A stretch of DNA of 64,000 bases, taken from contig OZ245020.1 in the NCBI GenBank assembly GCA_965223865.1, positions 1,312,001 through 1,376,000 of the forward strand. The letters are read 5' to 3'. This DNA comes from Nitrosarchaeum sp. (lineage in GTDB: Archaea > Thermoproteota > Nitrososphaeria > Nitrososphaerales > Nitrosopumilaceae). This document shows, in pieces, positions 1-64,000 of the stretch. Every line of letters starts with the position of its first letter. Position 1 is the first letter of the stretch. Position numbers and translations under genes: made by a program. The notes under the pieces were generated by a model. That model searched no databases. It saw only the letters and a program-made list of their open reading frames with translations, and was not told the DNA's origin.

Positions 1-193
1 TGTCAGTTTCAACATATGATGTAATCAAAGAATATGGGCCTAGTTTCTCATCTGTTTTTTCAATATATTGACGTAATTCTATCTTATTTACAGAAAAACC
101 GTCTTGCACAAAATCGCCTGACTTGAATACCACTTCTACCTCTTTTGGTTTTTGACTTATTCTTTTTGGATCAGGTACATCAATTATTTTCAT
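1..193 (-). CDS. hypothetical protein, N-terminal part (runs off window)
   Basis: Hand-translated open frame from ATG at 193: MKIIDVPDPKRISQKPKEVEVVFKSGDF...; abuts the rhodanese-like gene. Confidence 0.7.
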   Translation of the reverse strand, partial: MKIIDVPDPKRISQKPKEVEVVFKSGDFVQDGFSVNKIELRQYIEKTDEKLGPYSLITSYVETD

Positions 194-194
194 A

Positions 195-542
195 CTATGG
201 ATAGCCAGTTCCGACATAAGATATGTTTGTGCAGTAAAAACCCTGAGTCCATCTCTTTATACCGCCAATTAGAAAAAAAGCCTCAATATTGTGATTGCGA
301 AGCATAATTACTATCTTTTTTGATTGCTCCTCGCTGTAACTAACCAAGACTGGCTTTGAGTTTTGAGGTACATCTAATAATTTTTCTTCATCATACTTTA
401 CAAGTATTGATTTTTTAATGTGTCCCTTTGCAAAATCTTCTTTTTTTCTCAAATCACATATCACCAATGATGAATCAGTTTTTACCATGTCTGATAACTG
501 AAACTCTGTTAATCCAAATGAATCTTCATTCGACATTACCAA
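195..542 (-). CDS. rhodanese-like domain protein
   Basis: DLR...F.KGHI..S and L.GGI..W rhodanese motifs. Confidence 0.75.
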   Translation of the reverse strand: MVMSNEDSFGLTEFQLSDMVKTDSSLVICDLRKKEDFAKGHIKKSILVKYDEEKLLDVPQNSKPVLVSYSEEQSKKIVIMLRNHNIEAFFLIGGIKRWTQGFYCTNISYVGTGYP

Positions 543-613
543 TCAAGTTAAAACAGGTTAGAGTGTAAAGTTTAGTCGGAAGTATTAATTACAGTTATTT
601 TTTATTTTGAAAA

Positions 614-1702
614 GTGGATCCACACAAATTTCATGGCAAAGATATTCCTCATATAAAATTAGATCCAAAAATGACAATAGAACAGCTTGTAGATGTTTTT
701 GCAAGTTCGGGATTTAATGGCAGAAAGTTAGGAGAGGCTGCAAAACTTTATGCAAAAATGATTGAAGAAAATACCACTATTTGTCTTACTGTTTCAGGAG
801 CTATGACTCCTGTAGGATTTGGTGGTATAATTAAAACACTAATTGAAAGGGGGTTTGTGGATTGGATAGTAACAACTGGAGCAAATGTCTATCATGAGGA
901 CCATTTTGCATGGGGTCTGCCAGTAAAACAAGGACATTTTGATGTAGATGATATGAAACTATATGAAAATGAAATCGTCCGAATAAGAGATGTTTACATC
1001 AAATTTTATGAAACTTTGGAAGCCGAAGATCAAATTATTCAAAAAATGTTTTCAAAAGATTTTACAGATAAACCATTTACTACTGCAGAGTTTTGTAATC
1101 TAATGGGAAAGATTAGCAAAGAAAAATCAAAGTTTCCTGAAAAAAGTTTCATTACAGCTGCATATGAGTATGATGTCCCAGTATACATCTCTACAATGAA
1201 AGATTCATCCCTTGCTCTAAACCTTGCCGTTCAAAGATTACAAGACAAAATTTACAGTCTGGATTTTGTAAGAGAAATTATAGAGCAAGCCTCAATTCTT
1301 TATAATTCAAAAAAATCAGGCATAATTGAGCTTGGTGGTGGTGTTCCAAAAAACACAGCTCAGCAAACCGGACCTCTCTTAGATCAAATTCTTCGAAGAA
1401 ATGACGGGGGACAAGACTATGTTATACAGATTACAGATGCTAGACCTGATACAGGCGGACTTTCTGGCGCAACCTTACAAGAAGGAAAAAGCTGGGGCAA
1501 AGTACAAGATGCCCATCATGGAATGATTACAGTTTATGCTGATGCTACAATTGCATTTCCAATTTTGGCATTGTATGTACTTAGTAATCAAAAATCAAGA
1601 AAACCAAAAAGACTATACAAAAAATTAAACAAGTTCTATGAAAAATTAAGTCAGGATTATTTCAAAACACCAGGAATTACAAGAAACAAGAAAAAGAATT
1701 AA
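614..1702 (+). CDS. deoxyhypusine synthase / homospermidine synthase family protein
   Basis: SGAM, TTGAN, GGGVPKN, GGLSGA and EGKSWGK (catalytic Lys) motifs. Confidence 0.9.
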   Translation: MDPHKFHGKDIPHIKLDPKMTIEQLVDVFASSGFNGRKLGEAAKLYAKMIEENTTICLTVSGAMTPVGFGGIIKTLIERGFVDWIVTTGANVYHEDHFAWGLPVKQGHFDVDDMKLYENEIVRIRDVYIKFYETLEAEDQIIQKMFSKDFTDKPFTTAEFCNLMGKISKEKSKFPEKSFITAAYEYDVPVYISTMKDSSLALNLAVQRLQDKIYSLDFVREIIEQASILYNSKKSGIIELGGGVPKNTAQQTGPLLDQILRRNDGGQDYVIQITDARPDTGGLSGATLQEGKSWGKVQDAHHGMITVYADATIAFPILALYVLSNQKSRKPKRLYKKLNKFYEKLSQDYFKTPGITRNKKKN

Positions 1703-1911
1703 AATTTATCATATCTGGCACGTTCTAATTCTCTGTCATCTTTGGATTCTTTTTTCCATTCTTTGTAGTGCTCTTTACATAGAACTGTCTTTTTACCTGC
1801 GGAGTTTACTTTAAGTCCTGCATTTTCAACTTTGGTTGTATTTAGAGAACGGGCTCCGTCATTTTCACAACCTTCAACATTGCATTTTGCGCCTTTAGAA
1901 ACTACACCCAT
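1699..1911 (-). CDS. small conserved Zn-binding hypothetical protein
   Basis: C-x4-C ... C-x2-H pattern, 70 aa. Confidence 0.7.
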   Translation of the reverse strand: MGVVSKGAKCNVEGCENDGARSLNTTKVENAGLKVNSAGKKTVLCKEHYKEWKKESKDDRELERARYDKF

Positions 1912-2030
1912 GATATTGTGTAACTAAGATGTTATTTATATTTGAAAAATACTAGTTTGTCTTACTGTTATGTATTTTTTATATTAGATATTGTACATCG
2001 TTTATAAGAGGAATATTTTTTTCAAAAAAT

Positions 2031-2342
2031 ATGGGTGGAGCAAAAAAAGTCAGTCCTGCAAAACAGGAAAAATCTCAAAGTTCCAAGGATTCAAAGAAAG
2101 GCAAAAAAGACAAGGGAGAAGGCGGACCAGCAAAAGCAGAGATTACTGTAATTGTTGATGAACAACAAGCAATGAAAATCATCCAAAATTCCAAAGTAGT
2201 TACAGTCCAAGATTTGGCAAGACAAACAGGAGTTAAAATTTCGGCAGCAAATGCATTCCTAAGAGATTCTGTTAAGAAAGGAACAGCAAAATGTGTTGGC
2301 GGATATAGTGGTCATTACATCTATCAGGCAACTTCTTCATAA
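2031..2342 (+). CDS. rps25e: 30S ribosomal protein S25e
   Basis: Lys-rich N-terminus MGGAKK followed by winged-helix core (VT..DLA...GVKISAA..FL). Confidence 0.8.
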   Translation: MGGAKKVSPAKQEKSQSSKDSKKGKKDKGEGGPAKAEITVIVDEQQAMKIIQNSKVVTVQDLARQTGVKISAANAFLRDSVKKGTAKCVGGYSGHYIYQATSS

Positions 2343-2755
2343 AGACAAAATACATCTCCTGAACTTACATCATTTATTGCATCAAAGTTTTCACCTAGTT
2401 TTCCAATGGGAGTCATTGATTTTCCAGGTTCGGCATCAGCAAGAAAAAAACAAATGCTGCCAGAAGATGGTAAAAATGCTACATCTCCTTTTTTGAACTC
2501 GTTTTTAGATCTTTCAATTCCTGAATCTACGCCAGTTTCAAAATATACAATACTTTTTCCTAACCTATATGCATGCCCTTCTAAAGGCAATGATCTCATT
2601 ATGGTACCTACCGTTCTTGGAGATAGATGACGTTTTAGATCACACTGAATCTTTACCTTACCTTTGATTTCTAAAACCAACTGCTTTTTAGAGACTGAAG
2701 AAGAACTCAATTCGTACTTTAAAAATATTGGATTATATAACGCTTTGAAAGCCAA
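2324..2755 (-). CDS. cyclophilin-like fold protein
   Basis: SPRTV..I.RSLP and GDVAFLP.....CFF motifs; true start probably downstream of the listed one. Confidence 0.75.
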   Translation of the reverse strand: MAFKALYNPIFLKYELSSSSVSKKQLVLEIKGKVKIQCDLKRHLSPRTVGTIMRSLPLEGHAYRLGKSIVYFETGVDSGIERSKNEFKKGDVAFLPSSGSICFFLADAEPGKSMTPIGKLGENFDAINDVSSGDVFCLYEEVA

Positions 2756-2763
2756 ATGATTAC

Positions 2764-3249
2764 TTGTCTGATGCCACTGAAACTGAACTAGTAGAACCTA
2801 TAGAAGAAGAAACTCTAGTTGAACCGGAGGAAAATGCAGGATTAAACAAGGCTCTTGATACTTATCGAAAATTAATTGAGAAAAATGAAGGTAAGGAACC
2901 CCTAACTGAAAAAGAACAAGAAGCATTAGAAAAACGAATTAAAGAAATTGAACAAAGAGAAGTAGTTGAAACAGTTGCAGATCATGAACCTGAAGAGATT
3001 CCCTGTGAGAAAGGAAAAATCACAGTTGGACCACCAACATTGACTAGATTTGAAAAAGCAAGAATTATGGGTGCTAGAGCATTGCAATTATCCCAAGGTG
3101 CACCACCATTTATCCCAATTCCAAAAACTGCTAGAATTTCACTTGATATTGCAATGGAAGAGCTTGAACAAAGAGTAATCCCAATTACAATTAGAAGAGT
3201 AATGCCAAATGGAGATTACCAAAACATTCCAATTGATTATTTTGACTAG
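2764..3249 (+). CDS. rpoK: DNA-directed RNA polymerase subunit K (Rpo6)
   Basis: LTRFEKARIMGARALQLS.GAP signature. Confidence 0.95.
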   Translation: MSDATETELVEPIEEETLVEPEENAGLNKALDTYRKLIEKNEGKEPLTEKEQEALEKRIKEIEQREVVETVADHEPEEIPCEKGKITVGPPTLTRFEKARIMGARALQLSQGAPPFIPIPKTARISLDIAMEELEQRVIPITIRRVMPNGDYQNIPIDYFD

Positions 3250-3309
3250 GTTTTGTGGACCAATCGTCGATAAAACTTAAAAGAAAAAGAATTTGCTGGT
3301 TGTTGAATA

Positions 3310-3621
3310 ATGCTCATGGAAGAGATAAAGGAAGAAAATGATCAAGAGCAGATCAAAAAATCTGATGATGTAATTTACATTAGAAATGATCCTGTAATGC
3401 AATCAGCTGTAGATGTTTTGTCATTATTAGGAAGTAAAAAACAAATTATTTTACGTGCAAAAGGAAATTCAATTCCTAATGCTGTTGCAGTAGCTAATAT
3501 TATCACTGAAAAAATGCTAAAGGGTAACTCTAAAGTTGAAGATATAAAATTAGACACAGAATCTGCTCCTGGAATAGGTAGAATGCTCTCTACAGTTGAA
3601 ATTATAATAAATAAAATCTAG
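3310..3621 (+). CDS. Alba-family DNA/RNA-binding protein
   Basis: IILRAKG.SI..AVAVA and STVEI motifs. Confidence 0.8.
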   Translation: MLMEEIKEENDQEQIKKSDDVIYIRNDPVMQSAVDVLSLLGSKKQIILRAKGNSIPNAVAVANIITEKMLKGNSKVEDIKLDTESAPGIGRMLSTVEIIINKI

Positions 3622-4034
3622 TAAACGCTTCCAGGTCCCTTTAGAAGCATGTTTTCGCATTCTTTGCAGACTTTTTCATCAATGTCTGATTCTAAATTAT
3701 GATGAATCTCGCAAATGAGTAAACTAGATTTAATATAATTACAAAGACCAATAAATTTTGAAAGACTAGATGGAGTATATGCCATATCTGATGATAGATT
3801 GTCGCTTAGATCATCAATCATTGTTGCAACTTGTTTTTCAGCCAAAAGTTTTGCAATGAGAGAGGGGTCACCACGAGTACCTCTAATGTAATTGCTAACT
3901 GCTGCTTGGGTTACTCCTAGCATCTTTGAGATTTCATCTTCACGTATATTGTGATCTTCAGCTAATTTTTTTGCCAAAATTGCTCTTAGTGCAGGAATAA
4001 GAGTTTTTGATTCAATCTCAGCTGGTAGTAGCAA
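3618..4034 (-). CDS. HTH transcriptional regulator (archaeal XRE-like with C-terminal Cys/His)
   Basis: EISKMLGVTQAAVSNY..GTRG helix-turn-helix; CEIHH...C..C tail. Confidence 0.85.
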   Translation of the reverse strand: MLLPAEIESKTLIPALRAILAKKLAEDHNIREDEISKMLGVTQAAVSNYIRGTRGDPSLIAKLLAEKQVATMIDDLSDNLSSDMAYTPSSLSKFIGLCNYIKSSLLICEIHHNLESDIDEKVCKECENMLLKGPGSVY

Positions 4035-4144
4035 TAATTCACAAGAATCCTATAAGGGATTTAAAGTTTGCAAAATTAAATCATCTGTTTTACAAGTCTG
4101 CCTAAAATAGGCTAACCTATTTTAGATTCAACTACAATGCCGAA

Positions 4145-5089
4145 TTGTTGGACGAAATTTTCAAAAATTTATACAATTTACTAAAAAATTCATGTATCTC
4201 CTGTAGTTCAGACATACTTGCACTGTCTGGAGGATTAGATAGTACAATTGTTGCCTATTTTTTAAAAGAAAGAAAACCAAAAGGTATTGCAATCATTGCA
4301 CAAGACTTTGTTTCAAATGATCTCACATATTGTCAAATGGTATCAAAGCAATTTGCAATCCCATTAACAATCCAAAATACAAAAACTGCAGATATTTTAA
4401 ATGCAATTGAAGAAACCATAAAGATTCTCAAAAACTTTAACGATATTGAAATTCGAAACAACGTAGTAATGTATCTGGCAATAAATTGGGTAAAAGACCA
4501 AGGAAAAAAAGGTATAATCACAGGAGATGGTGCAGACGAACTGTTTGCAGGATATAGTTTTTTGATAAACAAACCTCCAGAAGAATTAGATAAAGAAATC
4601 AGTAGAATCTGTTCTGTAATGCATTTTCCTACACAAAAGATAGGTGATGCTTTAGGAATTAAGGTGGAATCTCCTTTTTTAGATGAAAAAATAATTGATT
4701 TTGCGAAGAAACTTCCTTCAGAACTTAAAGTGAAAAATGAAGGTGAAAAACGCCATGGAAAATGGATTTTACGTAAAACATTTGAGAAGAAAATCCCTAC
4801 TCCGATTGCCTGGAGAGAAAAATCTCCAATGCAAGATGGTTCAGGAACATCAGGGCTTACAAATCTGTTTGAATCGATAATTGAGAATGATAAATTTGAA
4901 GAACAAAAAAAGAAGATCAAGCAATCTGATGGTGTTGTAATTAGAAGCAAGGAATCAATGTATTATTATAATATTTTTAGAAAGTTTTATGACAATCCTT
5001 CTAGTGATGCAGAAAGAGTCTGCCCGAATTGTAATTATAACGTAGAGAATTCAAAATTTTGTAGAATGTGTGGTTCTTTTCCAATCTAG
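4145..5089 (+). CDS. asparagine synthase C-terminal domain protein
   Basis: SGGLDS, TGDGADELFAGY, PFLD, KWILR motifs; no glutaminase domain; C-terminal Zn ribbon. Confidence 0.85.
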   Translation: MLDEIFKNLYNLLKNSCISCSSDILALSGGLDSTIVAYFLKERKPKGIAIIAQDFVSNDLTYCQMVSKQFAIPLTIQNTKTADILNAIEETIKILKNFNDIEIRNNVVMYLAINWVKDQGKKGIITGDGADELFAGYSFLINKPPEELDKEISRICSVMHFPTQKIGDALGIKVESPFLDEKIIDFAKKLPSELKVKNEGEKRHGKWILRKTFEKKIPTPIAWREKSPMQDGSGTSGLTNLFESIIENDKFEEQKKKIKQSDGVVIRSKESMYYYNIFRKFYDNPSSDAERVCPNCNYNVENSKFCRMCGSFPI

Positions 5090-5229
5090 TTATTTTTGTA
5101 TTTACGTGGTTTTTTGATGAAAATCCGTCTGCAGCCATTACAACAAAAATAAAATTTCTTTCCATCATGTTCATGTTCAAGGGCTAACTCTTTTTCAAGT
5201 TCAATTCCACAAACTGGATCTACTGGCAC
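5086..5229 (-). CDS. YHS-domain protein (47 aa, not in ORF track)
   Basis: Hand translation MPVDPVCGIELEK...GKKFYFCCNGCRRIF.KKP.KY; DPVCG and YFC..C YHS motifs. Confidence 0.85.
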   Translation of the reverse strand: MPVDPVCGIELEKELALEHEHDGKKFYFCCNGCRRIFIKKPRKYKNN

Positions 5230-5373
5230 GAATTTTTCACTAAATGTTTCTATTTATAGATTCACTAAATTTTTTTTGTTAGCATTTTCGGATTTTTTTC
5301 TTGATATGGTTTATTTTGAAATTATTTTTTCATAAATTTAATATCAAAATATTCTCACTATCATTAATCCCAG

Positions 5374-5739
5374 TTAAGATTTGGCAATAATTTCAAGAAC
5401 TTTTTTTGGCAAAACTCCATAGTCTGCATCAGGCTCCGCAACTACATACAAAATATCTTCATTGAGAACAAAACTGATAGCCAAGGCTTTTTGCCTTGAT
5501 GCTAGTGCAAAACTAACAGGACCAAGCTGTTTATCAAACTCTTTTCTCATTTTTACTCTTAATGCGAGCTCCATGAAGATCATCTCATCATCTTTTTTGC
5601 TTTCAAGTGCCTCCACATTATCTTTCATTCCTCCTGCAACTAATCTGCCTCGTTCATTAATTACTCCTGCAAATCTTATCTTCTTATCAAGTGATTTTAT
5701 AGCCTCACAAATTTTCCCATAATCATAAATCTTTGACAA
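5374..5739 (-). CDS. roadblock/profilin-like thaumarchaeal protein (DUF6659-like)
   Basis: IRFAGVIN..GRLVAGG and MRKEFD..LG motifs. Confidence 0.75.
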   Translation of the reverse strand: MSKIYDYGKICEAIKSLDKKIRFAGVINERGRLVAGGMKDNVEALESKKDDEMIFMELALRVKMRKEFDKQLGPVSFALASRQKALAISFVLNEDILYVVAEPDADYGVLPKKVLEIIAKS

Positions 5740-5817
5740 ATTTCTCGATGTCTATCAAGGCATCCCATTTATTAGCTTTAAAAAATTCAAAACCTTCATG
5801 ATTTTATAATAAATCAA

Positions 5818-6918
5818 TTATGATGTCAATTTTTTAACTAGAGCCAAAAATTCATCTTCTGCAATTGGAGGGATTTTCATAATTTCCATGTTTTCTAATA
5901 CATGCTCGAAGGTTTTTTGACCAATCAAAGGTGCCAAGACTCCTGGAGAGGAACGAATAAACTGTAATGCTCGAAGTGATGGTTTTAATTCATTAAATTC
6001 TGGCATTACTCCAGGATTTAGTAACCTACCTTGCATTAAAGGAACACTAGTAAACACTCCAATTCCAAGTCGTACTGCTGATTCTAAAAATGAGGTGGCT
6101 TTACCATTAAATATTTGGTTTTTTGTTAGCAAGGCTTGATCATAATACATATTGTATGGCAGTTGAATAAATCTGAAACCATGTTTTTCTCCACCTGCTT
6201 TTTCTGCCATTTTAACAGTTTCTTGTAGTGACAAATATTGTGGATTCTCAGGTGGCACTCTAAAGCATTCCCATGTTGCCATTCCATAATATTTGATTTT
6301 GCCCTCAATTCGTTTTTGTTCAAATAACTCAAATACGGACTGGAGGTTTTCTAAGAATTTTTCTTTTGGAACATCTTTGATTTGCCCTTCAACTGCGTTA
6401 TGCAAATACATCAAATCAATGCAATCAAGACCTAAATTTTTCAAACTACGTTCTAATTGATCATTAAGATAAGTTGTAGTCATACAATGATACCCCGAGG
6501 TAATGTCTCCTTCTTTTATGATACCTTTTGATGAATATTCATTTTTTACATATTCCCAAAAGTCTTGTTTAATGTCAGCATCATTAGTAACGTAACCATT
6601 TTTTGTACTGACAAAAATTTGATCACGAGTAATTTTTCTTTCTTGAATTAATTCATGTATTGCAGTTCCTACTGATCGTTCAGCTTTTTGTGCTCTATAG
6701 TTAATGGCGGTATCAATTACATTGATTCCAGATTCAACTGACTGCTTTATTGCGTTTTTTACAAGTTCATCTGTTCTGTCATCTGCATCTCCTAGATATG
6801 TGCCAACACCTACATTTGATAAAGTAAGATTTTCGAATTTTTTAAAATTAAATGACAGTGCTTTAGAATTTTCTGCAAATTTTTGAGTACCTTCAGATGT
6901 GGCAAACCCCGAAATCAT
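5818..6918 (-). CDS. aldo/keto reductase
   Basis: G.GT, IDTAINY, STK, SLKNLG...IDL.YLHN, QLPYN motifs. Confidence 0.9.
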   Translation of the reverse strand: MISGFATSEGTQKFAENSKALSFNFKKFENLTLSNVGVGTYLGDADDRTDELVKNAIKQSVESGINVIDTAINYRAQKAERSVGTAIHELIQERKITRDQIFVSTKNGYVTNDADIKQDFWEYVKNEYSSKGIIKEGDITSGYHCMTTTYLNDQLERSLKNLGLDCIDLMYLHNAVEGQIKDVPKEKFLENLQSVFELFEQKRIEGKIKYYGMATWECFRVPPENPQYLSLQETVKMAEKAGGEKHGFRFIQLPYNMYYDQALLTKNQIFNGKATSFLESAVRLGIGVFTSVPLMQGRLLNPGVMPEFNELKPSLRALQFIRSSPGVLAPLIGQKTFEHVLENMEIMKIPPIAEDEFLALVKKLTS

Positions 6919-7209
6919 GAACTGTCTTTGAAAATACTACATTTATTTTAAGATCTATGCTCGTACGAGATCAATTCATACAACCTGAAATGTAATAATT
7001 ACACACAAAGAAAAGAGATTTCGTGACTGATTATGTGCATCAATCATTCAATTAGATTTACTAGAATCCTCATCACAAGTATCCCTTGGAGGGGGAGTGT
7101 CTAGAAAGAAAGGTATCTGATCTCCACCTTTTTTTCTATTAAGAAATATGATAAGGAAATGAAATTCAATTATTCAAGATGTGGCATACTAATTCAATAG
7201 TTGATGTAT

Positions 7210-7401
7210 TCACCGACAGGATATAGAAAAATCTAGTCTTACATAACCGATATTTTTGCAGATAGTACATTTAATATTTTCAACAAATTCATGACTTGAA
7301 GATGATACAAGATCAATGTTTATGGGTATCTCTATTGTAGGTTTACCTTTGCAATATGCGCAGTAAAGTTTTTCGTTTCTAAATTTAAGGGTCTGTTTCA
7401 T
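7210..7401 (-). CDS. small Zn-finger hypothetical protein
   Basis: Two CxxC pairs in 63 aa. Confidence 0.5.
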   Translation of the reverse strand: MKQTLKFRNEKLYCAYCKGKPTIEIPINIDLVSSSSHEFVENIKCTICKNIGYVRLDFSISCR

Positions 7402-7571
7402 GAAACTTGATTTTTTCTAAAATTAATAAAATCTAATTCTACAATGCGTAGAAAATTTTAAATGAATCTTGTAAAACCAAAACAATTTTTATCAATCAAA
7501 AATACTTGAGTTACTTGATTTACCCGGAAAAACCATGTTTGGTTAAGTCATATTACTGGCAGGAACCGTAT

Positions 7572-7931
7572 TTATCCTGTTAAATCTATGATAAACTGCT
7601 TTGCATCAATTATTTCCTCTTGAGAATCATATGCAATTAGGTACAGCATTGCCTTTGAGGTTTTTGGAAATGGAGTTATCTCATCCAAAATGATTTTGTT
7701 CTCAGTGGTAAATTCTGATGTGTTTGGTATGCAACTAACACATCCCATCTCATATTTGATCAATGTTTCATCATTATCCCAAGTCATTTGAACTACAGCA
7801 GAATTTCCATCATATTCTAGTACACTAACCCTGACATCATCAATTGGTTCAGCATAAGCACTACTCATTCCAAAAACAAGTATCAATATTGATATCGCTA
7901 GTAATGCCTTACCCATTATATTCAATTTCAA
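7572..7931 (-). CDS. secreted hypothetical protein
   Basis: Signal peptide ending AYA; CVSC motif. Confidence 0.7.
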   Translation of the reverse strand: MKLNIMGKALLAISILILVFGMSSAYAEPIDDVRVSVLEYDGNSAVVQMTWDNDETLIKYEMGCVSCIPNTSEFTTENKIILDEITPFPKTSKAMLYLIAYDSQEEIIDAKQFIIDLTG

Positions 7932-7966
7932 TTCAGAGTTGTGTATTAAGCATTACTGCCAAAAAT

Positions 7967-8860
7967 TTAGGTCGTAGAACCAATCAAAAAACTCAGAACA
8001 AACAATGCACCTGTAACTCTGCTAAACATCAAAGTAGATGACATTGAGGGAATCAAAGAATCTACTGAATCATAGTTTCTCTTTAAACCTATTCCTCCTT
8101 TGATCATTAAAGGGATACTCAGAAATGTGATTAAAGAAAATACTGGAAAAAATCCTGAAATTACACCAAAAATAATTACAATATAGGAAATTGCAGGAAA
8201 TACCCAAAAAATTTTAGTTGCTTTTTGTTTGCCAACAACAATCACCAAAGTTCTTCTTCCTTTTGATTTGTCCGCATCATGATCAGGAAAAGATGCAATA
8301 AAAAGAACTAATGAAGATAAAATTCCCACAACTATTCCACCCATAATCGATTCTAAAGTCAGTTGGTTTGATTGGATGAAGCATGTCCCAAGAACAATCA
8401 TAGTTCCCTTTACAGCAACAAAAAATTCTGCCAAACCGGAATCCACAATTTTTGTTGAATAAAAATAGATAGATAAAATCGCAAATCCCAAAATAATTGC
8501 AATTACAATTCCATCTGTGATTACAAAATAACTGCCTATTACAGAACCAATTATCAAAAACACAATTCCTGCTCGATAAACGGATTTAGGTTTTAGTAAT
8601 CCCTCAGGCAAAACCCCAGTACCTCCACTCATCTTGGTTCTTTTTGTTTTAGTGTCAATACCACGTTTGTAATCCCAATAATCATTTAGCAAATCAACGC
8701 TTGCATGCAGCGCCATTACTCCTCCATATGTTAATCCAGCTTCTAAAATTCCAAACGAAAAATTTTGCCACCAATTAATTGCAAGGCCAACTGAAACTGC
8801 AATTATTGAAGCTAAAAGAAATCTAATTCGAATGATCCTTAGCCAAACTGATATAGTCAA
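7967..8860 (-). CDS. UbiA/MenA-family prenyltransferase
   Basis: NDYWDYKRGID and D.DAD...GRRTL Asp-rich motifs; multiple TM helices. Confidence 0.9.
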   Translation of the reverse strand: MTISVWLRIIRIRFLLASIIAVSVGLAINWWQNFSFGILEAGLTYGGVMALHASVDLLNDYWDYKRGIDTKTKRTKMSGGTGVLPEGLLKPKSVYRAGIVFLIIGSVIGSYFVITDGIVIAIILGFAILSIYFYSTKIVDSGLAEFFVAVKGTMIVLGTCFIQSNQLTLESIMGGIVVGILSSLVLFIASFPDHDADKSKGRRTLVIVVGKQKATKIFWVFPAISYIVIIFGVISGFFPVFSLITFLSIPLMIKGGIGLKRNYDSVDSLIPSMSSTLMFSRVTGALFVLSFLIGSTT

Positions 8861-8962
8861 ACTAACTGTAAGGGAATTTTTCTAGTTAAATTTCCTCCTC
8901 TTGTCAAATTTTTAGAGAATACTTTTTTAATGTTTTAACTGAAATCTACTGCAATATCTATT

Positions 8963-9364
8963 CTAGATTAGAGATTCATCGCTAACTTCGATGGGTTTTC
9001 TTCCCATAAATCCTGAATCCTTTTCATGCCAAAATTTAATTTCAGTCTCACCGTATTTCCAACATAGCCATACCTCTTCATCAAACCTTTTGGAGGGAAA
9101 ATCAAGTAGTCCTTGTTCAATGCTTTTTACAACAACACCTGTATTCTCAAGAATCTCAACTGCCTCATAAAATTGAGTAATTGCAGAATTGAGTTTTTGC
9201 TTTAAATTAACATATTGCTCAAAAGTGTTAGTAGTAGATAGACTAATCTGAATCTCTTGTTCTAATTTTGAAACCTCATTCTTTTTTGCCAAAGCAAATT
9301 CATATTTTTTTATTACATCTGGTAAAGCAGTGTTTGCCTCATTTGTTGTAAAATAAGAAAACAT
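8963..9364 (-). CDS. DUF2203 family protein
   Basis: GLLDFP ... LCWKYGE..I.FWH....GF.GR. Confidence 0.85.
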   Translation of the reverse strand: MFSYFTTNEANTALPDVIKKYEFALAKKNEVSKLEQEIQISLSTTNTFEQYVNLKQKLNSAITQFYEAVEILENTGVVVKSIEQGLLDFPSKRFDEEVWLCWKYGETEIKFWHEKDSGFMGRKPIEVSDESLI

Positions 9365-9435
9365 GGCTTTATCATATCTGGCTTTATTAAAAATCTTAAG
9401 TGCAGATTTATTAGGAAATATTCTAGTTATATGTT

Positions 9436-9717
9436 ATGAGCCAAAAAGACCAATTAGAGATGTTAATTACTCAAACCATTAATGGTGCCATTGCCACTAT
9501 TCCTGCTTATTTAGAAGAAATAAAACAAAACAAAGAAACTTTCAAGGTGGAACAACCTGAAGAATTTGTTTTTGGGATTATTATGGGCATGGCTTTGGGA
9601 ATGAGTGGAGCATTACTTAGTGCACAAAAAGAAATTCCCACACCTGAAGATCAAATGAAGGTTCGAGATATAGTATACAAGCATATTCCAGAAATTAGAG
9701 ATAGGATTTTTAATTGA
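9436..9717 (+). CDS. hypothetical protein
   Basis: 93-aa ORF overlapping the next gene start (operon-like). Confidence 0.7.
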   Translation: MSQKDQLEMLITQTINGAIATIPAYLEEIKQNKETFKVEQPEEFVFGIIMGMALGMSGALLSAQKEIPTPEDQMKVRDIVYKHIPEIRDRIFN

Positions 9718-10112
9718 TAGAATTTTCTAACACTGAAAAAAAATTCCTTCAATCATTAGAAGAAGCAAGAATTGCAACATCTCACGATGATATCCCACAT
9801 GTAAAACCTGTATCATTTATTTTTTATGAGAATTCAATTTTGATTGCAACCGATTATGAAACTAGAACTTTGAAAAATTTGAAAATCAATCCAAACACAG
9901 CAATTACCATTGATGTTTACAAATCTGGAGAGCATAAAGCTGTATGTATTCAAGGTAAATCAAAAATAATTGAAAGTGGTAAAGAGTTTCAAAAAATTTA
10001 CAAAATGTTTTTTAAAAAATTTGCTTGGGTTAGAAATGAACCATGGGGAGAAAACGAAGCTCCTTTTTTAAAAATAACCCCCAATGTAAAAACTAGTTGG
10101 GGTTTAATATGA
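9714..10112 (+). CDS. pyridoxamine 5'-phosphate oxidase-like FMN-binding protein
   Basis: ARIAT....PHV.PV and NL..NP split-barrel motifs. Confidence 0.8.
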   Translation: MIEFSNTEKKFLQSLEEARIATSHDDIPHVKPVSFIFYENSILIATDYETRTLKNLKINPNTAITIDVYKSGEHKAVCIQGKSKIIESGKEFQKIYKMFFKKFAWVRNEPWGENEAPFLKITPNVKTSWGLI

Positions 10113-10165
10113 TCTTAAATCAAACATAGCAAAATATTAACAGGTATCAATATTTTTTAAATCAA

Positions 10166-10444
10166 ATGGGACAAAAAATCAAATGTTCACATATTCTAGT
10201 TCAAAAGCAAAGTGAAGCATTAGAAATTTGTGAGAGATTAAAAAAAGGTGAAAAGTTTGGAAAATTAGCAAAACAACTATCAATTGATTCAGGTAGTGCC
10301 AAAAAAGACGGAAATTTGGGGTATTTTACAAAGGGGATGATGGTAAAGCCCTTTGAAGATGCAGCATTTAAGCTACAGATAGGAGAGATGTCTGAACCCA
10401 TAAAAACAGAATTTGGATATCATATTATCAAAAGATTCGGATAA
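10166..10444 (+). CDS. parvulin-type peptidyl-prolyl isomerase
   Basis: SHILV, F..LA...S.D..S...G.LG, F..AAF, T.FGYHII. Confidence 0.95.
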   Translation: MGQKIKCSHILVQKQSEALEICERLKKGEKFGKLAKQLSIDSGSAKKDGNLGYFTKGMMVKPFEDAAFKLQIGEMSEPIKTEFGYHIIKRFG

Positions 10445-10748
10445 AATTTTCACTAAAATAAAGAGTAAAACTATGACTATTCTATCACAAAAAACATTGG
10501 ATGAAATCCTTGAATATTTGAACAAATCAATAACTAATCTTGCTTTAAATTCAATTGAGATCTCTGAATTTCAAAGTGGTACTCATGATTTTGAAAATTT
10601 TCTTTCCAGTCAGTTTGACATACGACTTGAAAACTTGCTTAAATCAAAAGATAGTAGCATTCATCATTTAGAATCTGGGATGAAAAATATGGTTATTCAA
10701 AAAAAGAAAGAATTACTAAATAACATCAATAACCAATTATCAGACTAG
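10413..10748 (+). CDS. hypothetical protein
   Basis: 111-aa ORF; likely real start at the internal Met (MTILSQ). Confidence 0.65.
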   Translation: MDIILSKDSDKIFTKIKSKTMTILSQKTLDEILEYLNKSITNLALNSIEISEFQSGTHDFENFLSSQFDIRLENLLKSKDSSIHHLESGMKNMVIQKKKELLNNINNQLSD

Positions 10749-12250
10749 ACAAAGGCATCTAAGCCCTTTTTTTGAGGAGGCTCTTGATTCTTTTGGAGTA
10801 CTTTGGTCAATTTTTCACCCATGGATTTAGCAGCTGATATCTTCCTTTTACCAATCCAATAATAGGTCTCATCAATTGTGTCTTTTGCAATCAAGACCAC
10901 TAATTTTCCAGTATCTTTTCTTCCAGTTCTTCCTCTTCTTTGAATGAATCGAATGGAGCTTGGAACATTGTCATAAAACACAACTTGATTTACTTCAGAA
11001 ATATCTAGTCCCTCTTCTCCAACTCGCGTTGCAACTAGCACTCTAAAGATTCCATCTCGAAATTTTTGGACAGTCTCTATTTGCTTTTTTTGTTTTAGTC
11101 CTGTTTCTCCAGCTTTTCCAATCAAAATACCTGCAGGAATTCCCATCTCTGTGAGTTTGTTGAATATGACATCAACTGAATCTCTGTAACTAGTAAATAT
11201 CAAGGCTTTTCCAGGAACTGATTCTATAATCTCTTTTAATTTGGGGATTTTTGAATGCTCGATTCCTTTTGACTGGGCCTCTTTTGCAAGATGTACTGCC
11301 CTTGTAAAGTTTGGATCAACCTCAAAGAGTTCTTTAACTCCTGCTCCTTTTTTTACTCGGGCTCTATCACAAAATTTCAAAAATGGAGTAATTCCATGAG
11401 CCTCCAAAATATTTAACGCATAATGAATTCTAATTGCAGTAAAGAGTGGTTTTGCAGAACGTCTATTTTGATTTAAAACAAATTGTCGTATTCTCAATAA
11501 TGCTGAAAGAGATTTTTGCTCAGCTAGTTTTATTCCATTTTTTCTTAGAGTTTCATATCTTTCATCTAGTGCAAGCTTTAACAAAGTCTGAATAGATTTC
11601 ATTTCTGGGGGAAGATCAACGTTAATCCATTGTATGTTTGTGTGTTGAGTGTATGGTTTTACGTCTGGACTTTCTTCTGTCCTTTCAGCAACACTTGCAA
11701 TTCTGAGTTTTGTTAGAATTTCTGTGGCTTTGTCTTTCTCACTGGGTAACGTAGCTGTCATTCCGAGAATCCTGGCATTTGAATATGCAAACCGTTCGGC
11801 AATTCCAGAATAAGCATAATCTCCTACAGTTCGATGCACCTCATCAAATATGACTAGATTGAATTGATTTGGAGATACAATTTGTCTGTCAAGATCATTT
11901 TTTGCAATTTCAGGAGTTGCACAAATTATACTGTTATTCCAGAGTTTGGATCGTTTCTGTATATTGTCCTCTCCAGTAATTAATGAAATATCCTCAAGAG
12001 TGAGATTCTCTTTAAGAAATTCATAATGTTGGTTGACAAGTACTCTTGTTGGTGCTAAAAACAAAACTCCTCCTATTTCTTTGGCTAAATATTCTGCAAT
12101 TACATGTAATGCAATAGCTGTTTTTCCTAATCCTGTTGGAAGGACTACTATGCAGTTTTCTTGAATTGCTTGGTTGGCCAAATTAACCTGGTAATCTCTT
12201 TTCTCAATAGAGTTTTTTTTCACATACTTTTTTTCAATAAAATCTGTCAA
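10745..12250 (-). CDS. Hef/MPH1-like DEAH-box helicase (no nuclease domain)
   Basis: PTGLGKT, DEVH, TAT, EEGLDI, QRRGRTGR motifs. Confidence 0.9.
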   Translation of the reverse strand: MTDFIEKKYVKKNSIEKRDYQVNLANQAIQENCIVVLPTGLGKTAIALHVIAEYLAKEIGGVLFLAPTRVLVNQHYEFLKENLTLEDISLITGEDNIQKRSKLWNNSIICATPEIAKNDLDRQIVSPNQFNLVIFDEVHRTVGDYAYSGIAERFAYSNARILGMTATLPSEKDKATEILTKLRIASVAERTEESPDVKPYTQHTNIQWINVDLPPEMKSIQTLLKLALDERYETLRKNGIKLAEQKSLSALLRIRQFVLNQNRRSAKPLFTAIRIHYALNILEAHGITPFLKFCDRARVKKGAGVKELFEVDPNFTRAVHLAKEAQSKGIEHSKIPKLKEIIESVPGKALIFTSYRDSVDVIFNKLTEMGIPAGILIGKAGETGLKQKKQIETVQKFRDGIFRVLVATRVGEEGLDISEVNQVVFYDNVPSSIRFIQRRGRTGRKDTGKLVVLIAKDTIDETYYWIGKRKISAAKSMGEKLTKVLQKNQEPPQKKGLDAFV

Positions 12251-12505
12251 CTTTTATGACTCAAATCTTACTTTATTGATTTTATGCTTTCGTATAGCAA
12301 AAAACTAGCCATTACTCAAATATCTATCACGGATTTTAACAGAATTCTTTCAGATTCTACATTGATTATCTGTGATTTTATATAATGATAGATTTTATAC
12401 AATGATAGATTTTATGCTCATTGTAGAACTATCCTCTGAAGAACAGGACGTTTAGTAACAATATACTTTTTAAAAATTAAAAAATAAGAATCAAGAAAAA
12501 ATTGC

Positions 12506-12697
12506 CTATTCTAATTTTTTCTTGGCTTTGTTAATCATTGCTATCTCTTCACGCAGATGTTTTTTTAGTATGCGTTCATGGTCTTTTTTATGAACACTAT
12601 ATGCTTTGTTAAGAGATTGTTTTGATTTTGCTCTCTTTACAGCATTTTGAAATTTTTTGTGAATGACGCTTACTTCAGCTGAATAGCTTGCCATCAA
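12506..12697 (-). CDS. small basic hypothetical protein
   Basis: 63-aa Lys-rich helical ORF. Confidence 0.65.
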   Translation of the reverse strand: MMASYSAEVSVIHKKFQNAVKRAKSKQSLNKAYSVHKKDHERILKKHLREEIAMINKAKKKLE

Positions 12698-12769
12698 ACA
12701 AAATTTTTTCTTTAGCGTTAAAGAAGTTTGCGTATTTGTTGTCTTTAATCAAAATTAACACCGATCAGG

Positions 12770-13333
12770 TTGAATCCATATATTGAACAGTCAGATAAAA
12801 GACTTGTGAGTCAATCTTATGAGAGGCCTAACTGGGATGAATATTTTATGCTTCAAGCAGAATTAGCAAAACTTCGATCAAATTGCATGACAAGACAAGT
12901 TGGTGCTGTAATTGTTCGCAATCATCGACAACTGGCAACTGGATACAATGGAACGCCACCTGGAATCAAAAATTGTTTTGAAGGTGGATGTAAAAGATGC
13001 CAGTTACGAATGGAAGGAAAAATAGAACCAGGGGCTTCTCTTGATAGATGTCTTTGCAATCATGCAGAAGCTAATGCAATAATGCATTGTGCAATTTTGG
13101 GAATAGAGGCTGGAATTGAGGGGGCTGTATTATACACAACTTTTGTGCCCTGTCTTGAATGCACAAAAATGGCCATAACAATTGGTATTAAAAAATTTGT
13201 TTGTCTTGATACTTATCCTGAAACAGACTTTGATTTATTAAAAGAGGCAGGAGTAGAAATAATTCAATTAGAAAAGACAAAGATTGCAAAATGGGCAAGA
13301 GAGCTAGTAAACAAATACGAAAAGTCTGTGTGA
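12770..13333 (+). CDS. dCMP deaminase family protein
   Basis: WDEYFM, TGYNG, HAEANA, PC..C motifs. Confidence 0.9.
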   Translation: MNPYIEQSDKRLVSQSYERPNWDEYFMLQAELAKLRSNCMTRQVGAVIVRNHRQLATGYNGTPPGIKNCFEGGCKRCQLRMEGKIEPGASLDRCLCNHAEANAIMHCAILGIEAGIEGAVLYTTFVPCLECTKMAITIGIKKFVCLDTYPETDFDLLKEAGVEIIQLEKTKIAKWARELVNKYEKSV

Positions 13334-13337
13334 TAAA

Positions 13338-15896
13338 ATGCAAGTTACAGCAACTCATTCTGAAAACACAAAAACAATGCCTCCCTCAATGTTGGTATCT
13401 GCCACATATGATAACATCACCAAATCCGCAGTTTTAAAGTTCTATGACCCAAAATCTCAAAAATTGATTTTATGGAGAGATGAAATTGATCACAAGCCAT
13501 ACTGTTATTCCAGACTGTCTCCTGACGAGTTAGACTTTTTGCAAGAAAGAGATGACATTTTAAAAATTGAGACCGTTCCCAAACATGATTTAATTAAAGA
13601 TGAAGAAATTAAAATGTCAAAAATCACTGTTGCAGACCCACTTGCAATTGGAGGAACAACCGGTGATAAAAGTATTAGAAATATTATAGATACATGGGAG
13701 TCTGACATAAAATATTATGAAAATTATCTCTATGACAGATCACTGATTATCGGAAAATACTATGAAGTTATAGACGGAAAAATAAAATCACATGATTTGG
13801 AAATTTCCGATGAAGTAAAACTTGCGCTAAAGAGTTTGTTGTGGGATAAAGTAGATAGCAAAAGCATGGTAAATTCCAACGAATTCAAAGACTTTATTTC
13901 AGAATGGGCAGACTTGCTCAACCAACCTATTCCTAAAATCAGAAGACTAAGTGTAGACATTGAAGTAGAAGCCGAAATAGGAAGAATACCAGATCCAAAA
14001 GTTGCAGAAAAAAAAGTCACAGCTGTAGGATTCAAGGGAACCGATGGTTTTGATAAAATTTTTGTTCTAAAAACAGAAGGAACAGAAGAAGGAAAAAACG
14101 AATTAGGCCCAAATATAAAGGTGGTATTCTATGATAAAGATAAAGAAAAAGAAATGATTTTAGATTCATTCAAAGTAATTTCTGAATTTCCGTTTGTGGT
14201 AACCTATAATGGTGATGAATTTGATTTACCATATCTATACAACCGAGCAGAAAAACTTGGAATTAAAAAAGAAGACAATCCTCTATACATGATGAGAGAC
14301 TCTGCCACACTAAAACATGGTGTTCATCTTGATTTGTATAGGACTTTATCGAATCGCTCCTTTCAAATTTACGCCTTTAGTCAAAAATATACTGATTTTT
14401 CTTTAAACAGCGTGTGTAAGGCTCTCTTAAACAAGGAAAAAATTGATTATGGGATTGAGATTGATGAATTAAACCTCTATCAAACCGCAAATTATTGTTA
14501 TAATGATGCACTGCTAACTTATGAACTTACAAGCTTCAATAGCGATCTACTAATGAACCTGCTTGTAATTATTGCACGAATTGGAAGAATGCCAATTGAT
14601 GATATTGCAAGAATGGGTGTCTCTCAATGGATTCGCAGTCTTTTGTATTATGAACATCGACAAAGAAATGCCCTTATTCCCAAAAGAGAAGAACTACAAA
14701 GAAGATCCGAAGGAGTCATGTCTGATGCTGTAATAAAGGACAAGAAATACCGTGGAGGATTAGTTGTAGAACCAAAAGAAGGAATTCATTTCAATGTTGT
14801 TGTAATGGACTTTGCAAGTCTATATCCAAGTATCATCAAAGTTAGAAATCTATCATATGAAACTGTAAGATGTCCACATGAAGAGTGCAAAAAAAATGCT
14901 ATTCCACAGACAAATCATTGGACATGTTCCAAAAAAAATGGAATGACTTCACTAATCATTGGTTCTCTGAGAGATTTGAGAGTAAATTACTACAAAAGTC
15001 TCTCAAAAAAAGATACACTCTCAGCAGAACAAAGACAACAATATACAGTTGTCAGTCAAGCCCTTAAGGTGATTCTAAATGCAAGCTATGGCGTAATGGG
15101 CGCAGAAATTTTTCCTCTCTATTTTTTACCTGCAGCAGAAGCTACTACTGCTATTGGAAGATATACAATTTTAGAAACAATAAAAAAATGTGAAGGAACT
15201 GGAATTGAAGTTCTTTATGGCGATACCGATTCTCTATTTATTAAAAATCCTACTGAAGAACAAATTCAAAAGGTAATAGAACAAGCAAAAGAAGATCATG
15301 GTGTAGATTTAGAGATTGACAAAGTTTATCGGTATTGTGTGTTAAGTAATAGAAAGAAAAATTATCTCGGTGTAACAAAGGAAGGAAAAGTTGATGTTAA
15401 AGGCTTGACTGGAAAAAAATCTCACACACCACCTTTTATCAAAAAATTATTTTATGACCTGCTTGATGTCTTGTCAAAAGTAGAAACAACTGAAGGCTTT
15501 GAGAGAGCAAAAAAACAAATTTCAGATAAAATTGCAACATGTGCAAAAAAAGTTGAAGAAAAGGAAATCCCTTTACAAGACTTGACATTTAATGTAATGA
15601 TAAGCAAAGCCCCATCAGAATATGTAAAAACAATTCCACAGCATATCAGGGCAGCAAAATTACTTGAATCAATAAGAGAAGTAAAAAAAGGTGACAAGAT
15701 ATCCTACGTAAAAATTCTCAACAAGCCAGGAGTAAAACCTGTAGAAATGGCAAAGAAAGAAGAAATTGATTCGAAGAAATACATGGAATTTATGGAATCT
15801 ACGTTAGAACAAATTACATCTTCGATGGATTTGGATTTTGATACCATGCTTGGTAAACCAAAACAAACGGGATTAGACGAATTTTTCTGGAACTAG
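13338..15896 (+). CDS. polB: family B DNA polymerase (PolB1)
   Basis: DIE, YNGD.FD exonuclease motifs; DFASLYPS, K...N..YG, YGDTDS polymerase motifs; C-terminal PIP-like QTGLDEFF. Confidence 0.97.
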   Translation: MQVTATHSENTKTMPPSMLVSATYDNITKSAVLKFYDPKSQKLILWRDEIDHKPYCYSRLSPDELDFLQERDDILKIETVPKHDLIKDEEIKMSKITVADPLAIGGTTGDKSIRNIIDTWESDIKYYENYLYDRSLIIGKYYEVIDGKIKSHDLEISDEVKLALKSLLWDKVDSKSMVNSNEFKDFISEWADLLNQPIPKIRRLSVDIEVEAEIGRIPDPKVAEKKVTAVGFKGTDGFDKIFVLKTEGTEEGKNELGPNIKVVFYDKDKEKEMILDSFKVISEFPFVVTYNGDEFDLPYLYNRAEKLGIKKEDNPLYMMRDSATLKHGVHLDLYRTLSNRSFQIYAFSQKYTDFSLNSVCKALLNKEKIDYGIEIDELNLYQTANYCYNDALLTYELTSFNSDLLMNLLVIIARIGRMPIDDIARMGVSQWIRSLLYYEHRQRNALIPKREELQRRSEGVMSDAVIKDKKYRGGLVVEPKEGIHFNVVVMDFASLYPSIIKVRNLSYETVRCPHEECKKNAIPQTNHWTCSKKNGMTSLIIGSLRDLRVNYYKSLSKKDTLSAEQRQQYTVVSQALKVILNASYGVMGAEIFPLYFLPAAEATTAIGRYTILETIKKCEGTGIEVLYGDTDSLFIKNPTEEQIQKVIEQAKEDHGVDLEIDKVYRYCVLSNRKKNYLGVTKEGKVDVKGLTGKKSHTPPFIKKLFYDLLDVLSKVETTEGFERAKKQISDKIATCAKKVEEKEIPLQDLTFNVMISKAPSEYVKTIPQHIRAAKLLESIREVKKGDKISYVKILNKPGVKPVEMAKKEEIDSKKYMEFMESTLEQITSSMDLDFDTMLGKPKQTGLDEFFWN

Positions 15897-15907
15897 AGTG
15901 AAACAAT

Positions 15908-16192
15908 ATGGAAATTGATGGAACACTACTTACTATTCTAGGTGTAGCTGCTGGTGTTTTAATTTTATCTGGATGGGTAGAACAAATAATTAAAGGATAT
16001 AAGACAAAAAGTCTCAAAGATGTATCAAAATATTTAATGATTTTTATTTCGGCAGGAGCAATTTTGTGGCTAGTTTATGGTTTTGTTGTATCTGACATTT
16101 TTATCATAGGTACTAATCTAGCAGCAATAGTTCTAATGATGACGGTTCTAGCAATGAAGAAAAGATATGACAAAATAAAATCAAATATCTAG
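15908..16192 (+). CDS. SemiSWEET/PQ-loop family membrane protein
   Basis: 3 TM helices; QIIK.YKTKS.KDVS ... W..YG motif. Confidence 0.8.
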   Translation: MEIDGTLLTILGVAAGVLILSGWVEQIIKGYKTKSLKDVSKYLMIFISAGAILWLVYGFVVSDIFIIGTNLAAIVLMMTVLAMKKRYDKIKSNI

Positions 16193-16225
16193 ATCGAATC
16201 AAGAATTAAATAGAATACACAAAGT

Positions 16226-16894
16226 TTGAAAGAAAGAATGTTCATTATTAATGCTAAAAATTATGAAGAGATTGCAGGGGACAAAATAATAAAATTTGTA
16301 AAAACAGCTGAAAAAATTTCAAAAAAACATAAAATTAAAATCGCAATAGCACCTCCCCAACATCTTATAGGATTAGTAGCAAAAAGTTCTATTCCAATTT
16401 TAGCTCAGCATATTGATGATTCCAAAGTAGGAAGTACAACCGGATTTGTGATTCCAGAATTACTTAAAAAATCCGAAGTAAGCGGTTCACTGATTAATCA
16501 CAGTGAACACAGAATTTCAAGTAAAGAAATTGAAAAACTTGTATTGAAACTAAAAGAACTAAAAATGATTTCTGTATTGTGTGTCAAAGATGTAGCCGAG
16601 GCAAGAAAATATGCAAAATTAAACCCAAATTTTATTGCAATAGAGCCTCCTGAACTAATTGGTTCAGGAAAAGCAGTATCAAAAGAAAGACCTGAACTAA
16701 TAACCAAAGCAGCAGATGCGGTAAAGGCAGCAAAAAACAATACAAAGCTACTTTGTGGTGCAGGAATAGTTTCTGGAGAAGATGTCGCAAAAGCTGTAGA
16801 ATTAGGATCTAAAGGAATTCTGGTTGCAAGTGGGATAGTCAAGGCAAAAGATTGGAACAAGATAATGTCTGAATTTGCCAAATCAATGGTTTAA
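16226..16894 (+). CDS. tpiA: triosephosphate isomerase (archaeal type)
   Basis: N.KNY, NHSE, EPPELIG.G, CGAGI, LVASG. Confidence 0.95.
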   Translation: MKERMFIINAKNYEEIAGDKIIKFVKTAEKISKKHKIKIAIAPPQHLIGLVAKSSIPILAQHIDDSKVGSTTGFVIPELLKKSEVSGSLINHSEHRISSKEIEKLVLKLKELKMISVLCVKDVAEARKYAKLNPNFIAIEPPELIGSGKAVSKERPELITKAADAVKAAKNNTKLLCGAGIVSGEDVAKAVELGSKGILVASGIVKAKDWNKIMSEFAKSMV

Positions 16895-16927
16895 TACCCC
16901 CTTTTTCAGACTTGATAATCGTAAAAA

Positions 16928-19597
16928 ATGAAACAGGTTTATTTTTTTGATGAAGGAGACGGTAAAAACAAGAAACTCTTAGGAGGAAAAGGAGCCGGTC
17001 TATGCGAAATGACCCGACTAAAGCTACCCGTACCCCCGGGATTTATAATTACAACTGAGGTTTGTAAAAAATACTATGAAAATAAAAATAAACTGCCAAA
17101 AACACTCATGGCAGAAGTAAAAAAGAATATTGTAAAAATTGAAAAACAAACGGGAAAAAAATGGAATTCTAAATCAAACCCACTTTTGGTATCTGTAAGG
17201 TCTGGTGCGGCAATATCTATGCCAGGAATGATGGATACTATTTTGAATTTAGGCCTTAATGATCAAACAGTAATTGGATTATCCGAAAAAAGTAACAATC
17301 CAAGATTTGCCTGGGACTCTTATAGAAGATTCATTCAGTTATTTGGAAAAGTTGTATTTGGAGTAGATGATAAGAAATTTGATGATGTTTTAAATGCAGC
17401 AAAAGAAAAACAAAATGTAGAGGCTGACAGTGATTTAAACGAAGAATCACTAAGGGAGATTGTAGAGGAATACAAAAAAATCTGTGAAAATCATACAAAA
17501 AGAGAATTTCCATCTGATCCTACCGAACAGTTAGAGCTTGCAATCAAGGCAGTATTTGGCAGCTGGATGGGAGAAAGAGCAATTGTATATAGAGAGAAAA
17601 ATAACATTACCAAAGATATCGCAGATGGTACTGGCGTAAATGTAGTATCTATGGCATTTGGAAACATGGGAAACGATAGTGCCACTGGCGTTGTGTTTAC
17701 AAGAAATCCTGGAGATGGCTCCCGTCACATTTATGGTGAATATCTTGTAAATGCTCAAGGAGAAGATGTTGTAGCAGGAGTTAGAACTGGAAAACAAGTA
17801 GATGAGATGAAAAAAGAACTTCCAGATTCATACAAACAATTAGCCAAAACATGTGAACGACTAGAAAAACATTACAGAGAACCACAAGACATTGAGTTTA
17901 CAATTGAACAAGGACGATTTTATTTACTGCAAACAAGAAATGCAAAAATGAATGCAGTTGGAATGGTAAAAACATCAGTTGATATGGTTAAAGAAAAACT
18001 AATTGATAAAAAAAGATCAATTACAAGACTACAAGCTGAACAATTAGAACAACTATTGCACAAAACTATTGATTCAAGTGCTATCAAAAACTCGGCCATT
18101 TTTGTAAAAGGAATTGCCGCATCTCCCGGAGCTGCAAGTGGTTTGGCAGTGTTTGATGTAAAAAGAGCAACAACAATGGGAGAAAATGGTGCCAAAATAA
18201 TTCTGATCAGAGAAGAGACAAAACCAGAAGATGTACCTGCATTTTTTGAATCCGTTGGAATTTTGACTAGTAGAGGTGGAAAAACATCACATGCAGCAGT
18301 AGTTGCACGAGGAATGGGAAAACCATGCATTGTTGGATGTTCTGAGTTGAAAATTGATTATGATAACAAACAATGTACTGTTGATGGAAAAACTGTTCAG
18401 GAAGGAGAAGTAATAACAATTGATGGTAGCACTGGCTCTGTATTTCTTGGAGAAATCCCAACAATTGAACCAAAAATCACCAAAGATTTCAAGACAATAT
18501 TAGAATGGGCACAACAAGCAAAAAAGATTGGAATCAGGGCTAATGCCGATACCCCAGAAGGTGCTAAATTGGCAAAGGAGTTTGGCGGTCAGGGAATTGG
18601 ATTGTGCAGAACAGAAAGAATGTTCAACGGAAAGGACAGAATTGGTCTATTTGTAGATATGATAATGGCTGAAAATATTGAGGAAAGAAAGAAAGTTCTA
18701 AACAAATTAGGCCAATTACAAAAAAGTGATTTTATTGAAATTCTTAAAACTATGAAAGGTTTTCCCGTTACAATTCGACTTTTAGATCCTCCACTACACG
18801 AATTTTTACCAAACCCTGAAGAATTGGCTGAAAAGATTCACAAATTAGAATCACAAAATGAAAAAGAAGAAATTGAGAATACAAGAATTATTCTACAAAG
18901 AGCAAGAGAATTAGCAGAGATAAACCCTATGATGGGACATCGAGGAGTACGAGTAGGCATTACATATCCTGAAATTTATGAGATGCAAATTCGTGCTGTG
19001 TTTGAAGCCGCAGCAGAATTGGCAAAAAAGAAGGTTGATGCTCATCCACAAATCATGATTCCTCAAATTAGCAATGTTGCAGAATTAAATCACATAAAGA
19101 AGATTTATGATAAAATCAAAAAAGAAATGGAATCAAAACACAAAATGAAGCTAAAGATTAATTTTGGAACAATGATTGAAGTTGTAAGAGCCGCCTTAAC
19201 TGCAAATGAACTTGCAGAGACTGCAGAATTCTTTAGCTTTGGTACAAACGATCTTACACAAGGCACCTTTAGTTTTAGTCGTGAAGATGTAGAAGGAAAA
19301 TTTCTGCCCGAATATATGGATAAGGAAATTCTTGAGCGAAACCCATTTCAATCAATTGATGTTATTGGCTTAGGTAGTTTGATGAAGATTGGAATTACAA
19401 ATGGCCGTCAAATTAAACCCAAAATGGAAATAGGAATTTGTGGAGAGCATGGAGGAGATCCAAATTCCATTAAATTCTGTCATGGTGTTGGATTGAGTTA
19501 TGTTAGTGCTTCTCCTCACAGAATTCCAATTGCAATAGTTGCAGCCGCACAAGCAGCAATAGAGCAACCAAAGAAAATTGCAAAAAAGAAAAAGTAA
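16928..19597 (+). CDS. ppdK: pyruvate, phosphate dikinase
   Basis: LLGGKGAGL, SVRSGA..SMPGMMDT, GGKTSHAAV, FSFGTNDL, ICGEHGG. Confidence 0.97.
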   Translation: MKQVYFFDEGDGKNKKLLGGKGAGLCEMTRLKLPVPPGFIITTEVCKKYYENKNKLPKTLMAEVKKNIVKIEKQTGKKWNSKSNPLLVSVRSGAAISMPGMMDTILNLGLNDQTVIGLSEKSNNPRFAWDSYRRFIQLFGKVVFGVDDKKFDDVLNAAKEKQNVEADSDLNEESLREIVEEYKKICENHTKREFPSDPTEQLELAIKAVFGSWMGERAIVYREKNNITKDIADGTGVNVVSMAFGNMGNDSATGVVFTRNPGDGSRHIYGEYLVNAQGEDVVAGVRTGKQVDEMKKELPDSYKQLAKTCERLEKHYREPQDIEFTIEQGRFYLLQTRNAKMNAVGMVKTSVDMVKEKLIDKKRSITRLQAEQLEQLLHKTIDSSAIKNSAIFVKGIAASPGAASGLAVFDVKRATTMGENGAKIILIREETKPEDVPAFFESVGILTSRGGKTSHAAVVARGMGKPCIVGCSELKIDYDNKQCTVDGKTVQEGEVITIDGSTGSVFLGEIPTIEPKITKDFKTILEWAQQAKKIGIRANADTPEGAKLAKEFGGQGIGLCRTERMFNGKDRIGLFVDMIMAENIEERKKVLNKLGQLQKSDFIEILKTMKGFPVTIRLLDPPLHEFLPNPEELAEKIHKLESQNEKEEIENTRIILQRARELAEINPMMGHRGVRVGITYPEIYEMQIRAVFEAAAELAKKKVDAHPQIMIPQISNVAELNHIKKIYDKIKKEMESKHKMKLKINFGTMIEVVRAALTANELAETAEFFSFGTNDLTQGTFSFSREDVEGKFLPEYMDKEILERNPFQSIDVIGLGSLMKIGITNGRQIKPKMEIGICGEHGGDPNSIKFCHGVGLSYVSASPHRIPIAIVAAAQAAIEQPKKIAKKKK

Positions 19598-19643
19598 ACC
19601 ATACAGCAGATTTTAAAATAAGCAAATCACTTACAATAGTAAA

Positions 19644-20201
19644 TTGCTTCCTAGAATTGATTCAATAAAACAAATGAGACAAAAAATTGGCATTACCCAA
19701 AAAAAACTAGCTACTATGACAGGGGTAAGCACTTCTATGATCAACCAAATAGAATCAGGTCGAAGCCAACCAAGTTACGATACTGCAAAAAAAATTTTTG
19801 ATAGTTTAGCAAATTTGGAAGGAAAATCTTCTTCTCATATTGCAGGTGATTTTTGCAGTAAAGATATTGTAAAACTAAAACCAAAAAACACCTTACACGA
19901 TGCAATAAAAAAAATGCATCAGCTATCTATTAGCCAAATTCCTGTCTTTAATGGTCAGGATTTGGTAGGAATTGTTTCAGAGGATGGAATTGTAAAACAT
20001 CTTGCAGATGTAGGTGAGGCAGAATTGAAAAATGCAAAATTGGCAGATACTATGGAGCCCGTTCCACCAATTGTAGATTATAATACTCCTGCAAATGTTC
20101 TAGTGCCACTCATTAGATACTCAAAATGTATACTGGTTTCAAAAAATTCAAAATTTATTGGAATCATTACTGCATCTGACACATTAAAAATGATGGAATG
20201 A
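19644..20201 (+). CDS. XRE-HTH plus CBS-pair transcriptional regulator
   Basis: N-terminal HTH (TQKKLA...GVS..MINQIESGR); two CBS domains. Confidence 0.9.
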   Translation: MLPRIDSIKQMRQKIGITQKKLATMTGVSTSMINQIESGRSQPSYDTAKKIFDSLANLEGKSSSHIAGDFCSKDIVKLKPKNTLHDAIKKMHQLSISQIPVFNGQDLVGIVSEDGIVKHLADVGEAELKNAKLADTMEPVPPIVDYNTPANVLVPLIRYSKCILVSKNSKFIGIITASDTLKMME

Positions 20202-20212
20202 TTTTAAAAAAA

Positions 20213-20608
20213 TTACTTTGGATGCGAACATAATTCAGCCAAAACACCATGTAGTGATTTTGGATGAATAAAAGTAACCTTTGTTCCTGCGGAACCTGGT
20301 CTTATTTGACCCAAGAATTGTACTCCGCATCCTTCCATTCTTGTTACCTCTCCTTCTATGTTGTCAGTTTCCAAAGCCATATGATGTAGGCCTTGTCCTT
20401 TTTTCTCTAGGAATTTCTTAATTGGACTATTTTCGTTTGTAGGTTGCATAAGCTCAATTCTTCCATTTTCCAGATGGATGATTGCTACTTTGACGCCTTC
20501 GGTTTCGACCGTCTCAAATTCAACATCATCAACTCCTAATGCTTCTTGGTATTTTTTTGCTGATTCTTCCACATCATTTACTGCTATTGCAATATGATCG
20601 ATTTTCAT
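20213..20608 (-). CDS. mce: methylmalonyl-CoA epimerase
   Basis: IDHIAIAV, IELMQP, GLHH.A, FIHPK..HGVLAEL. Confidence 0.92.
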   Translation of the reverse strand: MKIDHIAIAVNDVEESAKKYQEALGVDDVEFETVETEGVKVAIIHLENGRIELMQPTNENSPIKKFLEKKGQGLHHMALETDNIEGEVTRMEGCGVQFLGQIRPGSAGTKVTFIHPKSLHGVLAELCSHPK

Positions 20609-20750
20609 CTAATCTCTATATCATATTGATGTCTATATTTGGTTTTTTGATCTGTAAAATTTAAGAATAAAATTGCTTTAGAAATTAGTAATTGTTGAAA
20701 ATTGTTCATTTTTACAATAAAGACAATCTTTTCAGCGATAAAATTATTCT

Positions 20751-20900
20751 TCAACCTAACCTTTCAATCTCTGATCGAGTTTGGTTTAATTCTTTTTCTA
20801 ATTTTATTTTATCATTTTCAGAAAGTGAATTATCGCATAATCTCTGCAAAATCAGAAATTCCTTGTTTTTTAACGAAGTAAGATAATTTTGTTCAGTCAT
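20751..20900 (-). CDS. small coiled-coil hypothetical protein (49 aa, not in ORF track)
   Basis: Hand translation MTEQNYLTSLKNKEFLILQRLCDNSLSENDKIKLEKELNQTRSEIERLG. Confidence 0.55.
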   Translation of the reverse strand: MTEQNYLTSLKNKEFLILQRLCDNSLSENDKIKLEKELNQTRSEIERLG

Positions 20901-21034
20901 GAATTTCAAAATATTTCTTTGAACTTAAAATTTTCTTTAATTTTCAAAAAGAAAATAATTTAGTAACAAAATCAAATTTGGTAAAATTCAGAACACCATT
21001 AATCTCAAATTATATGATCTCAAACACAAACTAA

Positions 21035-21928
21035 TTACAATTTTCCTTTCATTGCCAATACATTAACAATATCTGATTTTGTTATAATCCCTACTAGTTT
21101 TTTACCTCTCATGACTGGAATACCACTAATACCATGTCTTATCATTAGTATGGCTGCAGTATACACCACATCATCTGCATATACCACAAATGGATTTTTT
21201 GTCATAATATCACTTGCAGAAAAAGTTAGCATATAGCTTAGTCTATTTATGTTAAATTCATTTAATTGTGGATTTTGTGATATTTCTGCTCTTTCTGAGG
21301 GATTTGTGAATTCTTTGTAGGCCTCAAAGGTTTTTGCAGGTACAAAATCACGATAAGTAATAATTCCTACTGGGTGATTGTTTTTTTCTACAACTACTCT
21401 ACTTATGTTATTGTTGAACAAAATACTTTGAACCTCAAATAGTGATTCCTTTGGAGAAACAGTGATCACTTTTTTTGTCATAATTTTAGAGACATTCAAT
21501 GATGCAGTACTTTGAACTAGAAAAGTTGAAACTAGATCTGTCTTAGTTACAACCCCTACAAGTTCTTGGGAGTCATTTATAATTATAGAACTAATACCGT
21601 GTTTTTTCATTAATTTTGCACATTCATAAATTGATGAATCATAATGCATGGTGATTAGATTTTTTGACATTATGTTGCCAACTGAAATTTTTGCTAATGG
21701 TTTTCCGCTAAACACTGAAATGCTTTTGGCAATATCTTTTTCAGTAACTATCCCGACAGCTCTTCTGCCAGACTTTATAATCACTCTCCCAATTTTAAAT
21801 CTCAATAAAACATCTCTTGCTTCTAAGATACTCGTATTTGGGGTAACTATTATTGGAATTTTAATAATAGATTTTAGATTCACAGGAATATCTGCTAAAA
21901 TTTTTTGTTTTCTTTTCATCAATATCAA
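21035..21928 (-). CDS. CBS-domain protein (four CBS repeats)
   Basis: Repeated VGI(V/I)T..D and IM(S/T)K motifs. Confidence 0.9.
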   Translation of the reverse strand: MILMKRKQKILADIPVNLKSIIKIPIIVTPNTSILEARDVLLRFKIGRVIIKSGRRAVGIVTEKDIAKSISVFSGKPLAKISVGNIMSKNLITMHYDSSIYECAKLMKKHGISSIIINDSQELVGVVTKTDLVSTFLVQSTASLNVSKIMTKKVITVSPKESLFEVQSILFNNNISRVVVEKNNHPVGIITYRDFVPAKTFEAYKEFTNPSERAEISQNPQLNEFNINRLSYMLTFSASDIMTKNPFVVYADDVVYTAAILMIRHGISGIPVMRGKKLVGIITKSDIVNVLAMKGKL

Positions 21929-22018
21929 AAAAATTCGTATCTATATCAATAACAGATAAAATATCAACATTGAAAATCATATCTTGTATTAAAATTAAAA
22001 AAATTAGCTGACACTTTT

Positions 22019-22255
22019 TTATTAGATTTCTTTAAGATTAACGCAAATACTCCTGATTGTAAATATATTCCACCATTTCCTTTCCGAACAAAATCAGAGA
22101 TTATTTTTCCGTCTGGAGAATTTGAAATGTACGTTACATTACAAGAACTTCAAGCCTGCAAAGATTCAAACTTTTACAGGATTCTTGAAGGATATCAATT
22201 ATACCAAATTCTGATATTTATCCATATAACTAATTTATACAAAATTTGTGCGTGA
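22019..22255 (+). pseudogene. relic of a protein-primed family B DNA polymerase (casposon/virus type)
   Basis: Startless frame LLDFFKINANTPDCKYIPPFPFRTKSEIIFPSGEFEMYVTLQELQAC...YRILEGYQ, continuing after a frameshift as IPNSDIYPYN*FIQNL; resembles the P.(L/F)P.R....FP.G.F....T..EL..A and F..FI..LY segments of protein-primed PolB. Confidence 0.65.
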
Positions 22256-22432
22256 TAACCATATCAAAATGGAAATCATACCGTATTCGTGCGTGTCAAA
22301 ACCTTATGATTCAATGGTTTTACTCGTGAGATTATTCTATTTGGTTTTGAGGTGTTGGTATAAGGTAAATGGTGCTGCAATGATCTTTACATTTTAAATT
22401 ATTTTCATTAATTCAAGAACTATCTGAAAAAA

Positions 22433-22591
22433 CTATTTGGTACTCAATCCTTTTTTCAGAACAAGATTCACTACGTATGAAAAACTGATATTTCTTTTAG
22501 TCTTCTTTATCATGTTAGCTTGTATTTCTCGAAGCTTGTCTTCAAGTTCTTTATCCATCATAATGGAAAGTCTATTGATTTTTTCATTCAT
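22433..22591 (-). CDS. small ribbon-helix-helix-like protein (52 aa, not in ORF track)
   Basis: MNEKINRLSIMMDKELEDKLREIQANMIKKTKRNISFSYVVNLVLKKGL; strand-helix-helix pattern typical of a thaumarchaeal family. Confidence 0.7.
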   Translation of the reverse strand: MNEKINRLSIMMDKELEDKLREIQANMIKKTKRNISFSYVVNLVLKKGLSTK

Positions 22592-22629
22592 TTTTTGTGT
22601 TTTCTCCTAAAAAAGAAAAAGAAAGAGTA

Positions 22630-23150
22630 CTAGTAATCCAGAATGACATCTGCATCACTTAGTACTTTTTGTAGTCTTGGCATAAGTGGATGACCATCCA
22701 CTTCAATTCCAGTCATAAGATCCTCAACACCAGAGTTCACAATACAGTGCTGGCAGGCTATCACTCTGCCGCCATCCTCTATGAATGCTTTGAGGGTGTC
22801 ATGTCCTACCTTTAGTTCAGGGGGATGTTGATTGTCTGCAAGAACAGGAGAATTTACATCCAAAAATATGACCACTTCCTTTCCTGCCTCTTGGAATGCC
22901 TTTGCATGTTGCACTCCCATCATTGCAGCATGACTCTCATAGCTACTGTTAGGATCACCAGTTGTTAGATGAACAAGGTAGTCTTTTCTGAATCCATCAT
23001 TACTGAGGCTGGAATAAAACCCGATATTCCACCAGTTACAGCGTCTGCCGATTGCTGTGATGCAGGAAAAGCAGTAACGGCAACCAGAAATATGGCCGCA
23101 AAGACTGGAATTGCAACTGAATATTTCAGTACATTATTACTCATTGGCAT
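22630..23150 (-). pseudogene. secreted DsrE-like protein split by a 1-nt frameshift
   Basis: ORF 22965-23150 (signal peptide) joins ORF 22630-22923 via DYLVHLTTGDP if one A is added to the GAAAAG run near 22985; VVIFLD and IAC..C DsrE motifs. Confidence 0.75.
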
Positions 23151-23205
23151 TATAATGACATAATGTTAAAAAACAAAATTGGTGACTTCGTCTAATGTAC
23201 CAATA

Positions 23206-23715
23206 TTATAGTGCCAGAAAAATATCCTCTGAATGTTCCTTTTTGCTGTCAAGCAATTTTGAAAACTCTTTTCTGAAGGTGTGTTTTAGCAGTCCCATAT
23301 TTTTTATTTTATAGAATACTTTGCCGTCTTTTCTGTATTTTTCAACTACCTCATTTTTTATCAATTCAGAGAGATTCCACGAAACAGTAGAGGGGCTCTT
23401 GTCAATCTTTGATACAATCTTTGATACAATCTCTTTGAAGGTGGGTTTGCCATTTACTATTATTTGTAACAAAATTTTCTTTTTTGTAGGCTTTCGCAGA
23501 TTTCTGATAATGTCAAATTCTTCCTCATCAACATTCAAAGAATAGTACCGCTTGTACCTCGTATATTTTTTTGATTTTATTTTTCCATCTTTTTCCAATT
23601 TGTCAAGATAATGGACAACAACTCCATTTTCTAGACCTGTTTCCTTGATCAATCCCCTTACATGAATTCCAGGATTATCCTTAATGATCTCCAATATGAG
23701 ATTTGGTCTTTTCAA
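23206..23715 (-). CDS. tandem winged-helix transcriptional regulator
   Basis: NPGIH.R.L...TGL.NG...HYL and KSPSTVSWNLSEL wHTH repeats. Confidence 0.85.
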   Translation of the reverse strand: MKRPNLILEIIKDNPGIHVRGLIKETGLENGVVVHYLDKLEKDGKIKSKKYTRYKRYYSLNVDEEEFDIIRNLRKPTKKKILLQIIVNGKPTFKEIVSKIVSKIDKSPSTVSWNLSELIKNEVVEKYRKDGKVFYKIKNMGLLKHTFRKEFSKLLDSKKEHSEDIFLAL

Positions 23716-23743
23716 TCTAGGCTTTGTTGCTGTGTGTTAATAT

Positions 23744-23872
23744 CTAAGATTTTTGATGTATCTTGTGTCTGGTTCCATCTTCATGAATACATTCATCTCC
23801 AACATGGCGATGATTTTCATGTCCTTTGTGCTTGTGATGTTCCTGATCTTCGCAGTCACATGCTTTTTCCAA
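23744..23872 (-). CDS. His/Cys-rich micro-protein (42 aa, not in ORF track)
   Basis: TTG start; MEKACDCEDQEHHKHKGHENHRHVGDECIHEDGTRHKIHQKS; co-oriented just upstream of the wHTH gene. Confidence 0.6.
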   Translation of the reverse strand: MEKACDCEDQEHHKHKGHENHRHVGDECIHEDGTRHKIHQKS

Positions 23873-24048
23873 CACTAAAAAATGCTAAATTCGCCATTAA
23901 TAATTAAAATATAATTTTCAACAATGAAAAAATACTTAAAAAAAAATATATGAAATGCCAAAATCTGATAACAGTTTTAGTATATTCAAATTCGATAAAC
24001 TCACCAATTTCTTTTTGTTTTGTTTTTGGTAAGTAACAATGAAGAAAA

Positions 24049-24369
24049 ATGAATTCTCAACAGAAAGAAAAGAAAATGCCATGGAAATGGTATGTTGGAT
24101 TTGTGTTGGCGGGGTTGGCCATATTGATGATGGTCACAATTGCTCCTATCTGGCACTGGTTTCCAGTAGAAATTACAGAACAAGGAACAGTACTGGCAAT
24201 AGTTGAGAAAGGATGTGTTATTCAAACACCATCAGTATCAATGCCAGTGATTCAAGAATGCAGTGCACAGCCAGGAGAAGTCATTGATGTGACATATTTT
24301 GTTCCATCAAAAGTAACAAGCGGTTACTTTGAGAGAATGCAAGAAAGAGCAGCACTAGTCCAACCATAA
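24049..24369 (+). CDS. membrane-anchored hypothetical protein (paralog of 31077-31394)
   Basis: Single TM helix then GCV..T ... C...PG..I motif. Confidence 0.75.
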   Translation: MNSQQKEKKMPWKWYVGFVLAGLAILMMVTIAPIWHWFPVEITEQGTVLAIVEKGCVIQTPSVSMPVIQECSAQPGEVIDVTYFVPSKVTSGYFERMQERAALVQP

Positions 24370-24623
24370 TATTTTTTTGAATTTTCATAAGGATGATTTT
24401 CAAACCAGGATGAAATTAACATTATTCTCAAATTTGGTGTTGTTCACAGATAGACCTGTCATTTTCTTTGTCGAATTTACAAATCATTTCGTCAATACTA
24501 CATCACACAATGAACATTTTGTATCTTTTTCGCTGTGACAGATATGGTTTTGTCATTTTAAACACTGATTTTTAAATAGACTAGTGTACATGCATTATCA
24601 AATATAAAAAAGAAAAAATGTTC

Positions 24624-25190
24624 CTATCCTCCTGTGACAGGGAATATATGAACATGCATACTTTTGTGTGTGTAAATGTGACCCATGCCATTTAGCGGAA
24701 CATCAACAGTTGCAGATCCAGACCATCCGCCTTCAACAATTCCAGTACCTACTAAATCACCAGCTCCTGCAGATACTGAAATCTTTTGGTTGACTCCATT
24801 ACCTCCAACATTTACTTCCTTGAGGGTAACTCTCAGGGCTTTCTCGTTTACTGGTTCTACATTAGAAATCTTCACACCAACAACTGAGGACATTGCCTTG
24901 TAGTACGGCTCACAGTAATGCGGGGGCATGTCTCCACCCATGTGGCATTGCTGATGAACTGTTCCAGGTCCATAAAATACTCCATGTCTACTTGGACCTC
25001 CACCACTGCCCATCATTCCGCTAGAGCTGCCATCTCCACCACCGTGACTCATTCCTCCACCAGAGCCTCCACCTCCTCCCATTCCACCCATCTGGGCTTC
25101 AACAGAAGAAAAGTCAGACGTGAATACAAGCGCAGATGACACAATCACTCCTGCAATGATTCCAATCAAAAGGCCTCGATTGATATTCAT
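24624..25190 (-). CDS. secreted Gly/Met/His-rich protein
   Basis: Signal peptide, low-complexity MGGMGGGGG tract, CHM....PHYCEP motif. Confidence 0.75.
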   Translation of the reverse strand: MNINRGLLIGIIAGVIVSSALVFTSDFSSVEAQMGGMGGGGGSGGGMSHGGGDGSSSGMMGSGGGPSRHGVFYGPGTVHQQCHMGGDMPPHYCEPYYKAMSSVVGVKISNVEPVNEKALRVTLKEVNVGGNGVNQKISVSAGAGDLVGTGIVEGGWSGSATVDVPLNGMGHIYTHKSMHVHIFPVTGG

Positions 25191-25317
25191 TGGTTATGAG
25201 AAAGAATATTGTAATTTAACTCACAAACCAGATTGTCACTTTTGATTTTCATATCTCAAAATCATATTTTTTGGAAAATTTCTCTGAATTATTCAAAAAA
25301 AGGTCAAATGAGTGGTC

Positions 25318-25331
25318 CTTATCTATACCCC
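25318..25331 (-). repeat. variant terminal-repeat end of a second (older) element
   Basis: Minus strand reads GGGGTATAGATAAG versus GGGGATATAGTTAAG (1 gap, 1 mismatch); directly abuts the 14-bp direct repeat. Confidence 0.65.
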
Positions 25332-25345
25332 ATACACGTTGTGCT
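25332..25345. repeat. target-site duplication, left copy
   Basis: ATACACGTTGTGCT, identical to 37069-37082. Confidence 0.92.
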
Positions 25346-25384
25346 GGGGATATAGTTAAGCAGTAATTTATCAGACCCACGTGG
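25346..25384 (+). repeat. left terminal inverted repeat
   Basis: GGGGATATAGTTAAG-N14-ACCCACGTGG. Confidence 0.9.
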
Positions 25385-25490
25385 TAGTATTTTTAATTCA
25401 GAAATTATTTCAAGTATATTTTGAGATGTTTTAACAATTAAAACATAGATCCATCTATTTACTAGCGTGGTTTAGCCCACACATACAAAA

Positions 25491-26426
25491 ATGGATAAAA
25501 ATCTAATTGCGGGAATTCTCATAATCACAAGTCCAATCCTTGCTGCATTTGCCATGTTTCCTGACAGTTTTGATATGAGTTGGAATCAGGGAAGGGGAGA
25601 CTTTCTCTTTGCACTTGTGTTTGTGGTTGCAGAGCTTGTTGGACTAAAAATCATCATCTCTAAAAAGAGACTCATTCTTGCGGTTCCGTTTGTAGCTGCA
25701 ATGATCTCATATGTGATTGGACTGGAGTTTGGAATAAGAGAATATTTGTTGGAATCATCCAAGACATTTGACATACAGTTAGTGGATTCCTGGATACAGA
25801 TGTGGGACTTTGTACTGATGGCACTGTTCATAACTGCAGTTCTGAGTGTCTATTTTGGTACAAGATGGATAAGAATTGCACCTGCTGCTCCCATATTTCT
25901 GGGAGGTTCTGCAATCATTCTTTCACTGGATGCATTTTTCCCGTATGACACACTAGGACCATTACAGTATGTGGTACCTTTTCTGGTGCAGACAAATGTC
26001 TGGTTAGTATCCGTGTTTGATTTGGGTACGGCAGTTGCGCGAGATAACCTAATGTTTCTAAAGGGTGATTTTGGTTCCATGGCACTACAGGTGTTCTGGC
26101 CATCTGCAGGCGTTCACAGTGTCGTCATCTACTCCCTTGTCATGGGTGCATTCTTGCTAAAAATGAACATTCCACGAAATAGAAAATCTGCCTACTTTGC
26201 ATTAGGAATTGCAGGCACCATTGGAGTCAATGTAATCAGAATCTTTTCTCTTTCGTGGTATGCCCTAAAGGTGACAACAGATACAGAAAAATGGGAGGCT
26301 TTCCATGACATTGCAGGCAGCATAATGTTCTTGCCGTGGCTGTTTGTATTTTTGTTCATAGTAATTCTCGTTGAAACCAGAAGAATGAAAAAAACAGAAC
26401 AGATTGAATCTAAAATAACACCATGA
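25491..26426 (+). CDS. artG: thaumarchaeosortase (archaeosortase/exosortase family)
   Basis: Polytopic membrane protein with FWPSAGVHS (Ser at the catalytic Cys position), N..RI and FH motifs. Confidence 0.88.
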   Translation: MDKNLIAGILIITSPILAAFAMFPDSFDMSWNQGRGDFLFALVFVVAELVGLKIIISKKRLILAVPFVAAMISYVIGLEFGIREYLLESSKTFDIQLVDSWIQMWDFVLMALFITAVLSVYFGTRWIRIAPAAPIFLGGSAIILSLDAFFPYDTLGPLQYVVPFLVQTNVWLVSVFDLGTAVARDNLMFLKGDFGSMALQVFWPSAGVHSVVIYSLVMGAFLLKMNIPRNRKSAYFALGIAGTIGVNVIRIFSLSWYALKVTTDTEKWEAFHDIAGSIMFLPWLFVFLFIVILVETRRMKKTEQIESKITP

Positions 26427-26468
26427 TATTTTTAAGTATATTTTAAAAAAAAATAGAATTTTAGTTGA

Positions 26469-26669
26469 CTATACATAGTTTCTCTTATCATCTACAGGGT
26501 CTGGTTGCTCATCTAAGGAAGATCTAAATGTGAAACCACAAGAATTGCACTTGCCCAACCAAAAATATTCTGCATAAATATCTGATACCATCACACCGGT
26601 CCAGTTTCCACTAAAAACAATATCGTTACTTTTGCATTTTGGACATAATGATGATTCAATAGTTTTCAT
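26469..26669 (-). CDS. Zn-ribbon hypothetical protein
   Basis: CPKC ... CNSCG. Confidence 0.65.
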   Translation of the reverse strand: MKTIESSLCPKCKSNDIVFSGNWTGVMVSDIYAEYFWLGKCNSCGFTFRSSLDEQPDPVDDKRNYV

Positions 26670-26686
26670 TCTCTACTATCTTTCTA

Positions 26687-27082
26687 TTAGTCAGTCTCAA
26701 GATGAGAACTAAATTCGTCAGAAACCATGTGTTTCCAATTTTCTATTGTATCGAGACATATACTTTCTATAAGGTATTGTCGATTTTCATCCATGGTCAA
26801 TTCTTTATCTTCAATTTTTTCTAGTGATTCCAGGGTTTTGATGTTTTCTTCAAAATACAAAGCACATGAATCATGTATCTTTTCTGAATCCTTAGCGGCA
26901 GTTATTATTTTGTCCAGTTCCTCCAAGTTTTTTGCATTAGATACTTTCTCAAGATATTCTTCCAAAGTCATGACATTATTTGTAGACAGTTTGTTCATCA
27001 ATACAAAATTGTCCACATAGACAAAAAATGATCCAAATCCCACAATTCCAATCAAGATAATTATCAAAACTATAGGTTTCAT
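26687..27082 (-). CDS. membrane-anchored hypothetical protein
   Basis: N-terminal TM helix, acidic helical domain with two Cys. Confidence 0.65.
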   Translation of the reverse strand: MKPIVLIIILIGIVGFGSFFVYVDNFVLMNKLSTNNVMTLEEYLEKVSNAKNLEELDKIITAAKDSEKIHDSCALYFEENIKTLESLEKIEDKELTMDENRQYLIESICLDTIENWKHMVSDEFSSHLETD

Positions 27083-27095
27083 TTTCTTTCTTCTA

Positions 27096-28091
27096 TCAAG
27101 GGATTAAACTCAAAATATGCTCTGCAGTCTCTTTGTTTTGTATTATGTTCATGTGATTTGTTCCCTCAATAACTACATGCTTTCCTTTATTGGATAAATC
27201 TGCTAACTCTTTACCCAAGAACATGTGCATTTCCCTTCTTTCATTTTCTGACATTTCTACCTCAGGCATATTGTTAAAATCCATCTCAGAGGCAGACATA
27301 GAAACAATTGGTAATGTTCCTCTTGGATAGTGAGCATGTTTTGTTTGTTCCAATGATTGCTCAAGATAGTTAACTTCTGATCTTATCGCATCAAAAGGAG
27401 GATTCCATGTGAAAAAATACTTGTACGTTTTTTGTGTGTCTTCATCAATTACATCTGAAGTGTTTTCAACAAAACCACCTAGTAAAGTCAAGATGCCAAG
27501 CTTGACGATGGCCTCTTCTATCCAGAAAGCAGACAGCAGTTCATGGTGTGTGCGATATATCTCATCTTTGTATTCTTGGCCAAAGTGATGATACTGATTG
27601 TAATGGCTTGAATCGATAAAGGCAATGCCTGCAACATCTTCTTCATGTTCTGCGCTGTAAATTAGGCTTACAGCACCTCCTAAGGAATGCCCTGCAAGAA
27701 TCAGAGGCCCTTTAATCTCGGCAGTGCTGAGTAGTTGATGCAATTCATCGGACATGTTTTTGGCATGTGCTGGTTCATTGTTTTGTCCACTCCATCCGTT
27801 TCCTGCGCGATCATAGGTGCAAGTGTGCACAGATTTGGACAATTCCTCCTGTAGATCGTAATACAAGGGACTCTGAACTCCCAGCCCTGCAATTATTACA
27901 ACAGTTGGTTGTTTGTCATTTTCTGGACCTGTACAATACAGGTGCATATCCATACCGTTAACCGAGTAGATTTTTCCAGGAGGATCGATTATTGGGACAC
28001 TATAATTGGCAATTTGTCCTGCGATGATAACACTGCCAATTAAAATGGCAACACCAACCCCAAAATATTTGAAAAATCTCTTAACTTGCAT
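27096..28091 (-). CDS. alpha/beta hydrolase, N-terminally anchored
   Basis: YDRAG.GWS, GHSLGG nucleophile elbow, C-terminal H (TNHM). Confidence 0.9.
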   Translation of the reverse strand: MQVKRFFKYFGVGVAILIGSVIIAGQIANYSVPIIDPPGKIYSVNGMDMHLYCTGPENDKQPTVVIIAGLGVQSPLYYDLQEELSKSVHTCTYDRAGNGWSGQNNEPAHAKNMSDELHQLLSTAEIKGPLILAGHSLGGAVSLIYSAEHEEDVAGIAFIDSSHYNQYHHFGQEYKDEIYRTHHELLSAFWIEEAIVKLGILTLLGGFVENTSDVIDEDTQKTYKYFFTWNPPFDAIRSEVNYLEQSLEQTKHAHYPRGTLPIVSMSASEMDFNNMPEVEMSENERREMHMFLGKELADLSNKGKHVVIEGTNHMNIIQNKETAEHILSLIP

Positions 28092-28237
28092 GGTTTTCTT
28101 TCTTGTCTAACCTCTTGTGTCAAATGGGAAGTTCATAAATTCTTCTGATACTTTATACATGTGAAAAAGCAAATAATTTGAGAGGCATTAGTCAAGCAGA
28201 TTACAAGTTAAAACAAACCCAGTTTCTGTGAATCTTT

Positions 28238-28519
28238 CTAGAATGTTTTTGTTTTTTTCAGGAAAACCGAGATTACAATCATGTTTACTGCAGCAGCAGT
28301 AACAGATGAAATCAGAGATGCCAAGTATGCCTCAACATCAACCTCAAGAAAATAATACAAAGTAACCCATCTGACCACAAGATAAACTATCTCACCTACT
28401 CCAAACGAGAATGTCATTTTGATAATTTCTCTTCTGATTAGACTTGATTCCATCTGCCTCATGATCAAGTTTGCAGAGTAATTCCTAATTATACTGAGCA
28501 AGCCTACAATGATCCTCAC
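28238..28519 (-). pseudogene. C-terminal fragment of a membrane protein
   Basis: Two-TM ORF beginning abruptly at the junction with an opposite-strand gene fragment at 28520. Confidence 0.45.
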
Positions 28520-28643
28520 ATGTACAGTTCAGATCCCGAAATGCAACTATATGAGTTTAGACAAGAATTTGGAGATTCATGGGCAGGTGGACACTGATGA
28601 AAAAGAAGATGTACTGAAAGTATGCAAGTTTAAGGAAACTTAG
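28520..28643 (+). pseudogene. fragment paralogous to 32043-32345
   Basis: YSSDPEMQLYEFRQEFGDSWAGGH/frameshift/DEKEDVLKVCKFKET; nucleotide similarity to ~32215-32325. Confidence 0.75.
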
Positions 28644-28669
28644 CGGTTTTAATTTTTAGAACAAATTAG

Positions 28670-28912
28670 TCACTCATTTGGCTCAACAGGAGTCATTCCG
28701 ACATCATTTTCATATACTGGAATTTCATCAGGTGATGAGTTTCCTTCATACAATGGGATTTCTGAGATTCCAGGATATCCTGAAGGAGAAATATTTTCTA
28801 TGAAATGGCCAGAAGAGCCAAGATGAATCCCATAACCCGCATAGTTAAAAATCACTAGTCCCAAAAATACAATTCCAACTCCAATTACAATCAGCCGAAT
28901 AGCTTTTGGCAT
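28670..28912 (-). CDS. membrane-anchored hypothetical protein
   Basis: N-terminal TM helix; repeated EIP.YE. Confidence 0.6.
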   Translation of the reverse strand: MPKAIRLIVIGVGIVFLGLVIFNYAGYGIHLGSSGHFIENISPSGYPGISEIPLYEGNSSPDEIPVYENDVGMTPVEPNE

Positions 28913-28967
28913 GGTTTTTCTTGGATTTTCAGACTCATAAGGACTGCTGACCTTTACTGAGATAAAA

Positions 28968-29513
28968 TTAGATATTATTTGGATTTGACTTTCTCAACAA
29001 GACTCCTGTCAATCCCATAATTCCAACTAACCATACAGAATTAGAAATGATATTTTCTGGATTATTGTACATGAATGGAATGGCATCATGCAGGTTTGCT
29101 TTAATCATATTCGCTCTGTTATGAAGGTCCATCAAGCCGGTATGGTATGCAGAAGAATCTTCTGGAAGAATGGAAATTTTATCAGTACTTTTCAGCATAC
29201 TATCGACATCGTTCTGTATTCTAAGAAAGTTTGTGGACTCTGATGGGAATATCCAAACAGGGTTTTTTGAAATTACAATACCATTGGGATTAGTAGTTTC
29301 AGGAAGCCTGTTCATTACAAAATCCAGGCTGGTTTTGAGGTTCAATAGGAGATTTTCAATCAGTTCAGGATTAGAAGACTCCTCAATTTCATTTAAGTAC
29401 GATAAGCTTGATTCTATTGGAATATTTGCACTTTGATAAGAGGCACCTGCAAAAGAACTTCCAACAATTATTAGAATTGAAAAATAAATAATTTGTTTAT
29501 CGGAAGTCTCCAT
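28968..29513 (-). CDS. two-TM hypothetical protein (paralog of 36259-36831)
   Basis: NPVWIFP..STNF.RIQ and DSSAYH motifs shared with 36259-36831. Confidence 0.75.
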   Translation of the reverse strand: METSDKQIIYFSILIIVGSSFAGASYQSANIPIESSLSYLNEIEESSNPELIENLLLNLKTSLDFVMNRLPETTNPNGIVISKNPVWIFPSESTNFLRIQNDVDSMLKSTDKISILPEDSSAYHTGLMDLHNRANMIKANLHDAIPFMYNNPENIISNSVWLVGIMGLTGVLLRKSNPNNI

Positions 29514-29663
29514 GCGTGTTTTTTGGGATTCAATTTTATTATATTTTCCTAGGCGGTTTGCACGTCAAATACTGTTTACCGAGTATTGGCTCATGGGATT
29601 CGCCTCCTTTTTGGAGTCAAAAATGGACACAAATAGACACAAAATGATAATTTTTTGTAAAAA

Positions 29664-30971
29664 TTACTGACCAATAAAGCATCTCTGAAATTGCTTTAAC
29701 AATTCTAAATTACCTTGTACTTTGATTTTTCCAGAATTGATGGCACCAATTTCTTCTTTAGGAGAAGTTTCTTTGTTAACCATTTTGAGCCATAATTCAG
29801 AATCAGAAATTATTCTTAGATCAGCAGTTCCAACATGTTCATCCTTAACGTCTATAATTTCGTCTTTGATTATTATGGTTCCCTTTCTTGTTTCCTTTCC
29901 AGTAGATTCAAAATGAACAGTCATGTTAACGTCTCTTGCATGTTTTTGCTCAAATGCAACACGTACACCAGTAAGAAAGCTGTTAATTGAATTTGGTCTA
30001 AACACATTTCGTATTATTCGAACATCTTTGTTTGGGTTTTTTCTGGCATATTCTTCTGCATGAGTGTCTTTTGCAACATAGATTGGCTCTTTTTTGTTTG
30101 TAAGAGGTTTTAGGATGTTTTTTACCCAATCTTGAGGATTCGCCTTGTAGATTCCCACTTGATTTTCCCCTGCAGGACACACAGAAATGCAATATGCTGC
30201 CTTGTATTGAGGGCCGTAGGACAAGGATTGCCATTTTGAAACATTTTCACTATCATCAGATTTTTTTCTAAATTCCTTGACATTGTTTGACTCTACAATA
30301 GTTTCTATCCAATCTTCAAAACCACCCATAAAATCTCTATAATTATGAGTCATGCACCCATTGAAGTCAACTCCTTTTCGTACATCAAGTGCACCAACGG
30401 GACAGGATGCAACACATAACTGACATCCAATACATGGATCATAATCAATTGGTCTGTCATACTTGTCAACTTCTGAATCAATCAAAATTGAATCAAGCAA
30501 CATGAATGTACCAAACTTTGGATGAAGTATCATCCTGTTAATTCCAGTCTTACCAATTCCAGCTTGTTCAGCAATTGGCTTGTGACTAATTTCCCAGATT
30601 TTGCCAGCCCATCTATTCATGTCCATAGGGAAAACGGGATGGCATGCAACACCTCTAATGCTAATTTCATTTAGACGTTTGATGATTTTTCTTGCAATTA
30701 TTGACAAATCAGCATATGTTTTATGGAATTCTTCACTTGCCAAAGATCTTGATGGACTCTGAATGTTTTCAGGATTTGTTCTAACACAAAATGAGATTAT
30801 TGTTTTTGTCTTATAGTACAACCCCAAGGCTTCTTCTTTCACAGGTCCTAGTTCCTTACGATCTATCTCTACAAAACCTGCATCATCAGCACCTTCTTCC
30901 AAACAAATTTTTCGCAAAAGCTCTGATGATGCACCTTGAAACATTGTAAGTTTTTTCGCATTACTTTTCAT
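29664..30971 (-). CDS. QueG/reductive-dehalogenase-like 4Fe-4S protein with C-terminal SCP2 domain
   Basis: SHK..AE.AG.G..G.N, HPKFG, C..C..C...CP..A and C...CP clusters; C-terminal ADL.I......W......GKIKV.G (SCP2-like). Confidence 0.8.
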   Translation of the reverse strand: MKSNAKKLTMFQGASSELLRKICLEEGADDAGFVEIDRKELGPVKEEALGLYYKTKTIISFCVRTNPENIQSPSRSLASEEFHKTYADLSIIARKIIKRLNEISIRGVACHPVFPMDMNRWAGKIWEISHKPIAEQAGIGKTGINRMILHPKFGTFMLLDSILIDSEVDKYDRPIDYDPCIGCQLCVASCPVGALDVRKGVDFNGCMTHNYRDFMGGFEDWIETIVESNNVKEFRKKSDDSENVSKWQSLSYGPQYKAAYCISVCPAGENQVGIYKANPQDWVKNILKPLTNKKEPIYVAKDTHAEEYARKNPNKDVRIIRNVFRPNSINSFLTGVRVAFEQKHARDVNMTVHFESTGKETRKGTIIIKDEIIDVKDEHVGTADLRIISDSELWLKMVNKETSPKEEIGAINSGKIKVQGNLELLKQFQRCFIGQ

Positions 30972-31005
30972 TATACAGGTACTTTACAAAAGTAAGTAAA
31001 TAAGA

Positions 31006-31029
31006 TAGCAAGTAACCTTTTGGTAACAT
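31006..31029 (-). promoter_or_regulatory. operator copy 1 (putative HxlR-family site)
   Basis: TAGCAAGTAACCTTTTGGTAACAT upstream of 29664-30971. Confidence 0.7.
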
Positions 31030-31076
31030 ACTCAAAGACAAACCAAAAATGAAAAACAAAATAAGAAAAATAGAGT

Positions 31077-31394
31077 TTAAGGATTAGCCGTTTCTAGTTT
31101 ATCCTGTATTCTGTCATAGTATCCATTGAGTTCTGCTCCTGGAACATGGAATTCTGCTGTAACTATACTGCCAGGAGGAGAATTACAGTCAGGTACAACA
31201 TAACTATGACCTTTGCTTGTTTCAACCACACATCCAGCCTCAATTACTGCAATAACTTCTACATTTTCAGTTACTTGTGCAGGAATGTAGTTCCAAGGAT
31301 TGATGGTGATAGCTACAATAGCAATTGTTGCTCCAGTAATTAACAGTACCATCATTAATGTAGGTTTTTTGTCATCTTTTTGTTGTTGAAACAT
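31077..31394 (-). CDS. membrane-anchored hypothetical protein (paralog of 24049-24369)
   Basis: TM helix; VTE.V.VIA....GCVVET ... C...PG ... GYY.R.Q. Confidence 0.75.
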   Translation of the reverse strand: MFQQQKDDKKPTLMMVLLITGATIAIVAITINPWNYIPAQVTENVEVIAVIEAGCVVETSKGHSYVVPDCNSPPGSIVTAEFHVPGAELNGYYDRIQDKLETANP

Positions 31395-31432
31395 TTGTAT
31401 TCCTAATCATTACAACAATATCAAAGATAAAT

Positions 31433-31456
31433 TAGCAAGTTACCAAAAGGTAACAT
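31433..31456 (-). promoter_or_regulatory. operator copy 2
   Basis: TAGCAAGTTACCAAAAGGTAACAT between divergent 31394 and 31544 starts. Confidence 0.7.
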
Positions 31457-31543
31457 AGAATAATTTAGGATTTTAAAATTGTTACATTTATAAAGTTGCT
31501 GTATAAAGTAAAGTTATTAAATACAATTCAATTTTAGAATAAT

Positions 31544-31960
31544 ATGATACCCCTACAACAACATCTAGATGAATTTGGGATGAAAACTTGTCCTCTCGAG
31601 GTTAGTTTAAGCATAATTGGGAAAAAATTTACCATTCACATTGTAAGAAACATGCTTTTGTTAAAGCAAAAACGATTCAACGAATTTCTAAATTCCATGG
31701 AAGGAATCAGCACCAAAACCCTATCAGTACGCCTAAAAGAGATGGAGGATGCAGGTTTGATTAATCGCAACATCATTGAAAGAAGACCATTGAAAGTAGA
31801 GTACTCTCTTACTGAAAAAGGAGAAGCACTTGCTCCAATCATGATACAGATGGCAAACTTTTCCATGCATTGGGAATCAAAAAAAGTTTTCAAAAATAAA
31901 AAACCTTCAACAATTAAGGAAACGTTTGGAACTGAGCGATTAGCTAAAGTTTGGGATTAG
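31544..31960 (+). CDS. HxlR/YodB-family redox-sensing transcriptional regulator
   Basis: CP.E..L.IIG.K, RFNE, IS.KTLS.RLKE.E..GLI.R, VEYSLTEKG. Confidence 0.92.
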   Translation: MIPLQQHLDEFGMKTCPLEVSLSIIGKKFTIHIVRNMLLLKQKRFNEFLNSMEGISTKTLSVRLKEMEDAGLINRNIIERRPLKVEYSLTEKGEALAPIMIQMANFSMHWESKKVFKNKKPSTIKETFGTERLAKVWD

Positions 31961-31984
31961 AATTCAACCGTTTCTAATAAAAAC

Positions 31985-32008
31985 ATGTTACTTTTTGGTA
32001 ACTTGCTA
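31985..32008 (+). promoter_or_regulatory. operator copy 3
   Basis: ATGTTACTTTTTGGTAACTTGCTA upstream of 32043. Confidence 0.7.
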
Positions 32009-32042
32009 ACTTATAGCATACAAAAATCACTTTTATTCATAA

Positions 32043-32345
32043 TTGTCACTCCGAACCCCCATTAATGATACAACAAAAATAATGATAATTCTTCTAGTAG
32101 GAATTGCGGCAAGTCTAGTAGTTATTTCTGTAATTGGAATACCTTATGATCAAGCTTGTAGAGAAATTCATAATTATTCAAAGCAAGCAGCTGAGGAGGA
32201 TTCCCCATATGAACCAGATCCTGAAAAATAATTGGATGCATTTAGACAGGAATTTGGAGATTCGTGGGCAGTGGGATACTATGATGAGAAAAAGGATTCA
32301 CTGCATGTGTGCAAGTTTAAGGAACATAATTTTTTGATTTTCTAA
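32043..32345 (+). pseudogene. membrane-anchored protein with an internal stop codon
   Basis: Frame continues past TAA at 32229-32231 as LDAFRQEFGDSWAVGYYDEKKDSLHVCKFKE; the paralog at 28520 has CAA at this codon. Confidence 0.7.
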
Positions 32346-32376
32346 GCTGCTGGAAAACGCATTCGCAAGGGTTTTC

Positions 32377-32751
32377 TCAATACATAGTATTGTTATTTTC
32401 TGAATTTTCAGGAATTTGTTGGATAGAATCCCAATGCTCCACTATCTTCCCATTCTCATCAAACCTGAAAAAGTCCATTGTCACGTACTCGTCATTTCCG
32501 GGCCAAGTCTGGTGCGTGTGCAAGGCGACCAGATCCCCTTCTGCAATGACTCTCACAAACTCTATGCCCTTTTCAGGATACTCTTTTGACATACGCTCAA
32601 AATAATCGATGAACCCTTGTCTTCCGTTTGCTACTGCAGGATTGTGTTGAATGTAATCATCTCCTACAAATTTCTCAACAGCCTCTTTTGGATTGCCTTC
32701 ATAGGCCATCCTGTAAAACGCTATTGCATTTTGTTTATTTTCTTCAAGCAC
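32377..32751 (-). CDS. SnoaL/NTF2-like protein
   Basis: YIQHNP...G..GF, AEGDLV..H, DFFRFD..GKIVEHWD. Confidence 0.9.
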   Translation of the reverse strand: MLEENKQNAIAFYRMAYEGNPKEAVEKFVGDDYIQHNPAVANGRQGFIDYFERMSKEYPEKGIEFVRVIAEGDLVALHTHQTWPGNDEYVTMDFFRFDENGKIVEHWDSIQQIPENSENNNTMY

Positions 32752-32839
32752 AACAAAGAAATCAATTGAGCATACTTTAGTATTTCAGATTCAGTATTAT
32801 GGAATATTGGACCGTTTATTCTTAGTTGGAAGAATAAAA

Positions 32840-33898
32840 TCAGTTCATCTCTTGCAATAATGACAATCCCAATTTATGAACTGGTTTCATAGCTCTGTTT
32901 GTTAGAACAACAGCAGCTGATTGGTTTTGCAGATTCATGCACATGAAACTAGAAAACCCTTGTGTGCCACCATCATGTCCAAGAACATCGACATTTTCTT
33001 GTGGAAACACAAACCACCCTATACGAAAAGTAGACAAGAAAATTCCAACAGATTTTGTAAATAATTTCATAGATGTGGGGATTTTTGGAGTGGTTTTGGT
33101 ATTTTGGCAGTATTCAAAAACAGGGGAGAGTTTTGTTTTGGTCAAGCCCAGGCTTGCTTTTAGGAACTTTATCATGTCAGATGTAGTTGAACGCAAACTT
33201 GCAGCTGCCTCTATTGCAGGAACATTCCAGTAATCAGTTTGTTTATTCCTAAAGGAATAGCCTGTTGCCAGTTTATGTTTATGGGATTCAAAAATGTCAA
33301 TCCCAGTATCTCTCATATCAAGCACATCACAAACATGACTTTTCACGAGTTGTTCGTATGAACTTCCAGTGATTCTTTCAAGTACTTTCCCTGCCAAACC
33401 AAAAGCGAGATTTGAATACATCCACGTATTTCCAGGAGAATTTTTTAGTTTTTGTGTGGACATGTATTTTAGAAATTTTTTTGTATCGTATTCGTATTCC
33501 GCAATTCGTGATTTGCCAGTAGACATTATTGACAACATTTGAGAGGCAAATACAGAAAATGAAAATTCTGAAATTCCTGAAGTATGTGTAAGAAGATGAT
33601 TCAAAGTAATGTTATTTTTATCAAATGCAGAATCTTTTAGCTCTGGTAGGAATATAGTTATAGGTTCATCAAGTGATAATATTCCTTCTTGTTGTAATTT
33701 CACTGCAAGTATAGCAGTAAAGGTCTTTGTCATTGAGCCAATCTCAAAAACGGTATCGGTAGTTGGTTCAGTATTTGATTTTTTTTCAATTTCTCCATAA
33801 TTGAAAGTTTGAATGCCATTTTCATTGATTAACCCAACAGAAATTCCGGGACTTTTCCCAGATGTGACATGTTGTTTGAGAAGAGATTCAATACTCAC
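32840..33898 (-). CDS. serine hydrolase, beta-lactamase class C / AmpC-like family
   Basis: FEIGSMTK (SxxK), LLTHTSG, YSN, HDGG. Confidence 0.9.
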   Translation of the reverse strand: MSIESLLKQHVTSGKSPGISVGLINENGIQTFNYGEIEKKSNTEPTTDTVFEIGSMTKTFTAILAVKLQQEGILSLDEPITIFLPELKDSAFDKNNITLNHLLTHTSGISEFSFSVFASQMLSIMSTGKSRIAEYEYDTKKFLKYMSTQKLKNSPGNTWMYSNLAFGLAGKVLERITGSSYEQLVKSHVCDVLDMRDTGIDIFESHKHKLATGYSFRNKQTDYWNVPAIEAAASLRSTTSDMIKFLKASLGLTKTKLSPVFEYCQNTKTTPKIPTSMKLFTKSVGIFLSTFRIGWFVFPQENVDVLGHDGGTQGFSSFMCMNLQNQSAAVVLTNRAMKPVHKLGLSLLQEMN

Positions 33899-35115
33899 TT
33901 TATTTTCTCATCCCAATTCACCTTGTAAGAGAATATCCAATTTTGTCCTTTTTTGAAATTGGATTCACGTAAACCAACTTTAAGGAAAATTTTAGCGGCA
34001 ATCTTGCCCAAAATTCCAGATCTTAGAAATATGTTGCCGCTTTTCTGTGCTTCCATTACTATTCTCTCCACTCTGTCCTTTCGCAAAGACTCAAACTTTG
34101 TAAATGATTGCTCATGGTCAGAAACATCCCTAAGGCATTTTGCAAGGGCCACTGCATCCTCCATTGAGGCTGCCGCACCCTGGCCTATGTGGGGGGATGT
34201 GGCATGTGCAGCATCTCCAATCAGACACACCCTACCCTTATGCCACTTGTCCAAATGTGGGATGGAATAGATTGGAATCTTGACATAGTCTCTTGACATC
34301 TTGATGAATCTCTTTATCTGATCATCCTCTTTGTGAAACTCGAGCAATTTTTTTGTCCATTGTTCATCTGAGATATTTTTCAGCTCAGTCTTTATGGATT
34401 CTTCAGGATATGGAACATAACTCCACCAAACCATATTGTTGTCTGCTTCTACTGATGCACCACACAAGGTATTTTTGGCAAGGGTCATGTGAAATGCATT
34501 TGGTTCCAAACTGTGATCACTTTTTTTGCCCAACTCAGATCCTATCACGACAGTTCCAGAATATTCAGGCAATGGCGCACCAGGCAAGATTGCCTCTCTT
34601 GTCTTGGAGCGCAATCCGTCACAGCCTATTAGGAGATCCCCTTCTGCGCAAGTTCCGTCTTCAAAATGCGCAGTTACCTTTTCATCTGTCTCTTTGACAT
34701 CAACAAGTCTTTTTCCAAACTCCACAGGCATGCCAATGGATATGGCCTTTTGGGTCATCTCATGAATTAAATTCTCACGCCTGATGATTACCATGCCAGA
34801 ACCAAACTTTTCTCTCATCCATCCCCCAAAATCCATCTTGAAGATGTTCTTTCCGGAATGATTGTAAAAAAAGATCTTTGTAGAGTCGTCTACATTGATG
34901 CTCTTGTACACATCCAACATCTTCAAAATATTGATTCCGTTTGAGGTCAAAGAGAGCAGCCCAAAGTTTGGAGGTTTCTTATGTGCCTCATATATCTCTG
35001 AGTCAATTCCAGCACGATTTAGTGCAAGTGCCAAAGTTGGACCTGCAATTCCACATCCTACAATTATCACCTTTTTCTTATCTTTTTTATTTTCTGTGGA
35101 ATTCTCTGCTGTCAT
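33895..35115 (-). CDS. FAD-dependent monooxygenase (group A flavoprotein hydroxylase)
   Basis: G.GIAG, DG..S..R, LIGDAAH...P..GQGA....EDA. Confidence 0.92.
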   Translation of the reverse strand: MTAENSTENKKDKKKVIIVGCGIAGPTLALALNRAGIDSEIYEAHKKPPNFGLLSLTSNGINILKMLDVYKSINVDDSTKIFFYNHSGKNIFKMDFGGWMREKFGSGMVIIRRENLIHEMTQKAISIGMPVEFGKRLVDVKETDEKVTAHFEDGTCAEGDLLIGCDGLRSKTREAILPGAPLPEYSGTVVIGSELGKKSDHSLEPNAFHMTLAKNTLCGASVEADNNMVWWSYVPYPEESIKTELKNISDEQWTKKLLEFHKEDDQIKRFIKMSRDYVKIPIYSIPHLDKWHKGRVCLIGDAAHATSPHIGQGAAASMEDAVALAKCLRDVSDHEQSFTKFESLRKDRVERIVMEAQKSGNIFLRSGILGKIAAKIFLKVGLRESNFKKGQNWIFSYKVNWDEKIK

Positions 35116-35161
35116 TTTTTGTTCTCTTTGCTGTATCTTAGTTCTGAAATTATATAAACCG

Positions 35162-35175
35162 ACCGGTGCACCGGT
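35162..35175. promoter_or_regulatory. perfect palindrome, putative TetR operator
   Basis: ACCGGTGCACCGGT in the divergent monooxygenase/TetR intergenic region. Confidence 0.7.
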
Positions 35176-35245
35176 ATGTATTAGTTTTATAGTTGAGAAC
35201 CAAATCAGTAGAATTTAGATACTGGTGTGTGTCCTATTGTAGATA

Positions 35246-35845
35246 GTGAAGAAAACCCGTGTCAAAGACCCTGTTTCTGTAAAAAAAAGAATACTGGAAT
35301 CAGCTACAAAGAATTTTGCAAAAAACGGGTATGCAAAGACATCGCTTAATTCGATTGCAGAATCTGCCAAGGTAAGCAAAGGAGGACTGTACCATCACTT
35401 TCAAAGCAAGGAGGAACTGTTTACTGCAGTACTGTTTCAAAGCGTAGAACTTTCTGAAAAAACCAACTCAAATCTATTTCAAAACAAGGACAACATTGTA
35501 AAAGATCTGAACGAAAGTTATGACAAGGTAATTGACGGACCATTAAATTTTGCCAAAATCTGGATAGAGGGAATTTCTGAGTCAATACATAATCCAAAGC
35601 TCAGAAAACTGCTAAATCAGGGACGAGGTGAAACGGTAAAAATTGCAGTATCAAGACTAAAGAAAATACGAGAAGGTATAGGCGCATATCAAGGATTTAG
35701 TGATTCTGAGTTGACAGAGGTGGCAGAGTTAGTTTTGGACATATACAGAGGAATGATGATTGAAAGAGTATTGGGAAAGGACTCAAAATTGATCAGAAAG
35801 CGATGGATCAAAGCAATGCAATTGCTTTTGGCTTTGAAAAAATGA
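35246..35845 (+). CDS. TetR/AcrR-family regulator
   Basis: ILESA...F...GY..TS...IA..A.VSKG.LYHHF.SKEEL. Confidence 0.95.
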   Translation: MKKTRVKDPVSVKKRILESATKNFAKNGYAKTSLNSIAESAKVSKGGLYHHFQSKEELFTAVLFQSVELSEKTNSNLFQNKDNIVKDLNESYDKVIDGPLNFAKIWIEGISESIHNPKLRKLLNQGRGETVKIAVSRLKKIREGIGAYQGFSDSELTEVAELVLDIYRGMMIERVLGKDSKLIRKRWIKAMQLLLALKK

Positions 35846-35894
35846 GGTTAAGTTTTTACTACTAATCATGTTCTTGAATTGTAAACATGTTAGT

Positions 35895-36170
35895 TTATTT
35901 TAAAAAATAATCCACGGATTTTCGAGATGTTATATTTGCCTCGTTTTTGGAATTGTATTTTGAGTTTCCTAGTCTGAGTGAATAACCTATTAGTAAAAAC
36001 AGGGCAATTGCAGGAATGGTAAATCCTACTGCTACTATACCATACAGTACTTCTTTTGTCAATACATTTGCAAGAAAATTCTGGATTGGAGGAAAAGCAA
36101 CCACAATCAAGCTAGTTAAAAGTGAAGAAAACATGAAAAGTCCAAAATATTGCCACTTGTGATTTTGCAT
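35895..36170 (-). CDS. small membrane protein
   Basis: Two TM helices. Confidence 0.6.
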   Translation of the reverse strand: MQNHKWQYFGLFMFSSLLTSLIVVAFPPIQNFLANVLTKEVLYGIVAVGFTIPAIALFLLIGYSLRLGNSKYNSKNEANITSRKSVDYFLK

Positions 36171-36258
36171 TTGTAATTGTTAGTTAGCAGTAGAATTTAT
36201 CTTTGATTAAAAATAACGTAAATTTGGTGACAATTAAAGTAATTTATTAATTAAACAA

Positions 36259-36831
36259 TTACCTATTTGCATTTATTTGATTTCTTTTCTGTTTGAATGC
36301 CCAAAGTATGGCTACAAAAGCAGATGCCATAATTGAGCTAAATGCCAGATTTGCTACACTAAACATTGCATAAAGGGAAGCTTCTGCAATGTTTTCACGA
36401 AGAACCAGCGAATTATTGCTAATTTCAACGAGTTTTACATGATATGAAGAACTATCTTGCGGAGTCCACGTAAGTGATTCTGCATTCAGAATCATTCTAT
36501 CCAAATTCTCTTGCATACGGTTAAAGTCAGTAGTCATTGTAGGATAGATAAAAACAGGATTACCCTTATGCGGCAGATTTGTTTTTATCTCTTCAAGATT
36601 GGAATAGATCTCTTGAGGATCAGAGGAACTCATTACAATTCCTAACTGTGTTCTACTTTTGTCAAGGGGGTAAATGGCACCAAAATAATAACTAGTAAAC
36701 ATATATCCTGCAAAAACGACAACTGCAAGCATCCCAACAACATATGGAAGATAGATCTTGTTTATCATTTGTTTTCCATTTTGTTTATGTACTTTATTTC
36801 TTTTTTTGAAACTTGGGTGATTATAATCCAA
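36259..36831 (-). CDS. two-TM hypothetical protein (paralog of 28968-29513)
   Basis: NPVFIYP...TDF.RMQ and DSSSYH; real start possibly the downstream MINKIY. Confidence 0.75.
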   Translation of the reverse strand: MDYNHPSFKKRNKVHKQNGKQMINKIYLPYVVGMLAVVVFAGYMFTSYYFGAIYPLDKSRTQLGIVMSSSDPQEIYSNLEEIKTNLPHKGNPVFIYPTMTTDFNRMQENLDRMILNAESLTWTPQDSSSYHVKLVEISNNSLVLRENIAEASLYAMFSVANLAFSSIMASAFVAILWAFKQKRNQINANR

Positions 36832-36985
36832 AAATCTCTTCCATCTCTATTCTTGGATTCTTTTTTGGAATTTTCCTAATGGAATTTCCAATATCCAAAT
36901 TTCGGTACTTTATCATGCATGCCATTGTAAATCCTATGATACCCAACATCATTATATCAATGGGTGTAGGTACAGGAAGATTCAT
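36821..36985 (-). CDS. small membrane protein (54 aa, not in ORF track)
   Basis: MNLPVPTPIDIMMLGIIGFTMACMIKYRNL...; co-oriented with neighbours. Confidence 0.5.
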   Translation of the reverse strand: MNLPVPTPIDIMMLGIIGFTMACMIKYRNLDIGNSIRKIPKKNPRIEMEEIFGL

Positions 36986-37029
36986 GATTAAGATATTACA
37001 TTCATGATTTTATAAAATGTTGTTTTTTT

Positions 37030-37068
37030 CCACGTGGGTACGTTCTAAAACACCTTAACTATATCCCC
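37030..37068 (-). repeat. right terminal inverted repeat
   Basis: Reverse complement GGGGATATAGTTAAG-N14-ACCCACGTGG. Confidence 0.9.
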
Positions 37069-37082
37069 ATACACGTTGTGCT
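37069..37082. repeat. target-site duplication, right copy
   Basis: ATACACGTTGTGCT. Confidence 0.92.
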
Positions 37083-37345
37083 CCCATTCAAATTTGAACC
37101 AAATATTGAACAATTTCAGATCTAAAACCTTATGAGAAGCGTCAGATTTCTAGGCGTAAACTGGAGGATTTCTATTTTTACTCTTTCTCGATGAATTCTT
37201 TCGCACCTTATCTATAAAATAAACAAAAACTAATCTCTAGAATTTTATTCATATGGAAAAGTGTTCTAATCATCTCTTTAAGATCCTACATTCTCAGATT
37301 TGATAATAGTCAATTAATTAATCTGCTTCTGACAGAGGTGGGTAT

Positions 37346-37873
37346 ATGTTGAATGAAAAAAGATTTGTAGAGTTGATATCTTCTAGACATTCGGTTCGTT
37401 CATTCAAAGATATCTCTATCTCAGAGGATAACTTAACCACAATAATTGATGCATCCACAAAAGGCCCTTCTTCTGGAAACCTACAATCCTATCATACTTT
37501 TATCGTAACTAAAAAGGATCACAAGAAAAAATTAGTTGATGCAGCACATGGACAGGGATACATAAATGAAGCACCATTAGTTATGATATTTTGTGCAGAT
37601 CCTAAAAGATGCAGTACCGAATACGAATCAAGAGGAGAAGAGTTGTTTTGTATTCAAGATGCAACAATTGCATGTGCATATGCTCAAATCTCTGCTCACA
37701 GCTTGGATCTTTCTTCAGTATGGATAGGCTCTTTTGATGAAGACAAAGTATCTGAAATATTGAATTTAGATAAGGATCTTAGACCTGTTGCCATTCTTCC
37801 AATAGGATTTTCAAATGAAACTCCTGAAATTACTGGTAGAAGATCAAAAGAAGAGATTATCCATAAAATCTAA
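37346..37873 (+). CDS. nitroreductase family protein
   Basis: R.SVR.F, PSSGN.Q, L.SVWIG. Confidence 0.9.
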   Translation: MLNEKRFVELISSRHSVRSFKDISISEDNLTTIIDASTKGPSSGNLQSYHTFIVTKKDHKKKLVDAAHGQGYINEAPLVMIFCADPKRCSTEYESRGEELFCIQDATIACAYAQISAHSLDLSSVWIGSFDEDKVSEILNLDKDLRPVAILPIGFSNETPEITGRRSKEEIIHKI

Positions 37874-37973
37874 AATAAAAATGGCTTATCCATTAAAATT
37901 TCTCAAAACATTCGAATTAGAAAAAGCACTAGACTTAGAATTAGATTGAAAATTTTCAATTGGGCGAAATTTT

Positions 37974-38633
37974 TTGAGCAAAACTGAAAATAATAAAAAA
38001 TATCAATCAAGGATGGATGAATTAATCAAAACCATGAAAAATTCTGGTTATCTAAATGACAGTAAAGTCGAATGGGCAATTAGAAAAAATCCTAGACATG
38101 AATTCGTACCTGAATCTTTTCTTGATATTGCTTATGAGAATATCCCAATACCTTTAATAAAAAATCAAACTATTTCCCAGCCCATCGTAGTATCAAGAAT
38201 GACTGAATGGCTAAATGTTATGGATGGACAAAAAATCTTAGAGGTAGGCAGCGGCTCAGGTTGGCAATCTGCCATACTTTCGTTCTTGGTTGGTCAGGGT
38301 GAGGTTTTTTCCATTGAGAGACATCCTGAATTGGTAGAATTTGCCAGAAACAATTTGGACAAACTAGGAATAGAAAACGTCACTGTTATTTTGGGAGATG
38401 GTAGTATGGGATTTCCAAAAGAATCCCCTTTTGATAGAATAATTATTACTGCTGCTTGTAAAAAAATTCCAGATCAATTACTACGCCAATTATCTTTAAA
38501 CGGATTGTTAATTGCTCCAGTTGGCAAAAACCTTCAATCATTAATCTTAGTTAAAAAAACATCACAAGGAATTATGGAAATCGAGTGTCAACCTGGATAT
38601 TCCTTTGTACCTCTTTTTGATAAATTCAGCTAA
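37974..38633 (+). CDS. pcm: protein-L-isoaspartate O-methyltransferase
   Basis: [34 protein letters not shown]. Confidence 0.93.
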
Positions 38634-38716
38634 ATTACAATAAGAATTCATTTTCATCATTTCTAAAATTGATAATTATCTATCTATTTTATGTCAAAAT
38701 TCACGTAATCATACCG

Positions 38717-39775
38717 ATGGAAAAAGATGCAATTCTCTATGAAAGATTACCAAATCACAAGGTAAGGTGTTTGGCATGTGCTCGTTATTGTGAACTTGGA
38801 GAAGATCAGATTGGATTGTGTGGGATTCGAGGCAATAAAGATGGAAGACTTGTTCTTTATGTATATGGGAAAGTAGCTGCTGCTCATATTGACCCAATTG
38901 AGAAAAAACCAGTAACTCATTTTATGCCCGGAAGTAAAATTTTCTCAATTGGAACTACAGGATGTAATTGGCTTTGTAAATATTGCATAAACTTTGATCT
39001 CAGTCAACGAAGAAAAATTGAAGGTGTAGATATTTCTCCCAAGGAGGTTGTAGACCAAGCAATTCAAAGGAATTGTCATGGTATTGCATATACCTACAAT
39101 GAACCAAGCATTTTTTTAGAATACGCAAGAGACTGTGGGGTTTTAGCGAGAAAGAAAGGATTGTTTAACATCTTTGTTTCAAATGGATATGATACGCCAG
39201 AATCTGTATCGATGATGGATCAATTTCTAGATAGTATCACCATTGACTTTAAAGGTAATGGAGAGGAAAAATTTGTCAGAAAATATGTAGGAATACCAAA
39301 CTCTCAACCAATTTTTGATACATTAATTGAAATTCGTGATAAGACAAAGATTCATGTCGAAATAACTGATTTGATTGTCCCACAGGTAGGAGACAGTCTT
39401 ATTCATGCCAAAAAATTATGTAAATTCATTTATGATGAGTTTGGACCTGACATGCCAATTCATTTCTTACAATTTCATCCATCATACAAGATGACAGAGT
39501 TTGAGTCCACACCTGTTGCAACTTTAGAGAAGCATCATGAGATTGCAAAAAAGGAAGGTTTGAGATATGCATATGTTGGAAACGTACCTGGGCATCCCTT
39601 AGAGCATACTTATTGCCATGAATGCAAAAAAATTGTGGTTAGAAGATATAATTTTGATATTTTAGAATGGAACCTAGATGAAAACAACCAATGTAAATAC
39701 TGTGGAAATCAAATCCCAATTGTAGGAAAATTAAATCTGTCTTACAAAGAACGAAGATTTGAGTTTGTCTTCTAA
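38717..39775 (+). CDS. amrS: AmmeMemoRadiSam system radical SAM enzyme
   Basis: N-terminal C..C...C......G.C..R, DPIEKKP, C...C..C, YTYNEP, YVGNV; start moved to MEKDAIL. Confidence 0.9.
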
Positions 39776-39794
39776 TTTATTATAAAAATGAAGT

Positions 39795-40274
39795 TTAGTT
39801 ATGTGAATTAAGTTTCAGACTTTTATCTCCATTTACTATGAGAATTGGCACTTTGGAACTCTGAACAAGAGCATTTGATACACTACCTAATGAAGGACCT
39901 GTTATCTTGTTTGTCCCTCTACGTCCCATAACAACCAGATCAAATTTTTTCTTTTTTATTAGATTCAAAAGTTCAGCAGATGGAGTACCATAAAGTATGT
40001 GTTGATTAACTAATATTCCTTCTTTAAAGGCAGAATGTTTTGCATCTTTTAAGAATTTTTTTACATGACTGATCATTTTACCTTTGTAAGGTTGCACAAT
40101 TTTTGCCATTGCGTTATGATAGGAAATCACATGAACCACAGATATCGTACTATTTGATAATTGTGCTAAGGTAATTGCATAGATTAGTGCTCTTTTTGAA
40201 TTTGCAGAATTATCAAAAGGAACAAGAATGCTTTTCAAAGTTTTTGCCATTATATTTACACTATATTTAGACAT
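39795..40274 (-). CDS. universal stress protein (UspA)
   Basis: ILVPFD.S..S..AL, DLVVMG.RG, LGSVS..LV. Confidence 0.93.
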   Translation of the reverse strand: MSKYSVNIMAKTLKSILVPFDNSANSKRALIYAITLAQLSNSTISVVHVISYHNAMAKIVQPYKGKMISHVKKFLKDAKHSAFKEGILVNQHILYGTPSAELLNLIKKKKFDLVVMGRRGTNKITGPSLGSVSNALVQSSKVPILIVNGDKSLKLNSHN

Positions 40275-40569
40275 TAAATAAACTCAAGACAAATATCAAA
40301 GATGGTAAAAACAAAATTCCATTTTTCTTTAGAGTTCTAATCTGTGTTAAATAAGCAGATAGTTTTTCTTGCTCAAAAATATGAAAAACACCTCTATCCA
40401 GGATAATCAATTCACTATCAATAAATTCTGAATGAAATATCATCTACTACATAGGAAGCCTTTGGATACAATCTTTTTGCCCTTTCTATCACACTTTGAG
40501 ATAAATCTGAATCAATCACAACAAATCCTAAATTTACTAACTACATAGCTTGTGTTCCAAGCCCGTACC

Positions 40570-40612
40570 TAAATCCAAAAATCTCCCTTAGATTTTTGGA
40601 TTTATTTTTTTT
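40570..40612 (+). terminator. 15-bp perfect hairpin followed by a T-run
   Basis: TAAATCCAAAAATCT-ccctt-AGATTTTTGGATTTA then poly-T. Confidence 0.5.
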
Positions 40613-40761
40613 TGACATCTAAATCAAGATTCTTTTCAAACCAACATTTTTTCAACCTCCTTTTCTTTGTAAAACATGTTCCAATCAGGATTTTATTATT
40701 GTCATTTAATGTAATTTAAAAAAACAAAGCATATAATCTGTTAATAGATTTAAGTTTAGAA

Positions 40762-41013
40762 TTATTTTGAAGTAAGAATGCTTACTAGTTCATTAATCTC
40801 TTGAATTTTATCTTCTAATGACTTGAATTGTGATAAATCCGAGTAATCAGATACCTCATTTAGCTTATCGATAATATTTGGCTTGACCGCGTATTTCTTA
40901 ATCTCTTTTGACAAGATTTTGCATTGTTCATCAAGTTTTATCTTATCTTGAGTTTGTAAGGCATCTTTAATTTCACATAGATCTTGTGCTATAATGTTTT
41001 CATTTTTCTCCAT
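40762..41013 (-). CDS. hypothetical protein
   Basis: 83-aa helical ORF. Confidence 0.55.
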   Translation of the reverse strand: MEKNENIIAQDLCEIKDALQTQDKIKLDEQCKILSKEIKKYAVKPNIIDKLNEVSDYSDLSQFKSLEDKIQEINELVSILTSK

Positions 41014-41370
41014 ACGTGATAAATTTTAAGAGCTAAAAATAATCTTTTTTATAAAATTTGTAACGCAAAATTCGTCTTTTTTAGGATATTTTTGAAAAGT
41101 TAAAACTTTGAAAATTATTGTTTGAAATAATTACAAATTTTTTCATTTATAATTCAAGTAATTAACTAGCAGATATTAAAAATAAACAAAGATCATTTCA
41201 ATGCAAAACCTGTCAAAAATTTTTACCAATCTCAAAAATAAAACATCACGTTTTGAATAAGTATTTTGGACTTAATATTTGATCATCGGGATTTAGAAAA
41301 TAATGTAATATAGTGTTATGAAAACCAATTTTTAGATCAAGCTTATTTACAATGAATATTATTTTATAAT

Positions 41371-41787
41371 ATGAGTAAATCAACAGACGAGAAAAAAGAT
41401 ATTTTTACAGAATGCAAAAAGAACACTGAAAAATTTTTTAACGAAATTGATAAATCCTCACCAGTTTATCATCAAATAACAACTGACATACAAAAAAGCT
41501 ATTTTGAGGCATGGAAGAATGTAATCAATTCATCAATTGCTTTACAACAAGAATTTGCTACCAAATCAGGTCTGAATGTTAATGTTTCTGAAGAGACGCT
41601 AAAGGCAATTCAAAATATGACTGATAGAGCAGTATCTGCATACCAAAGTCAGAACAAATTCGCTATGGATTCTACTGAAGCATCAAAAAAAATATTTGAT
41701 GTATTTAATGAAAATACCAAAGTTTTTGCCTCCCTGAATAAAAATATGATAGAACTGATGGAATCTGTTTTGAAAAAAAATTCATAA
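41371..41787 (+). CDS. phasin-like amphipathic helical protein
   Basis: All-helical Q/N/K-rich protein with P.YHQ..T..Q..Y...W pattern common in thaumarchaea. Confidence 0.6.
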   Translation: MSKSTDEKKDIFTECKKNTEKFFNEIDKSSPVYHQITTDIQKSYFEAWKNVINSSIALQQEFATKSGLNVNVSEETLKAIQNMTDRAVSAYQSQNKFAMDSTEASKKIFDVFNENTKVFASLNKNMIELMESVLKKNS

Positions 41788-41926
41788 AAAACCAAACTTA
41801 TCTTTTCTCATTTTTTCCTATCAAATAGGAACTCTATTTCTAATTAGTTTCAATGAATTCAATGCACGTCTAACAATTCCTCTATGAAAAATAAAAAAAT
41901 TAACTGTAATAATTATTTGATTTCAT

Positions 41927-42181
41927 TTAATCTTCTATATCCCTCATTTGTCTTCTAAGTTTTTGTTCATTTCTTTGCCAAATTTCTATCATTTTTTCAT
42001 TAAAGGTGATTTCTTCTTTGATTTTCATTGTATCGTCAAAAGCCATTCCTTCTAATTGTTGTTCTAGCTGATCTTTCTTGTCTTGATGAAACTGAATGTT
42101 TGTCAATATTTCATTTAGCTTTTTTTCTTGATATTGTCTTACCCTTTTTTTAAAAAATTCCAACATAGAATTTAGATTCAA
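41927..42181 (-). CDS. coiled-coil hypothetical protein
   Basis: 84-aa heptad-rich ORF. Confidence 0.65.
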   Translation of the reverse strand: MNLNSMLEFFKKRVRQYQEKKLNEILTNIQFHQDKKDQLEQQLEGMAFDDTMKIKEEITFNEKMIEIWQRNEQKLRRQMRDIED

Positions 42182-42400
42182 TCTAACTAAAATTTATTTT
42201 TGATAATTTGTGAAAATGATAAACTCTAAAAACTCAAGGGCAATTTGTCTTCGTTTTGTGATTATACATTAACTTGTTTAGACTTATGATTAAAAAGGTG
42301 TCTTTACACTTTGAAGTATTTTAAGAATTCCTAGTCAGAGTAAAAACCAAACAATTAAGATCATGTATTGTTTATTTTAAAATTTGAGAATTTTGGGATT

Positions 42401-43486
42401 TTATTTTTTCAAATAACTATTTTTTAATCTTAATTTTTTGAACCAAAAACTACCAAAGCTGTTAGGATCTTTCTTATTGGAAATGGTTGGTGTTGGTTTT
42501 TCAACAAAGATTCCTTGTGGGCGGTACAAAAGCACTACTAGTAAAATAATCCCAAGTAGTAAAAAGCCAAGCCAGACGACATCAAATGGGACAAACCCCT
42601 CAAAGGAATTCTTGAAAAATATGATTAGCTTTCGAATTGTCACAAAGATCAAAGTTCCTACTATGACCCCTTTGTTGTTTGCAAGCCCCCCAATGAGAAT
42701 CATGAGAAATGGCCAAAATGTCCAGCTTGCTATATCATAAGCAAATGCGATAGTTCCTCCAACATAAAATGCGTATAGTGCTCCGCCTATTGCTGCAAGT
42801 GCAGCTGAGACCATAATTACTTTGATTCGAATCTGTGTAGTATTTTTTCCAAGAGATTCTGCTGCAACTTCATTGTCTCGTACCGCACGAAGTAATCTCC
42901 CAAGTGGAGAACGAATCAACTTTTCACTATACGCAAAGACAGTAATTGCAATTAGGATCATTCCAAGTGTAGCTACTGGAAAACGAATATCATCTGGTAA
43001 AAATGTCAACGGATCAGGTACCTGAACACCTAGTGTTCCCCCAACTAATGGCGTAAAGTTGTTTCCAATAATTCTAATGCTCTCACCAAAGGCAAGGAGG
43101 GTGATTGCCAAATAATCTCCTCTCAGTCGTATTGCAGGGTATGATGTAAGAAGGCCCAATCCTCCACCAACTCCTGCAGCAATACCTAAAGTTAAAAAGA
43201 AAACAGCAAAGCCAACACCAATATTGTCAACTAACCAAACATTAATCTGCGAAACTATGAGCAAGTTATCTGCAATATAGTCTCCCTCTATTCCTGCAAG
43301 GCTTGCAAAAATTCTTCCAGGAATCGATGCTGCTACAAATGCACCAGCACCGACTGCAAGAACCTTTCCAAAGTTTGGAATTCCAGTATATCCAAATTCT
43401 AAATTCAAGCTAAGATTAACAATTGCATATACTGCAAATATTGCAAGCAAGTCTACAATGAAAACTGTTTCAGGACCTAGAACCAT
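42401..43486 (-). CDS. livM: branched-chain amino acid ABC permease (LivM type)
   Basis: LNL.FGYTG..NFG, RLRGDYLAI.LLAFGE, RSPLGR.LRAVRDNE.AA.SLG. Confidence 0.9.
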   Translation of the reverse strand: MVLGPETVFIVDLLAIFAVYAIVNLSLNLEFGYTGIPNFGKVLAVGAGAFVAASIPGRIFASLAGIEGDYIADNLLIVSQINVWLVDNIGVGFAVFFLTLGIAAGVGGGLGLLTSYPAIRLRGDYLAITLLAFGESIRIIGNNFTPLVGGTLGVQVPDPLTFLPDDIRFPVATLGMILIAITVFAYSEKLIRSPLGRLLRAVRDNEVAAESLGKNTTQIRIKVIMVSAALAAIGGALYAFYVGGTIAFAYDIASWTFWPFLMILIGGLANNKGVIVGTLIFVTIRKLIIFFKNSFEGFVPFDVVWLGFLLLGIILLVVLLYRPQGIFVEKPTPTISNKKDPNSFGSFWFKKLRLKNSYLKK

Positions 43487-44329
43487 ATCTCCTCAACTTT
43501 GACCAATTAATTCCTGCCAAACCTTGTGGTGCAAGCAGTAGTGTGACTACAATGAAAACAAGTGGAATGAGGGGCCTGTATGCAATTAACCACGAACCAA
43601 ATTCGCCTGCCAAAAACCGCGTTCCTAAAACTTCGATTAGTCCTAAAAGAATACCTCCTACTATTGCACCATAAATACTAAGAAATCCCCCAACAATACT
43701 AGCTGCAAATACACTTGGTATTAGCAGCGGACCTAGGTTTGGGTCCCCTGAAACCACAATGACATTAATGCACCTGCAATTCCAGCAAATCCCCCTCCTA
43801 GCAACCAAGATGCTCCATAAACTAGCTTGACATTGATTCCTACAGTCTCTGCTAAATCTGAGTTTTGAGTTGCAGCCCTCATGGCTATGCCAAATTTTGT
43901 TTTCTTTAACATAACATGCAAAGTTATACCTAAAATTGCAATAGTAATGGGGGCAACAAATACTATCAAAGGAAGTCCCATAAACTCTGCATCATAACTT
44001 CGCAAAGTAAACTCCCTTGATGTAACTTGGAAAGTCTTTACGATAAAATCTGCTGTAATATTTAGCAGAGCAATTACAACTAAATCAAATGCCAAAGTAG
44101 CAATCATCAGAATTGCTTGGGATGAACCTTTCCTAATTAGTGGTTTTAAAATAAAGTGGTACAGAGATAATGCAACTAATCCAGATATTACAAAAGCAAT
44201 AGGAATTGCAATGTATGGAATAACATCCCAAACTCTAGTTGCTATTAGTGCAATGTAAACACCAATTGTTGCAAAAGAGGCATGCGCAAAGTTTGGTACT
44301 CGAGTGGTTAGATATGTAAGAGTCAGCAT
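43470..44329 (-). pseudogene. livH: branched-chain amino acid ABC permease (LivH type), frameshifted and 5'-truncated
   Basis: LTLTY....NFAH, TKFG.AMRA; ORFs 43733-44329 and 43470-43808 join as WFQGDPNLG if one G is added at ~43745. Confidence 0.85.
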
Positions 44330-44633
44330 ATGCCGAAATTGGATAAAGTACCAAAATCATCATTGCTGTAGAAAGTAAAAAGAATTCTTTTCTCACAAGT
44401 TGAAAATTGTGTAATAAAAGATAAACATATTGGATGAATTACAAATAATTGTTTTACTTTATTCATATAACATTCAAGTTCATCCAAAAATGAATCCTCT
44501 TCAATATTTGGGTACTAATGAGCCTAAAGAGACTCACCCACCAAATTGGGGATATAAATGGACGTAGATGAGTGTGAAACTCAACTTCAATGTGTAACAT
44601 CGTCAATTTGTTGTACAGGATCTTATGAATAAA

Positions 44634-44975
44634 TTAAACTGGTTTATTTTGCAAACTAATTTTTTGATTTACTATCTTGAAGGCATTCTTTGTCAATACA
44701 TCAAAACCTGCGATGGATGCAATCAGACTTGCAATTATAGTCAGTTCTGACAAGTCAGATAGCATTTGATCTTGAATGGCTTCGATTTGAGGACCAATTA
44801 TTGTAATTCCAACAATAAATGCAATAATGGTGGATGCTAATGCACTTCTTGTATCATAGTGTTCTTTAGATTTTAGCCAGCCAAGAAGATTCTGTAATAT
44901 CACCCCAATAGTTACTATAACTATGGTGGCAATTACTGGAGATAATCCAAAAACATCCATACTTGAATTATGCAA
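44634..44975 (-). CDS. small 3-TM membrane protein
   Basis: Three hydrophobic segments. Confidence 0.7.
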   Translation of the reverse strand: MHNSSMDVFGLSPVIATIVIVTIGVILQNLLGWLKSKEHYDTRSALASTIIAFIVGITIIGPQIEAIQDQMLSDLSELTIIASLIASIAGFDVLTKNAFKIVNQKISLQNKPV

Positions 44976-45121
44976 AAAATACTAAAGTAGATTAGTTATA
45001 ATTTATGAGTGAATCTTAATATTGACTTCTTTTACTGTTATGTTTTGTGAATGCATAATCTTATACAAGATTAAGGAATACTTGAAGTAATCATTAAGCT
45101 ATTTTCTTTTTTATGGTTAAC

Positions 45122-45580
45122 TTAATTTTTTGTAATTAAGAGAGGCTTCTCATATTCTGTGATTGGTTCTGATGCAATTTGGAAGTTGGTGAAATTTATT
45201 TGCATGCGTAAATCAGTCAATGTTTTTAGCATTATACTACGTTTTACTGGTTTTTTCAAATATGAGTACAATCCATGTTTTTGCCATTTTTCTAATTCAG
45301 TATTATCAAAATCAACACCTGAAAACAAGAAAACAGTTGTTTTTTTGAACACTTGATTTTCTTTAAGTTGAGCCAAAATTTGTTTTCCATCAAAATCGCC
45401 TAAAGGAACGTCAACAAAAACTGCATCATATGATTTATTTTCAATGTGTTGTAATCCTGTTTTGAGTGTGGTTGCTCCAACTGCAGAGAAACCTTTAATC
45501 TGTAACATCTTTGTAAATACACGTACAAGGTAAGGATTGTCATCAATTATCAGAATCTTCATATTTTGTATAATTGACAT
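45122..45580 (-). CDS. CheY-like response regulator receiver
   Basis: ILIIDD, YD.VFVD.P, DG..IL, YL.KP. Confidence 0.88.
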   Translation of the reverse strand: MSIIQNMKILIIDDNPYLVRVFTKMLQIKGFSAVGATTLKTGLQHIENKSYDAVFVDVPLGDFDGKQILAQLKENQVFKKTTVFLFSGVDFDNTELEKWQKHGLYSYLKKPVKRSIMLKTLTDLRMQINFTNFQIASEPITEYEKPLLITKN

Positions 45581-45712
45581 TGAAAATTTTATTTCATCAT
45601 AATTATTAATTAATTCTACTCTTTGTAACGTCTTGTTATGTAGAAATACATAAATCCATCTGGATTGGTTTTCGGCAACAACATAATGGATGTAAAAAAA
45701 GATAAAGTATGG

Positions 45713-46096
45713 TTAGCATGCTTTGAGAGTTTGCCAAATTCCAATTACATTTCCTTCGGTATCGGCAACTCTAGCATACAAACCAAAATCTCCAACTTGC
45801 ATTTTTGGCATTACTGTTTTACCCCCTGCAGATTCTACTTTTGAAATGTGTTCATCTATAGATGAAACATCAATTACAATTACAGGATGTTCTCCTGTAG
45901 GGTCCTTTTTGAGTAAACCGCCATTGATTGCACCCGGTTCCTTTGGCTTCATATTCTCATCACTTGGAGTAGTAGTAGCAAGATAGTAATCCATTTCAGG
46001 AAATTTGGTTATTTGCCAACCAAAAACGTCTTGGTAGAACTTTTGTGCTCGAGTTTCATCATCAAAAGGGATCTCAAAATGTACAACTTTGTTCAT
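45713..46096 (-). CDS. VOC/glyoxalase family protein
   Basis: VVHFEI, FY..VFGW, INGG, DTEGN.IG.WQ. Confidence 0.9.
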   Translation of the reverse strand: MNKVVHFEIPFDDETRAQKFYQDVFGWQITKFPEMDYYLATTTPSDENMKPKEPGAINGGLLKKDPTGEHPVIVIDVSSIDEHISKVESAGGKTVMPKMQVGDFGLYARVADTEGNVIGIWQTLKAC

Positions 46097-46193
46097 ACCA
46101 GAACAAAATGTTGATAGTTGATAATCTTTTTTCCAATAGATTCAATTTCTAAGAGAATTGAATTATTAAAATTCATAATATTAGAAATTCATA

Positions 46194-46216
46194 TGGGCCC
46201 ACGGGGATTTGAACCC
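46194..46216 (-). other. isolated tRNA 3' fragment (possible att-site scar)
   Basis: Minus strand GGGTTCAAATCCCCGTGGGCCCA = T-loop, T-stem 3' strand, acceptor 3' strand and discriminator; the rest of the tRNA is absent. Confidence 0.7.
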
Positions 46217-46268
46217 ATATTAAGAAAACTCCACTAATTGTATTTTTTAAAAAATCCAGCGTCTTTAT

Positions 46269-47867
46269 CTAAAAGACCTCTTTTGGACGATATTCTCCAA
46301 ATACTTCTCTGAATGTGTTACTAATCTCACCAGTTGTTGCATATGATTTAGCAGCTGTAATGATGTATGGCATTAGATTCTTATCCGTATCTGCAGCACT
46401 TTTCATAGCAGATAATGCCTTTTCTAATTTCTTATTATCTCTAGATGATCTTAGTTTTTTGAGTTCTTTCTTTTGTTGAATCTCAATTCTGTCATCAATT
46501 CGCAAAAGTTCTGGCTGTTCTTCTTTTTCAGAATATTTGTTTACCCCCACCAAGATTCTATCGCCCTCATCAGTCTCTTTCTTTAAACGATATGCATTTT
46601 GTCTGATTTCAGACTGGAAGAATCCTTTCTCAATTGCCTTGACAGAACCTCCCATCTTTTGAATTTTTTTAAGATATTTCCAAACTCCGTCTTCTATTTG
46701 ATCACAGAGTTCCTCAAGATAGTGAGAGCCTGACATGGGGTCTGCAGTCTTTGTAATGCCACTTTCGTGGGCCACAATCTGTTGTGTTCTTAGGGCAATT
46801 TTTGCAGATTCTTGTGTAGGTAAAGCAAGTGCCTCATCTCTAGAATTTGTGTGAAGTGATTGAGTTCCGCCCATTACTGCCGCCATTGTTTGAATAGCTA
46901 CTCTAACAATATTGTTATCTGGTTGTTGAGCAGTAAGAGATTCTCCACTTGTTTGAGTATGGAATTTTAGTTGCATGGATTTTGGATCTTTTGCATGGAA
47001 CATCTCTTTGAGAATTTTTGCATAAACTTTTCTTGCTACTCTAAACTTTGCAACTTCTTCAAAGAATTCAATTGTACAGCAGAAGAAAAATGATAGACGT
47101 GGTGCAAAGTCATCAATTTTGAGCCCTCTGTCAATACATGTCTGAATGTATGCTATTGCATTTGCAAGTGTAAATGCAACTTCTTGTGTAGCAGTACAGC
47201 CTGCCTCTCTCATATGATATCCAGAAATAGATACAGGATACCATTGAGGAACTTTTTGTGCACAATACCCAATCATATCTCCAATTAATCTCATTGATGG
47301 TTGAGGGGGATAGATGTAGGTGTTTCGTGCAATGTATTCTTTTAGAATATCATTTTGTGTAGTTCCACGTAGCTGTTCGCTTTTAAATCCTTGAGACTCT
47401 CCTACTGCGATATAATATGCAAGTAAGGTTGATGCTGTAGAATTAATTGTCATAGATGAGCTGACTTTACCAAGAGGAATCCCATCAAATGCCGTCATCA
47501 TATCTTTTAGAGATGCAATAGATACCCCTACTTTTCCTACTTCGCCTTCTGCTTGTGGGGAATCTGGATCATATCCAATCTGAGTTGGAAGATCAAAAGC
47601 CATGCTGAGACCTGTCTGGCCCTTTTCAAGCATAAACTTGAAGCGTTCATTTGTAAGCTTTGCATCCCCAAATCCAGAATATTGACGCATCGTCCAGAAT
47701 CTATCACGATACATTCCAGGATGAATTCCTCGCGTGAATGGATATTTTCCAGAGTCCTCAGTAGGTCTCTTTTTTGAGGATTTTTGATAAATTCTTTTTA
47801 CAGGAAAATTTGAATCAGTAAAAATTTTCTTTTCTGGTTGTTTGGGTTTTGATTTTTTTTCTGCCAT
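46269..47867 (-). CDS. mcmA: methylmalonyl-CoA mutase, large (catalytic) subunit
   Basis: YPFTRG, WTMRQYSGFG, GLS.AFDLPTQ, QNDILKE, ISGYH.REAG, QSLHTN. Confidence 0.95.
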   Translation of the reverse strand: MAEKKSKPKQPEKKIFTDSNFPVKRIYQKSSKKRPTEDSGKYPFTRGIHPGMYRDRFWTMRQYSGFGDAKLTNERFKFMLEKGQTGLSMAFDLPTQIGYDPDSPQAEGEVGKVGVSIASLKDMMTAFDGIPLGKVSSSMTINSTASTLLAYYIAVGESQGFKSEQLRGTTQNDILKEYIARNTYIYPPQPSMRLIGDMIGYCAQKVPQWYPVSISGYHMREAGCTATQEVAFTLANAIAYIQTCIDRGLKIDDFAPRLSFFFCCTIEFFEEVAKFRVARKVYAKILKEMFHAKDPKSMQLKFHTQTSGESLTAQQPDNNIVRVAIQTMAAVMGGTQSLHTNSRDEALALPTQESAKIALRTQQIVAHESGITKTADPMSGSHYLEELCDQIEDGVWKYLKKIQKMGGSVKAIEKGFFQSEIRQNAYRLKKETDEGDRILVGVNKYSEKEEQPELLRIDDRIEIQQKKELKKLRSSRDNKKLEKALSAMKSAADTDKNLMPYIITAAKSYATTGEISNTFREVFGEYRPKEVF

Positions 47868-47873
47868 AATTTC

Positions 47874-48791
47874 TCACTTTACCAACGACTTTGTAATTTT
47901 ATCTGCTGCTTCAAAGGGATCAATATTTTTTGTTTGTAGTTTGTTTAGATATTTTGAAAATGTCTTATCAGAATCTAGCATTTCATTCATCTTTTCTTTT
48001 ATGTTATTTAAAACAATATCCTTGAGTTCAGTTTCGAGTCTTTCTTGATCTTTTTCTTTTTTGAATTTCTTTTTATCGCCCATCATCTTTTTTAGAGTTT
48101 TGGCAAATTCTGTAATTCCCCTGTTTTTCTTTACTGATGTTTTTAAAATTACTGGGTTTCTCTCAGAGGCACCAATAAAATCCCTTACAGCATCAAATAA
48201 TTGATTTGTTCCATCCAAATCGCTTTTGTTTACTAGATAAATATCTCCAATTTCAGTTAAGCCTGCCTTGATTGTTTGTATGCTGTCTCCTGTATGTGGG
48301 TTAAAAACAACTACTGTAATATCAGCAATATTTGAAATTTCTACCTCTGTTTGGCCTGCACCTACGCTCTCAATAATAATTGGATTAAATCCGGCATACT
48401 CTAAAATTCGAATACTGTTTCTTAAAGAACGTGAAACAGCTCCAGTTGCACCTCGTGAGGCAATACTTCGAATATAAGTACCAGAATCCGTAGATTCACT
48501 CATCCTTACTCTATCGCCTAATATGGCTCCGCCTGTAACATGACTAGTAGGATCTACTGCAAGTACTGCTGGCTTCGTTCTTAATTTTCTCATAGCGACT
48601 GCTGTTTTGTTAATTAGTGAACTCTTTCCAGCTCCTGCAGGTCCTGTAATTCCAATAACCATGGAGTTGCCCGTATTTTTGAAAATTTTCTTAAGAATTT
48701 TTTTTGCTTCAGGTTGATCATTTTCTACTATGGTGATTGCCTTTGCAATTGCACCACGTTTTCCTTTTTTTAACTCTGCAAGTAAATCCAA
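47874..48791 (-). CDS. meaB: MeaB/ArgK mutase-associated GTPase
   Basis: GITG.AGAGKS, AVDP.S..TGGAILGDR.RM, ESVGAGQ, NKSD. Confidence 0.93.
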   Translation of the reverse strand: MDLLAELKKGKRGAIAKAITIVENDQPEAKKILKKIFKNTGNSMVIGITGPAGAGKSSLINKTAVAMRKLRTKPAVLAVDPTSHVTGGAILGDRVRMSESTDSGTYIRSIASRGATGAVSRSLRNSIRILEYAGFNPIIIESVGAGQTEVEISNIADITVVVFNPHTGDSIQTIKAGLTEIGDIYLVNKSDLDGTNQLFDAVRDFIGASERNPVILKTSVKKNRGITEFAKTLKKMMGDKKKFKKEKDQERLETELKDIVLNNIKEKMNEMLDSDKTFSKYLNKLQTKNIDPFEAADKITKSLVK

Positions 48792-48835
48792 TATTAGAAC
48801 GATTTTCCAAGCTGCAATAAAATCTTGTGTTCGAT

Positions 48836-49243
48836 CTATGGTTTTCCATAAATTATAGGAGGTTTTGGTTCATCTACCGGATGGATTTCAGTTTTTAGCT
48901 GAATCTTTCCAAGTTCTTTATGTTCAATATCTAAAACTACAGGATGAATAGGCCAACCATACTTTGGAGGATTTGGAAACGGAACAATTTCTATAAATTC
49001 AGACTCTGAAAATGTCTTTTGAAACGATTTCTCCATCCCAAGAATCTCTAAAACTACATAATTTGTTTGCGCTGATTTATCAAGAAATGAAATCTCAACA
49101 TGACCTGAGTCATAGTATATTGCTTCAATTAGAAATGTTTCTCTAAGGATATCTTTGTCGTCATTTCCAGCCCCCGTCAAAAACAAAATTGCCAACACAC
49201 TAATTACTCCTAGAGAAATTGTTGAAACAATTTTTTTAGGCAT
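48836..49243 (-). CDS. membrane-anchored hypothetical protein
   Basis: N-terminal TM helix; overlaps aminopeptidase stop. Confidence 0.75.
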   Translation of the reverse strand: MPKKIVSTISLGVISVLAILFLTGAGNDDKDILRETFLIEAIYYDSGHVEISFLDKSAQTNYVVLEILGMEKSFQKTFSESEFIEIVPFPNPPKYGWPIHPVVLDIEHKELGKIQLKTEIHPVDEPKPPIIYGKP

Positions 49244-51737
49244 CTTTGAACTCTTTTCTCATATTCCTCAAGAATTTAGAATTTATTCTGATTCGTTCAA
49301 GTGTTTGAGCTTGAGTTCTTTCAGTTCCAGGAGTTGGATTTTTCTTAAAGAATTGTTTGATTTCTTTTTCCATCGAATCATCGGCAACTGATGAAATACT
49401 TGCAACAATTCTATTGAAAAGTGGGTTTCCATGCCCAACTTTTTTGTTTAGTTTTTTCCAGTTCGCTTTTAACCATGGCCATAGTACTTGTTTACCATAT
49501 GGATTTGCAGCCACTTTCATTATAGGCAATTGCATATTTTGAGACTTTACCTCAGAGGTTTGAGAAAAATTAAGTGACTTTTCAAGTAATTTTTTGTTTT
49601 TAAAACCACACATTGCTCCCAAAAAGCGAAGTTTTTCCTCCATTGTTTTCGCACTTTTGTAGAGATTAATTAGTTCAGAATGAGTCTTTGAATTTCCAGT
49701 CCATGCAGCAATTGAACAAATAGGTTCTATTAAATCAGGAGAAAGTGAGCTTTGAGATTTTAGAAATTTTCTGTATCTTTTTCTTGCTTCATCTAAAACT
49801 ACTTCGTCATCTAATTTACCTAAAGTTGAAATTGCAAAAGAACGTAACAGTGCATCAGTATGTTTATCTGATTTTTTAGGTTCCCATCCTAAATCAAATA
49901 AAATTTTTCTAAAATAGTTAATAGCATAACCCCGTATATCTTCAGAAAATTTTTCATCATATACACGAAAGAAAAGAGATGCCAAGTTATGAGCAACATT
50001 TACTGATGCAAGATAACTGTCTTCTTCATAATAAGCATCTGAAAAATCAAGATAATTCCTAACCTGCTCATTACCTGAAATACACAGAGAATAAAGATCA
50101 TTTTGTATTGCCCATCTATCAATAGGGGCAATTCTTTTTTGATCAACTAGCATCTTTAGGTCAAGTAAGATCCCTTCTCCATATTTCACACGATAGAATC
50201 CCCTTCGTCCATAATTGGCAACAAAGCCTACTGTTTTTTTAGGAATTTTTACTGTCATTGATTTTTTTGAAAACATCTTTTTTGAAATTTCTTTAGATAG
50301 CCCAATAGAAATAGGAATCATCCATTGACCTTTACTGAATTTTTTATCATGCTCAAGAAGGTATCTTCTCTGTTTCAAATAAAGAGTAGAGTCTTTTTGT
50401 TCAATCTCAACTAGTGGAAATCCTGATTGTTTTAGCCATGAATTTACCATATTGCTAACAGGCATTCTCGAGGCTTTTCCAATTTCATTCCATAAATCTT
50501 GTCCTTGGGCATTTTTGTATTTGAATTTTGAAAGATATTGTTTCAAGCCTTTTCTAAAATTTGTCTCACCGACGTAATGCTCTAACATTCTCAAAATACA
50601 TCCACCTTTGTCATAAGAGATTGCATCAAAAATCTCTCTAATTTCTGAAGGAGAGTGTACTTTAACATCTATTGGATGTGTGGTCTTTAGAGAATCAAGA
50701 CTCATTGCTACATTCATAGCATCTTCTACAAATTGATTCCACAAATCCCATTCAGGATAGAATTTATCTACAAACTTTGTGGCCATAAATGTTGCAAAAC
50801 TTTCATTTAACCACAAATCATTCCACCATTTCATAGTGACCAAATTTCCAAACCATTGGTGAGCTATCTCGTGAGATATTACTTCAGCAATGAATTGCTT
50901 TGTTCGAGTGGAAGATGTTTTAGGATCATAAAGTAAAATTGTCTCTCTAAATGTAATTGCCCCCCAGTTTTCCATTGCTCCTGCAGCAAAGTCTGGAACT
51001 GCAATCAAGTCAAGTTTAGGTAAAGGATATTTTATTCCAAAGTATTTTTCATATGAAGTTAACAATTTCTTTCCCAAGTTAAGTGAGAATTTTCCTTTTG
51101 ATTTGTTTCCTTTTGTAGTTACTACGCGAATCTGAACTTTTCCAATCTTGCTTGTAAGATATTCAAATTCACCCACACCAAGATAAATCAAATAAGTAGA
51201 AACAATTGATGTTTTTCCAAATTTGTAAAGTGTCTTACTTCCAATTTTCTTTTTTGATTCAACAGGCATGTTTGAGATTGCAGAAAATTTGTTGTCTGCA
51301 ATAATTGAAATTTCAAAAGTAGCTTTTGCTTCAGGCACATCCCAGCATGGAAATGCACGTCTTGCATCAGCTGCTTCAAATTGAGTAGTGGCAAGATACT
51401 TTATTTTTCCACCTTGTTTGTATTGGCTTCTATAAAATCCCAGTAATCGATCATTGAGAATTCCTTGAAATTCTATATGAAGAGTTGCTTTACCCTTAAT
51501 TTTCTCTTTTAGTTTGATTTGGAGTTCTTCTTTTTTTTCATTTGTTTTACTGGTAGATTTGATAATTTTACCGAATTGTTCAGAATGAATTGATTTTATT
51601 TTGATTTCTGCACAATCCATAATGATCGTGTCTGTTGATTTTTTACAATCAATTGTGATTACTTCTTGTCCTCTAAAAGTAAATTTTTTTAGATCAGGTT
51701 CAAATGTTATCTTGTAATTAATCGGAGTAGTATTCAC
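49236..51737 (-). CDS. M1 family aminopeptidase
   Basis: GAMEN, HEIAH-x18-E (WLNE), YDKG. Confidence 0.95.
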   Translation of the reverse strand: MNTTPINYKITFEPDLKKFTFRGQEVITIDCKKSTDTIIMDCAEIKIKSIHSEQFGKIIKSTSKTNEKKEELQIKLKEKIKGKATLHIEFQGILNDRLLGFYRSQYKQGGKIKYLATTQFEAADARRAFPCWDVPEAKATFEISIIADNKFSAISNMPVESKKKIGSKTLYKFGKTSIVSTYLIYLGVGEFEYLTSKIGKVQIRVVTTKGNKSKGKFSLNLGKKLLTSYEKYFGIKYPLPKLDLIAVPDFAAGAMENWGAITFRETILLYDPKTSSTRTKQFIAEVISHEIAHQWFGNLVTMKWWNDLWLNESFATFMATKFVDKFYPEWDLWNQFVEDAMNVAMSLDSLKTTHPIDVKVHSPSEIREIFDAISYDKGGCILRMLEHYVGETNFRKGLKQYLSKFKYKNAQGQDLWNEIGKASRMPVSNMVNSWLKQSGFPLVEIEQKDSTLYLKQRRYLLEHDKKFSKGQWMIPISIGLSKEISKKMFSKKSMTVKIPKKTVGFVANYGRRGFYRVKYGEGILLDLKMLVDQKRIAPIDRWAIQNDLYSLCISGNEQVRNYLDFSDAYYEEDSYLASVNVAHNLASLFFRVYDEKFSEDIRGYAINYFRKILFDLGWEPKKSDKHTDALLRSFAISTLGKLDDEVVLDEARKRYRKFLKSQSSLSPDLIEPICSIAAWTGNSKTHSELINLYKSAKTMEEKLRFLGAMCGFKNKKLLEKSLNFSQTSEVKSQNMQLPIMKVAANPYGKQVLWPWLKANWKKLNKKVGHGNPLFNRIVASISSVADDSMEKEIKQFFKKNPTPGTERTQAQTLERIRINSKFLRNMRKEFKDA

Positions 51738-52111
51738 ATGAGTTGTTCAATAATTAGCCTTTATGTAGATTTTCTATTTTGAATAATTTGGCGATCAAGA
51801 AAATAATTACAGAATATTTGAGCAAATATCGTTCAATGGCTTTATTACAAAATTTCATTTTCTAATTATTACTACAATTTTTAATAGGATATAATCATGC
51901 CAAAAAAATTGAACTGTTTTACACTTTAATCTTGATGTAGTTTTTTACTAAACTTATTCAGATATAATACAATCAAAAGAAACAACTGCTGATACTTTTT
52001 CAAACAAAATATAACAATAAAACAAAGTTGATGTTTTCCCTTACTGGATGTTGATTTTTTCTACAAGTATGTTGTAAAATCTTGTTCTATATCGTATAAT
52101 TAAAAAACAAT

Positions 52112-52243
52112 ATGATAAATTGTGTGAAACCACCTGTTGGAATACCGGGAAAGGATGACTTTTGCATAATTAACTGCTGTCCTAAATGCAATCGACATTT
52201 TTTGATCGATGCAGAAATTGAGATCCACAAAAAATATTGTTGA
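52112..52243 (+). CDS. small Zn-finger protein (43 aa, not in ORF track)
   Basis: MINCVKPP...CCPKCNRHF.....IEIHKKYC; C2HC-type spacing. Confidence 0.5.
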   Translation: MINCVKPPVGIPGKDDFCIINCCPKCNRHFLIDAEIEIHKKYC

Positions 52244-52358
52244 ACAATTCCTCCACTTTTGAGAACTTGTGGAGTTACTAGATGAAACTCTCAAAGATAT
52301 AATGCCTTCAAAATCAGTTCTCTGTTTATTCTTCTTTTTTTTTAATTTGCTGATGTTT

Positions 52359-52733
52359 TCATCTTTTTTTAGGATCCTCAGGATCTGTTATTGAAGCTAA
52401 TTCTGGTCTTGCCATCGTATAATAAACATGCATACAATTTTTTTCTCTACAAATTTGACACCATAAGCGACCATCTAGCAGTTTTACCTCTACGATGGAA
52501 TCTTTAAGATGCTTATCTCGAAGTAAGATTCCGTTTTTATCTGTACCTACAAAGGATAAATGAGCAGCATAACCCTTTAACCATTTGTCTTTTTCTATAG
52601 CTTGTAGTATTGTATCTAAAACCCATGAAGATAATTTTTTATCCTCAGAGGTTTGCTCCCATGCTTTTCTTATGATATCATGAGTTTTTTTGGCCATTGT
52701 CAAATTGATTTGACGTGCAGTACTTCTGGGCAT
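52359..52733 (-). CDS. hypothetical protein with RHH-like N-terminus and C-terminal Zn site
   Basis: QINLTM....HD helix pair; LWC..C....C.HV.Y. Confidence 0.7.
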   Translation of the reverse strand: MPRSTARQINLTMAKKTHDIIRKAWEQTSEDKKLSSWVLDTILQAIEKDKWLKGYAAHLSFVGTDKNGILLRDKHLKDSIVEVKLLDGRLWCQICREKNCMHVYYTMARPELASITDPEDPKKR

Positions 52734-52941
52734 ATGTTTTATCAGACCTACTAGATTTTTAATATTTTGATCGCACCTATTGGCATATTTTTTTTAATAA
52801 TATACACAAAATTTAATAGCCTGTACTATTAATATTAGTACATAATAAAATGATTGCTATTGTTAATATATTAAATTGTGAATTAGATAAAAAAAATAAC
52901 TCTACAAAAAATTTCTTAGTTTTAATGGAACCTGCTGAATT

Positions 52942-54705
52942 ATGTGTTCGATAATTGGATGTGTTTCAAACTCTGATGCATCTGTACCAATAGTAAAAGC
53001 TCTTCGAAGAATGGAATATAGAGGATATGATAGTGTAGGAATAGCTACTAATCAGGGTTCAGAAATATTGGTAAAAAAAGGAATAGGTAAGGTAAATAAT
53101 GTCAATACAAATCTTCACCTTGATACTTTACCCGGACATGTTGGAATAGGTCATACTAGATGGGCTACACACGGAAAAGTTAATACTAAAAACGCACATC
53201 CTCATCTCTGTGCAGATAATTCCATAGCTGTTGTTCATAATGGAATAATTGAAAACTATTCTGATTTAAAAAAAGAAATTGAAAAAACAGGAGTTAAATT
53301 TAGAAGTGATACGGATACCGAAGTAATTCCAAATCTTATGGGATTGAATTTTCAAAAATCAGGAAACATTAAAGAGATGTTAATGAAGACTTGTGCTAGT
53401 CTGAAAGGACAATACAGTTTTGTAGGTATGGTAAAAAATGGCCCATTAGTAGCTGCCAGATTCCATGAGCCTCTAATTATCGGAATAGGAAAAGACGAAT
53501 ATTTTCTTTCAAGTGATGTCTTAGGCTTTATCGAAAAAACTGATCAAGCAATTTATCTTAAAAATGAACAATTTGTAATAATGGATGATAAAGGATTTCA
53601 AATTTATGATTTTAAAGGTAATCCAGCTCCATATGAGACAGTCACAGTTTCAAAACAATTCCATGATTTTGACAAGAAGGGATTTGAGCATTTTACAAGA
53701 AAAGAAATCTTTGAACAACCCACTACAATTCAAAATTCAGTAAATAATCCAAGTAATAACTGGAAAACTTTTGCAGATATAATTCAAAAATCTTCAAATG
53801 TCTATATTACTGGTAGTGGAACTAGTTATAATACTGCACTTGTTGCAAAGTACCTATTTCCAACACATACAGCAACTTCGCCTGAAACCATAATGTCAAG
53901 TGAAATGAACTATTCACAAAATAGACTGAAAAAAAATTCGTTATTAATTGCCATATCACAAAGTGGAGAAAGTGCAGATGTGTTAGAGGCAGCATCCATT
54001 GCTAGACAAAAAGGTTTGAATGTCATATCTATTGTAAATTCTCTGACTTCTTCACTTGAAAGAGAATCAGATGCGGCATTAGGACTACATTGTGGACCTG
54101 AAATAGGAGTAGCTGCCACTAAAAGCTTTACTTCTCAATTGGTAATTTTTTATAAAATTATGGAGCATCTTTCTGATCAAAATCTAGCATTTGATTTTGC
54201 TCTAGTTTCAAAGGCAATATCTAAAATTCTCGATGAAGAGCCAAGTATAATGAAACTTGCAAAAGAGCTAAAACACGCTTCAGACATTTACATATTGGGA
54301 AGAGGAATTCATTATCCAATCGCAAAAGAAGGCGCACTAAAAATAAAAGAACTATCATACATTCATGCTGAAGGCTTTCCAACTGGAGAATTAAAACATG
54401 GGCCTCTTGCCTTAATGGACAAATCATGTTTTGTTATTGTTATAAACCCTGAGGACAGTGCATATCAAGATAACATATCTAATATTTTAGAAGTCAAATC
54501 ACGCGGTGCAAAAATAATCGGTATTTCAAATAAAAATCACGAAACATATGATTATTGGATTAAAATTCCTAAAATGGACCCAGATATACTTTATCCACTA
54601 GTAGAAATAATTCCGTTCCAACTATTAGCATATTATACTGCTTTAGAAAGAGGAGAGGATCCTGATTATCCAAGAAATCTAGCAAAATGCGTTACTGTAA
54701 AATAA
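52942..54705 (+). CDS. glmS: glutamine--fructose-6-phosphate transaminase (isomerizing)
   Basis: N-terminal Cys, EYRGYDS, GHTRWATHG, HNG, SQSGE, ATKSF, ELKHGP, PRNLAK.VTV. Confidence 0.96.
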   Translation: MCSIIGCVSNSDASVPIVKALRRMEYRGYDSVGIATNQGSEILVKKGIGKVNNVNTNLHLDTLPGHVGIGHTRWATHGKVNTKNAHPHLCADNSIAVVHNGIIENYSDLKKEIEKTGVKFRSDTDTEVIPNLMGLNFQKSGNIKEMLMKTCASLKGQYSFVGMVKNGPLVAARFHEPLIIGIGKDEYFLSSDVLGFIEKTDQAIYLKNEQFVIMDDKGFQIYDFKGNPAPYETVTVSKQFHDFDKKGFEHFTRKEIFEQPTTIQNSVNNPSNNWKTFADIIQKSSNVYITGSGTSYNTALVAKYLFPTHTATSPETIMSSEMNYSQNRLKKNSLLIAISQSGESADVLEAASIARQKGLNVISIVNSLTSSLERESDAALGLHCGPEIGVAATKSFTSQLVIFYKIMEHLSDQNLAFDFALVSKAISKILDEEPSIMKLAKELKHASDIYILGRGIHYPIAKEGALKIKELSYIHAEGFPTGELKHGPLALMDKSCFVIVINPEDSAYQDNISNILEVKSRGAKIIGISNKNHETYDYWIKIPKMDPDILYPLVEIIPFQLLAYYTALERGEDPDYPRNLAKCVTVK

Positions 54706-54921
54706 AATAAATCTTCTTAAAATTAATTTTAAAACCATCAAAATCGATGCCTTCATTAATTTCTGATAGAATTTGTCATTAAATCATATGGTGAATTAAA
54801 CTTCATTGGGATTTTTATTTTTAATTATTAGTAAACCTCCTAGGAACAATTTTTTTCAATGTTTCGCTAATTCGAAAATCAAATAAACCCTTTAAAATAT
54901 ACAAAATAAAGGTAATTATTC

Positions 54922-55344
54922 ATGAAACAAAAAACAGCATCAAGAAATATCAAGATTCTAGTAGCAAAATTAGGACTCGATGGTCATGATAGAGGCGCTT
55001 TAGTGCTTTGTAGGGCCTTTAGAGATGCCGGGATGGAAGTTATCTATTCAGGATTATTTGCAACACCAGAAAGAGTAGCACAAATTGCTGAAGATGAAGA
55101 TGTAGATGCAATTGCAATGAGCCTTCTTAATGGAGCACATGGAACCTTATTCCCAAGAGTAGTAAAGGCATTAAAAAAGAAGGGAATCAAAGACGTTCTT
55201 GTCGTTGGAGGCGGGGTAATTCCAGAAGTAGATCACAAGGCATTAACCAAAGCAGGTATTGATCATGTATTTGGTCCAGGAACACCATTACCTACAATCA
55301 TCGATCATATCACATTAGGTGTTTCAAAATTAAGAAAGATTTAG
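54922..55344 (+). CDS. mcmB: methylmalonyl-CoA mutase, small cobalamin-binding subunit
   Basis: AKLGLDGHDRG (DxHxxG), S.L.G.H, GGGVIP. Confidence 0.93.
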   Translation: MKQKTASRNIKILVAKLGLDGHDRGALVLCRAFRDAGMEVIYSGLFATPERVAQIAEDEDVDAIAMSLLNGAHGTLFPRVVKALKKKGIKDVLVVGGGVIPEVDHKALTKAGIDHVFGPGTPLPTIIDHITLGVSKLRKI

Positions 55345-55347
55345 GAA

Positions 55348-55533
55348 CTATTCTACACTAAAGGAATCACATCCAGAAGTACAAGGCTTATTCATTACGC
55401 CTTCACATTTTCCAAATTCATCATGCATGATTCTATGATGCCCACATATTCTACATTTTTCTCTAAAATAAGAAATAAGTTCTTTCTCTGATAGTTCTGA
55501 CTTTACAATTTTAATTTCTGTTGAATCTGCCAT
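55348..55533 (-). CDS. small Cys/His hypothetical protein
   Basis: C..CGH....H.....C......C...C. Confidence 0.65.
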   Translation of the reverse strand: MADSTEIKIVKSELSEKELISYFREKCRICGHHRIMHDEFGKCEGVMNKPCTSGCDSFSVE

Positions 55534-55595
55534 TTCAAATACTGTAACTCATTGTTCTTGATAAATATTCAAAAAAATAAGGAAAAATGATTTGA

Positions 55596-56498
55596 CTAAA
55601 CCCTTGGAATAATACTTAGTTTCGACTTTGCAGATACTGCAATTATAGATATTATTGCAACTGCCAGTATCATTGCCGCAATTGTTCCAAACTCAGGAAC
55701 TACATTAAAGTATAGTATTTCACCTGTAGGCCCAGTCCAATTTGCCTCATCTTCAGGTAACCCAAATCCAAGTAACATTACTTCAATGTCCACTGCATCA
55801 TCAGATGCTAATGGTGCTGTTGTATGCATTCCATTTCCTTCATGTTCGTGAGCTCCTAAAACAGAAAGAATTTTGTCGTCATTTTGTGTTGCACTGATAT
55901 CATAATTGGCATGTTGAATTAATCCACCACCACTTGAATCTCTGAATTTTATGTCAATAGACATTGATTCATTTGCAACAGGATTACTTGATGTTATCTC
56001 TACTCGTACTTTTCCATCTGAAGACATTCCTGTAACTGTAGTTTCTTCTGTAGATGGTGCTTCTACTACAAGTGTGGCTGTAGGTTGGGCACCTGCTTCC
56101 TGAACAACTACAATTCCTTGCATCCATGGATGAACCATGCAGAAGTAGTCGTAGTTACCAGGTTCGTAACCGTCGAACTTGACAGAAAATGTAGATCCTG
56201 CCATGAACAAGCTACTATCAAATAGACCATCAGGTCCATCAGCTGGAGTTCCAGATGTTACAGTATGTGCTGCAGTGTCATCATTTGTCCATGTGACTTC
56301 ACCACCAACATCGATTGTTACCTCGTATGGAAGATAACATTCGTTTGTTTCTTCACATCCTGGAACTGAGGTACCTGCAGGAGTACTAACAGTTGCAGTC
56401 GGATAATCTGCAAATACAGGCGAAGCACTAAGCATAATAGCAGTTACAAATACTGCCATAAATGGAAATACCGTTTTTGTTTGTATTTTCATTAACAA
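55596..56498 (-). CDS. cupredoxin-domain surface protein with PEFG-CTERM sorting signal
   Basis: Signal peptide; HTVTSG and YFC.VHPWM.G type-1 Cu ligands; VPEFG plus TM and basic tail. Confidence 0.93.
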   Translation of the reverse strand: MLMKIQTKTVFPFMAVFVTAIMLSASPVFADYPTATVSTPAGTSVPGCEETNECYLPYEVTIDVGGEVTWTNDDTAAHTVTSGTPADGPDGLFDSSLFMAGSTFSVKFDGYEPGNYDYFCMVHPWMQGIVVVQEAGAQPTATLVVEAPSTEETTVTGMSSDGKVRVEITSSNPVANESMSIDIKFRDSSGGGLIQHANYDISATQNDDKILSVLGAHEHEGNGMHTTAPLASDDAVDIEVMLLGFGLPEDEANWTGPTGEILYFNVVPEFGTIAAMILAVAIISIIAVSAKSKLSIIPRV

Positions 56499-56647
56499 AA
56501 ATTTGTACAGAAAGATAAAAAACTTGTTGTTATGATTGGAGTAAGTATCCGTTTGATAATTTTAGTATTTTTTTGTATAGAATAATTTTACTTTTTAGAA
56601 TTAAATAAAATAAAACGATTTTGAATAATTCCCAGCATTTTTTGAAA

Positions 56648-57646
56648 TTATTCAGTGGAATCAGGCCACATCATTTTGCGCATTTCTTTACCAACTTCTT
56701 CAATTTGGTGTGCATCATACTCTTTCATGTATTTGTCAAATGCATCTTTGCCATTTTTTTGATATTCAGAAATCCATTCGTTGTTAAAGGTACCGTCTTG
56801 AATCATGGTAAGAACTTTCTTCATGTTCTCTTTGTTTGTACTATCCATGACCATTGGGCCACGAGTTAAACCACCATATCTTGCAGTCTCACTTACACGT
56901 CTCCACATACCATTGATTCCATATCTTTGAATCATATCTACGATGAGTTTTAGTTCATGTAACACCTCAAAGTATGCAATTTCTGGTTGATATCCTGCCT
57001 CAACTAGAGTTTCAAATGCATTTGTAACCATGGAAGCTGCTCCACCGCAAAGGTCAGCTTGTTCGCCAAACCAATCAGTCTCGACTTCTTCTTTAAAGGT
57101 AGTTTTAATTAATCCAGCTCTTGCACTTCCTATCGCTTTTGCAATTCCTAGTGTTCGGTCCCATGCCTTTCCTGTAAAGTCTTGATCAACTGCAACAATT
57201 GATGGAGTACCAAAATTATCAAGATATGTCTCTCTTACTTTTGAACCCGGTCCTTTTGGTGCAATCATAATAAGATCAACGTTATTTGGTGCTTCAATCC
57301 ATTTCCAATAGATTGCAGCTGCATGTGAAAATGAAAGTGCCTTTCCTTCAGAAAGATTTGGTCCAATATCATCTTGGTACACTTGACCTTGAATCATATC
57401 CGGAATTAATATATGAATGATATCTGCTTGTTTTGTAGCATCTGCAACAGACATTACTTTATGACCGTCGGATTCGGCTTTTTTCCAGCTGTTACCCCCT
57501 TCCTTAAGACCGATTATTACATTGAGGCCAGAGTCTTTCATGTTGTTTGCCTGAGCATCACCTTGTATTCCGTAACCAATTACAGCAATTGTTTGATCTT
57601 TAATTGGGTCGATGCTAATTTCGTTATCTTTCCATGTTTTTGCCAT
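56648..57646 (-). CDS. ilvC: ketol-acid reductoisomerase
   Basis: GYG.QG, APKGPG, E.ETD.FGEQ..LCGG, AYFE.LHE.KLIVD. Confidence 0.96.
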   Translation of the reverse strand: MAKTWKDNEISIDPIKDQTIAVIGYGIQGDAQANNMKDSGLNVIIGLKEGGNSWKKAESDGHKVMSVADATKQADIIHILIPDMIQGQVYQDDIGPNLSEGKALSFSHAAAIYWKWIEAPNNVDLIMIAPKGPGSKVRETYLDNFGTPSIVAVDQDFTGKAWDRTLGIAKAIGSARAGLIKTTFKEEVETDWFGEQADLCGGAASMVTNAFETLVEAGYQPEIAYFEVLHELKLIVDMIQRYGINGMWRRVSETARYGGLTRGPMVMDSTNKENMKKVLTMIQDGTFNNEWISEYQKNGKDAFDKYMKEYDAHQIEEVGKEMRKMMWPDSTE

Positions 57647-57685
57647 GATTAGATACTAAAATACTGCAAATATTAACTATGGAAT

Positions 57686-57805
57686 TTAGATTTCAATAAT
57701 CTTGTCACAAGAGCGGCATTTCACAGTTACTTTCTCACCGGATAACCGTACAAATCTCTTTGAACCACAATTTGGACAAATAGGGCAAGCTCGTATAGGT
57801 TCCAT
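57686..57805 (-). CDS. Zn-ribbon micro-protein (39 aa, not in ORF track)
   Basis: MEPIRACPICPNCGSKRF......VKCRSCDKIIEI; start overlaps nadM stop (TAATG). Confidence 0.7.
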   Translation of the reverse strand: MEPIRACPICPNCGSKRFVRLSGEKVTVKCRSCDKIIEI

Positions 57806-58335
57806 TAATGTTCAGTGGGTTTTGTATCGGATACAGAGATTACCTTTAGTCTATTTGCACCATTAATTTTTTCAATGTGTTGTGAAACTGCTTTTGGCAC
57901 AATCTCTTGCCAGTTTTCATCATTAATTATCATTGAGCGAATTTTGGTTGCGTTGTATTGTTCTCTATCTAAAAATTTAGGAGGTACAACTTTAATTTCA
58001 GAGTCAGCTAAAAGCATAGAAACATAATCATTTCCACTATACACTTTATCAAATTGCGGCAATGCAGCCTTGAGATAAGATGCCCAGGTTGCGATATTGA
58101 ATTGATTTTCAATTCCAATGACAAAACATCGTGATAGATCAACATCAGATTCTTTTAAAGAGTTATGAATCATTTCAATTCTTTCGCCAGCTGTAAAAGG
58201 ATCTTTTTCTAAATAGTTAAACTGAGAGCTAGTAACTGCAATAATTATCTCATCACATTCATCTAGTATTTTTTTTACTAAATCCAAATGTCCTAAATGA
58301 AAAGGCTGGAATCTGCCCATCATTAACCCTCGCAT
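57805..58335 (-). CDS. nadM: nicotinamide-nucleotide adenylyltransferase
   Basis: GRFQPFHLGH, PFTAGER, AT.IR. Confidence 0.92.
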   Translation of the reverse strand: MRGLMMGRFQPFHLGHLDLVKKILDECDEIIIAVTSSQFNYLEKDPFTAGERIEMIHNSLKESDVDLSRCFVIGIENQFNIATWASYLKAALPQFDKVYSGNDYVSMLLADSEIKVVPPKFLDREQYNATKIRSMIINDENWQEIVPKAVSQHIEKINGANRLKVISVSDTKPTEH

Positions 58336-58406
58336 AATTTGAGATTAATTTTGGTTTAATTAAATCAGTCCATCATTGACGAATATTACTATTTTGTAAA
58401 AAAATT

Positions 58407-59330
58407 CTATTTGATTTGACCGCTTCCAACAATTCGAATTGTAGTTGACTCTGGTTTCAAAATCACAGCAATATCTCCTGAATTACAAACTATGGGCTTT
58501 TCAAAGTATAATTTCAACGGTGAAATTGACGAGAATTTTGCAGCTCTTATTTGCAAACCAATACTGACAAGACATCCTTGATTTTCAGCTATTTCTCCTT
58601 TGTAATACTGATTTTTTGTAAAATCCAGCTCGATTTCAGATTTTACCTTAACTGAATCGCCTTCAGAAATCACATCTCCTCTTCCAACATCGTCTGGTTT
58701 TGCACCTTTTACTGCAAGACCAACTCTTGCAGGACACACAGATTCATCAACAGGGTCATCGTGCATTTGAATAGATTTTATCATAACATCAATTCCTGCA
58801 GGGTAAAGTTTTAGATTATCATATTGCTTTATTTTTCCAGATGTAACTTTTCCCAGAATTACTGTCCCTACACCTTTTACATCAAAACAATGGTCAATTA
58901 TCATCTTTGATTTTCCTTCAATTGAAATTGGCTCAAATTTGTCAATCTCTTCTTTAATCTTGTTTTGGTCTATCTTTGCATATTTTTCTAGAACCGTTCC
59001 TTTGATCATTGCCTCTAATCTTGATTCATCTACATCAAAGGTATGCGATAAAACTCCTTTGTCTTTTTTTAGAGAATCCAGTGCTAGGATTTGTTCACCT
59101 GTGAATTTATCAAGTTTATCAACATGAAAGATTACAAACTCTGCAAGGTTAATTGCTTGAAACAATGGTTGAATTTTGTCAGGGAATCCGTTTGGAGTAA
59201 CCCACGTTTTAATTATATCTGATTCTTTTCTGTCATACAGAGAAAGATCTGTTACTGTTCCTTTTTTGCCAAACTCTGACGCAATGTCTTGTTTTCCTAA
59301 AACTACAAAGTTAATGGATTTTACCAACAA
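58407..59330 (-). CDS. EF-Tu/SelB-like protein with degenerate GTPase domain
   Basis: GKKGT.TD N-terminus; IDH.F.VKGVGTV.LG, KSIQMHD, RVGLA.KG, RGDVI. Confidence 0.8.
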   Translation of the reverse strand: MLVKSINFVVLGKQDIASEFGKKGTVTDLSLYDRKESDIIKTWVTPNGFPDKIQPLFQAINLAEFVIFHVDKLDKFTGEQILALDSLKKDKGVLSHTFDVDESRLEAMIKGTVLEKYAKIDQNKIKEEIDKFEPISIEGKSKMIIDHCFDVKGVGTVILGKVTSGKIKQYDNLKLYPAGIDVMIKSIQMHDDPVDESVCPARVGLAVKGAKPDDVGRGDVISEGDSVKVKSEIELDFTKNQYYKGEIAENQGCLVSIGLQIRAAKFSSISPLKLYFEKPIVCNSGDIAVILKPESTTIRIVGSGQIK

Positions 59331-59480
59331 GTTTTGAGCTAAAAATCGACCTTATGAAGTTTTGAATTTTTTGTGGCCAAATGTTTCTCATAAAATATGT
59401 CTTAACAGTTTTGATTCAAGATCGATTAAAGATTTTATTTTGATTCAAAAACGGACATTTTTTAAAATTTATATTGATAT

Positions 59481-59771
59481 TTGGATCGCCAAGTTTTTAC
59501 GCATGTAATATTGATGATTATATCGTTGAAGATCAAAATTTTGCAAAATGACAATATCATTCGGATTTATCATTCTCCCAAGGACGTAGTAGTCAAACCT
59601 AAAGGAAAGAGAGTAGAGCTGTATGATAGCAATGGTCTTCTGACTGACTCTTATGATCTAATTGATAAAAATTTGTCATGGCTAGAAGATAACGAAACTG
59701 ACTGTTCTGAAATATTGCTGACTTTGACTGTAGGAAAGCAAGTTTCTCAAGAAAATGTCAATTACGTCTAA
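59481..59771 (+). CDS. hypothetical protein
   Basis: 96-aa ORF; start uncertain. Confidence 0.55.
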   Translation: MDRQVFTHVILMIISLKIKILQNDNIIRIYHSPKDVVVKPKGKRVELYDSNGLLTDSYDLIDKNLSWLEDNETDCSEILLTLTVGKQVSQENVNYV

Positions 59772-59941
59772 AATACAGTAAATTTAATCTTCAGTAAATT
59801 TGAAAATTTCAAGAATTTCTCAATTTCTATTTCTAATCTAAAGAAAACTAACCACAACTTTTCTAGGCGATCAAAAGTTTCTAATTACTGAAAAATCTAA
59901 GTTATGGAAATTAAAAATAATTAATATTTGGCAGATTCAAA

Positions 59942-60697
59942 TTATGGGAATTTTGTTAATACTGCAGCATAACTTGCAAATCGATGGTTTTTGGGTTTTA
60001 CTGATTTTTGATGATATTTTGAGACAGTCTTTCCTGTGGCTCCGTTTAAACCTAATGGACCTTTTACAAACTTGTGTTTATTTGCCCAGGACAAAACTTC
60101 ATCATTTGGACTAAAGTAGTTTGTTATTTTTTTAGAGACTATCATGTCAAGTAACCTTCCATATTTTTTTGAAGAAGGTATGTCTTCAGTTATTGAGGCA
60201 CCAAAAAAATAAACACTCTCAATAATTCCTTTGTTTTGAGGTTTTTTTGATAGATGTTCTATTGTACTTAAGATAACCTGTGAGCCCAAAGAGTGGCCCA
60301 TTAATCGGATTTTAGTTTGTGGGTTTTCTTTTTTGAAATCCTGTATGAATAAGGAAAGATTACGACCGTTTTTCTTTGCAATTAATTGTCCTGCAGCAAG
60401 CGAACGCTTTGCATATTTTAGCAAGTGTGCTCCCTTAGTGTTGGAATCATAACTATATCCAATTATCGGAAAAGAGTACCCCAGACGTTTTAATCTATTT
60501 CTTGCAATTACTACTTTAGCAATAGATCCTTCATTGTTGTTTCTCAAACCATGAATCATTATAGTTAATTCTTTTGTTCCAGTTAATTTTTCAAATTCTT
60601 TTTTTGGATATAAAAAATATGACTTTTTTTTCAAGGTTTTTCCATGAGTCAAATCATAATAACCTCTAGTTGAGATACGTGGAATATTTTTTTTCAT
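59942..60697 (-). CDS. alpha/beta hydrolase (DUF726/DUF900-like)
   Basis: IHG, GHSLG, N..S..D.VL. Confidence 0.8.
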   Translation of the reverse strand: MKKNIPRISTRGYYDLTHGKTLKKKSYFLYPKKEFEKLTGTKELTIMIHGLRNNNEGSIAKVVIARNRLKRLGYSFPIIGYSYDSNTKGAHLLKYAKRSLAAGQLIAKKNGRNLSLFIQDFKKENPQTKIRLMGHSLGSQVILSTIEHLSKKPQNKGIIESVYFFGASITEDIPSSKKYGRLLDMIVSKKITNYFSPNDEVLSWANKHKFVKGPLGLNGATGKTVSKYHQKSVKPKNHRFASYAAVLTKFP

Positions 60698-60698
60698 T

Positions 60699-62351
60699 TT
60701 ATTGTGGACCTAATTGTTTTTTGTATTTTTCAATATCTGATTTTTCAACTTTGCTAAATAATGGTGCTGATTCCCCTAATCTATGACCTATCATTACATC
60801 TAGATTTGAAAGTTCATCCCATGAAATATCCCGGATATTTCCTTCAAATCCTAATTGGTCCCAAATTTTTTGAGAAGACTCTGGAATGAATGAAAAAACG
60901 GCTATTGCTAAACTTCTTACAGCATTAACTGACAAGAAAACACAGTTTTCCGTGCCTGGCCCTTTCTTCCAGGGTTCCTTATGTTGGAAATATTGATTAA
61001 AAAACGATGAAAATTCCATTATTTTCTTGAGTGCTCTATCCAAGTGGTTCTGTTGCATAAGATCACCTACTGCAGAAGAGAGACTCGTTATCTTGTTTAG
61101 CGCTTCTTTGTCTTGTTCATCATAATTTCCAGATTCTGGAATGATTCCATCAAAGGATTTTTTTGTAAATCCCAATGCACGATTAACAAAATTTCCAAGA
61201 TTTCCAATTAACTCAGAGTTTATTTTAGTTGTAAACTCATCCCAATCAAAATTCAAATCATCTTGAGAATATGGATTGATTGAAACAAGATAGTATCTCA
61301 AATAATCAGCAGGATAATAATTTAGAAATTCTTTTAATCCAATATACCAATTTCTGCTTTTTGATATTTTTTTAGATTGTAACGTCAAGTGGCCTCGAGT
61401 TGGAATATAGTCAGGAAGTTTATACTCGCTGTTTATACCTAAACGCATTGCAGGTAAGAAAAGATAGTGATGATAAACAATGTCTTTGCCAATAAAGTGA
61501 TAAACGTCTGCAGAGTTCCAAAACTCCTTTCCATTAATTCCCTTATCATTCAAAAACTTTAGAGCAGTTGAAATGTATGCCAAATGATTATCAAACCATC
61601 CATAGAAAACTTTGCCTTTGGCCTCATCAAGAGGTATTGGAACTCCCCATGAAATATCTCTTGTTATATCCCAATCAATTAATCCAGATTTTATCCAGTT
61701 TTGTACATATTTTTTTACATCTTTTTGAAGATGAGGGTTTTCTTCTAACCATTGAGATAAAGAATCTCCAAAGTTTTTAAGTTTGAAAAAATAATGTACT
61801 GTTTTTTCTTTAGTTGGAGTTTGACCACATATTGAGCATTTGGGATTTGATATTTCTTCAGGAACTCGTCCGCATCTTTCACACAGATCTGAGTATTGGT
61901 CTTCTGCTTGACAATAAGGACATGTTCCTTTTACGTATCTATCAGGCAGGAATTTTTTGTCATTGCTACAGTAAAATTGGATGATTTCTTTTTCATATAT
62001 GTGGCCTGCCTCATTTAGTTTTTTGAAAACATCTTGAACAAATTCGATGTTTTCAGTAGAACTTGTCTTGTAGAAATAATCAAATCCGATATTAAAGGCT
62101 GTAAAATCATCATAATCTCGCTTATTCCAATAGGCAACATATTCAGAGGGGCTTTTTCCTTCTTTTTCTGATTGAATCAAAATCGGTGTCCCAAAATCAT
62201 CTGAAGCACAAACATAGTATGCCTCTACGCCCTTTTGTTTTAGGAATCTTGTTGTTACATCTGCTGGAAGGTATGTTGAGGCAACATGTCCAAGGTGGAT
62301 CTCACCATTTGCATATGGTAAGGCACTTGTGATTATTGCTTTATTACTCAT
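60699..62351 (-). CDS. metG: methionine--tRNA ligase
   Basis: ALPYANG.IHLGH (HIGH), Zn knuckles, GKDI..HH, KISKS. Confidence 0.96.
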   Translation of the reverse strand: MSNKAIITSALPYANGEIHLGHVASTYLPADVTTRFLKQKGVEAYYVCASDDFGTPILIQSEKEGKSPSEYVAYWNKRDYDDFTAFNIGFDYFYKTSSTENIEFVQDVFKKLNEAGHIYEKEIIQFYCSNDKKFLPDRYVKGTCPYCQAEDQYSDLCERCGRVPEEISNPKCSICGQTPTKEKTVHYFFKLKNFGDSLSQWLEENPHLQKDVKKYVQNWIKSGLIDWDITRDISWGVPIPLDEAKGKVFYGWFDNHLAYISTALKFLNDKGINGKEFWNSADVYHFIGKDIVYHHYLFLPAMRLGINSEYKLPDYIPTRGHLTLQSKKISKSRNWYIGLKEFLNYYPADYLRYYLVSINPYSQDDLNFDWDEFTTKINSELIGNLGNFVNRALGFTKKSFDGIIPESGNYDEQDKEALNKITSLSSAVGDLMQQNHLDRALKKIMEFSSFFNQYFQHKEPWKKGPGTENCVFLSVNAVRSLAIAVFSFIPESSQKIWDQLGFEGNIRDISWDELSNLDVMIGHRLGESAPLFSKVEKSDIEKYKKQLGPQ

Positions 62352-62444
62352 TTAATATTGCCAATTTCATCAGATCTTAAGAAGTTTTGTAGATAATGTA
62401 TTTTGGAACTTTTCAAACTATTTTTGATTTGAAAAAAGACAGAG

Positions 62445-63686
62445 TTACCAGCTGTTCATGTATTTAATCTGCTCTGGGGTTAGCTTGTCAATCTTTACAT
62501 CCATTGCTTTTAAAGCATCAATGGCTACCTGTTTGTCAATTTCTTCAGGAACATTGATAATTTTGTTTTCCATTTTTTTATGGTTTTTAAGAATATACAT
62601 TATAGACAAAATTTGATTGGAAAATGATTGTGCCATTACTTCAGGAGGATGTCCTTCAGCTGCAACTAGATTTGCAAGTCTACCTTCGCCAATAAGATAT
62701 ACCCGTTTATTGTTTTTCAGAGTACATTCATCCAGACTAGGTCTTACTCTTTTTACTGATTTTGAATGTTTTAGTAAAAATTTACTATCAATCTCCACAT
62801 CAAAGTGGCCAACATTTCCCATTACAGCGCCTTCCTTCATTTGTAAGATGTGTTCTTTTCGAATTACACTAGTCATTCCAGTACATGTGATAAAGATGTC
62901 GCCGATTTTTGCAGCTTGAGCCATTGGCATCACCTCAAATCCATCCATATGTGCTTCAAGTGCTTTAACAGGATCAACCTCTGTAACAATTACCTTAGAA
63001 CCCATTCCATGACATCTTGAGGCAACACCACGTCCTACCCATCCATAACCTACAACAACAACTTTTTTTGATGCCAACAATAGGTTCATTGCTCTGAGAT
63101 AACCATCAATTGTACTTTGACCAGTACCATATCTGTTGTCAAACATGTGTTTTGTGTAGGCTTCATTTACTAAAATGACGGGATATCGTAGTTTACCTTG
63201 ATTCTCAACTGCTCTAATTCTGGTGACTCCAGCTGTTGTCTCTTCAGTAGCTCCAAAAATCTTCAATGATCTAAACCTCTTATCAAAATGAGCTTTGATA
63301 TTCATATCAGCTCCATCATCAGTTAGGATAGAGGGCTTGTGCTTCAAAACCTGATCAATACACCAACTGTATTCTTTGACAGATTGTCCATGCCATGCAT
63401 AAACATGAATTCCTTGTGAGGCCAAAAAGGCAGCAATATTATCTTGTGTTGTAAGGGGATTTCCACCACAGCAAGCAACAGTTGCGCCAAGCTCTTTTGC
63501 ACCTAGTAAAAGCACAGAAGTTTCTTTGGTAATATGCAAACAAAATCCCAAGGTTATTCCTTTGAGAGGTTTTGATTTTTTAAGTCGATTGATTGTATTA
63601 TCTAAAATTTGCATATGGGATCTGGCCCATTCATAGGATAGCTTTCCTTCTTTGATTAATTTAGAATTTGATTTTACCTTACTCAA
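62445..63686 (-). CDS. ahcY: adenosylhomocysteinase
   Basis: NPLTTQD, DDG.D, EETT.G, K..FDNRYGTGQS, GYGW.GRG, GHFD.EID, GRL.NL..AEGHP. Confidence 0.97.
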   Translation of the reverse strand: MSKVKSNSKLIKEGKLSYEWARSHMQILDNTINRLKKSKPLKGITLGFCLHITKETSVLLLGAKELGATVACCGGNPLTTQDNIAAFLASQGIHVYAWHGQSVKEYSWCIDQVLKHKPSILTDDGADMNIKAHFDKRFRSLKIFGATEETTAGVTRIRAVENQGKLRYPVILVNEAYTKHMFDNRYGTGQSTIDGYLRAMNLLLASKKVVVVGYGWVGRGVASRCHGMGSKVIVTEVDPVKALEAHMDGFEVMPMAQAAKIGDIFITCTGMTSVIRKEHILQMKEGAVMGNVGHFDVEIDSKFLLKHSKSVKRVRPSLDECTLKNNKRVYLIGEGRLANLVAAEGHPPEVMAQSFSNQILSIMYILKNHKKMENKIINVPEEIDKQVAIDALKAMDVKIDKLTPEQIKYMNSW

Positions 63687-63762
63687 TACGGAATTTCTTG
63701 TGGCAGATTATAAAATCCTATCATGCGAATCTAAATAAATGACAAACTTATCAAAAAATTAG

Positions 63763-64000
63763 ATGACATGGAAAAAGATTGCTGAAAAAGGAGAAATTGA
63801 TGCCGGTAAAGGCAAGGCCTTTAAAATTGATGGAAAACAAATTGCAATTTTTAATCAGAACGGATATCATGCTTTAGATGATCTTTGTGTACATCAAGAT
63901 GGCTCACTTGCACCCGGAAAACTTGATAATGATATTGTAGAGTGCCCTCTTCATTTTTGGCATTATAACATCAAGACTGGAGAATTGAAAGACTATCTAA
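63763..64000 (+). CDS. Rieske 2Fe-2S domain protein, partial (runs off window)
   Basis: MTWKKIA...; CVHQ and CPLH Rieske ligand motifs. Confidence 0.85.
   Translation, partial: MTWKKIAEKGEIDAGKGKAFKIDGKQIAIFNQNGYHALDDLCVHQDGSLAPGKLDNDIVECPLHFWHYNIKTGELKDYL

What the first reader, a model, noticed from the sequence alone, without database searches (positions are those of the whole stretch)
22019..37100. Polarised tandem array of casposon-derived elements, CRISPR-like in layout
Seen, reading the minus strand from the right: unique flank, 14-bp repeat, intact TIR-bounded element, the same 14-bp repeat, then immediately a variant end (GGGGTATAGATAAG) and a decayed segment containing a frameshifted gene and the PolB relic. 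Established: casposases are Cas1 homologs that duplicate a target next to a leader sequence and regenerate the site, allowing tandem insertions. Inference: successive insertions at one site, newest next to the leader and oldest eroding distally, like a CRISPR array whose spacers are multi-kb gene cassettes. I could not find the far end or a third repeat copy for the older element.
Basis: partly seen in the sequence, partly recalled or inferred. Interest (0 to 1): 0.85.

Follow-up and report, generated by a model that had tools for sequence, protein, structure and literature searches.

The report
Fossil tandem casposon-derived cargo array
Two transposon-like elements of the casposon kind sit head to tail beside a copied landing site in an ammonia-oxidising archaeon; the newer one carries only ordinary cargo genes and no enzyme of its own, a known type of arrangement with some unusual twists.

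Summary
An exact 14-bp repeat (25332-45, 37069-82) flanks an 11.7-kb element with inverted ends (25346-37068). A variant end abuts the left repeat, and behind it lies a decayed segment with a frameshifted gene and a protein-primed PolB relic (from 21989).

Corrections:
- The "intact" element has no Cas1 and no PolB. It is cargo only.
- The whole genome has no casposase.
- The "unique flank" is not native. It copies the last 7 codons of ef-2 and its downstream region, and ends in an 18-nt leader.
- Leader, 14-mer and element end recur together at 11 places in this genome and 12 in a same-genus relative.
- Two relatives carry ordinary genes at this locus, so the island replaced them.
- The older element's far end is truly missing.

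Elements with the same ends in another genus carry full-length casposases closest to the Methanosarcina family-2 enzyme. There they form an array of at least six members sharing one 14-mer, and two members lack Cas1.

Tandem casposons and the CRISPR analogy are already published. The possibly new parts are the cargo-only cassettes, the long arrays and the travelling leader. Verdict: new variant of a known kind, moderate interest.

The parts
21989..22400 (+). [quoted passage not shown] It is truncated at its 5' side at the island's left border and broken by frameshifts and stops. The right limit is approximate.
   Evidence: tblastn with the G054 casposon PolB: residues 296-364 match 21989-22198, 57% identity, E=3e-19. 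Three-frame translations.
22630..23150 (-). Frameshifted DsrE-like gene in the older segment.
   Evidence: Pfam DsrE weak match, E=0.0057. Residues 58-185 of a 185-aa paralog align in one frame; the 61-aa N-terminal ORF 22965-23150 is in another frame.
23206..23715 (-). Winged-helix regulator gene (169 aa) in the older segment.
   Evidence: Pfam HTH_24 E=6e-14. A 75%-identical paralog lies at C1:1579775-1580290.
24049..25190 (.). Two further genes of the older segment: a small membrane protein (24049-24369, +) and a glycine-rich secreted-looking protein (24624-25190, -).
   Evidence: ORFs; no Pfam family. The small protein has a paralog inside the newer element (31077-31394) and relatives in a G233 element.
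25317..25331 (-). Leader-proximal end of the older element (variant inverted end, GGGGTATAGATAAGG read inward).
   Evidence: The same variant end stands next to the 14-mer at C1:203781 and C1:850886.
25332..25345 (+). Distal copy of the 14-bp target-site duplication.
   Evidence: Exact match.
25346..37068 (.). Newer element, 11,723 bp, bounded by inverted ends. It is cargo only, with no Cas1, PolB or recombinase detected.

Cargo genes:
- archaeosortase-like membrane protein
- alpha/beta hydrolase
- Fe-S/SCP2 protein
- HxlR regulator
- SnoaL-like protein
- beta-lactamase-fold protein
- FAD monooxygenase
- TetR regulator
- small unknowns
   Evidence: Inverted repeat I1. Pfam on 13 of its ORFs, all those of 90 aa or more on the predicted coding strands. 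No casposase or PolB by tblastn or by family search.
25346..25389 (+). Distal inverted end with the CCCACGTGG box.
   Evidence: profile E=1.9e-8.
37025..37068 (-). Leader-proximal inverted end with the CCCACGTGG box.
   Evidence: profile E=6.7e-9.
37069..37082 (+). Leader-proximal copy of the 14-bp target-site duplication.
   Evidence: Exact match.
37083..37201 (-). Leader. The 18 nt next to the repeat (37083-37100) are the conserved palindromic core GGTTCAAATTTGAATGGG. The rest copies the region downstream of ef-2 and its last 7 codons plus stop.
   Evidence: Alignment to the genome's own ef-2 3' end: 97 of 133 positions, the 14-mer included. 81.6% identity over 185 nt to the copy at C1:282959-283142. 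No Rfam family.
37205..37219 (-). Possible relic of a further variant end (CCTTATCTATAAAAT) at the outer edge of the ef-2 copy. Uncertain.
   Evidence: Read: 11 nt shared with the variant end. The same border sequence is shared with the leader flank at C1:136451. Not tested for chance.

Best explanation
The island (about 21989 to about 37290) is a fossil, polarised two-member array of casposon-family transposons beside a copied landing site.

Reading from the right, the layout is:
1. A leader: an 18-nt palindromic core inside a 119-nt copy of the ef-2 3' region.
2. The 14-bp repeat.
3. An 11.7-kb cargo-only element with inverted ends.
4. The 14-bp repeat again.
5. An older element with a variant end, truncated on its far side.

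Inferred mechanism:
- A casposase (Cas1-family integrase) recognises the leader plus the 14-bp target.
- It joins the element's two 3' ends at the two borders of the target, and gap repair duplicates the 14 bp.
- Only the copy next to the leader is a full target, so each newcomer lands between the leader and the previous element. Older members are pushed distally, where they erode.
- The newer element has no integrase, and the genome has none either. It was therefore moved by an enzyme supplied in trans, or it lost the gene. The array is now immobile.

The leader itself is not native to this locus. The block replaced ordinary genes that relatives still have. The stacking may therefore have happened at an ef-2 locus, possibly in another strain, before the block arrived here.

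Shown: the anatomy, the family link to casposases, the copied leader and the replacement of native genes. Inferred: the integration chemistry, mobilisation in trans, and the place and order of events.
For: - Exact 14-bp direct repeat, inverted ends and adjacent variant end.
- Ends of the same family bound elements with full-length Cas1 in G233. That Cas1 is 409-416 aa, covers Pfam Cas_Cas1 positions 3-282 of 283 at E=9.5e-57, and has as best solved relative 6opm_A at E=3e-66 over residues 6-397. PMC8464041 names 6opm as the M. mazei family-2 casposase.
- A same-genus element (G030) has the same leader, 14-mer and ends, and holds a Cas1 C-terminal fragment.
- The genome's real ef-2 gene (736-aa frame) ends 92 nt before such an element end, and has the same leader and a 14-mer differing at 2 of 14 positions. 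ef-2 is the published common target of thaumarchaeal casposons (PMC6563490).
- Polarity: the distal member is the decayed one here. The same holds in G233 (E6 keeps only a 49-aa Cas1 fragment and no far end was found), in G030 and at C1:853199-850886.
- Cas1-less members (8.1 and 12.6 kb, carrying TFIIB, Lrp/AsnC, HSP20, MoxR and VWA genes) sit between Cas1-bearing ones in the G233 array. All five inter-element junctions there carry the same 14-mer, and the leader-proximal 14-mer is its reverse complement.
- The TetR, FAD monooxygenase and alpha/beta hydrolase cargo is shared with a Cas1-bearing G233 element at 43-47% amino-acid identity.
- Island G+C is 0.33-0.43, against about 0.28-0.33 on either side.
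- Contigs of 4 runs from one study bridge the left border and the junction between the two elements, so that junction is not an assembly artefact.
Against: - No casposase gene or relic is in the island or the genome. The best Pfam match is 12.9 bits, below the cut-off and with 2 stops. tblastn with 3 casposases gives one 18-aa match at E=0.009.
- No empty or single-occupancy state of this locus was found. G030 and G073 have other genes there.
- The PolB relic is of the family-1 protein-primed type, whereas the casposases tied to these ends are family-2-like. The relic lies 3 kb from the variant end, so it may belong to a third element.
- The two arms agree perfectly only for 15 nt plus the box.
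- Integration by a casposase of this lineage has not been tested biochemically. The published assays used other casposases.
Confidence: 0.72

Rival explanations
1. The 11.7-kb element entered as an autonomous casposon. It lost its Cas1 (and polymerase) afterwards by internal deletion or gene replacement, so it never moved as a Cas1-less element.
For: - In G233, the Cas1-less member E3 begins, 10 nt after its end sequence, with a 751-aa ORF. That ORF is 82% identical to residues 128-872 of a 965-aa PolB-like gene of the Cas1-bearing member E4, so E3 is a clear internal-deletion derivative.
- The G030 homolog keeps only a Cas1 fragment.
- This genome is full of relics.
Against: - No Cas1 or polymerase remnant at all is in 25346-37068.
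- Its Pfam-matched genes cover their models nearly end to end.
- Its repeat is perfect.
- In G233 the Cas1-less E2 and E3 lie nearer the leader than the Cas1-bearing E4 and E5. If position reflects age, they are younger yet lack the gene.
Confidence: 0.25
2. The elements are cassettes moved by a site-specific (tyrosine or serine) recombinase. The end-14-mer-end junction would be the joined site of a circular form, and the leader+14-mer the chromosomal site, as in integrons or integrative islands.
For: - The junction is two inverted arms around a 14-bp core, which looks like a recombinase core site.
- The product would be identical in layout.
- PMC6563490 notes that recombinase-using elements also form arrays, and that one thaumarchaeal casposon encodes a XerC-like recombinase.
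Against: - No recombinase family was found among the island ORFs scanned.
- Members with intact ends encode full-length casposases.
- A repeat of about 14 bp equals the target duplication reported for family-2 casposons (PMC8464041).
Confidence: 0.04
3. The repeat and inverted ends are chance or a local duplication, and the region is ordinary variable chromosome.
For: AT-rich genomes give many short repeats. At 2 mismatches or fewer, 4 of 100 shuffles reached two 14-mer matches.
Against: - The exact 14-mer occurs only twice in 2.01 Mb, and both copies abut the ends.
- The 43-nt leader+14-mer+end pattern occurs 26 times in 6 of 301 family genomes, with 0 hits to the reversed control.
Confidence: 0.01

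Closest known systems
Tandem family-2 casposons of Methanosarcina (Krupovic et al. 2016, PMC4779613; passages read)
   Same: [quoted passage not shown]
- Nearly identical targets occur at more than one locus.
- Solo ends are left as relics.
- The casposase of the lineage here is closest to the M. mazei enzyme, 6opm.
   Different: - The host is a thaumarchaeon.
- The target is the region downstream of ef-2 and its copies, not tRNA-Leu or the Methanosarcina intergenic sites.
- The newer member has no Cas1 or PolB at all.
- The related G233 array has at least 6 members, against 2 in the passages read.
- Leader junctions are far more numerous: 11 per genome here and 12 in G030.
Family-1 thaumarchaeal casposons, including the tandem pair NitNF5-C1/C2 in ef-2 (Krupovic et al. 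2019, PMC6563490; Wang et al. 2021, PMC8464041; passages read)
   Same: - Same host family.
- ef-2 3' region as the landing site.
- Protein-primed PolB (the relic in the window).
- Tandem insertion is described.
   Different: - The published family-1 target is a 13-bp duplication with a short GTTTT leader, and ends finishing in TTCTA. Here the repeat is 14 bp with other sequence, the leader core is an 18-nt palindrome, and the ends are GGGG....
- Same-genus genomes with family-1 casposons at ef-2 (G003, G054) lack this leader+14-mer altogether.
- The casposases tied to these ends are about 410 aa. They align to the M. mazei enzyme out to its residue 399 of 431, and PMC8464041 says the 347-aa family-1 enzyme lacks the C-terminal HTH.
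CRISPR arrays (leader-proximal, Cas1-mediated insertion with repeat regeneration)
   Same: Leader on one side, one short repeat regenerated at each insertion, newest unit next to the leader, and an integrase of the Cas1 family in relatives.
   Different: - Units are 8-22 kb gene blocks with their own inverted ends, not 30-40-bp spacers.
- No cas genes are present.
- There is no evidence of a transcript or guide function, and no Rfam match.
- It is an analogy of layout and integration only.
Integrons and Tn7-type islands at a fixed attachment site
   Same: Ordered stacking of cargo-only gene blocks at one recognised site, forming an accessory-gene island.
   Different: - No tyrosine recombinase or Tn7-type genes were found in the island ORFs scanned.
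- The elements have inverted ends and a 14-bp duplication.

Membership tests
Casposon (superfamily) | Encodes a Cas1-family integrase (casposase) | tested here: not met
   No Cas1 in the island or anywhere in the 99.98%-complete genome. It is met in elements with the same ends in G233, and as a fragment in G030.
Casposon (superfamily) | Encodes a family-B DNA polymerase | tested here: inconclusive
   - The newer element has none.
- The older segment has only a relic of about 70-130 aa.
- In G233, 1 of 3 Cas1-bearing members has a 965-aa ORF. The protein atlas places it with family-B polymerase clusters (score 0.98, a lead only), and it has a YMDTD motif.
- Pfam and PDB sequence searches find nothing for that ORF.
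Casposon (superfamily) | Terminal inverted repeats | tested here: met
   40-nt arms, 78% complementary, 15 of 15 at the tips. A profile of 13 ends finds both ends at E below 2e-8.
Casposon (superfamily) | Target-site duplication of about 13-15 bp at a specific site | tested here: met
   14 of 14 identical direct repeat. A related 14-mer stands next to the leader at all 11 leader sites in the genome.
Family-2 casposons | Casposase with C-terminal HTH extension (about 400 aa) | tested here: inconclusive
   Not testable in the window, which has no gene. The casposase of same-ended G233 elements is 409-416 aa and aligns to 6opm_A over residues 6-397 (chain 23-399 of 431). The HTH itself was not examined.
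Family-2 casposons | Core genes HNH nuclease and two HTH proteins; tRNA or intergenic target | tested here: not met
   - No HNH was found among the 13 ORFs scanned in the window's newer element or the 20 scanned in G233.
- The target is downstream of ef-2 or its copies.
- No tRNA gene is in the window.
Family-1 casposons | Protein-primed PolB plus a short (about 350 aa) Cas1; 13-bp duplication with GTTTT leader (PMC8464041) | tested here: not met
   Only the PolB relic fits. The repeat is 14 bp and the leader differs. No short Cas1 is present.
CRISPR array | Short direct repeats separating short spacers, with cas genes and processed RNA | tested here: not met
   Two 14-bp repeats lie 11.7 kb apart. 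There is no cas gene and no RNA family.
Integron | IntI-type tyrosine recombinase with attI and attC-bounded cassettes | tested here: not met
   No recombinase family among the island ORFs scanned. ORFs under 80 aa were not scanned.

The most novel reading that the evidence does not exclude
In this Nitrosopumilaceae lineage the casposase landing site (18-nt leader plus 14-nt repeat) may not be a fixed host sequence. It may travel with the elements, picked up with flanking DNA at ef-2 and carried to new loci. There it would seed arrays into which Cas1-less, cargo-only gene blocks are stacked next to the leader.

That would make it a casposase-driven gene-cassette acquisition system. It would be integron-like in function and CRISPR-like in layout, with portable leaders.
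Probability: 0.25. Interest if true: 0.8.

Novelty: new variant of a known kind. Interest (0 to 1): 0.55.

Why it matters
Casposons are the proposed ancestors of the CRISPR adaptation machinery. The step from a transposon that always lands at one site to an array that stores foreign DNA next to a leader is the least documented part of that story.

What this locus and its relatives show in natural genomes:
- Long leader-polarised arrays, with at least 6 members in G233.
- Members that are nothing but cargo.
- Leaders that occur at a dozen loci and, where tested, lie inside the inserted DNA.

If the leader is truly portable and the cargo-only members were moved in trans, this would be a natural intermediate between transposition and array-building. 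It would also be a route by which ammonia-oxidising archaea gain regulatory and small-molecule-modifying genes.

If not, it is one more decayed tandem casposon site, which is already a described phenomenon.

Tried and rejected
- **tRNA target:** rejected. No tRNA gene is in the window.
- **Structured RNA at the leader:** no Rfam match at E of 0.1 or less, apart from an unrelated sub-threshold snoRNA hit at 37731-37806.
rejected. That hit (window 14481-14867) is the chromosomal replicative PolB gene at 13338-15896.
- **Empty-site test at this locus:** failed. G030 and G073 carry unrelated genes (CBS-domain protein, PRPP synthetase, AMP phosphorylase-like, USP, cupredoxin-like) between the same flanks. 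G030's 4.9 kb has no DNA match elsewhere in this genome.
- **Second empty-site test (locus C1:1053838-1080391 against four relatives):** not clean, because of inversions and other island DNA.
- **Search for the older element's far end:** nothing beyond chance.
- **Alternative states in public reads:** contigs of 4 runs (one study, probably including the source sample) showed no joint skipping either element. Loose ends at 25314, 25346 and 37099 match other copies of the junction in this genome, or a leader flank like one in G030. Contigs cannot show absence.
- **Relics of the 965-aa PolB-like gene in this genome:** none.
- **Literature on Cas1-less or non-autonomous casposons:** two full-text searches and the passages read gave no description. 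Subscription journals are not covered. The supplements of PMC6563490 (its element tables) were closed, so such elements could be listed there under 'cryptic integrated elements'.

Full report
**1. The observation**

The 14-mer ATACACGTTGTGCT occurs exactly at 25332-25345 and 37069-37082. It occurs nowhere else in the 2.01-Mb genome. Immediately inside the two copies lie inverted ends GGGGATATAGTTAAG. The arms are 40 nt long and 78% complementary, and each has a subterminal CCCACGTGG box.

Immediately left of the left 14-mer lies CTTATCTATACCCC, a variant of the same end pointing the other way.

The left segment does hold a polymerase relic. Residues 296-364 of the 596-aa PolB of a same-genus casposon (G054) match 21989-22198 at 57% identity, E=3e-19. 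The frame then breaks. A DsrE-like gene at 22630-23150 is frameshifted relative to a 185-aa paralog.

A third repeat or a left end for the older element does not exist. The best candidate in 18000-25331 has 10 of 28 mismatches, and 200 shuffles give 9-12.

Contigs from four public runs of one study bridge 21394-26184 and 23163-31034. The left border and the junction between the elements are therefore not assembly artefacts.

**2. What the newer element is**

Its 11,723 bp encode the following:
- an archaeosortase-like membrane protein (below the Pfam cut-off)
- an alpha/beta hydrolase
- an Fe-S/SCP2 protein
- an HxlR regulator
- a SnoaL-like protein
- a beta-lactamase-fold protein
- an FAD monooxygenase
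- a TetR regulator
- small proteins without a family

There is no Cas1, no PolB and no recombinase. The genome as a whole (99.98% complete) has no casposase. The best Pfam Cas1 match is 12.9 bits with two stops, at C1:951177. tblastn with three casposases of relatives gives only an 18-aa match at E=0.009. The element is thus intact as a transposon shell (ends and repeat) but is not an autonomous casposon.

**3. Is it casposon-derived?**

The ends form a family. A profile of 13 ends finds them at about 15 places in this genome.

In the closest relative G030, an element with the same leader, 14-mer and ends (L025:7440-18293) contains a Cas1 C-terminal fragment.

The best intact relatives of that fragment are 409-451-aa proteins in G233 and G268, at 81-84% identity.

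In G233 they lie inside elements with the same ends. One of them covers Pfam Cas_Cas1 positions 3-282 of 283 at E=9.5e-57. Its best solved relative is 6opm_A, E=3e-66 over residues 6-397. PMC8464041 names 6opm as the family-2 Methanosarcina mazei casposase.

The window's TetR, FAD monooxygenase and alpha/beta hydrolase genes have 43-47% identical counterparts in one of those Cas1-bearing elements.

I therefore accept 'casposon-derived' for the ends, the repeat and the cargo. The window itself fails the defining Cas1 test.

**4. The array in G233**

Starting from a leader-type end at 1415231, five junctions of the form end-14-mer-end follow, at 1436803/18, 1444954/69, 1457580/95, 1478062/77 and 1497933/48. 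All five carry the same 14-mer AATAACATTGTGCT. Synteny with the window's genome resumes only at 1524382, so the array spans about 109 kb.

| Member | Content |
|---|---|
| E1, E4, E5 | Full-length Cas1 |
| E2 (8.1 kb) | No Cas1; TFIIB and Lrp/AsnC regulators |
| E3 (12.6 kb) | No Cas1; HSP20, MoxR, DUF58 and VWA genes |
| E6 (most distal) | Only a 49-aa Cas1 fragment; no far end found |

This supports both the polarity (distal means decayed) and the existence of cargo-only members.

E3 starts, 10 nt after its end sequence, with a 751-aa ORF. That ORF is 82% identical to residues 128-872 of a 965-aa ORF of E4. Cas1-less members therefore arise as internal-deletion derivatives. Whether this happens before or after insertion cannot be told.

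The 965-aa ORF has no Pfam or PDB sequence match. The protein atlas places it with family-B polymerase clusters (0.98, a lead only). It has a YMDTD motif; the reading of that motif as polymerase motif C is from recall. No other PolB besides the chromosomal one was found in G233 with PF00136, PF03175 or the G054 PolB.

**5. The leader is a copy**

The flank right of the array is not unique. Leader, 14-mer and end recur together at 11 places in this genome, the window included.

One of them, C1:1475907, lies 92 nt downstream of a 736-aa frame ending ...PGVNEFIDKE. That frame is ef-2, judged by its length and by its match to the ef-2-linked casposon sites of G003 and G054. ef-2 is the published common target of thaumarchaeal casposons (PMC6563490).

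The window's leader aligns to that ef-2 3' end over 133 nt (97 identical), including the last 7 codons and the stop. The copy at C1:283100 aligns over 142 nt. The other eight copies share only about 31-37 nt: the 18-nt palindromic core and the 14-mer.

The window's copy is closer to the C1:283100 copy (81.6%) than to the resident ef-2 (73%).

In G030 all 12 junctions share only 31-39 nt with the ef-2 leader and have unrelated flanks.

Same-genus genomes G003, G054 and G107 have no copy of leader+14-mer at 3 mismatches or fewer. G107 is only 60% complete.

The 43-nt junction pattern occurs in 6 of 301 family genomes sampled. In a scan of species representatives it occurs only in records titled Nitrosopumilus or Nitrosarchaeum, in 33 stretches.

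**6. Locus history**

G030 is collinear with the window up to 22001 and again from 37344. Between these points it has 4.9 kb of ordinary genes and no leader or end. G073 shows the same PRPP-synthetase gene next to the CBS gene. The island therefore replaced native DNA, and no empty-site series exists here.

One clean comparison exists in the other direction. At C1:1725728-36 this genome is empty, where G030 has 5,128 bp. Those 5,128 bp consist of 75 nt of other sequence, the leader, the 14-mer, the end and an element. The two flank alignments overlap by 9 nt, with an AT-rich short repeat at both borders. There the leader lies inside the indel.

A short repeat at the borders fits either insertion with a target duplication or deletion by microhomology. 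This is therefore suggestive, not decisive. A second attempt was not clean.

**7. Mechanism and rivals**

The best reading is casposase-mediated, leader-directed stacking. It is a fossil now, and the newer member was either moved in trans or stripped of its Cas1 later (rival, 0.25). A recombinase-based cassette model gives the same layout but lacks any recombinase and ignores the Cas1 genes in intact members (0.04). Chance is excluded.

One point is open. The PolB relic is of the family-1 protein-primed type, and another such relic lies about 780 nt inside the end at the ef-2 locus. The casposases tied to these ends are family-2-like. The family may be modular, or the relic may belong to a third element.

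**8. Known or new**

Already published:
- Tandem casposons separated only by a shared duplication, with one copy inactivated.
- Similar targets at several loci, and solo ends.
- The Tn7 and CRISPR analogies (PMC4779613).
- A tandem pair in ef-2 of a Nitrosopumilus (PMC6563490).
- A review stating that head-to-tail arrays are expected from the CRISPR-like integration (PMC9939771).

For all of these I read passages, not the whole text or supplements.

Not found in print by my searches:
- Cas1-less cargo-only members.
- Arrays of six.
- A dozen leader copies per genome, some carrying ef-2 fragments.
- A genome with 11 leader junctions and no casposase.

**Caveats**

The tallies include five genomes flagged unpublished (G205, G257, G259, G092, G077). 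No specific claim here rests on them.

Noticed in passing
G000:C1:650167-650305 (outside the window): A leader core and 14-mer are followed by only 93 bp and then a second exact copy of the same 14-mer (ATACATGCTGTGCT on the + strand). After that comes a degenerate end-like sequence. It is either a miniature insert or an almost fully deleted element between two repeats.
   Followed up: partly
G233:C1:1415231-1524382 (loci L030, L031, L034-L038): A tandem array of about 109 kb with at least six elements sharing one 14-mer. Three members have full-length casposases and two are cargo-only.
   Followed up: yes
window 31012-31032, 31427-31456, 31985-32014: Three copies of a palindrome (GTTACCAAAAGGTAAC type) flank the HxlR regulator gene (31544-31960) and its divergent neighbours. 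They are probably operator sites (repeats I2 and I25).
   Followed up: no
window 28457-28637 and 32142-32324: A segment of about 180 nt is duplicated at 75% identity inside the newer element, 3.7 kb apart. Its meaning is unknown.
   Followed up: no
window 24049-24369 and 31077-31394: Paralogous small membrane proteins (106 and 105 aa), one in the older and one in the newer element. Both resemble an ORF in a G233 element.
   Followed up: no
G000:C1:1142163-1142260 and C1:1475940-1476000: A similar motif (TAAAAA..GAAA..CCC...GCGT...ACGAC...GTAAAG) follows the stop codon of ef-2 and of an unrelated gene. It is possibly a shared 3' element or terminator that part of the long leader copies.
   Followed up: no
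G000:C1:1053838-1080391: Two elements of about 13 kb meet at an end-14-mer-end junction (1067043/58) but have leader-type 14-mers on both outer sides. This suggests a rearrangement between two arrays. They hold 85-88% identical copies of window genes 32846-33879 and 35935-37039.
   Followed up: partly
window 13338-15896: An ordinary chromosomal replicative family-B DNA polymerase gene (852 aa) lies 6 kb left of the island. It is the only PF03175/PF00136-type hit in the genome and should not be mistaken for the relic.
   Followed up: yes
G000:C1:25232-25444 and C1:1474871-1475129: Two further relics of the protein-primed PolB (C-terminal residues 510-596). The second lies about 780 nt inside the element end at the true ef-2 site.
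   Followed up: partly

Follow-up and report, generated by a model that had tools for sequence, protein, structure and literature searches.

A probable cas1-less relative of family-2 casposons in an ammonia-oxidizing archaeon

Results

Architecture and gene content of the element

The window that we analyzed is a stretch of 64,000 nucleotides from a Nitrosarchaeum genome (G000). On inspection of the sequence, positions 25346-37068 of the window (11.7 kb) are bounded by a bipartite 39-bp pair of terminal inverted repeats (TIRs) and a perfect 14-bp duplication, just as originally predicted (Table 1). Each TIR consists of a 15-bp outer box and a 10-bp inner box, with a 14-nt spacer between them. 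The two TIRs are identical at 30 of 39 positions: both boxes match perfectly (15/15 and 10/10), and the spacers agree at 5/14. In a repeat search of positions 24000-38500, this was the longest of 267 inverted pairs.

Open reading frames cover 81% of the element. Among the 15 that encode at least 80 amino acids, Pfam finds no Cas1, PolB, DDE transposase, or tyrosine recombinase, so that part of the original prediction holds. Seven of the 15 have no Pfam family.

The accessory genes inside the element form a mosaic, and related cassettes are found in other elements of the same lineage. The parts are a thaumarchaeosortase paralogue; a cassette of TetR, FAD-monooxygenase, beta-lactamase-fold, and alpha/beta-hydrolase genes; and HxlR, SnoaL-like, and ferredoxin-SCP2 genes. 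(The NCBIfam matches of the ferredoxin-SCP2 protein are far under their cut-offs.) The HxlR gene has 30-nt inverted repeats on either side (31427-31456 and 31985-32014). Several genes have paralogues: the thaumarchaeosortase has a second copy at C1:1679678-1680598 (73% protein identity), the alpha/beta-fold hydrolase has a 52.5% paralogue at C1:1075692-1076684, and the beta-lactamase-fold hydrolase has an 83% paralogue at C1:1074635-1075687. The gene for the latter is also 86% identical, as DNA, to G004:1811201-1812220. Its protein scores 141 bits against the class-C model, whose cut-off is 415, so it can be named only to its fold class. The FAD-monooxygenase and TetR genes have a 92.5% DNA copy, inverted, within another cas1-less element (G004:606853-618624), which also has a perfect duplication and a leader-proximal position. 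In L037, the region upstream of cas1 encodes homologues of the FAD-monooxygenase (47% and 39%). Finally, the right-end module is 88% identical, as DNA, to C1:1061487-1062597, and the similarity continues into an inner TIR box that lies buried at that locus.

Table 1. Features in and around the element (positions in the window)
Position	Strand	Feature	Basis or detail
22006..25317		Remainder of at least one older array member; left part of G000-specific island	Synteny, homologues
25318..25331	-	Decayed outer box of neighboring older element's terminus	Reads GGGGTATAGATAAG on - strand
25332..25345		Left 14-bp repeat/TSD	ATACACGTTGTGCT, reverse complement of AGCACAACGTGTAT
25346..25384	+	Left TIR	GGGGATATAGTTAAG (outer box, 25346-25360), 14-nt spacer, ACCCACGTGG (inner box, 25375-25384)
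25491..26426	+	Thaumarchaeosortase paralogue, 311 aa	TIGR04297, 534 bits vs. cut-off 250
26687..27082	-	ORF, 131 aa, no family	Pfam, NCBIfam
27096..28091	-	Alpha/beta-fold hydrolase, 331 aa	PF00561, E = 1.8e-11
28238..29513	-	Three small ORFs (93, 80, 181 aa), no family	Pfam
29664..30971	-	4Fe-4S ferredoxin-domain + SCP2-domain protein, 435 aa	PF02036 + PF00037
31077..31394	-	ORF, 105 aa, no family	Pfam
31544..31960	+	HxlR-type transcription regulator	PF01638, E = 7e-24
32377..32751	-	SnoaL-like protein, 124 aa	PF12680
32840..33898	-	Beta-lactamase-fold serine hydrolase, 352 aa	PF00144, E = 2e-62
33895..35115	-	FAD-dependent monooxygenase, 406 aa	PF01494
35246..35845	+	TetR-family regulator, 199 aa	PF00440
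35895..36831	-	Two small ORFs (91, 190 aa), no family; right-end module	DNA similarity
37030..37068	-	Right TIR	CCACGTGGGT (inner box, 37030-37039), 14-nt spacer, CTTAACTATATCCCC (outer box, 37054-37068)
37069..37082		Right (leader-proximal) copy of 14-bp repeat	Sequence (ATACACGTTGTGCT)
37083..37100	-	Leader GGTTCAAATTTGAATGGG	TCAAATT at -15 to -9 from insertion site
37163..37192	-	AR1-type (family-1) casposon TIR end	TIR 37163-37179 + 13-mer ACTCTTTCTCGAT 37180-37192

The ends recur across Nitrosopumilaceae

We gathered 43 distinct copies of the consensus terminus, GGGGATATAGTTAnG-N14-ACCCACGTGgAA, from 24 sources. The spacer is 14 nt long in 41 of them. Upstream of the terminus there is usually either an 18-nt conserved leader with a conserved 14-mer (15/43) or another terminus with the 14-mer (21/43). 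In five of the remaining seven cases, the preceding sequence ends in CCCC, like a decayed terminus. The left flank of our element (cttatctatacccc, 25318-25331) is itself a terminus, now decayed, that belonged to an older member of the array; its inner box is no longer recognizable. This was overlooked in the original prediction.

Could the repeats be due to chance, or to an assembly artefact at a repeated sequence? This AT-rich window contains 42 exact 14-mer direct pairs that are 5-20 kb apart (20 shuffled versions average 11), and the short-read assemblies from the source runs have contig breaks at 37057, in the right TIR. Against this, G000 has six exact termini, while the reversed control pattern has no matches in 221 genomes; the same architecture is found in 43 copies; and a 7.9-kb contig spans the left junction with 0 differences. 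We give this idea almost no credence. The duplication is informative only in that the 14-mer directly adjoins both TIRs and the entire layout is found repeatedly. Just 5 of the 221 sampled genomes from the family contain exact termini.

The 14-mer is not a random target. It is a conserved sequence that is shared with other copies and other genomes (another point that had been overlooked), and the leader with its repeat (~32 nt) occurs at about 13-18 places in G000. The leader and 14-mer are identical at unrelated loci, which a simple model of a host target site fails to explain. Because the 14-mer is a repeat that is conserved between loci and genomes, the earlier argument that identical duplications imply a recent insertion is weakened, although older copies do diverge.

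Relatives with the same ends encode a casposase

Related Nitrosopumilaceae have elements with the same ends that do encode enzymes: a family-2-type casposase of ~410 amino acids and a probable PolB. First, in G004, which is from the same genus, C1:470407-481306 contains the leader, AGCACAACGTGTAT, a TIR, 10.8 kb, a TIR, and the same 14-mer. This element (470439-481292) carries a C-terminal remnant of Cas1 (PF01867, E = 1.4e-22, model positions 191-282). At E ≤ 0.001, 728 proteins are related to the remnant; most of the 120 listed are ~410 amino acids long and 79-88% identical.

Second, we considered 13 loci with a full-length casposase that is at least 82% identical to P0006. A GGGG-type terminus lies 1.3-7.2 kb downstream of cas1 at nine of these loci, and at two of the other four, the contig ends within 200 bp of cas1.

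Third, L037 and L041 together give a complete element of 20,468 bp, with AGCACAATGTTATT flanking both sides (a perfect 14-bp duplication). It encodes a complete Cas1 (E = 5e-61) along with a 944-amino-acid protein that contains YMDTDS. We take this and further motifs of the protein to be family-B polymerase motifs. The protein is kept beside cas1 in 23 of 56 loci, and in a language-model look-alike comparison (Atlas), it groups with polymerase clusters at 0.97-0.98. It has no match in sequence searches of Pfam, NCBIfam, PHROGs, or the PDB. From its motifs and the look-alike comparison, it is probably PolB. The relatives also carry an HNH-like gene beside cas1 and the probable polB.

The closest solved relative of P0006 is 6opm (E = 6e-70, residues 2-398), which is the family-2 casposase of M. 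mazei (PMC8464041). The AR1-type Cas1 of G003 shares just 30% identity with P0006. The description of our element as casposon-like, despite its lack of both cas1 and polB, is therefore supported, since its relatives share its TIR, 14-mer, and leader.

The leader and the insertion site

Among the 14 leaders in which the motif TCAAAT is exact, it begins at -15 in 13. The family-2 casposase of A. boonei requires TCAAATC at 9-15 bp upstream of the insertion site (PMC6614799), and TCAAATT in our leader (-15 to -9) is at the same distance. A difference is that the repeat begins with AG here, while the A. boonei casposase requires CC. There is no tRNA gene in the window; the best tRNA 3' end agrees at only 14 of 24 positions.

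Given these similarities, we propose that 25346-37068 is, very probably, a cas1-less and polB-less member of a Nitrosopumilaceae lineage of family-2-type casposons that occupies the leader-proximal slot of an array. The array would run from the leader (37100-37083, - strand) through a 14-bp repeat, the element, and another 14-bp repeat to a decayed older element. By homology to the A. boonei and M. mazei enzymes, we infer that the ~410-amino-acid casposase would recognize the TCAAAT motif in the leader, 9-15 bp upstream. It would then join the 3' ends of the element (...ATATCCCC-3') to both strands, 14 bp apart, at the border of leader and repeat, and gap repair would double the 14-mer.

Alternatively, the 14-mer could be the core of an att site. 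A site-specific recombinase of the tyrosine or serine type would then have moved the element as an integrative island, with the inverted repeats as its binding arms. The direct repeats at both ends are compatible with this, and the TIR-14-mer-TIR junctions look superficially like a core site with inverted arms. However, the element has no recombinase, the four PF00589 matches in G000 (C1:860764, 866048, 1627454, and 1856771) are away from GGGG termini, and the leader side lacks an inverted arm. Also, it is Cas1 rather than an integrase that the intact relatives encode, and the 14-bp repeat and the position of TCAAAT fit the biochemistry of family-2 casposases. We consider an att site to be very improbable.

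How did the element reach its present site?

Cas1 is absent from the whole of G000, which is 99.98% complete. With tblastn, the best scrap of cas1 in G000 was 18 amino acids (E = 0.007); polB and the other three backbone genes had no match. Because neither Cas1, PolB, nor a recombinase is encoded in the element and the genome has no casposase, we view it as a non-autonomous relative of casposons that is now stranded. (Without cas1 and polB, it falls outside the definition of a casposon.)

The cargo is not syntenic core DNA: G004 is syntenic (91%) up to 22001 and again from 37344, but these two stretches are separated in G004 by 4.9 kb of unrelated DNA. On contig C4 of G006, an intact leader-proximal terminus is followed directly, on its inner side, by homologues of 23206-24386, and the region 22006..25317 has paralogues at C1:1574-1580 kb. 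A search for an empty-site allele found none: the orthologous places in G004 and G006 lack the leader and 14-mer, rather than having a single 14-mer. Likewise, the 11.7-kb unit did not recur in 151 genomes from the family; we found only pieces of it (86-93% identity), in different places and in another orientation.

The original prediction was that the element had been mobilized in trans. This is one candidate route: there is no casposase in G000, we found no empty-site allele and no second unit, and decay or recombination within tandem arrays is an equally good origin. We rate integration in trans of a cas1-less unit as a little short of an even prospect. In M. mazei, cargo-only mini-casposons translocate in vivo and enter a resident TSD, which gives a tandem (PMC10359463).

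Almost as likely is an origin in place, in which cas1-bearing members of the array decayed or recombined. The 11.7-kb unit would never have transposed as such. Instead, one or two tandem autonomous casposons would have inserted at the leader, and the cas1-polB core would have been lost by internal replacement or by deletion from one array member into the next. The outer TIR pair and two copies of the array repeat would remain, which would account for the "perfect" TIR and duplication. Three cases show that events of this kind happen. The G004 element at 470439-481292 has a perfect duplication and good TIRs, yet just the last third of cas1; at C1:1062597, a right end is cut after the inner box and buried within another stretch; and C1:650180-650305 is a stub, with two perfect 14-mers merely 93 bp apart. 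The mosaic cargo, the lack of a second copy, and the poorly matched TIR spacers also favor decay. On the other hand, none of the five backbone genes is traceable in the element or in G000, despite the perfect ends and dense coding. Also, the cas1-less elements are in the newest, leader-proximal slot, while it is the older neighbor's terminus that has decayed; gradual decay predicts the opposite. Some other route for the element is unlikely.

A separate issue is whether the entire island moved. The AR1-type end lies outside the element, at the right edge of the island. Just beyond this TIR, its 13-mer, and a short fragment (GAATTC...) that resembles the 3' end of a gene, the G000-specific stretch comes to an end (between 37193 and 37343), so the whole array may have arrived by another route. 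Specifically, a casposase-type insertion could have occurred elsewhere (such as in an ef-2-linked array or a donor genome), and the block from ~22006 to ~37200, with the leader, repeats, and AR1-type end, could have moved here later by duplication or by illegitimate or homologous recombination. The same AR1-type junction is found at C1:282987, and the junction at C1:1476002 has a longer flank that resembles the target flank of the G003 casposon. Also, G004 has neither leader nor 14-mer at the corresponding locus, and both are likewise missing from the 700 bp that precede the nitroreductase gene in G006 (C23). But no matching AR1-type end or 13-mer is present at the left edge near 22006, and there is no AR1-type end beside the leader at seven cas1-linked leader sites in other genomes or in G006 C4. 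Furthermore, since G004 has 4.9 kb of other DNA at this locus, replacement in G004 is equally possible. Relocation of the island, which would fit both of the proposed origins of the element, seems rather unlikely.

Comparison to known systems

Our preferred reading places the element beside the family-2 casposons AciBoo-C1 (A. boonei), MetMaz-C1 (M. mazei), and NitNCS1-C1 (Ca. Nitrosotalea okcheonensis). It shares with them TIRs of ~37-39 bp, a duplication of 14-15 bp, insertion beside a leader with TCAAAT(C/T) 9-15 bp upstream, and tandem arrays that share one repeat. The casposase of its relatives aligns end to end with 6opm, and their gene set (cas1, probable polB, and an HNH-like gene) is the one given for NitNCS1-C1. 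It differs from them in lacking cas1 and polB and in its target, a multi-copy leader and repeat rather than a tRNA gene. The family-1 (AR1-type) casposons of thaumarchaea have the same host family: an AR1-type end is located 95 bp away from the element, and a complete casposon of this type is present in G003. However, they have a different TIR (AAAAATAGAATCCCCCC...), duplicate 13 bp, and target the ef-2 gene, and their Cas1 lacks the HTH domain.

In having just cargo between TIRs (with the TSD), the element resembles the artificial mini-casposons of M. mazei (in vivo; PMC10359463) and of the Ca. N. koreensis AR1 casposase (in vitro; PMC8464041), for which the casposase is supplied from elsewhere and insertion into an existing repeat yields a tandem. 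Those are laboratory constructs of 1-4 kb, whereas ours is natural, 11.7 kb long, and only putatively mobile. Similarly, non-autonomous transposons (MITE-like or cargo-bearing) have their autonomous partner's ends without its enzyme, but G000 has no autonomous partner and the unit is single-copy.

The solo TIRs and inactivated tandem casposons of Methanosarcina (PMC4779613) are decay products kept at the insertion site, in arrays formed by re-use of the site; their authors compared these arrays to Tn7 islands. But each of those remnants is either a lone TIR or a copy whose polB is broken, whereas here both TIRs and repeats are perfect and the interior is filled with unrelated, apparently intact genes. 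Finally, the layout of leader, repeat, insert, and repeat, with new inserts at the leader end, is analogous to a CRISPR array, although the inserts are elements of 10-20 kb instead of 30-40-bp spacers. The element illustrates, in an ammonia-oxidizing archaeon, how casposon insertion sites gather and shuffle host genes.

Casposon ends around a set of accessory genes

The sequences that the original prediction gave for terminal inverted repeats (TIRs) and for a 14-bp duplication are present in the window as it had described (see the table). The TIRs that bound the element (25346-37068) are bipartite and 39 bp long. They agree at 30/39 positions, which include every position of the two boxes and 5/14 of the spacer. 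In a repeat search of window 24000-38500, this was the longest of 267 inverted pairs. By itself, the 14-mer direct repeat proves little in this window, which contains 42 exact 14-mer direct pairs 5-20 kb apart (vs. ~11 in shuffles). We consider the feature to be real because the 14-mer abuts both TIRs and because the architecture recurs. (The 3' ends of the element are ...ATATCCCC. The TIR of the A. boonei casposon, as published, is 37 bp, and only its five 3'-terminal nucleotides are required for integration.)

A casposon in the strict sense has TIRs, a target-site duplication (TSD) of 13-15 bp, Cas1, and a family-B polymerase. The element has the first two, and its 14-bp TSD is matched by perfect (14/14) duplications in three related elements. 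It lacks the other two. The original prediction saw nothing like Cas1, PolB, a DDE transposase, or a tyrosine recombinase inside, and Pfam searches with the 15 ORFs of at least 80 aa, which occupy 81% of the element, agree: no such enzyme and no polymerase family was found, and 7/15 ORFs have no family at all. The GC content (36.1%) is not an outlier for 11.7-kb windows of this genome (34.0 +/- 1.7%).

Table. Coordinates of the element, its surroundings, and other sites in G000, the genome that contains the window
Feature	Position	Remark
14-bp repeat, ATACACGTTGTGCT	window 25332-25345 and 37069-37082	copies 14/14 identical
Left TIR, GGGGATATAGTTAAG-N14-ACCCACGTGG	window 25346-25384	immediately inside left 14-mer
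Right TIR, inverted partner of left TIR	window 37030-37068	immediately inside right 14-mer
Leader at right end	window 37083-37100 (- strand)	adjoins right 14-mer
Decayed terminus at left end	window 25318-25331	adjoins left 14-mer
Segment of ~180 bp duplicated within the element	window 28457-28637 and 32142-32324	79-83% identity, 3685 bp apart
HxlR gene	window 31544-31960	between the 30-nt inverted repeats
30-nt inverted repeats	window 31427-31456 and 31985-32014	93% complementary
Palindromic core GTAACC-TTTTGG-TAAC	window 31009-31032	third copy
AR1-type TIR end, 13-mer ACTCTTTCTCGAT, and short ...EFIEKE* fragment	window 37163-37197; C1:282959-283004; C1:1475985-1476030	
~390-aa membrane protein paralogues	C1:129549-130755, 486222-487397, 775881-777066, 849575-850739	62-95% identical
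Array member reduced to a stub	C1:650180-650305	leader, two perfect AGCACAGCATGTAT 93 bp apart, decayed terminus
88% copy of the element's right-terminal 1.1 kb (91-aa and 190-aa ORFs)	C1:1061487-1062600	inner TIR box without outer box; buried in another GGGG-bounded stretch

The termini form a family

The outer TIR box recurs in G000 (2.01 Mb in 4 contigs, 99.98% complete). The majority of these copies read ...GGTTCAAATTTGAnTGGG, AGCACAACGTGTAT, GGGGATATAGTTAG-N14-ACCCACGTGGAA, which is a conserved 18-nt leader, the 14-mer, and a terminus. In the remaining copies, the terminus follows another terminus and a 14-mer, and we read such junctions as the signature of tandem elements with one common repeat. 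The element fits both patterns: its right end adjoins the 14-mer and a leader, and its left end adjoins the 14-mer and a decayed terminus.

We collected 43 distinct termini from 24 sources. Their consensus is GGGGATATAGTTAnG, a spacer (14 nt in 41/43), and then ACCCACGTGgAA. A leader precedes 15 of them, another terminus precedes 21, and something else precedes 7; for five of those seven, including the element's own, this is a CCCC end that resembles a decayed terminus. Scanning 221 sampled genomes of the family with an exact pattern (with a flexible gap) identified the terminus in five: 13 copies in G004, which is from the same genus, 6 in G000, 5 in G006, 3 in G237, and 1 in G001. The reversed pattern, as a control, had no matches in any of the 221 genomes.

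Another stretch of G000 bounded by TIRs (C1:1067043-1080391, 13.3 kb) has inverted 14-mers at its ends (AGCACAACATGCAT on the left and CATCATGTTGTGCT on the right). This looks like the product of a fusion between two facing arrays or of an inversion.

Related elements encode a casposase

Cas1 matches were found in 4/6 other genomes of the genus. One of these lies in G004 (C1:470407-481306), inside an element that consists of a leader, AGCACAACGTGTAT, a TIR, 10.8 kb, a TIR, the same 14-mer, and a decayed terminus. What is left of this Cas1 is its last third (positions 191-282 of the Pfam model, E = 1.4e-22). The remnant has 728 relatives at E <= 0.001. Most of the 120 relatives listed have a length of ~410 aa and an identity of 79-88%, and the names of several refer to Nitrosopumilus MAGs.

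We then examined the DNA around relatives of one such casposase (P0006; 56 loci). GGGG-type termini, the TIR ends of this family, are present in 22/56 loci. Where a full-length casposase is at least 82% identical to P0006, 9/13 loci have a terminus 1.3-7.2 kb downstream of cas1, where it either adjoins a leader and 14-mer or meets a second TIR back to back across a 14-mer (TIR-14-mer-TIR). (Of the other 4, two are on contigs that end <200 bp from cas1.) Around casposases that are 58-70% identical to P0006, these ends were not seen at the thresholds used, save for one upstream copy (L050).

Two overlapping loci from one chromosome contain a complete element of 20,468 bp, which is the middle of a three-member array with AGCACAATGTTATT on both sides. 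It encodes a full Cas1 (E = 5e-61), a C5-methylase, a GHKL ATPase, an EamA transporter, and a 944-aa protein. The 944-aa protein is conserved upstream of cas1 in 23/56 loci and has no match in Pfam, PHROGs, NCBIfam, or PDB-sequence searches. It contains YMDTDS, KRY, and, by eye, what we take to be Pol A-like and Pol B-like motifs, and the protein Atlas groups it with polymerase clusters at 0.97-0.98. Given these motifs and the look-alikes in the Atlas, it is probably a family-B polymerase.

The best solved relative of P0006 (410 aa) is 6opm (E = 6e-70, residues 2-398), which is the family-2 casposase of M. mazei (PMC8464041). P0006 is only 30% identical to the Cas1 of the complete casposon in genome G003, which is of the AR1 type (family 1). 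By its best PDB match, the casposase of the relatives seems to belong to family 2 (C-terminal HTH, ~405 aa). Given the Cas1, the 944-aa protein, and the match to 6opm, we therefore class the autonomous relatives with the family-2 type, as elements that encode Cas1 and a PolB-like protein. The element under study has the same TIR, repeat, and leader as these casposase-encoding elements.

G000 lacks the casposase and the polymerase

Several searches found no casposon enzymes in G000. First, Cas1 (PF01867) is absent both from the whole genome and from the element's 15 ORFs; in 14 reference genomes, the same search was positive in 7. Second, tblastn with P0006 gave scraps of at most 18 aa (best E = 0.007), none of them inside the element, and tblastn with the 944-aa protein gave nothing better than E = 0.5. 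Third, three other genes of the backbone, which 19-21 of the 56 loci share, have no trace in G000. All of the GGGG-type elements of G000 are therefore without a backbone. The original prediction had proposed searching the full genome for a stand-alone casposase or pPolB; G000 has no autonomous partner. G004 is similar, with 13 exact termini vs. one truncated cas1 and one cas1 fragment. In the genomes searched, the genus resembles G000 in this: casposon-type elements are numerous, and an intact casposase is absent.

We also considered other kinds of mobile element. Tyrosine-recombinase integrative elements carry their integrase gene inside, and their att core is usually in a tRNA gene. The element has no PF00589 match, the four matches in G000 are away from these termini, and no tRNA gene was found in the window; we consider this explanation very unlikely. 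A ~390-aa protein just inside four termini was a candidate transposase, but by eye it is a polytopic membrane transporter with the look of a cation/proton antiporter. (Each paralogue is within a few kb of a GGGG-type terminus, on its inner side.) Its 547-aa neighbor looks, again by eye, like a thermosome subunit. Both were dropped as cargo or ordinary genes. Two large paralogues without a known family (497 and 583 aa, 42% identical) are also found in GGGG-bounded elements of G000.

The target is a leader and a 14-bp repeat

The element's leader has TCAAATT at -15 to -9, and TCAAAT begins at -15 in 13/14 of the leaders that contain exactly TCAAAT. For the A. boonei casposase, TCAAATC is 9-15 bp upstream (PMC6614799). 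The leader motif sits at the distance used by this characterized family-2 casposase, which makes it a candidate recognition motif. The element's 14-mer starts with AG, not CC.

The leader and 14-mer together (32 nt) are identical at window 37069-37100 and in two metagenome contigs whose flanks are unrelated (L126:549-580 and L127:5011-5042), and they are nearly identical in G004, in G006, and in Nitrosopumilus MAGs. The DNA upstream of the leader is unrelated between sites, and each copy of the leader and 14-mer that we saw is occupied by a terminus. No empty natural target was found: the exact sequence has 2 matches in metagenome contigs, both with a terminus. A plain host target would not give an identical 32-nt unit at unrelated sites, and the unit may travel with the arrays. 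We also asked if the leader derives from the 3' end of a tRNA. It resembles the T-loop of a tRNA (GGTTCAAAT), and outside this sequence no tRNA 3' end of G000 matches it (the best is 14/24, for tRNA-Pro-CGG). We keep a tRNA origin only as a weak lead.

The locus in related genomes and in sequencing runs

G004 is 91% identical to the window up to position 22001 and resumes at the nitroreductase gene (37344). The 4.9 kb between these points is unrelated, and no terminus, leader, or 14-mer was seen in it at the thresholds used. The original prediction had named syntenic core DNA as part of what would refute it; the region is not core DNA. The prediction also proposed looking for an empty-site allele, and neither G004 nor G006 has a clean one. 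(In G004, at C1:359808-363499 [L106], a 3.7-kb insertion separates the orthologues of the nitroreductase [window 37346-37873] and PCMT [37974-38633].)

In G006, contig C4 has a leader, the 14-mer, an intact TIR, and then homologues of window 23206-24386. This supports our reading of window 22006-25331 as what is left of an older member of the array.

Four sequencing runs of one study, which are probably the source material, contain the element's junction. Their contigs bridge the left junction without any difference and stop at 37057, inside the right TIR. None of these contigs joins across the element, but these are contigs and not raw reads, so rare empty or excised forms could escape. The sole long skip is from 24130 to 34199, at a depth of 2.7 and with one side of just 25 nt. 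Three of the runs (X5-X7) have an extra contig that is ~94% identical over window 34250-35811 (96 differences in 1562 nt), at ~5x the depth of the main genome, which indicates that a related strain or element is present in that material.

At three sites in G000, including the window, the leader is ~65 nt inside an AR1-type casposon end, so that the ends of two casposon families are nested or juxtaposed. The fragment after the AR1 13-mer reads like the 3' end of a gene. Of the three junctions, only C1:1476002 has a long flank like that at the casposon target in G003. The right edge of the island coincides with this junction, so an array at that site may be the original from which the whole array here was copied.

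The cargo

As most NCBIfam matches were far below the cut-offs, we named the cargo by enzyme class only. The exception is the first gene, a thaumarchaeosortase paralogue (TIGR04297, 534 bits), with a second copy in G000 that is 73% identical. Matches to this gene's DNA were found in 129/151 genomes of the family (a tally that includes the unpublished genomes G103, G117, and G118), and most are at 65-74%.

Another GGGG-bounded stretch of G000 (C1:1072657-1076684) repeats, in unchanged order, the element's cassette of TetR, FAD-monooxygenase, beta-lactamase-fold, and alpha-beta-hydrolase genes, with protein identities of 42, 36, 83, and 52.5%. The FAD-monooxygenase and TetR pair is 92.5% identical at the DNA level to an inverted segment within G004:606853-618624. 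There are also homologues (47%, 39%, and 43%) 6-9 kb upstream of cas1 in a casposase locus (L037), where they are probably inside that casposon. The inverted repeats around the HxlR gene and the third palindromic core are probably operator sites.

How could an element without cas1 arise?

Insertion by the chemistry of the characterized enzymes would explain why the element is leader-proximal, why it has a 14-bp duplication, and why tandem junctions form. The question is whether the element was integrated as a cas1-less unit by a casposase acting in trans, or whether it decayed, or formed as a chimera, in place. We give integration in trans slightly less than an even chance. In its favor are the perfect ends, the dense and intact ORFs, and the lack of any backbone trace. 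The element also occupies the newest slot, next to a decayed neighbor. A second case in G004 (606853-618624; 11.8 kb) is leader-proximal, with a perfect AGCACAACGTGCAT duplication and no Cas1 match, and mini-casposons provide an in vivo precedent (PMC10359463). G000 itself has no autonomous partner, however.

In-place decay or chimera formation is a serious contender, although we hold it to be somewhat short of an even bet. The G004 element with the truncated cas1 has perfect ends too. In G000, a right end truncated after the inner box lies buried at C1:1062597, and elsewhere a 93-bp stub separates two perfect 14-mers. The cargo is a mosaic. No second copy of the unit was found in 151 genomes, and a tag of the left TIR and spacer had no exact matches in metagenome contigs. 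Also, the repeats of an array are all identical, so a deletion between members would recreate a "perfect" element.

If cas1-less units are indeed integrated in trans, then Cas1-type integrases would be transferring genes of their hosts from strain to strain in a group of ecological importance, and the arrays would offer a natural, testable model of how an architecture of leader, repeat, and insert could have come before CRISPR. A broader proposal, which we consider unlikely, is that the units of leader and 14-bp repeat in Nitrosopumilaceae propagate themselves as "casposon arrays," or gene-capture platforms that are fed in trans by casposases that circulate in the population. There would be about a dozen platforms per genome, cas1-less cargo modules would always enter at the leader end, and the conserved leader-repeat unit would move together with its array, like the leaders and repeats of CRISPR. 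If so, these loci would be a living analogue of the proposed transition from casposons to CRISPR, and a major route for the flow of accessory genes in marine ammonia oxidizers.

Comparison with known casposons

Casposons, duplications of 14-15 bp, dependence on a leader, tandem arrays, inactivated copies, and solo-TIRs have all been described (PMC8464041, PMC6614799, PMC10359463, PMC4779613). In the portions of the literature available to us (those papers and PMC6452270, PMC13343696, PMC9939771, and PMC6563490), we did not find a natural cargo casposon without cas1, that is, an element with complete TIRs and TSD that lacks cas1 and polB and is filled with other genes. Nor did the casposon literature available to us mention a Nitrosopumilus/Nitrosarchaeum lineage or its multi-copy, non-tRNA target. 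A caveat is that Table S2 and data file 1 of PMC6563490 cover every integrated element of 20 thaumarchaeal genomes, and the "cryptic integrated elements" could include such forms.

As described so far, casposons are rare and self-contained transposons with Cas1 and PolB, whose known decay products are broken copies and solo-TIRs, and cargo-only casposons have until now been laboratory constructs. The element in the window is natural: its casposon ends and its duplication are perfect, its interior has accessory genes alone, and its genome, with about a dozen insertion sites of this kind, encodes no casposase. Its relatives reveal a large casposon lineage of the family-2 type in marine and soil ammonia-oxidizing archaea, with arrays in which new inserts are beside the leader.

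The element differs from the family-1 AR1 casposon, which targets ef-2 and has a 13-bp duplication, a leader that ends in GTTTT, and a TIR that ends in TTCTA (PMC8464041); the complete example in G003 has the TIR AAAAATAGAATCCCCCC... and the duplication ACTCTCTGTCGAT. The element's TIR is different, its repeat is 14 bp, and the AR1-type end is beside it rather than at its ends. A single family-2 casposon has been reported from Thaumarchaeota, and NitNCS1-C1, the published thaumarchaeal one, is located in a tRNA-Pro gene. In contrast, the target of this lineage is not a tRNA gene but a conserved leader and repeat that is present in multiple copies.
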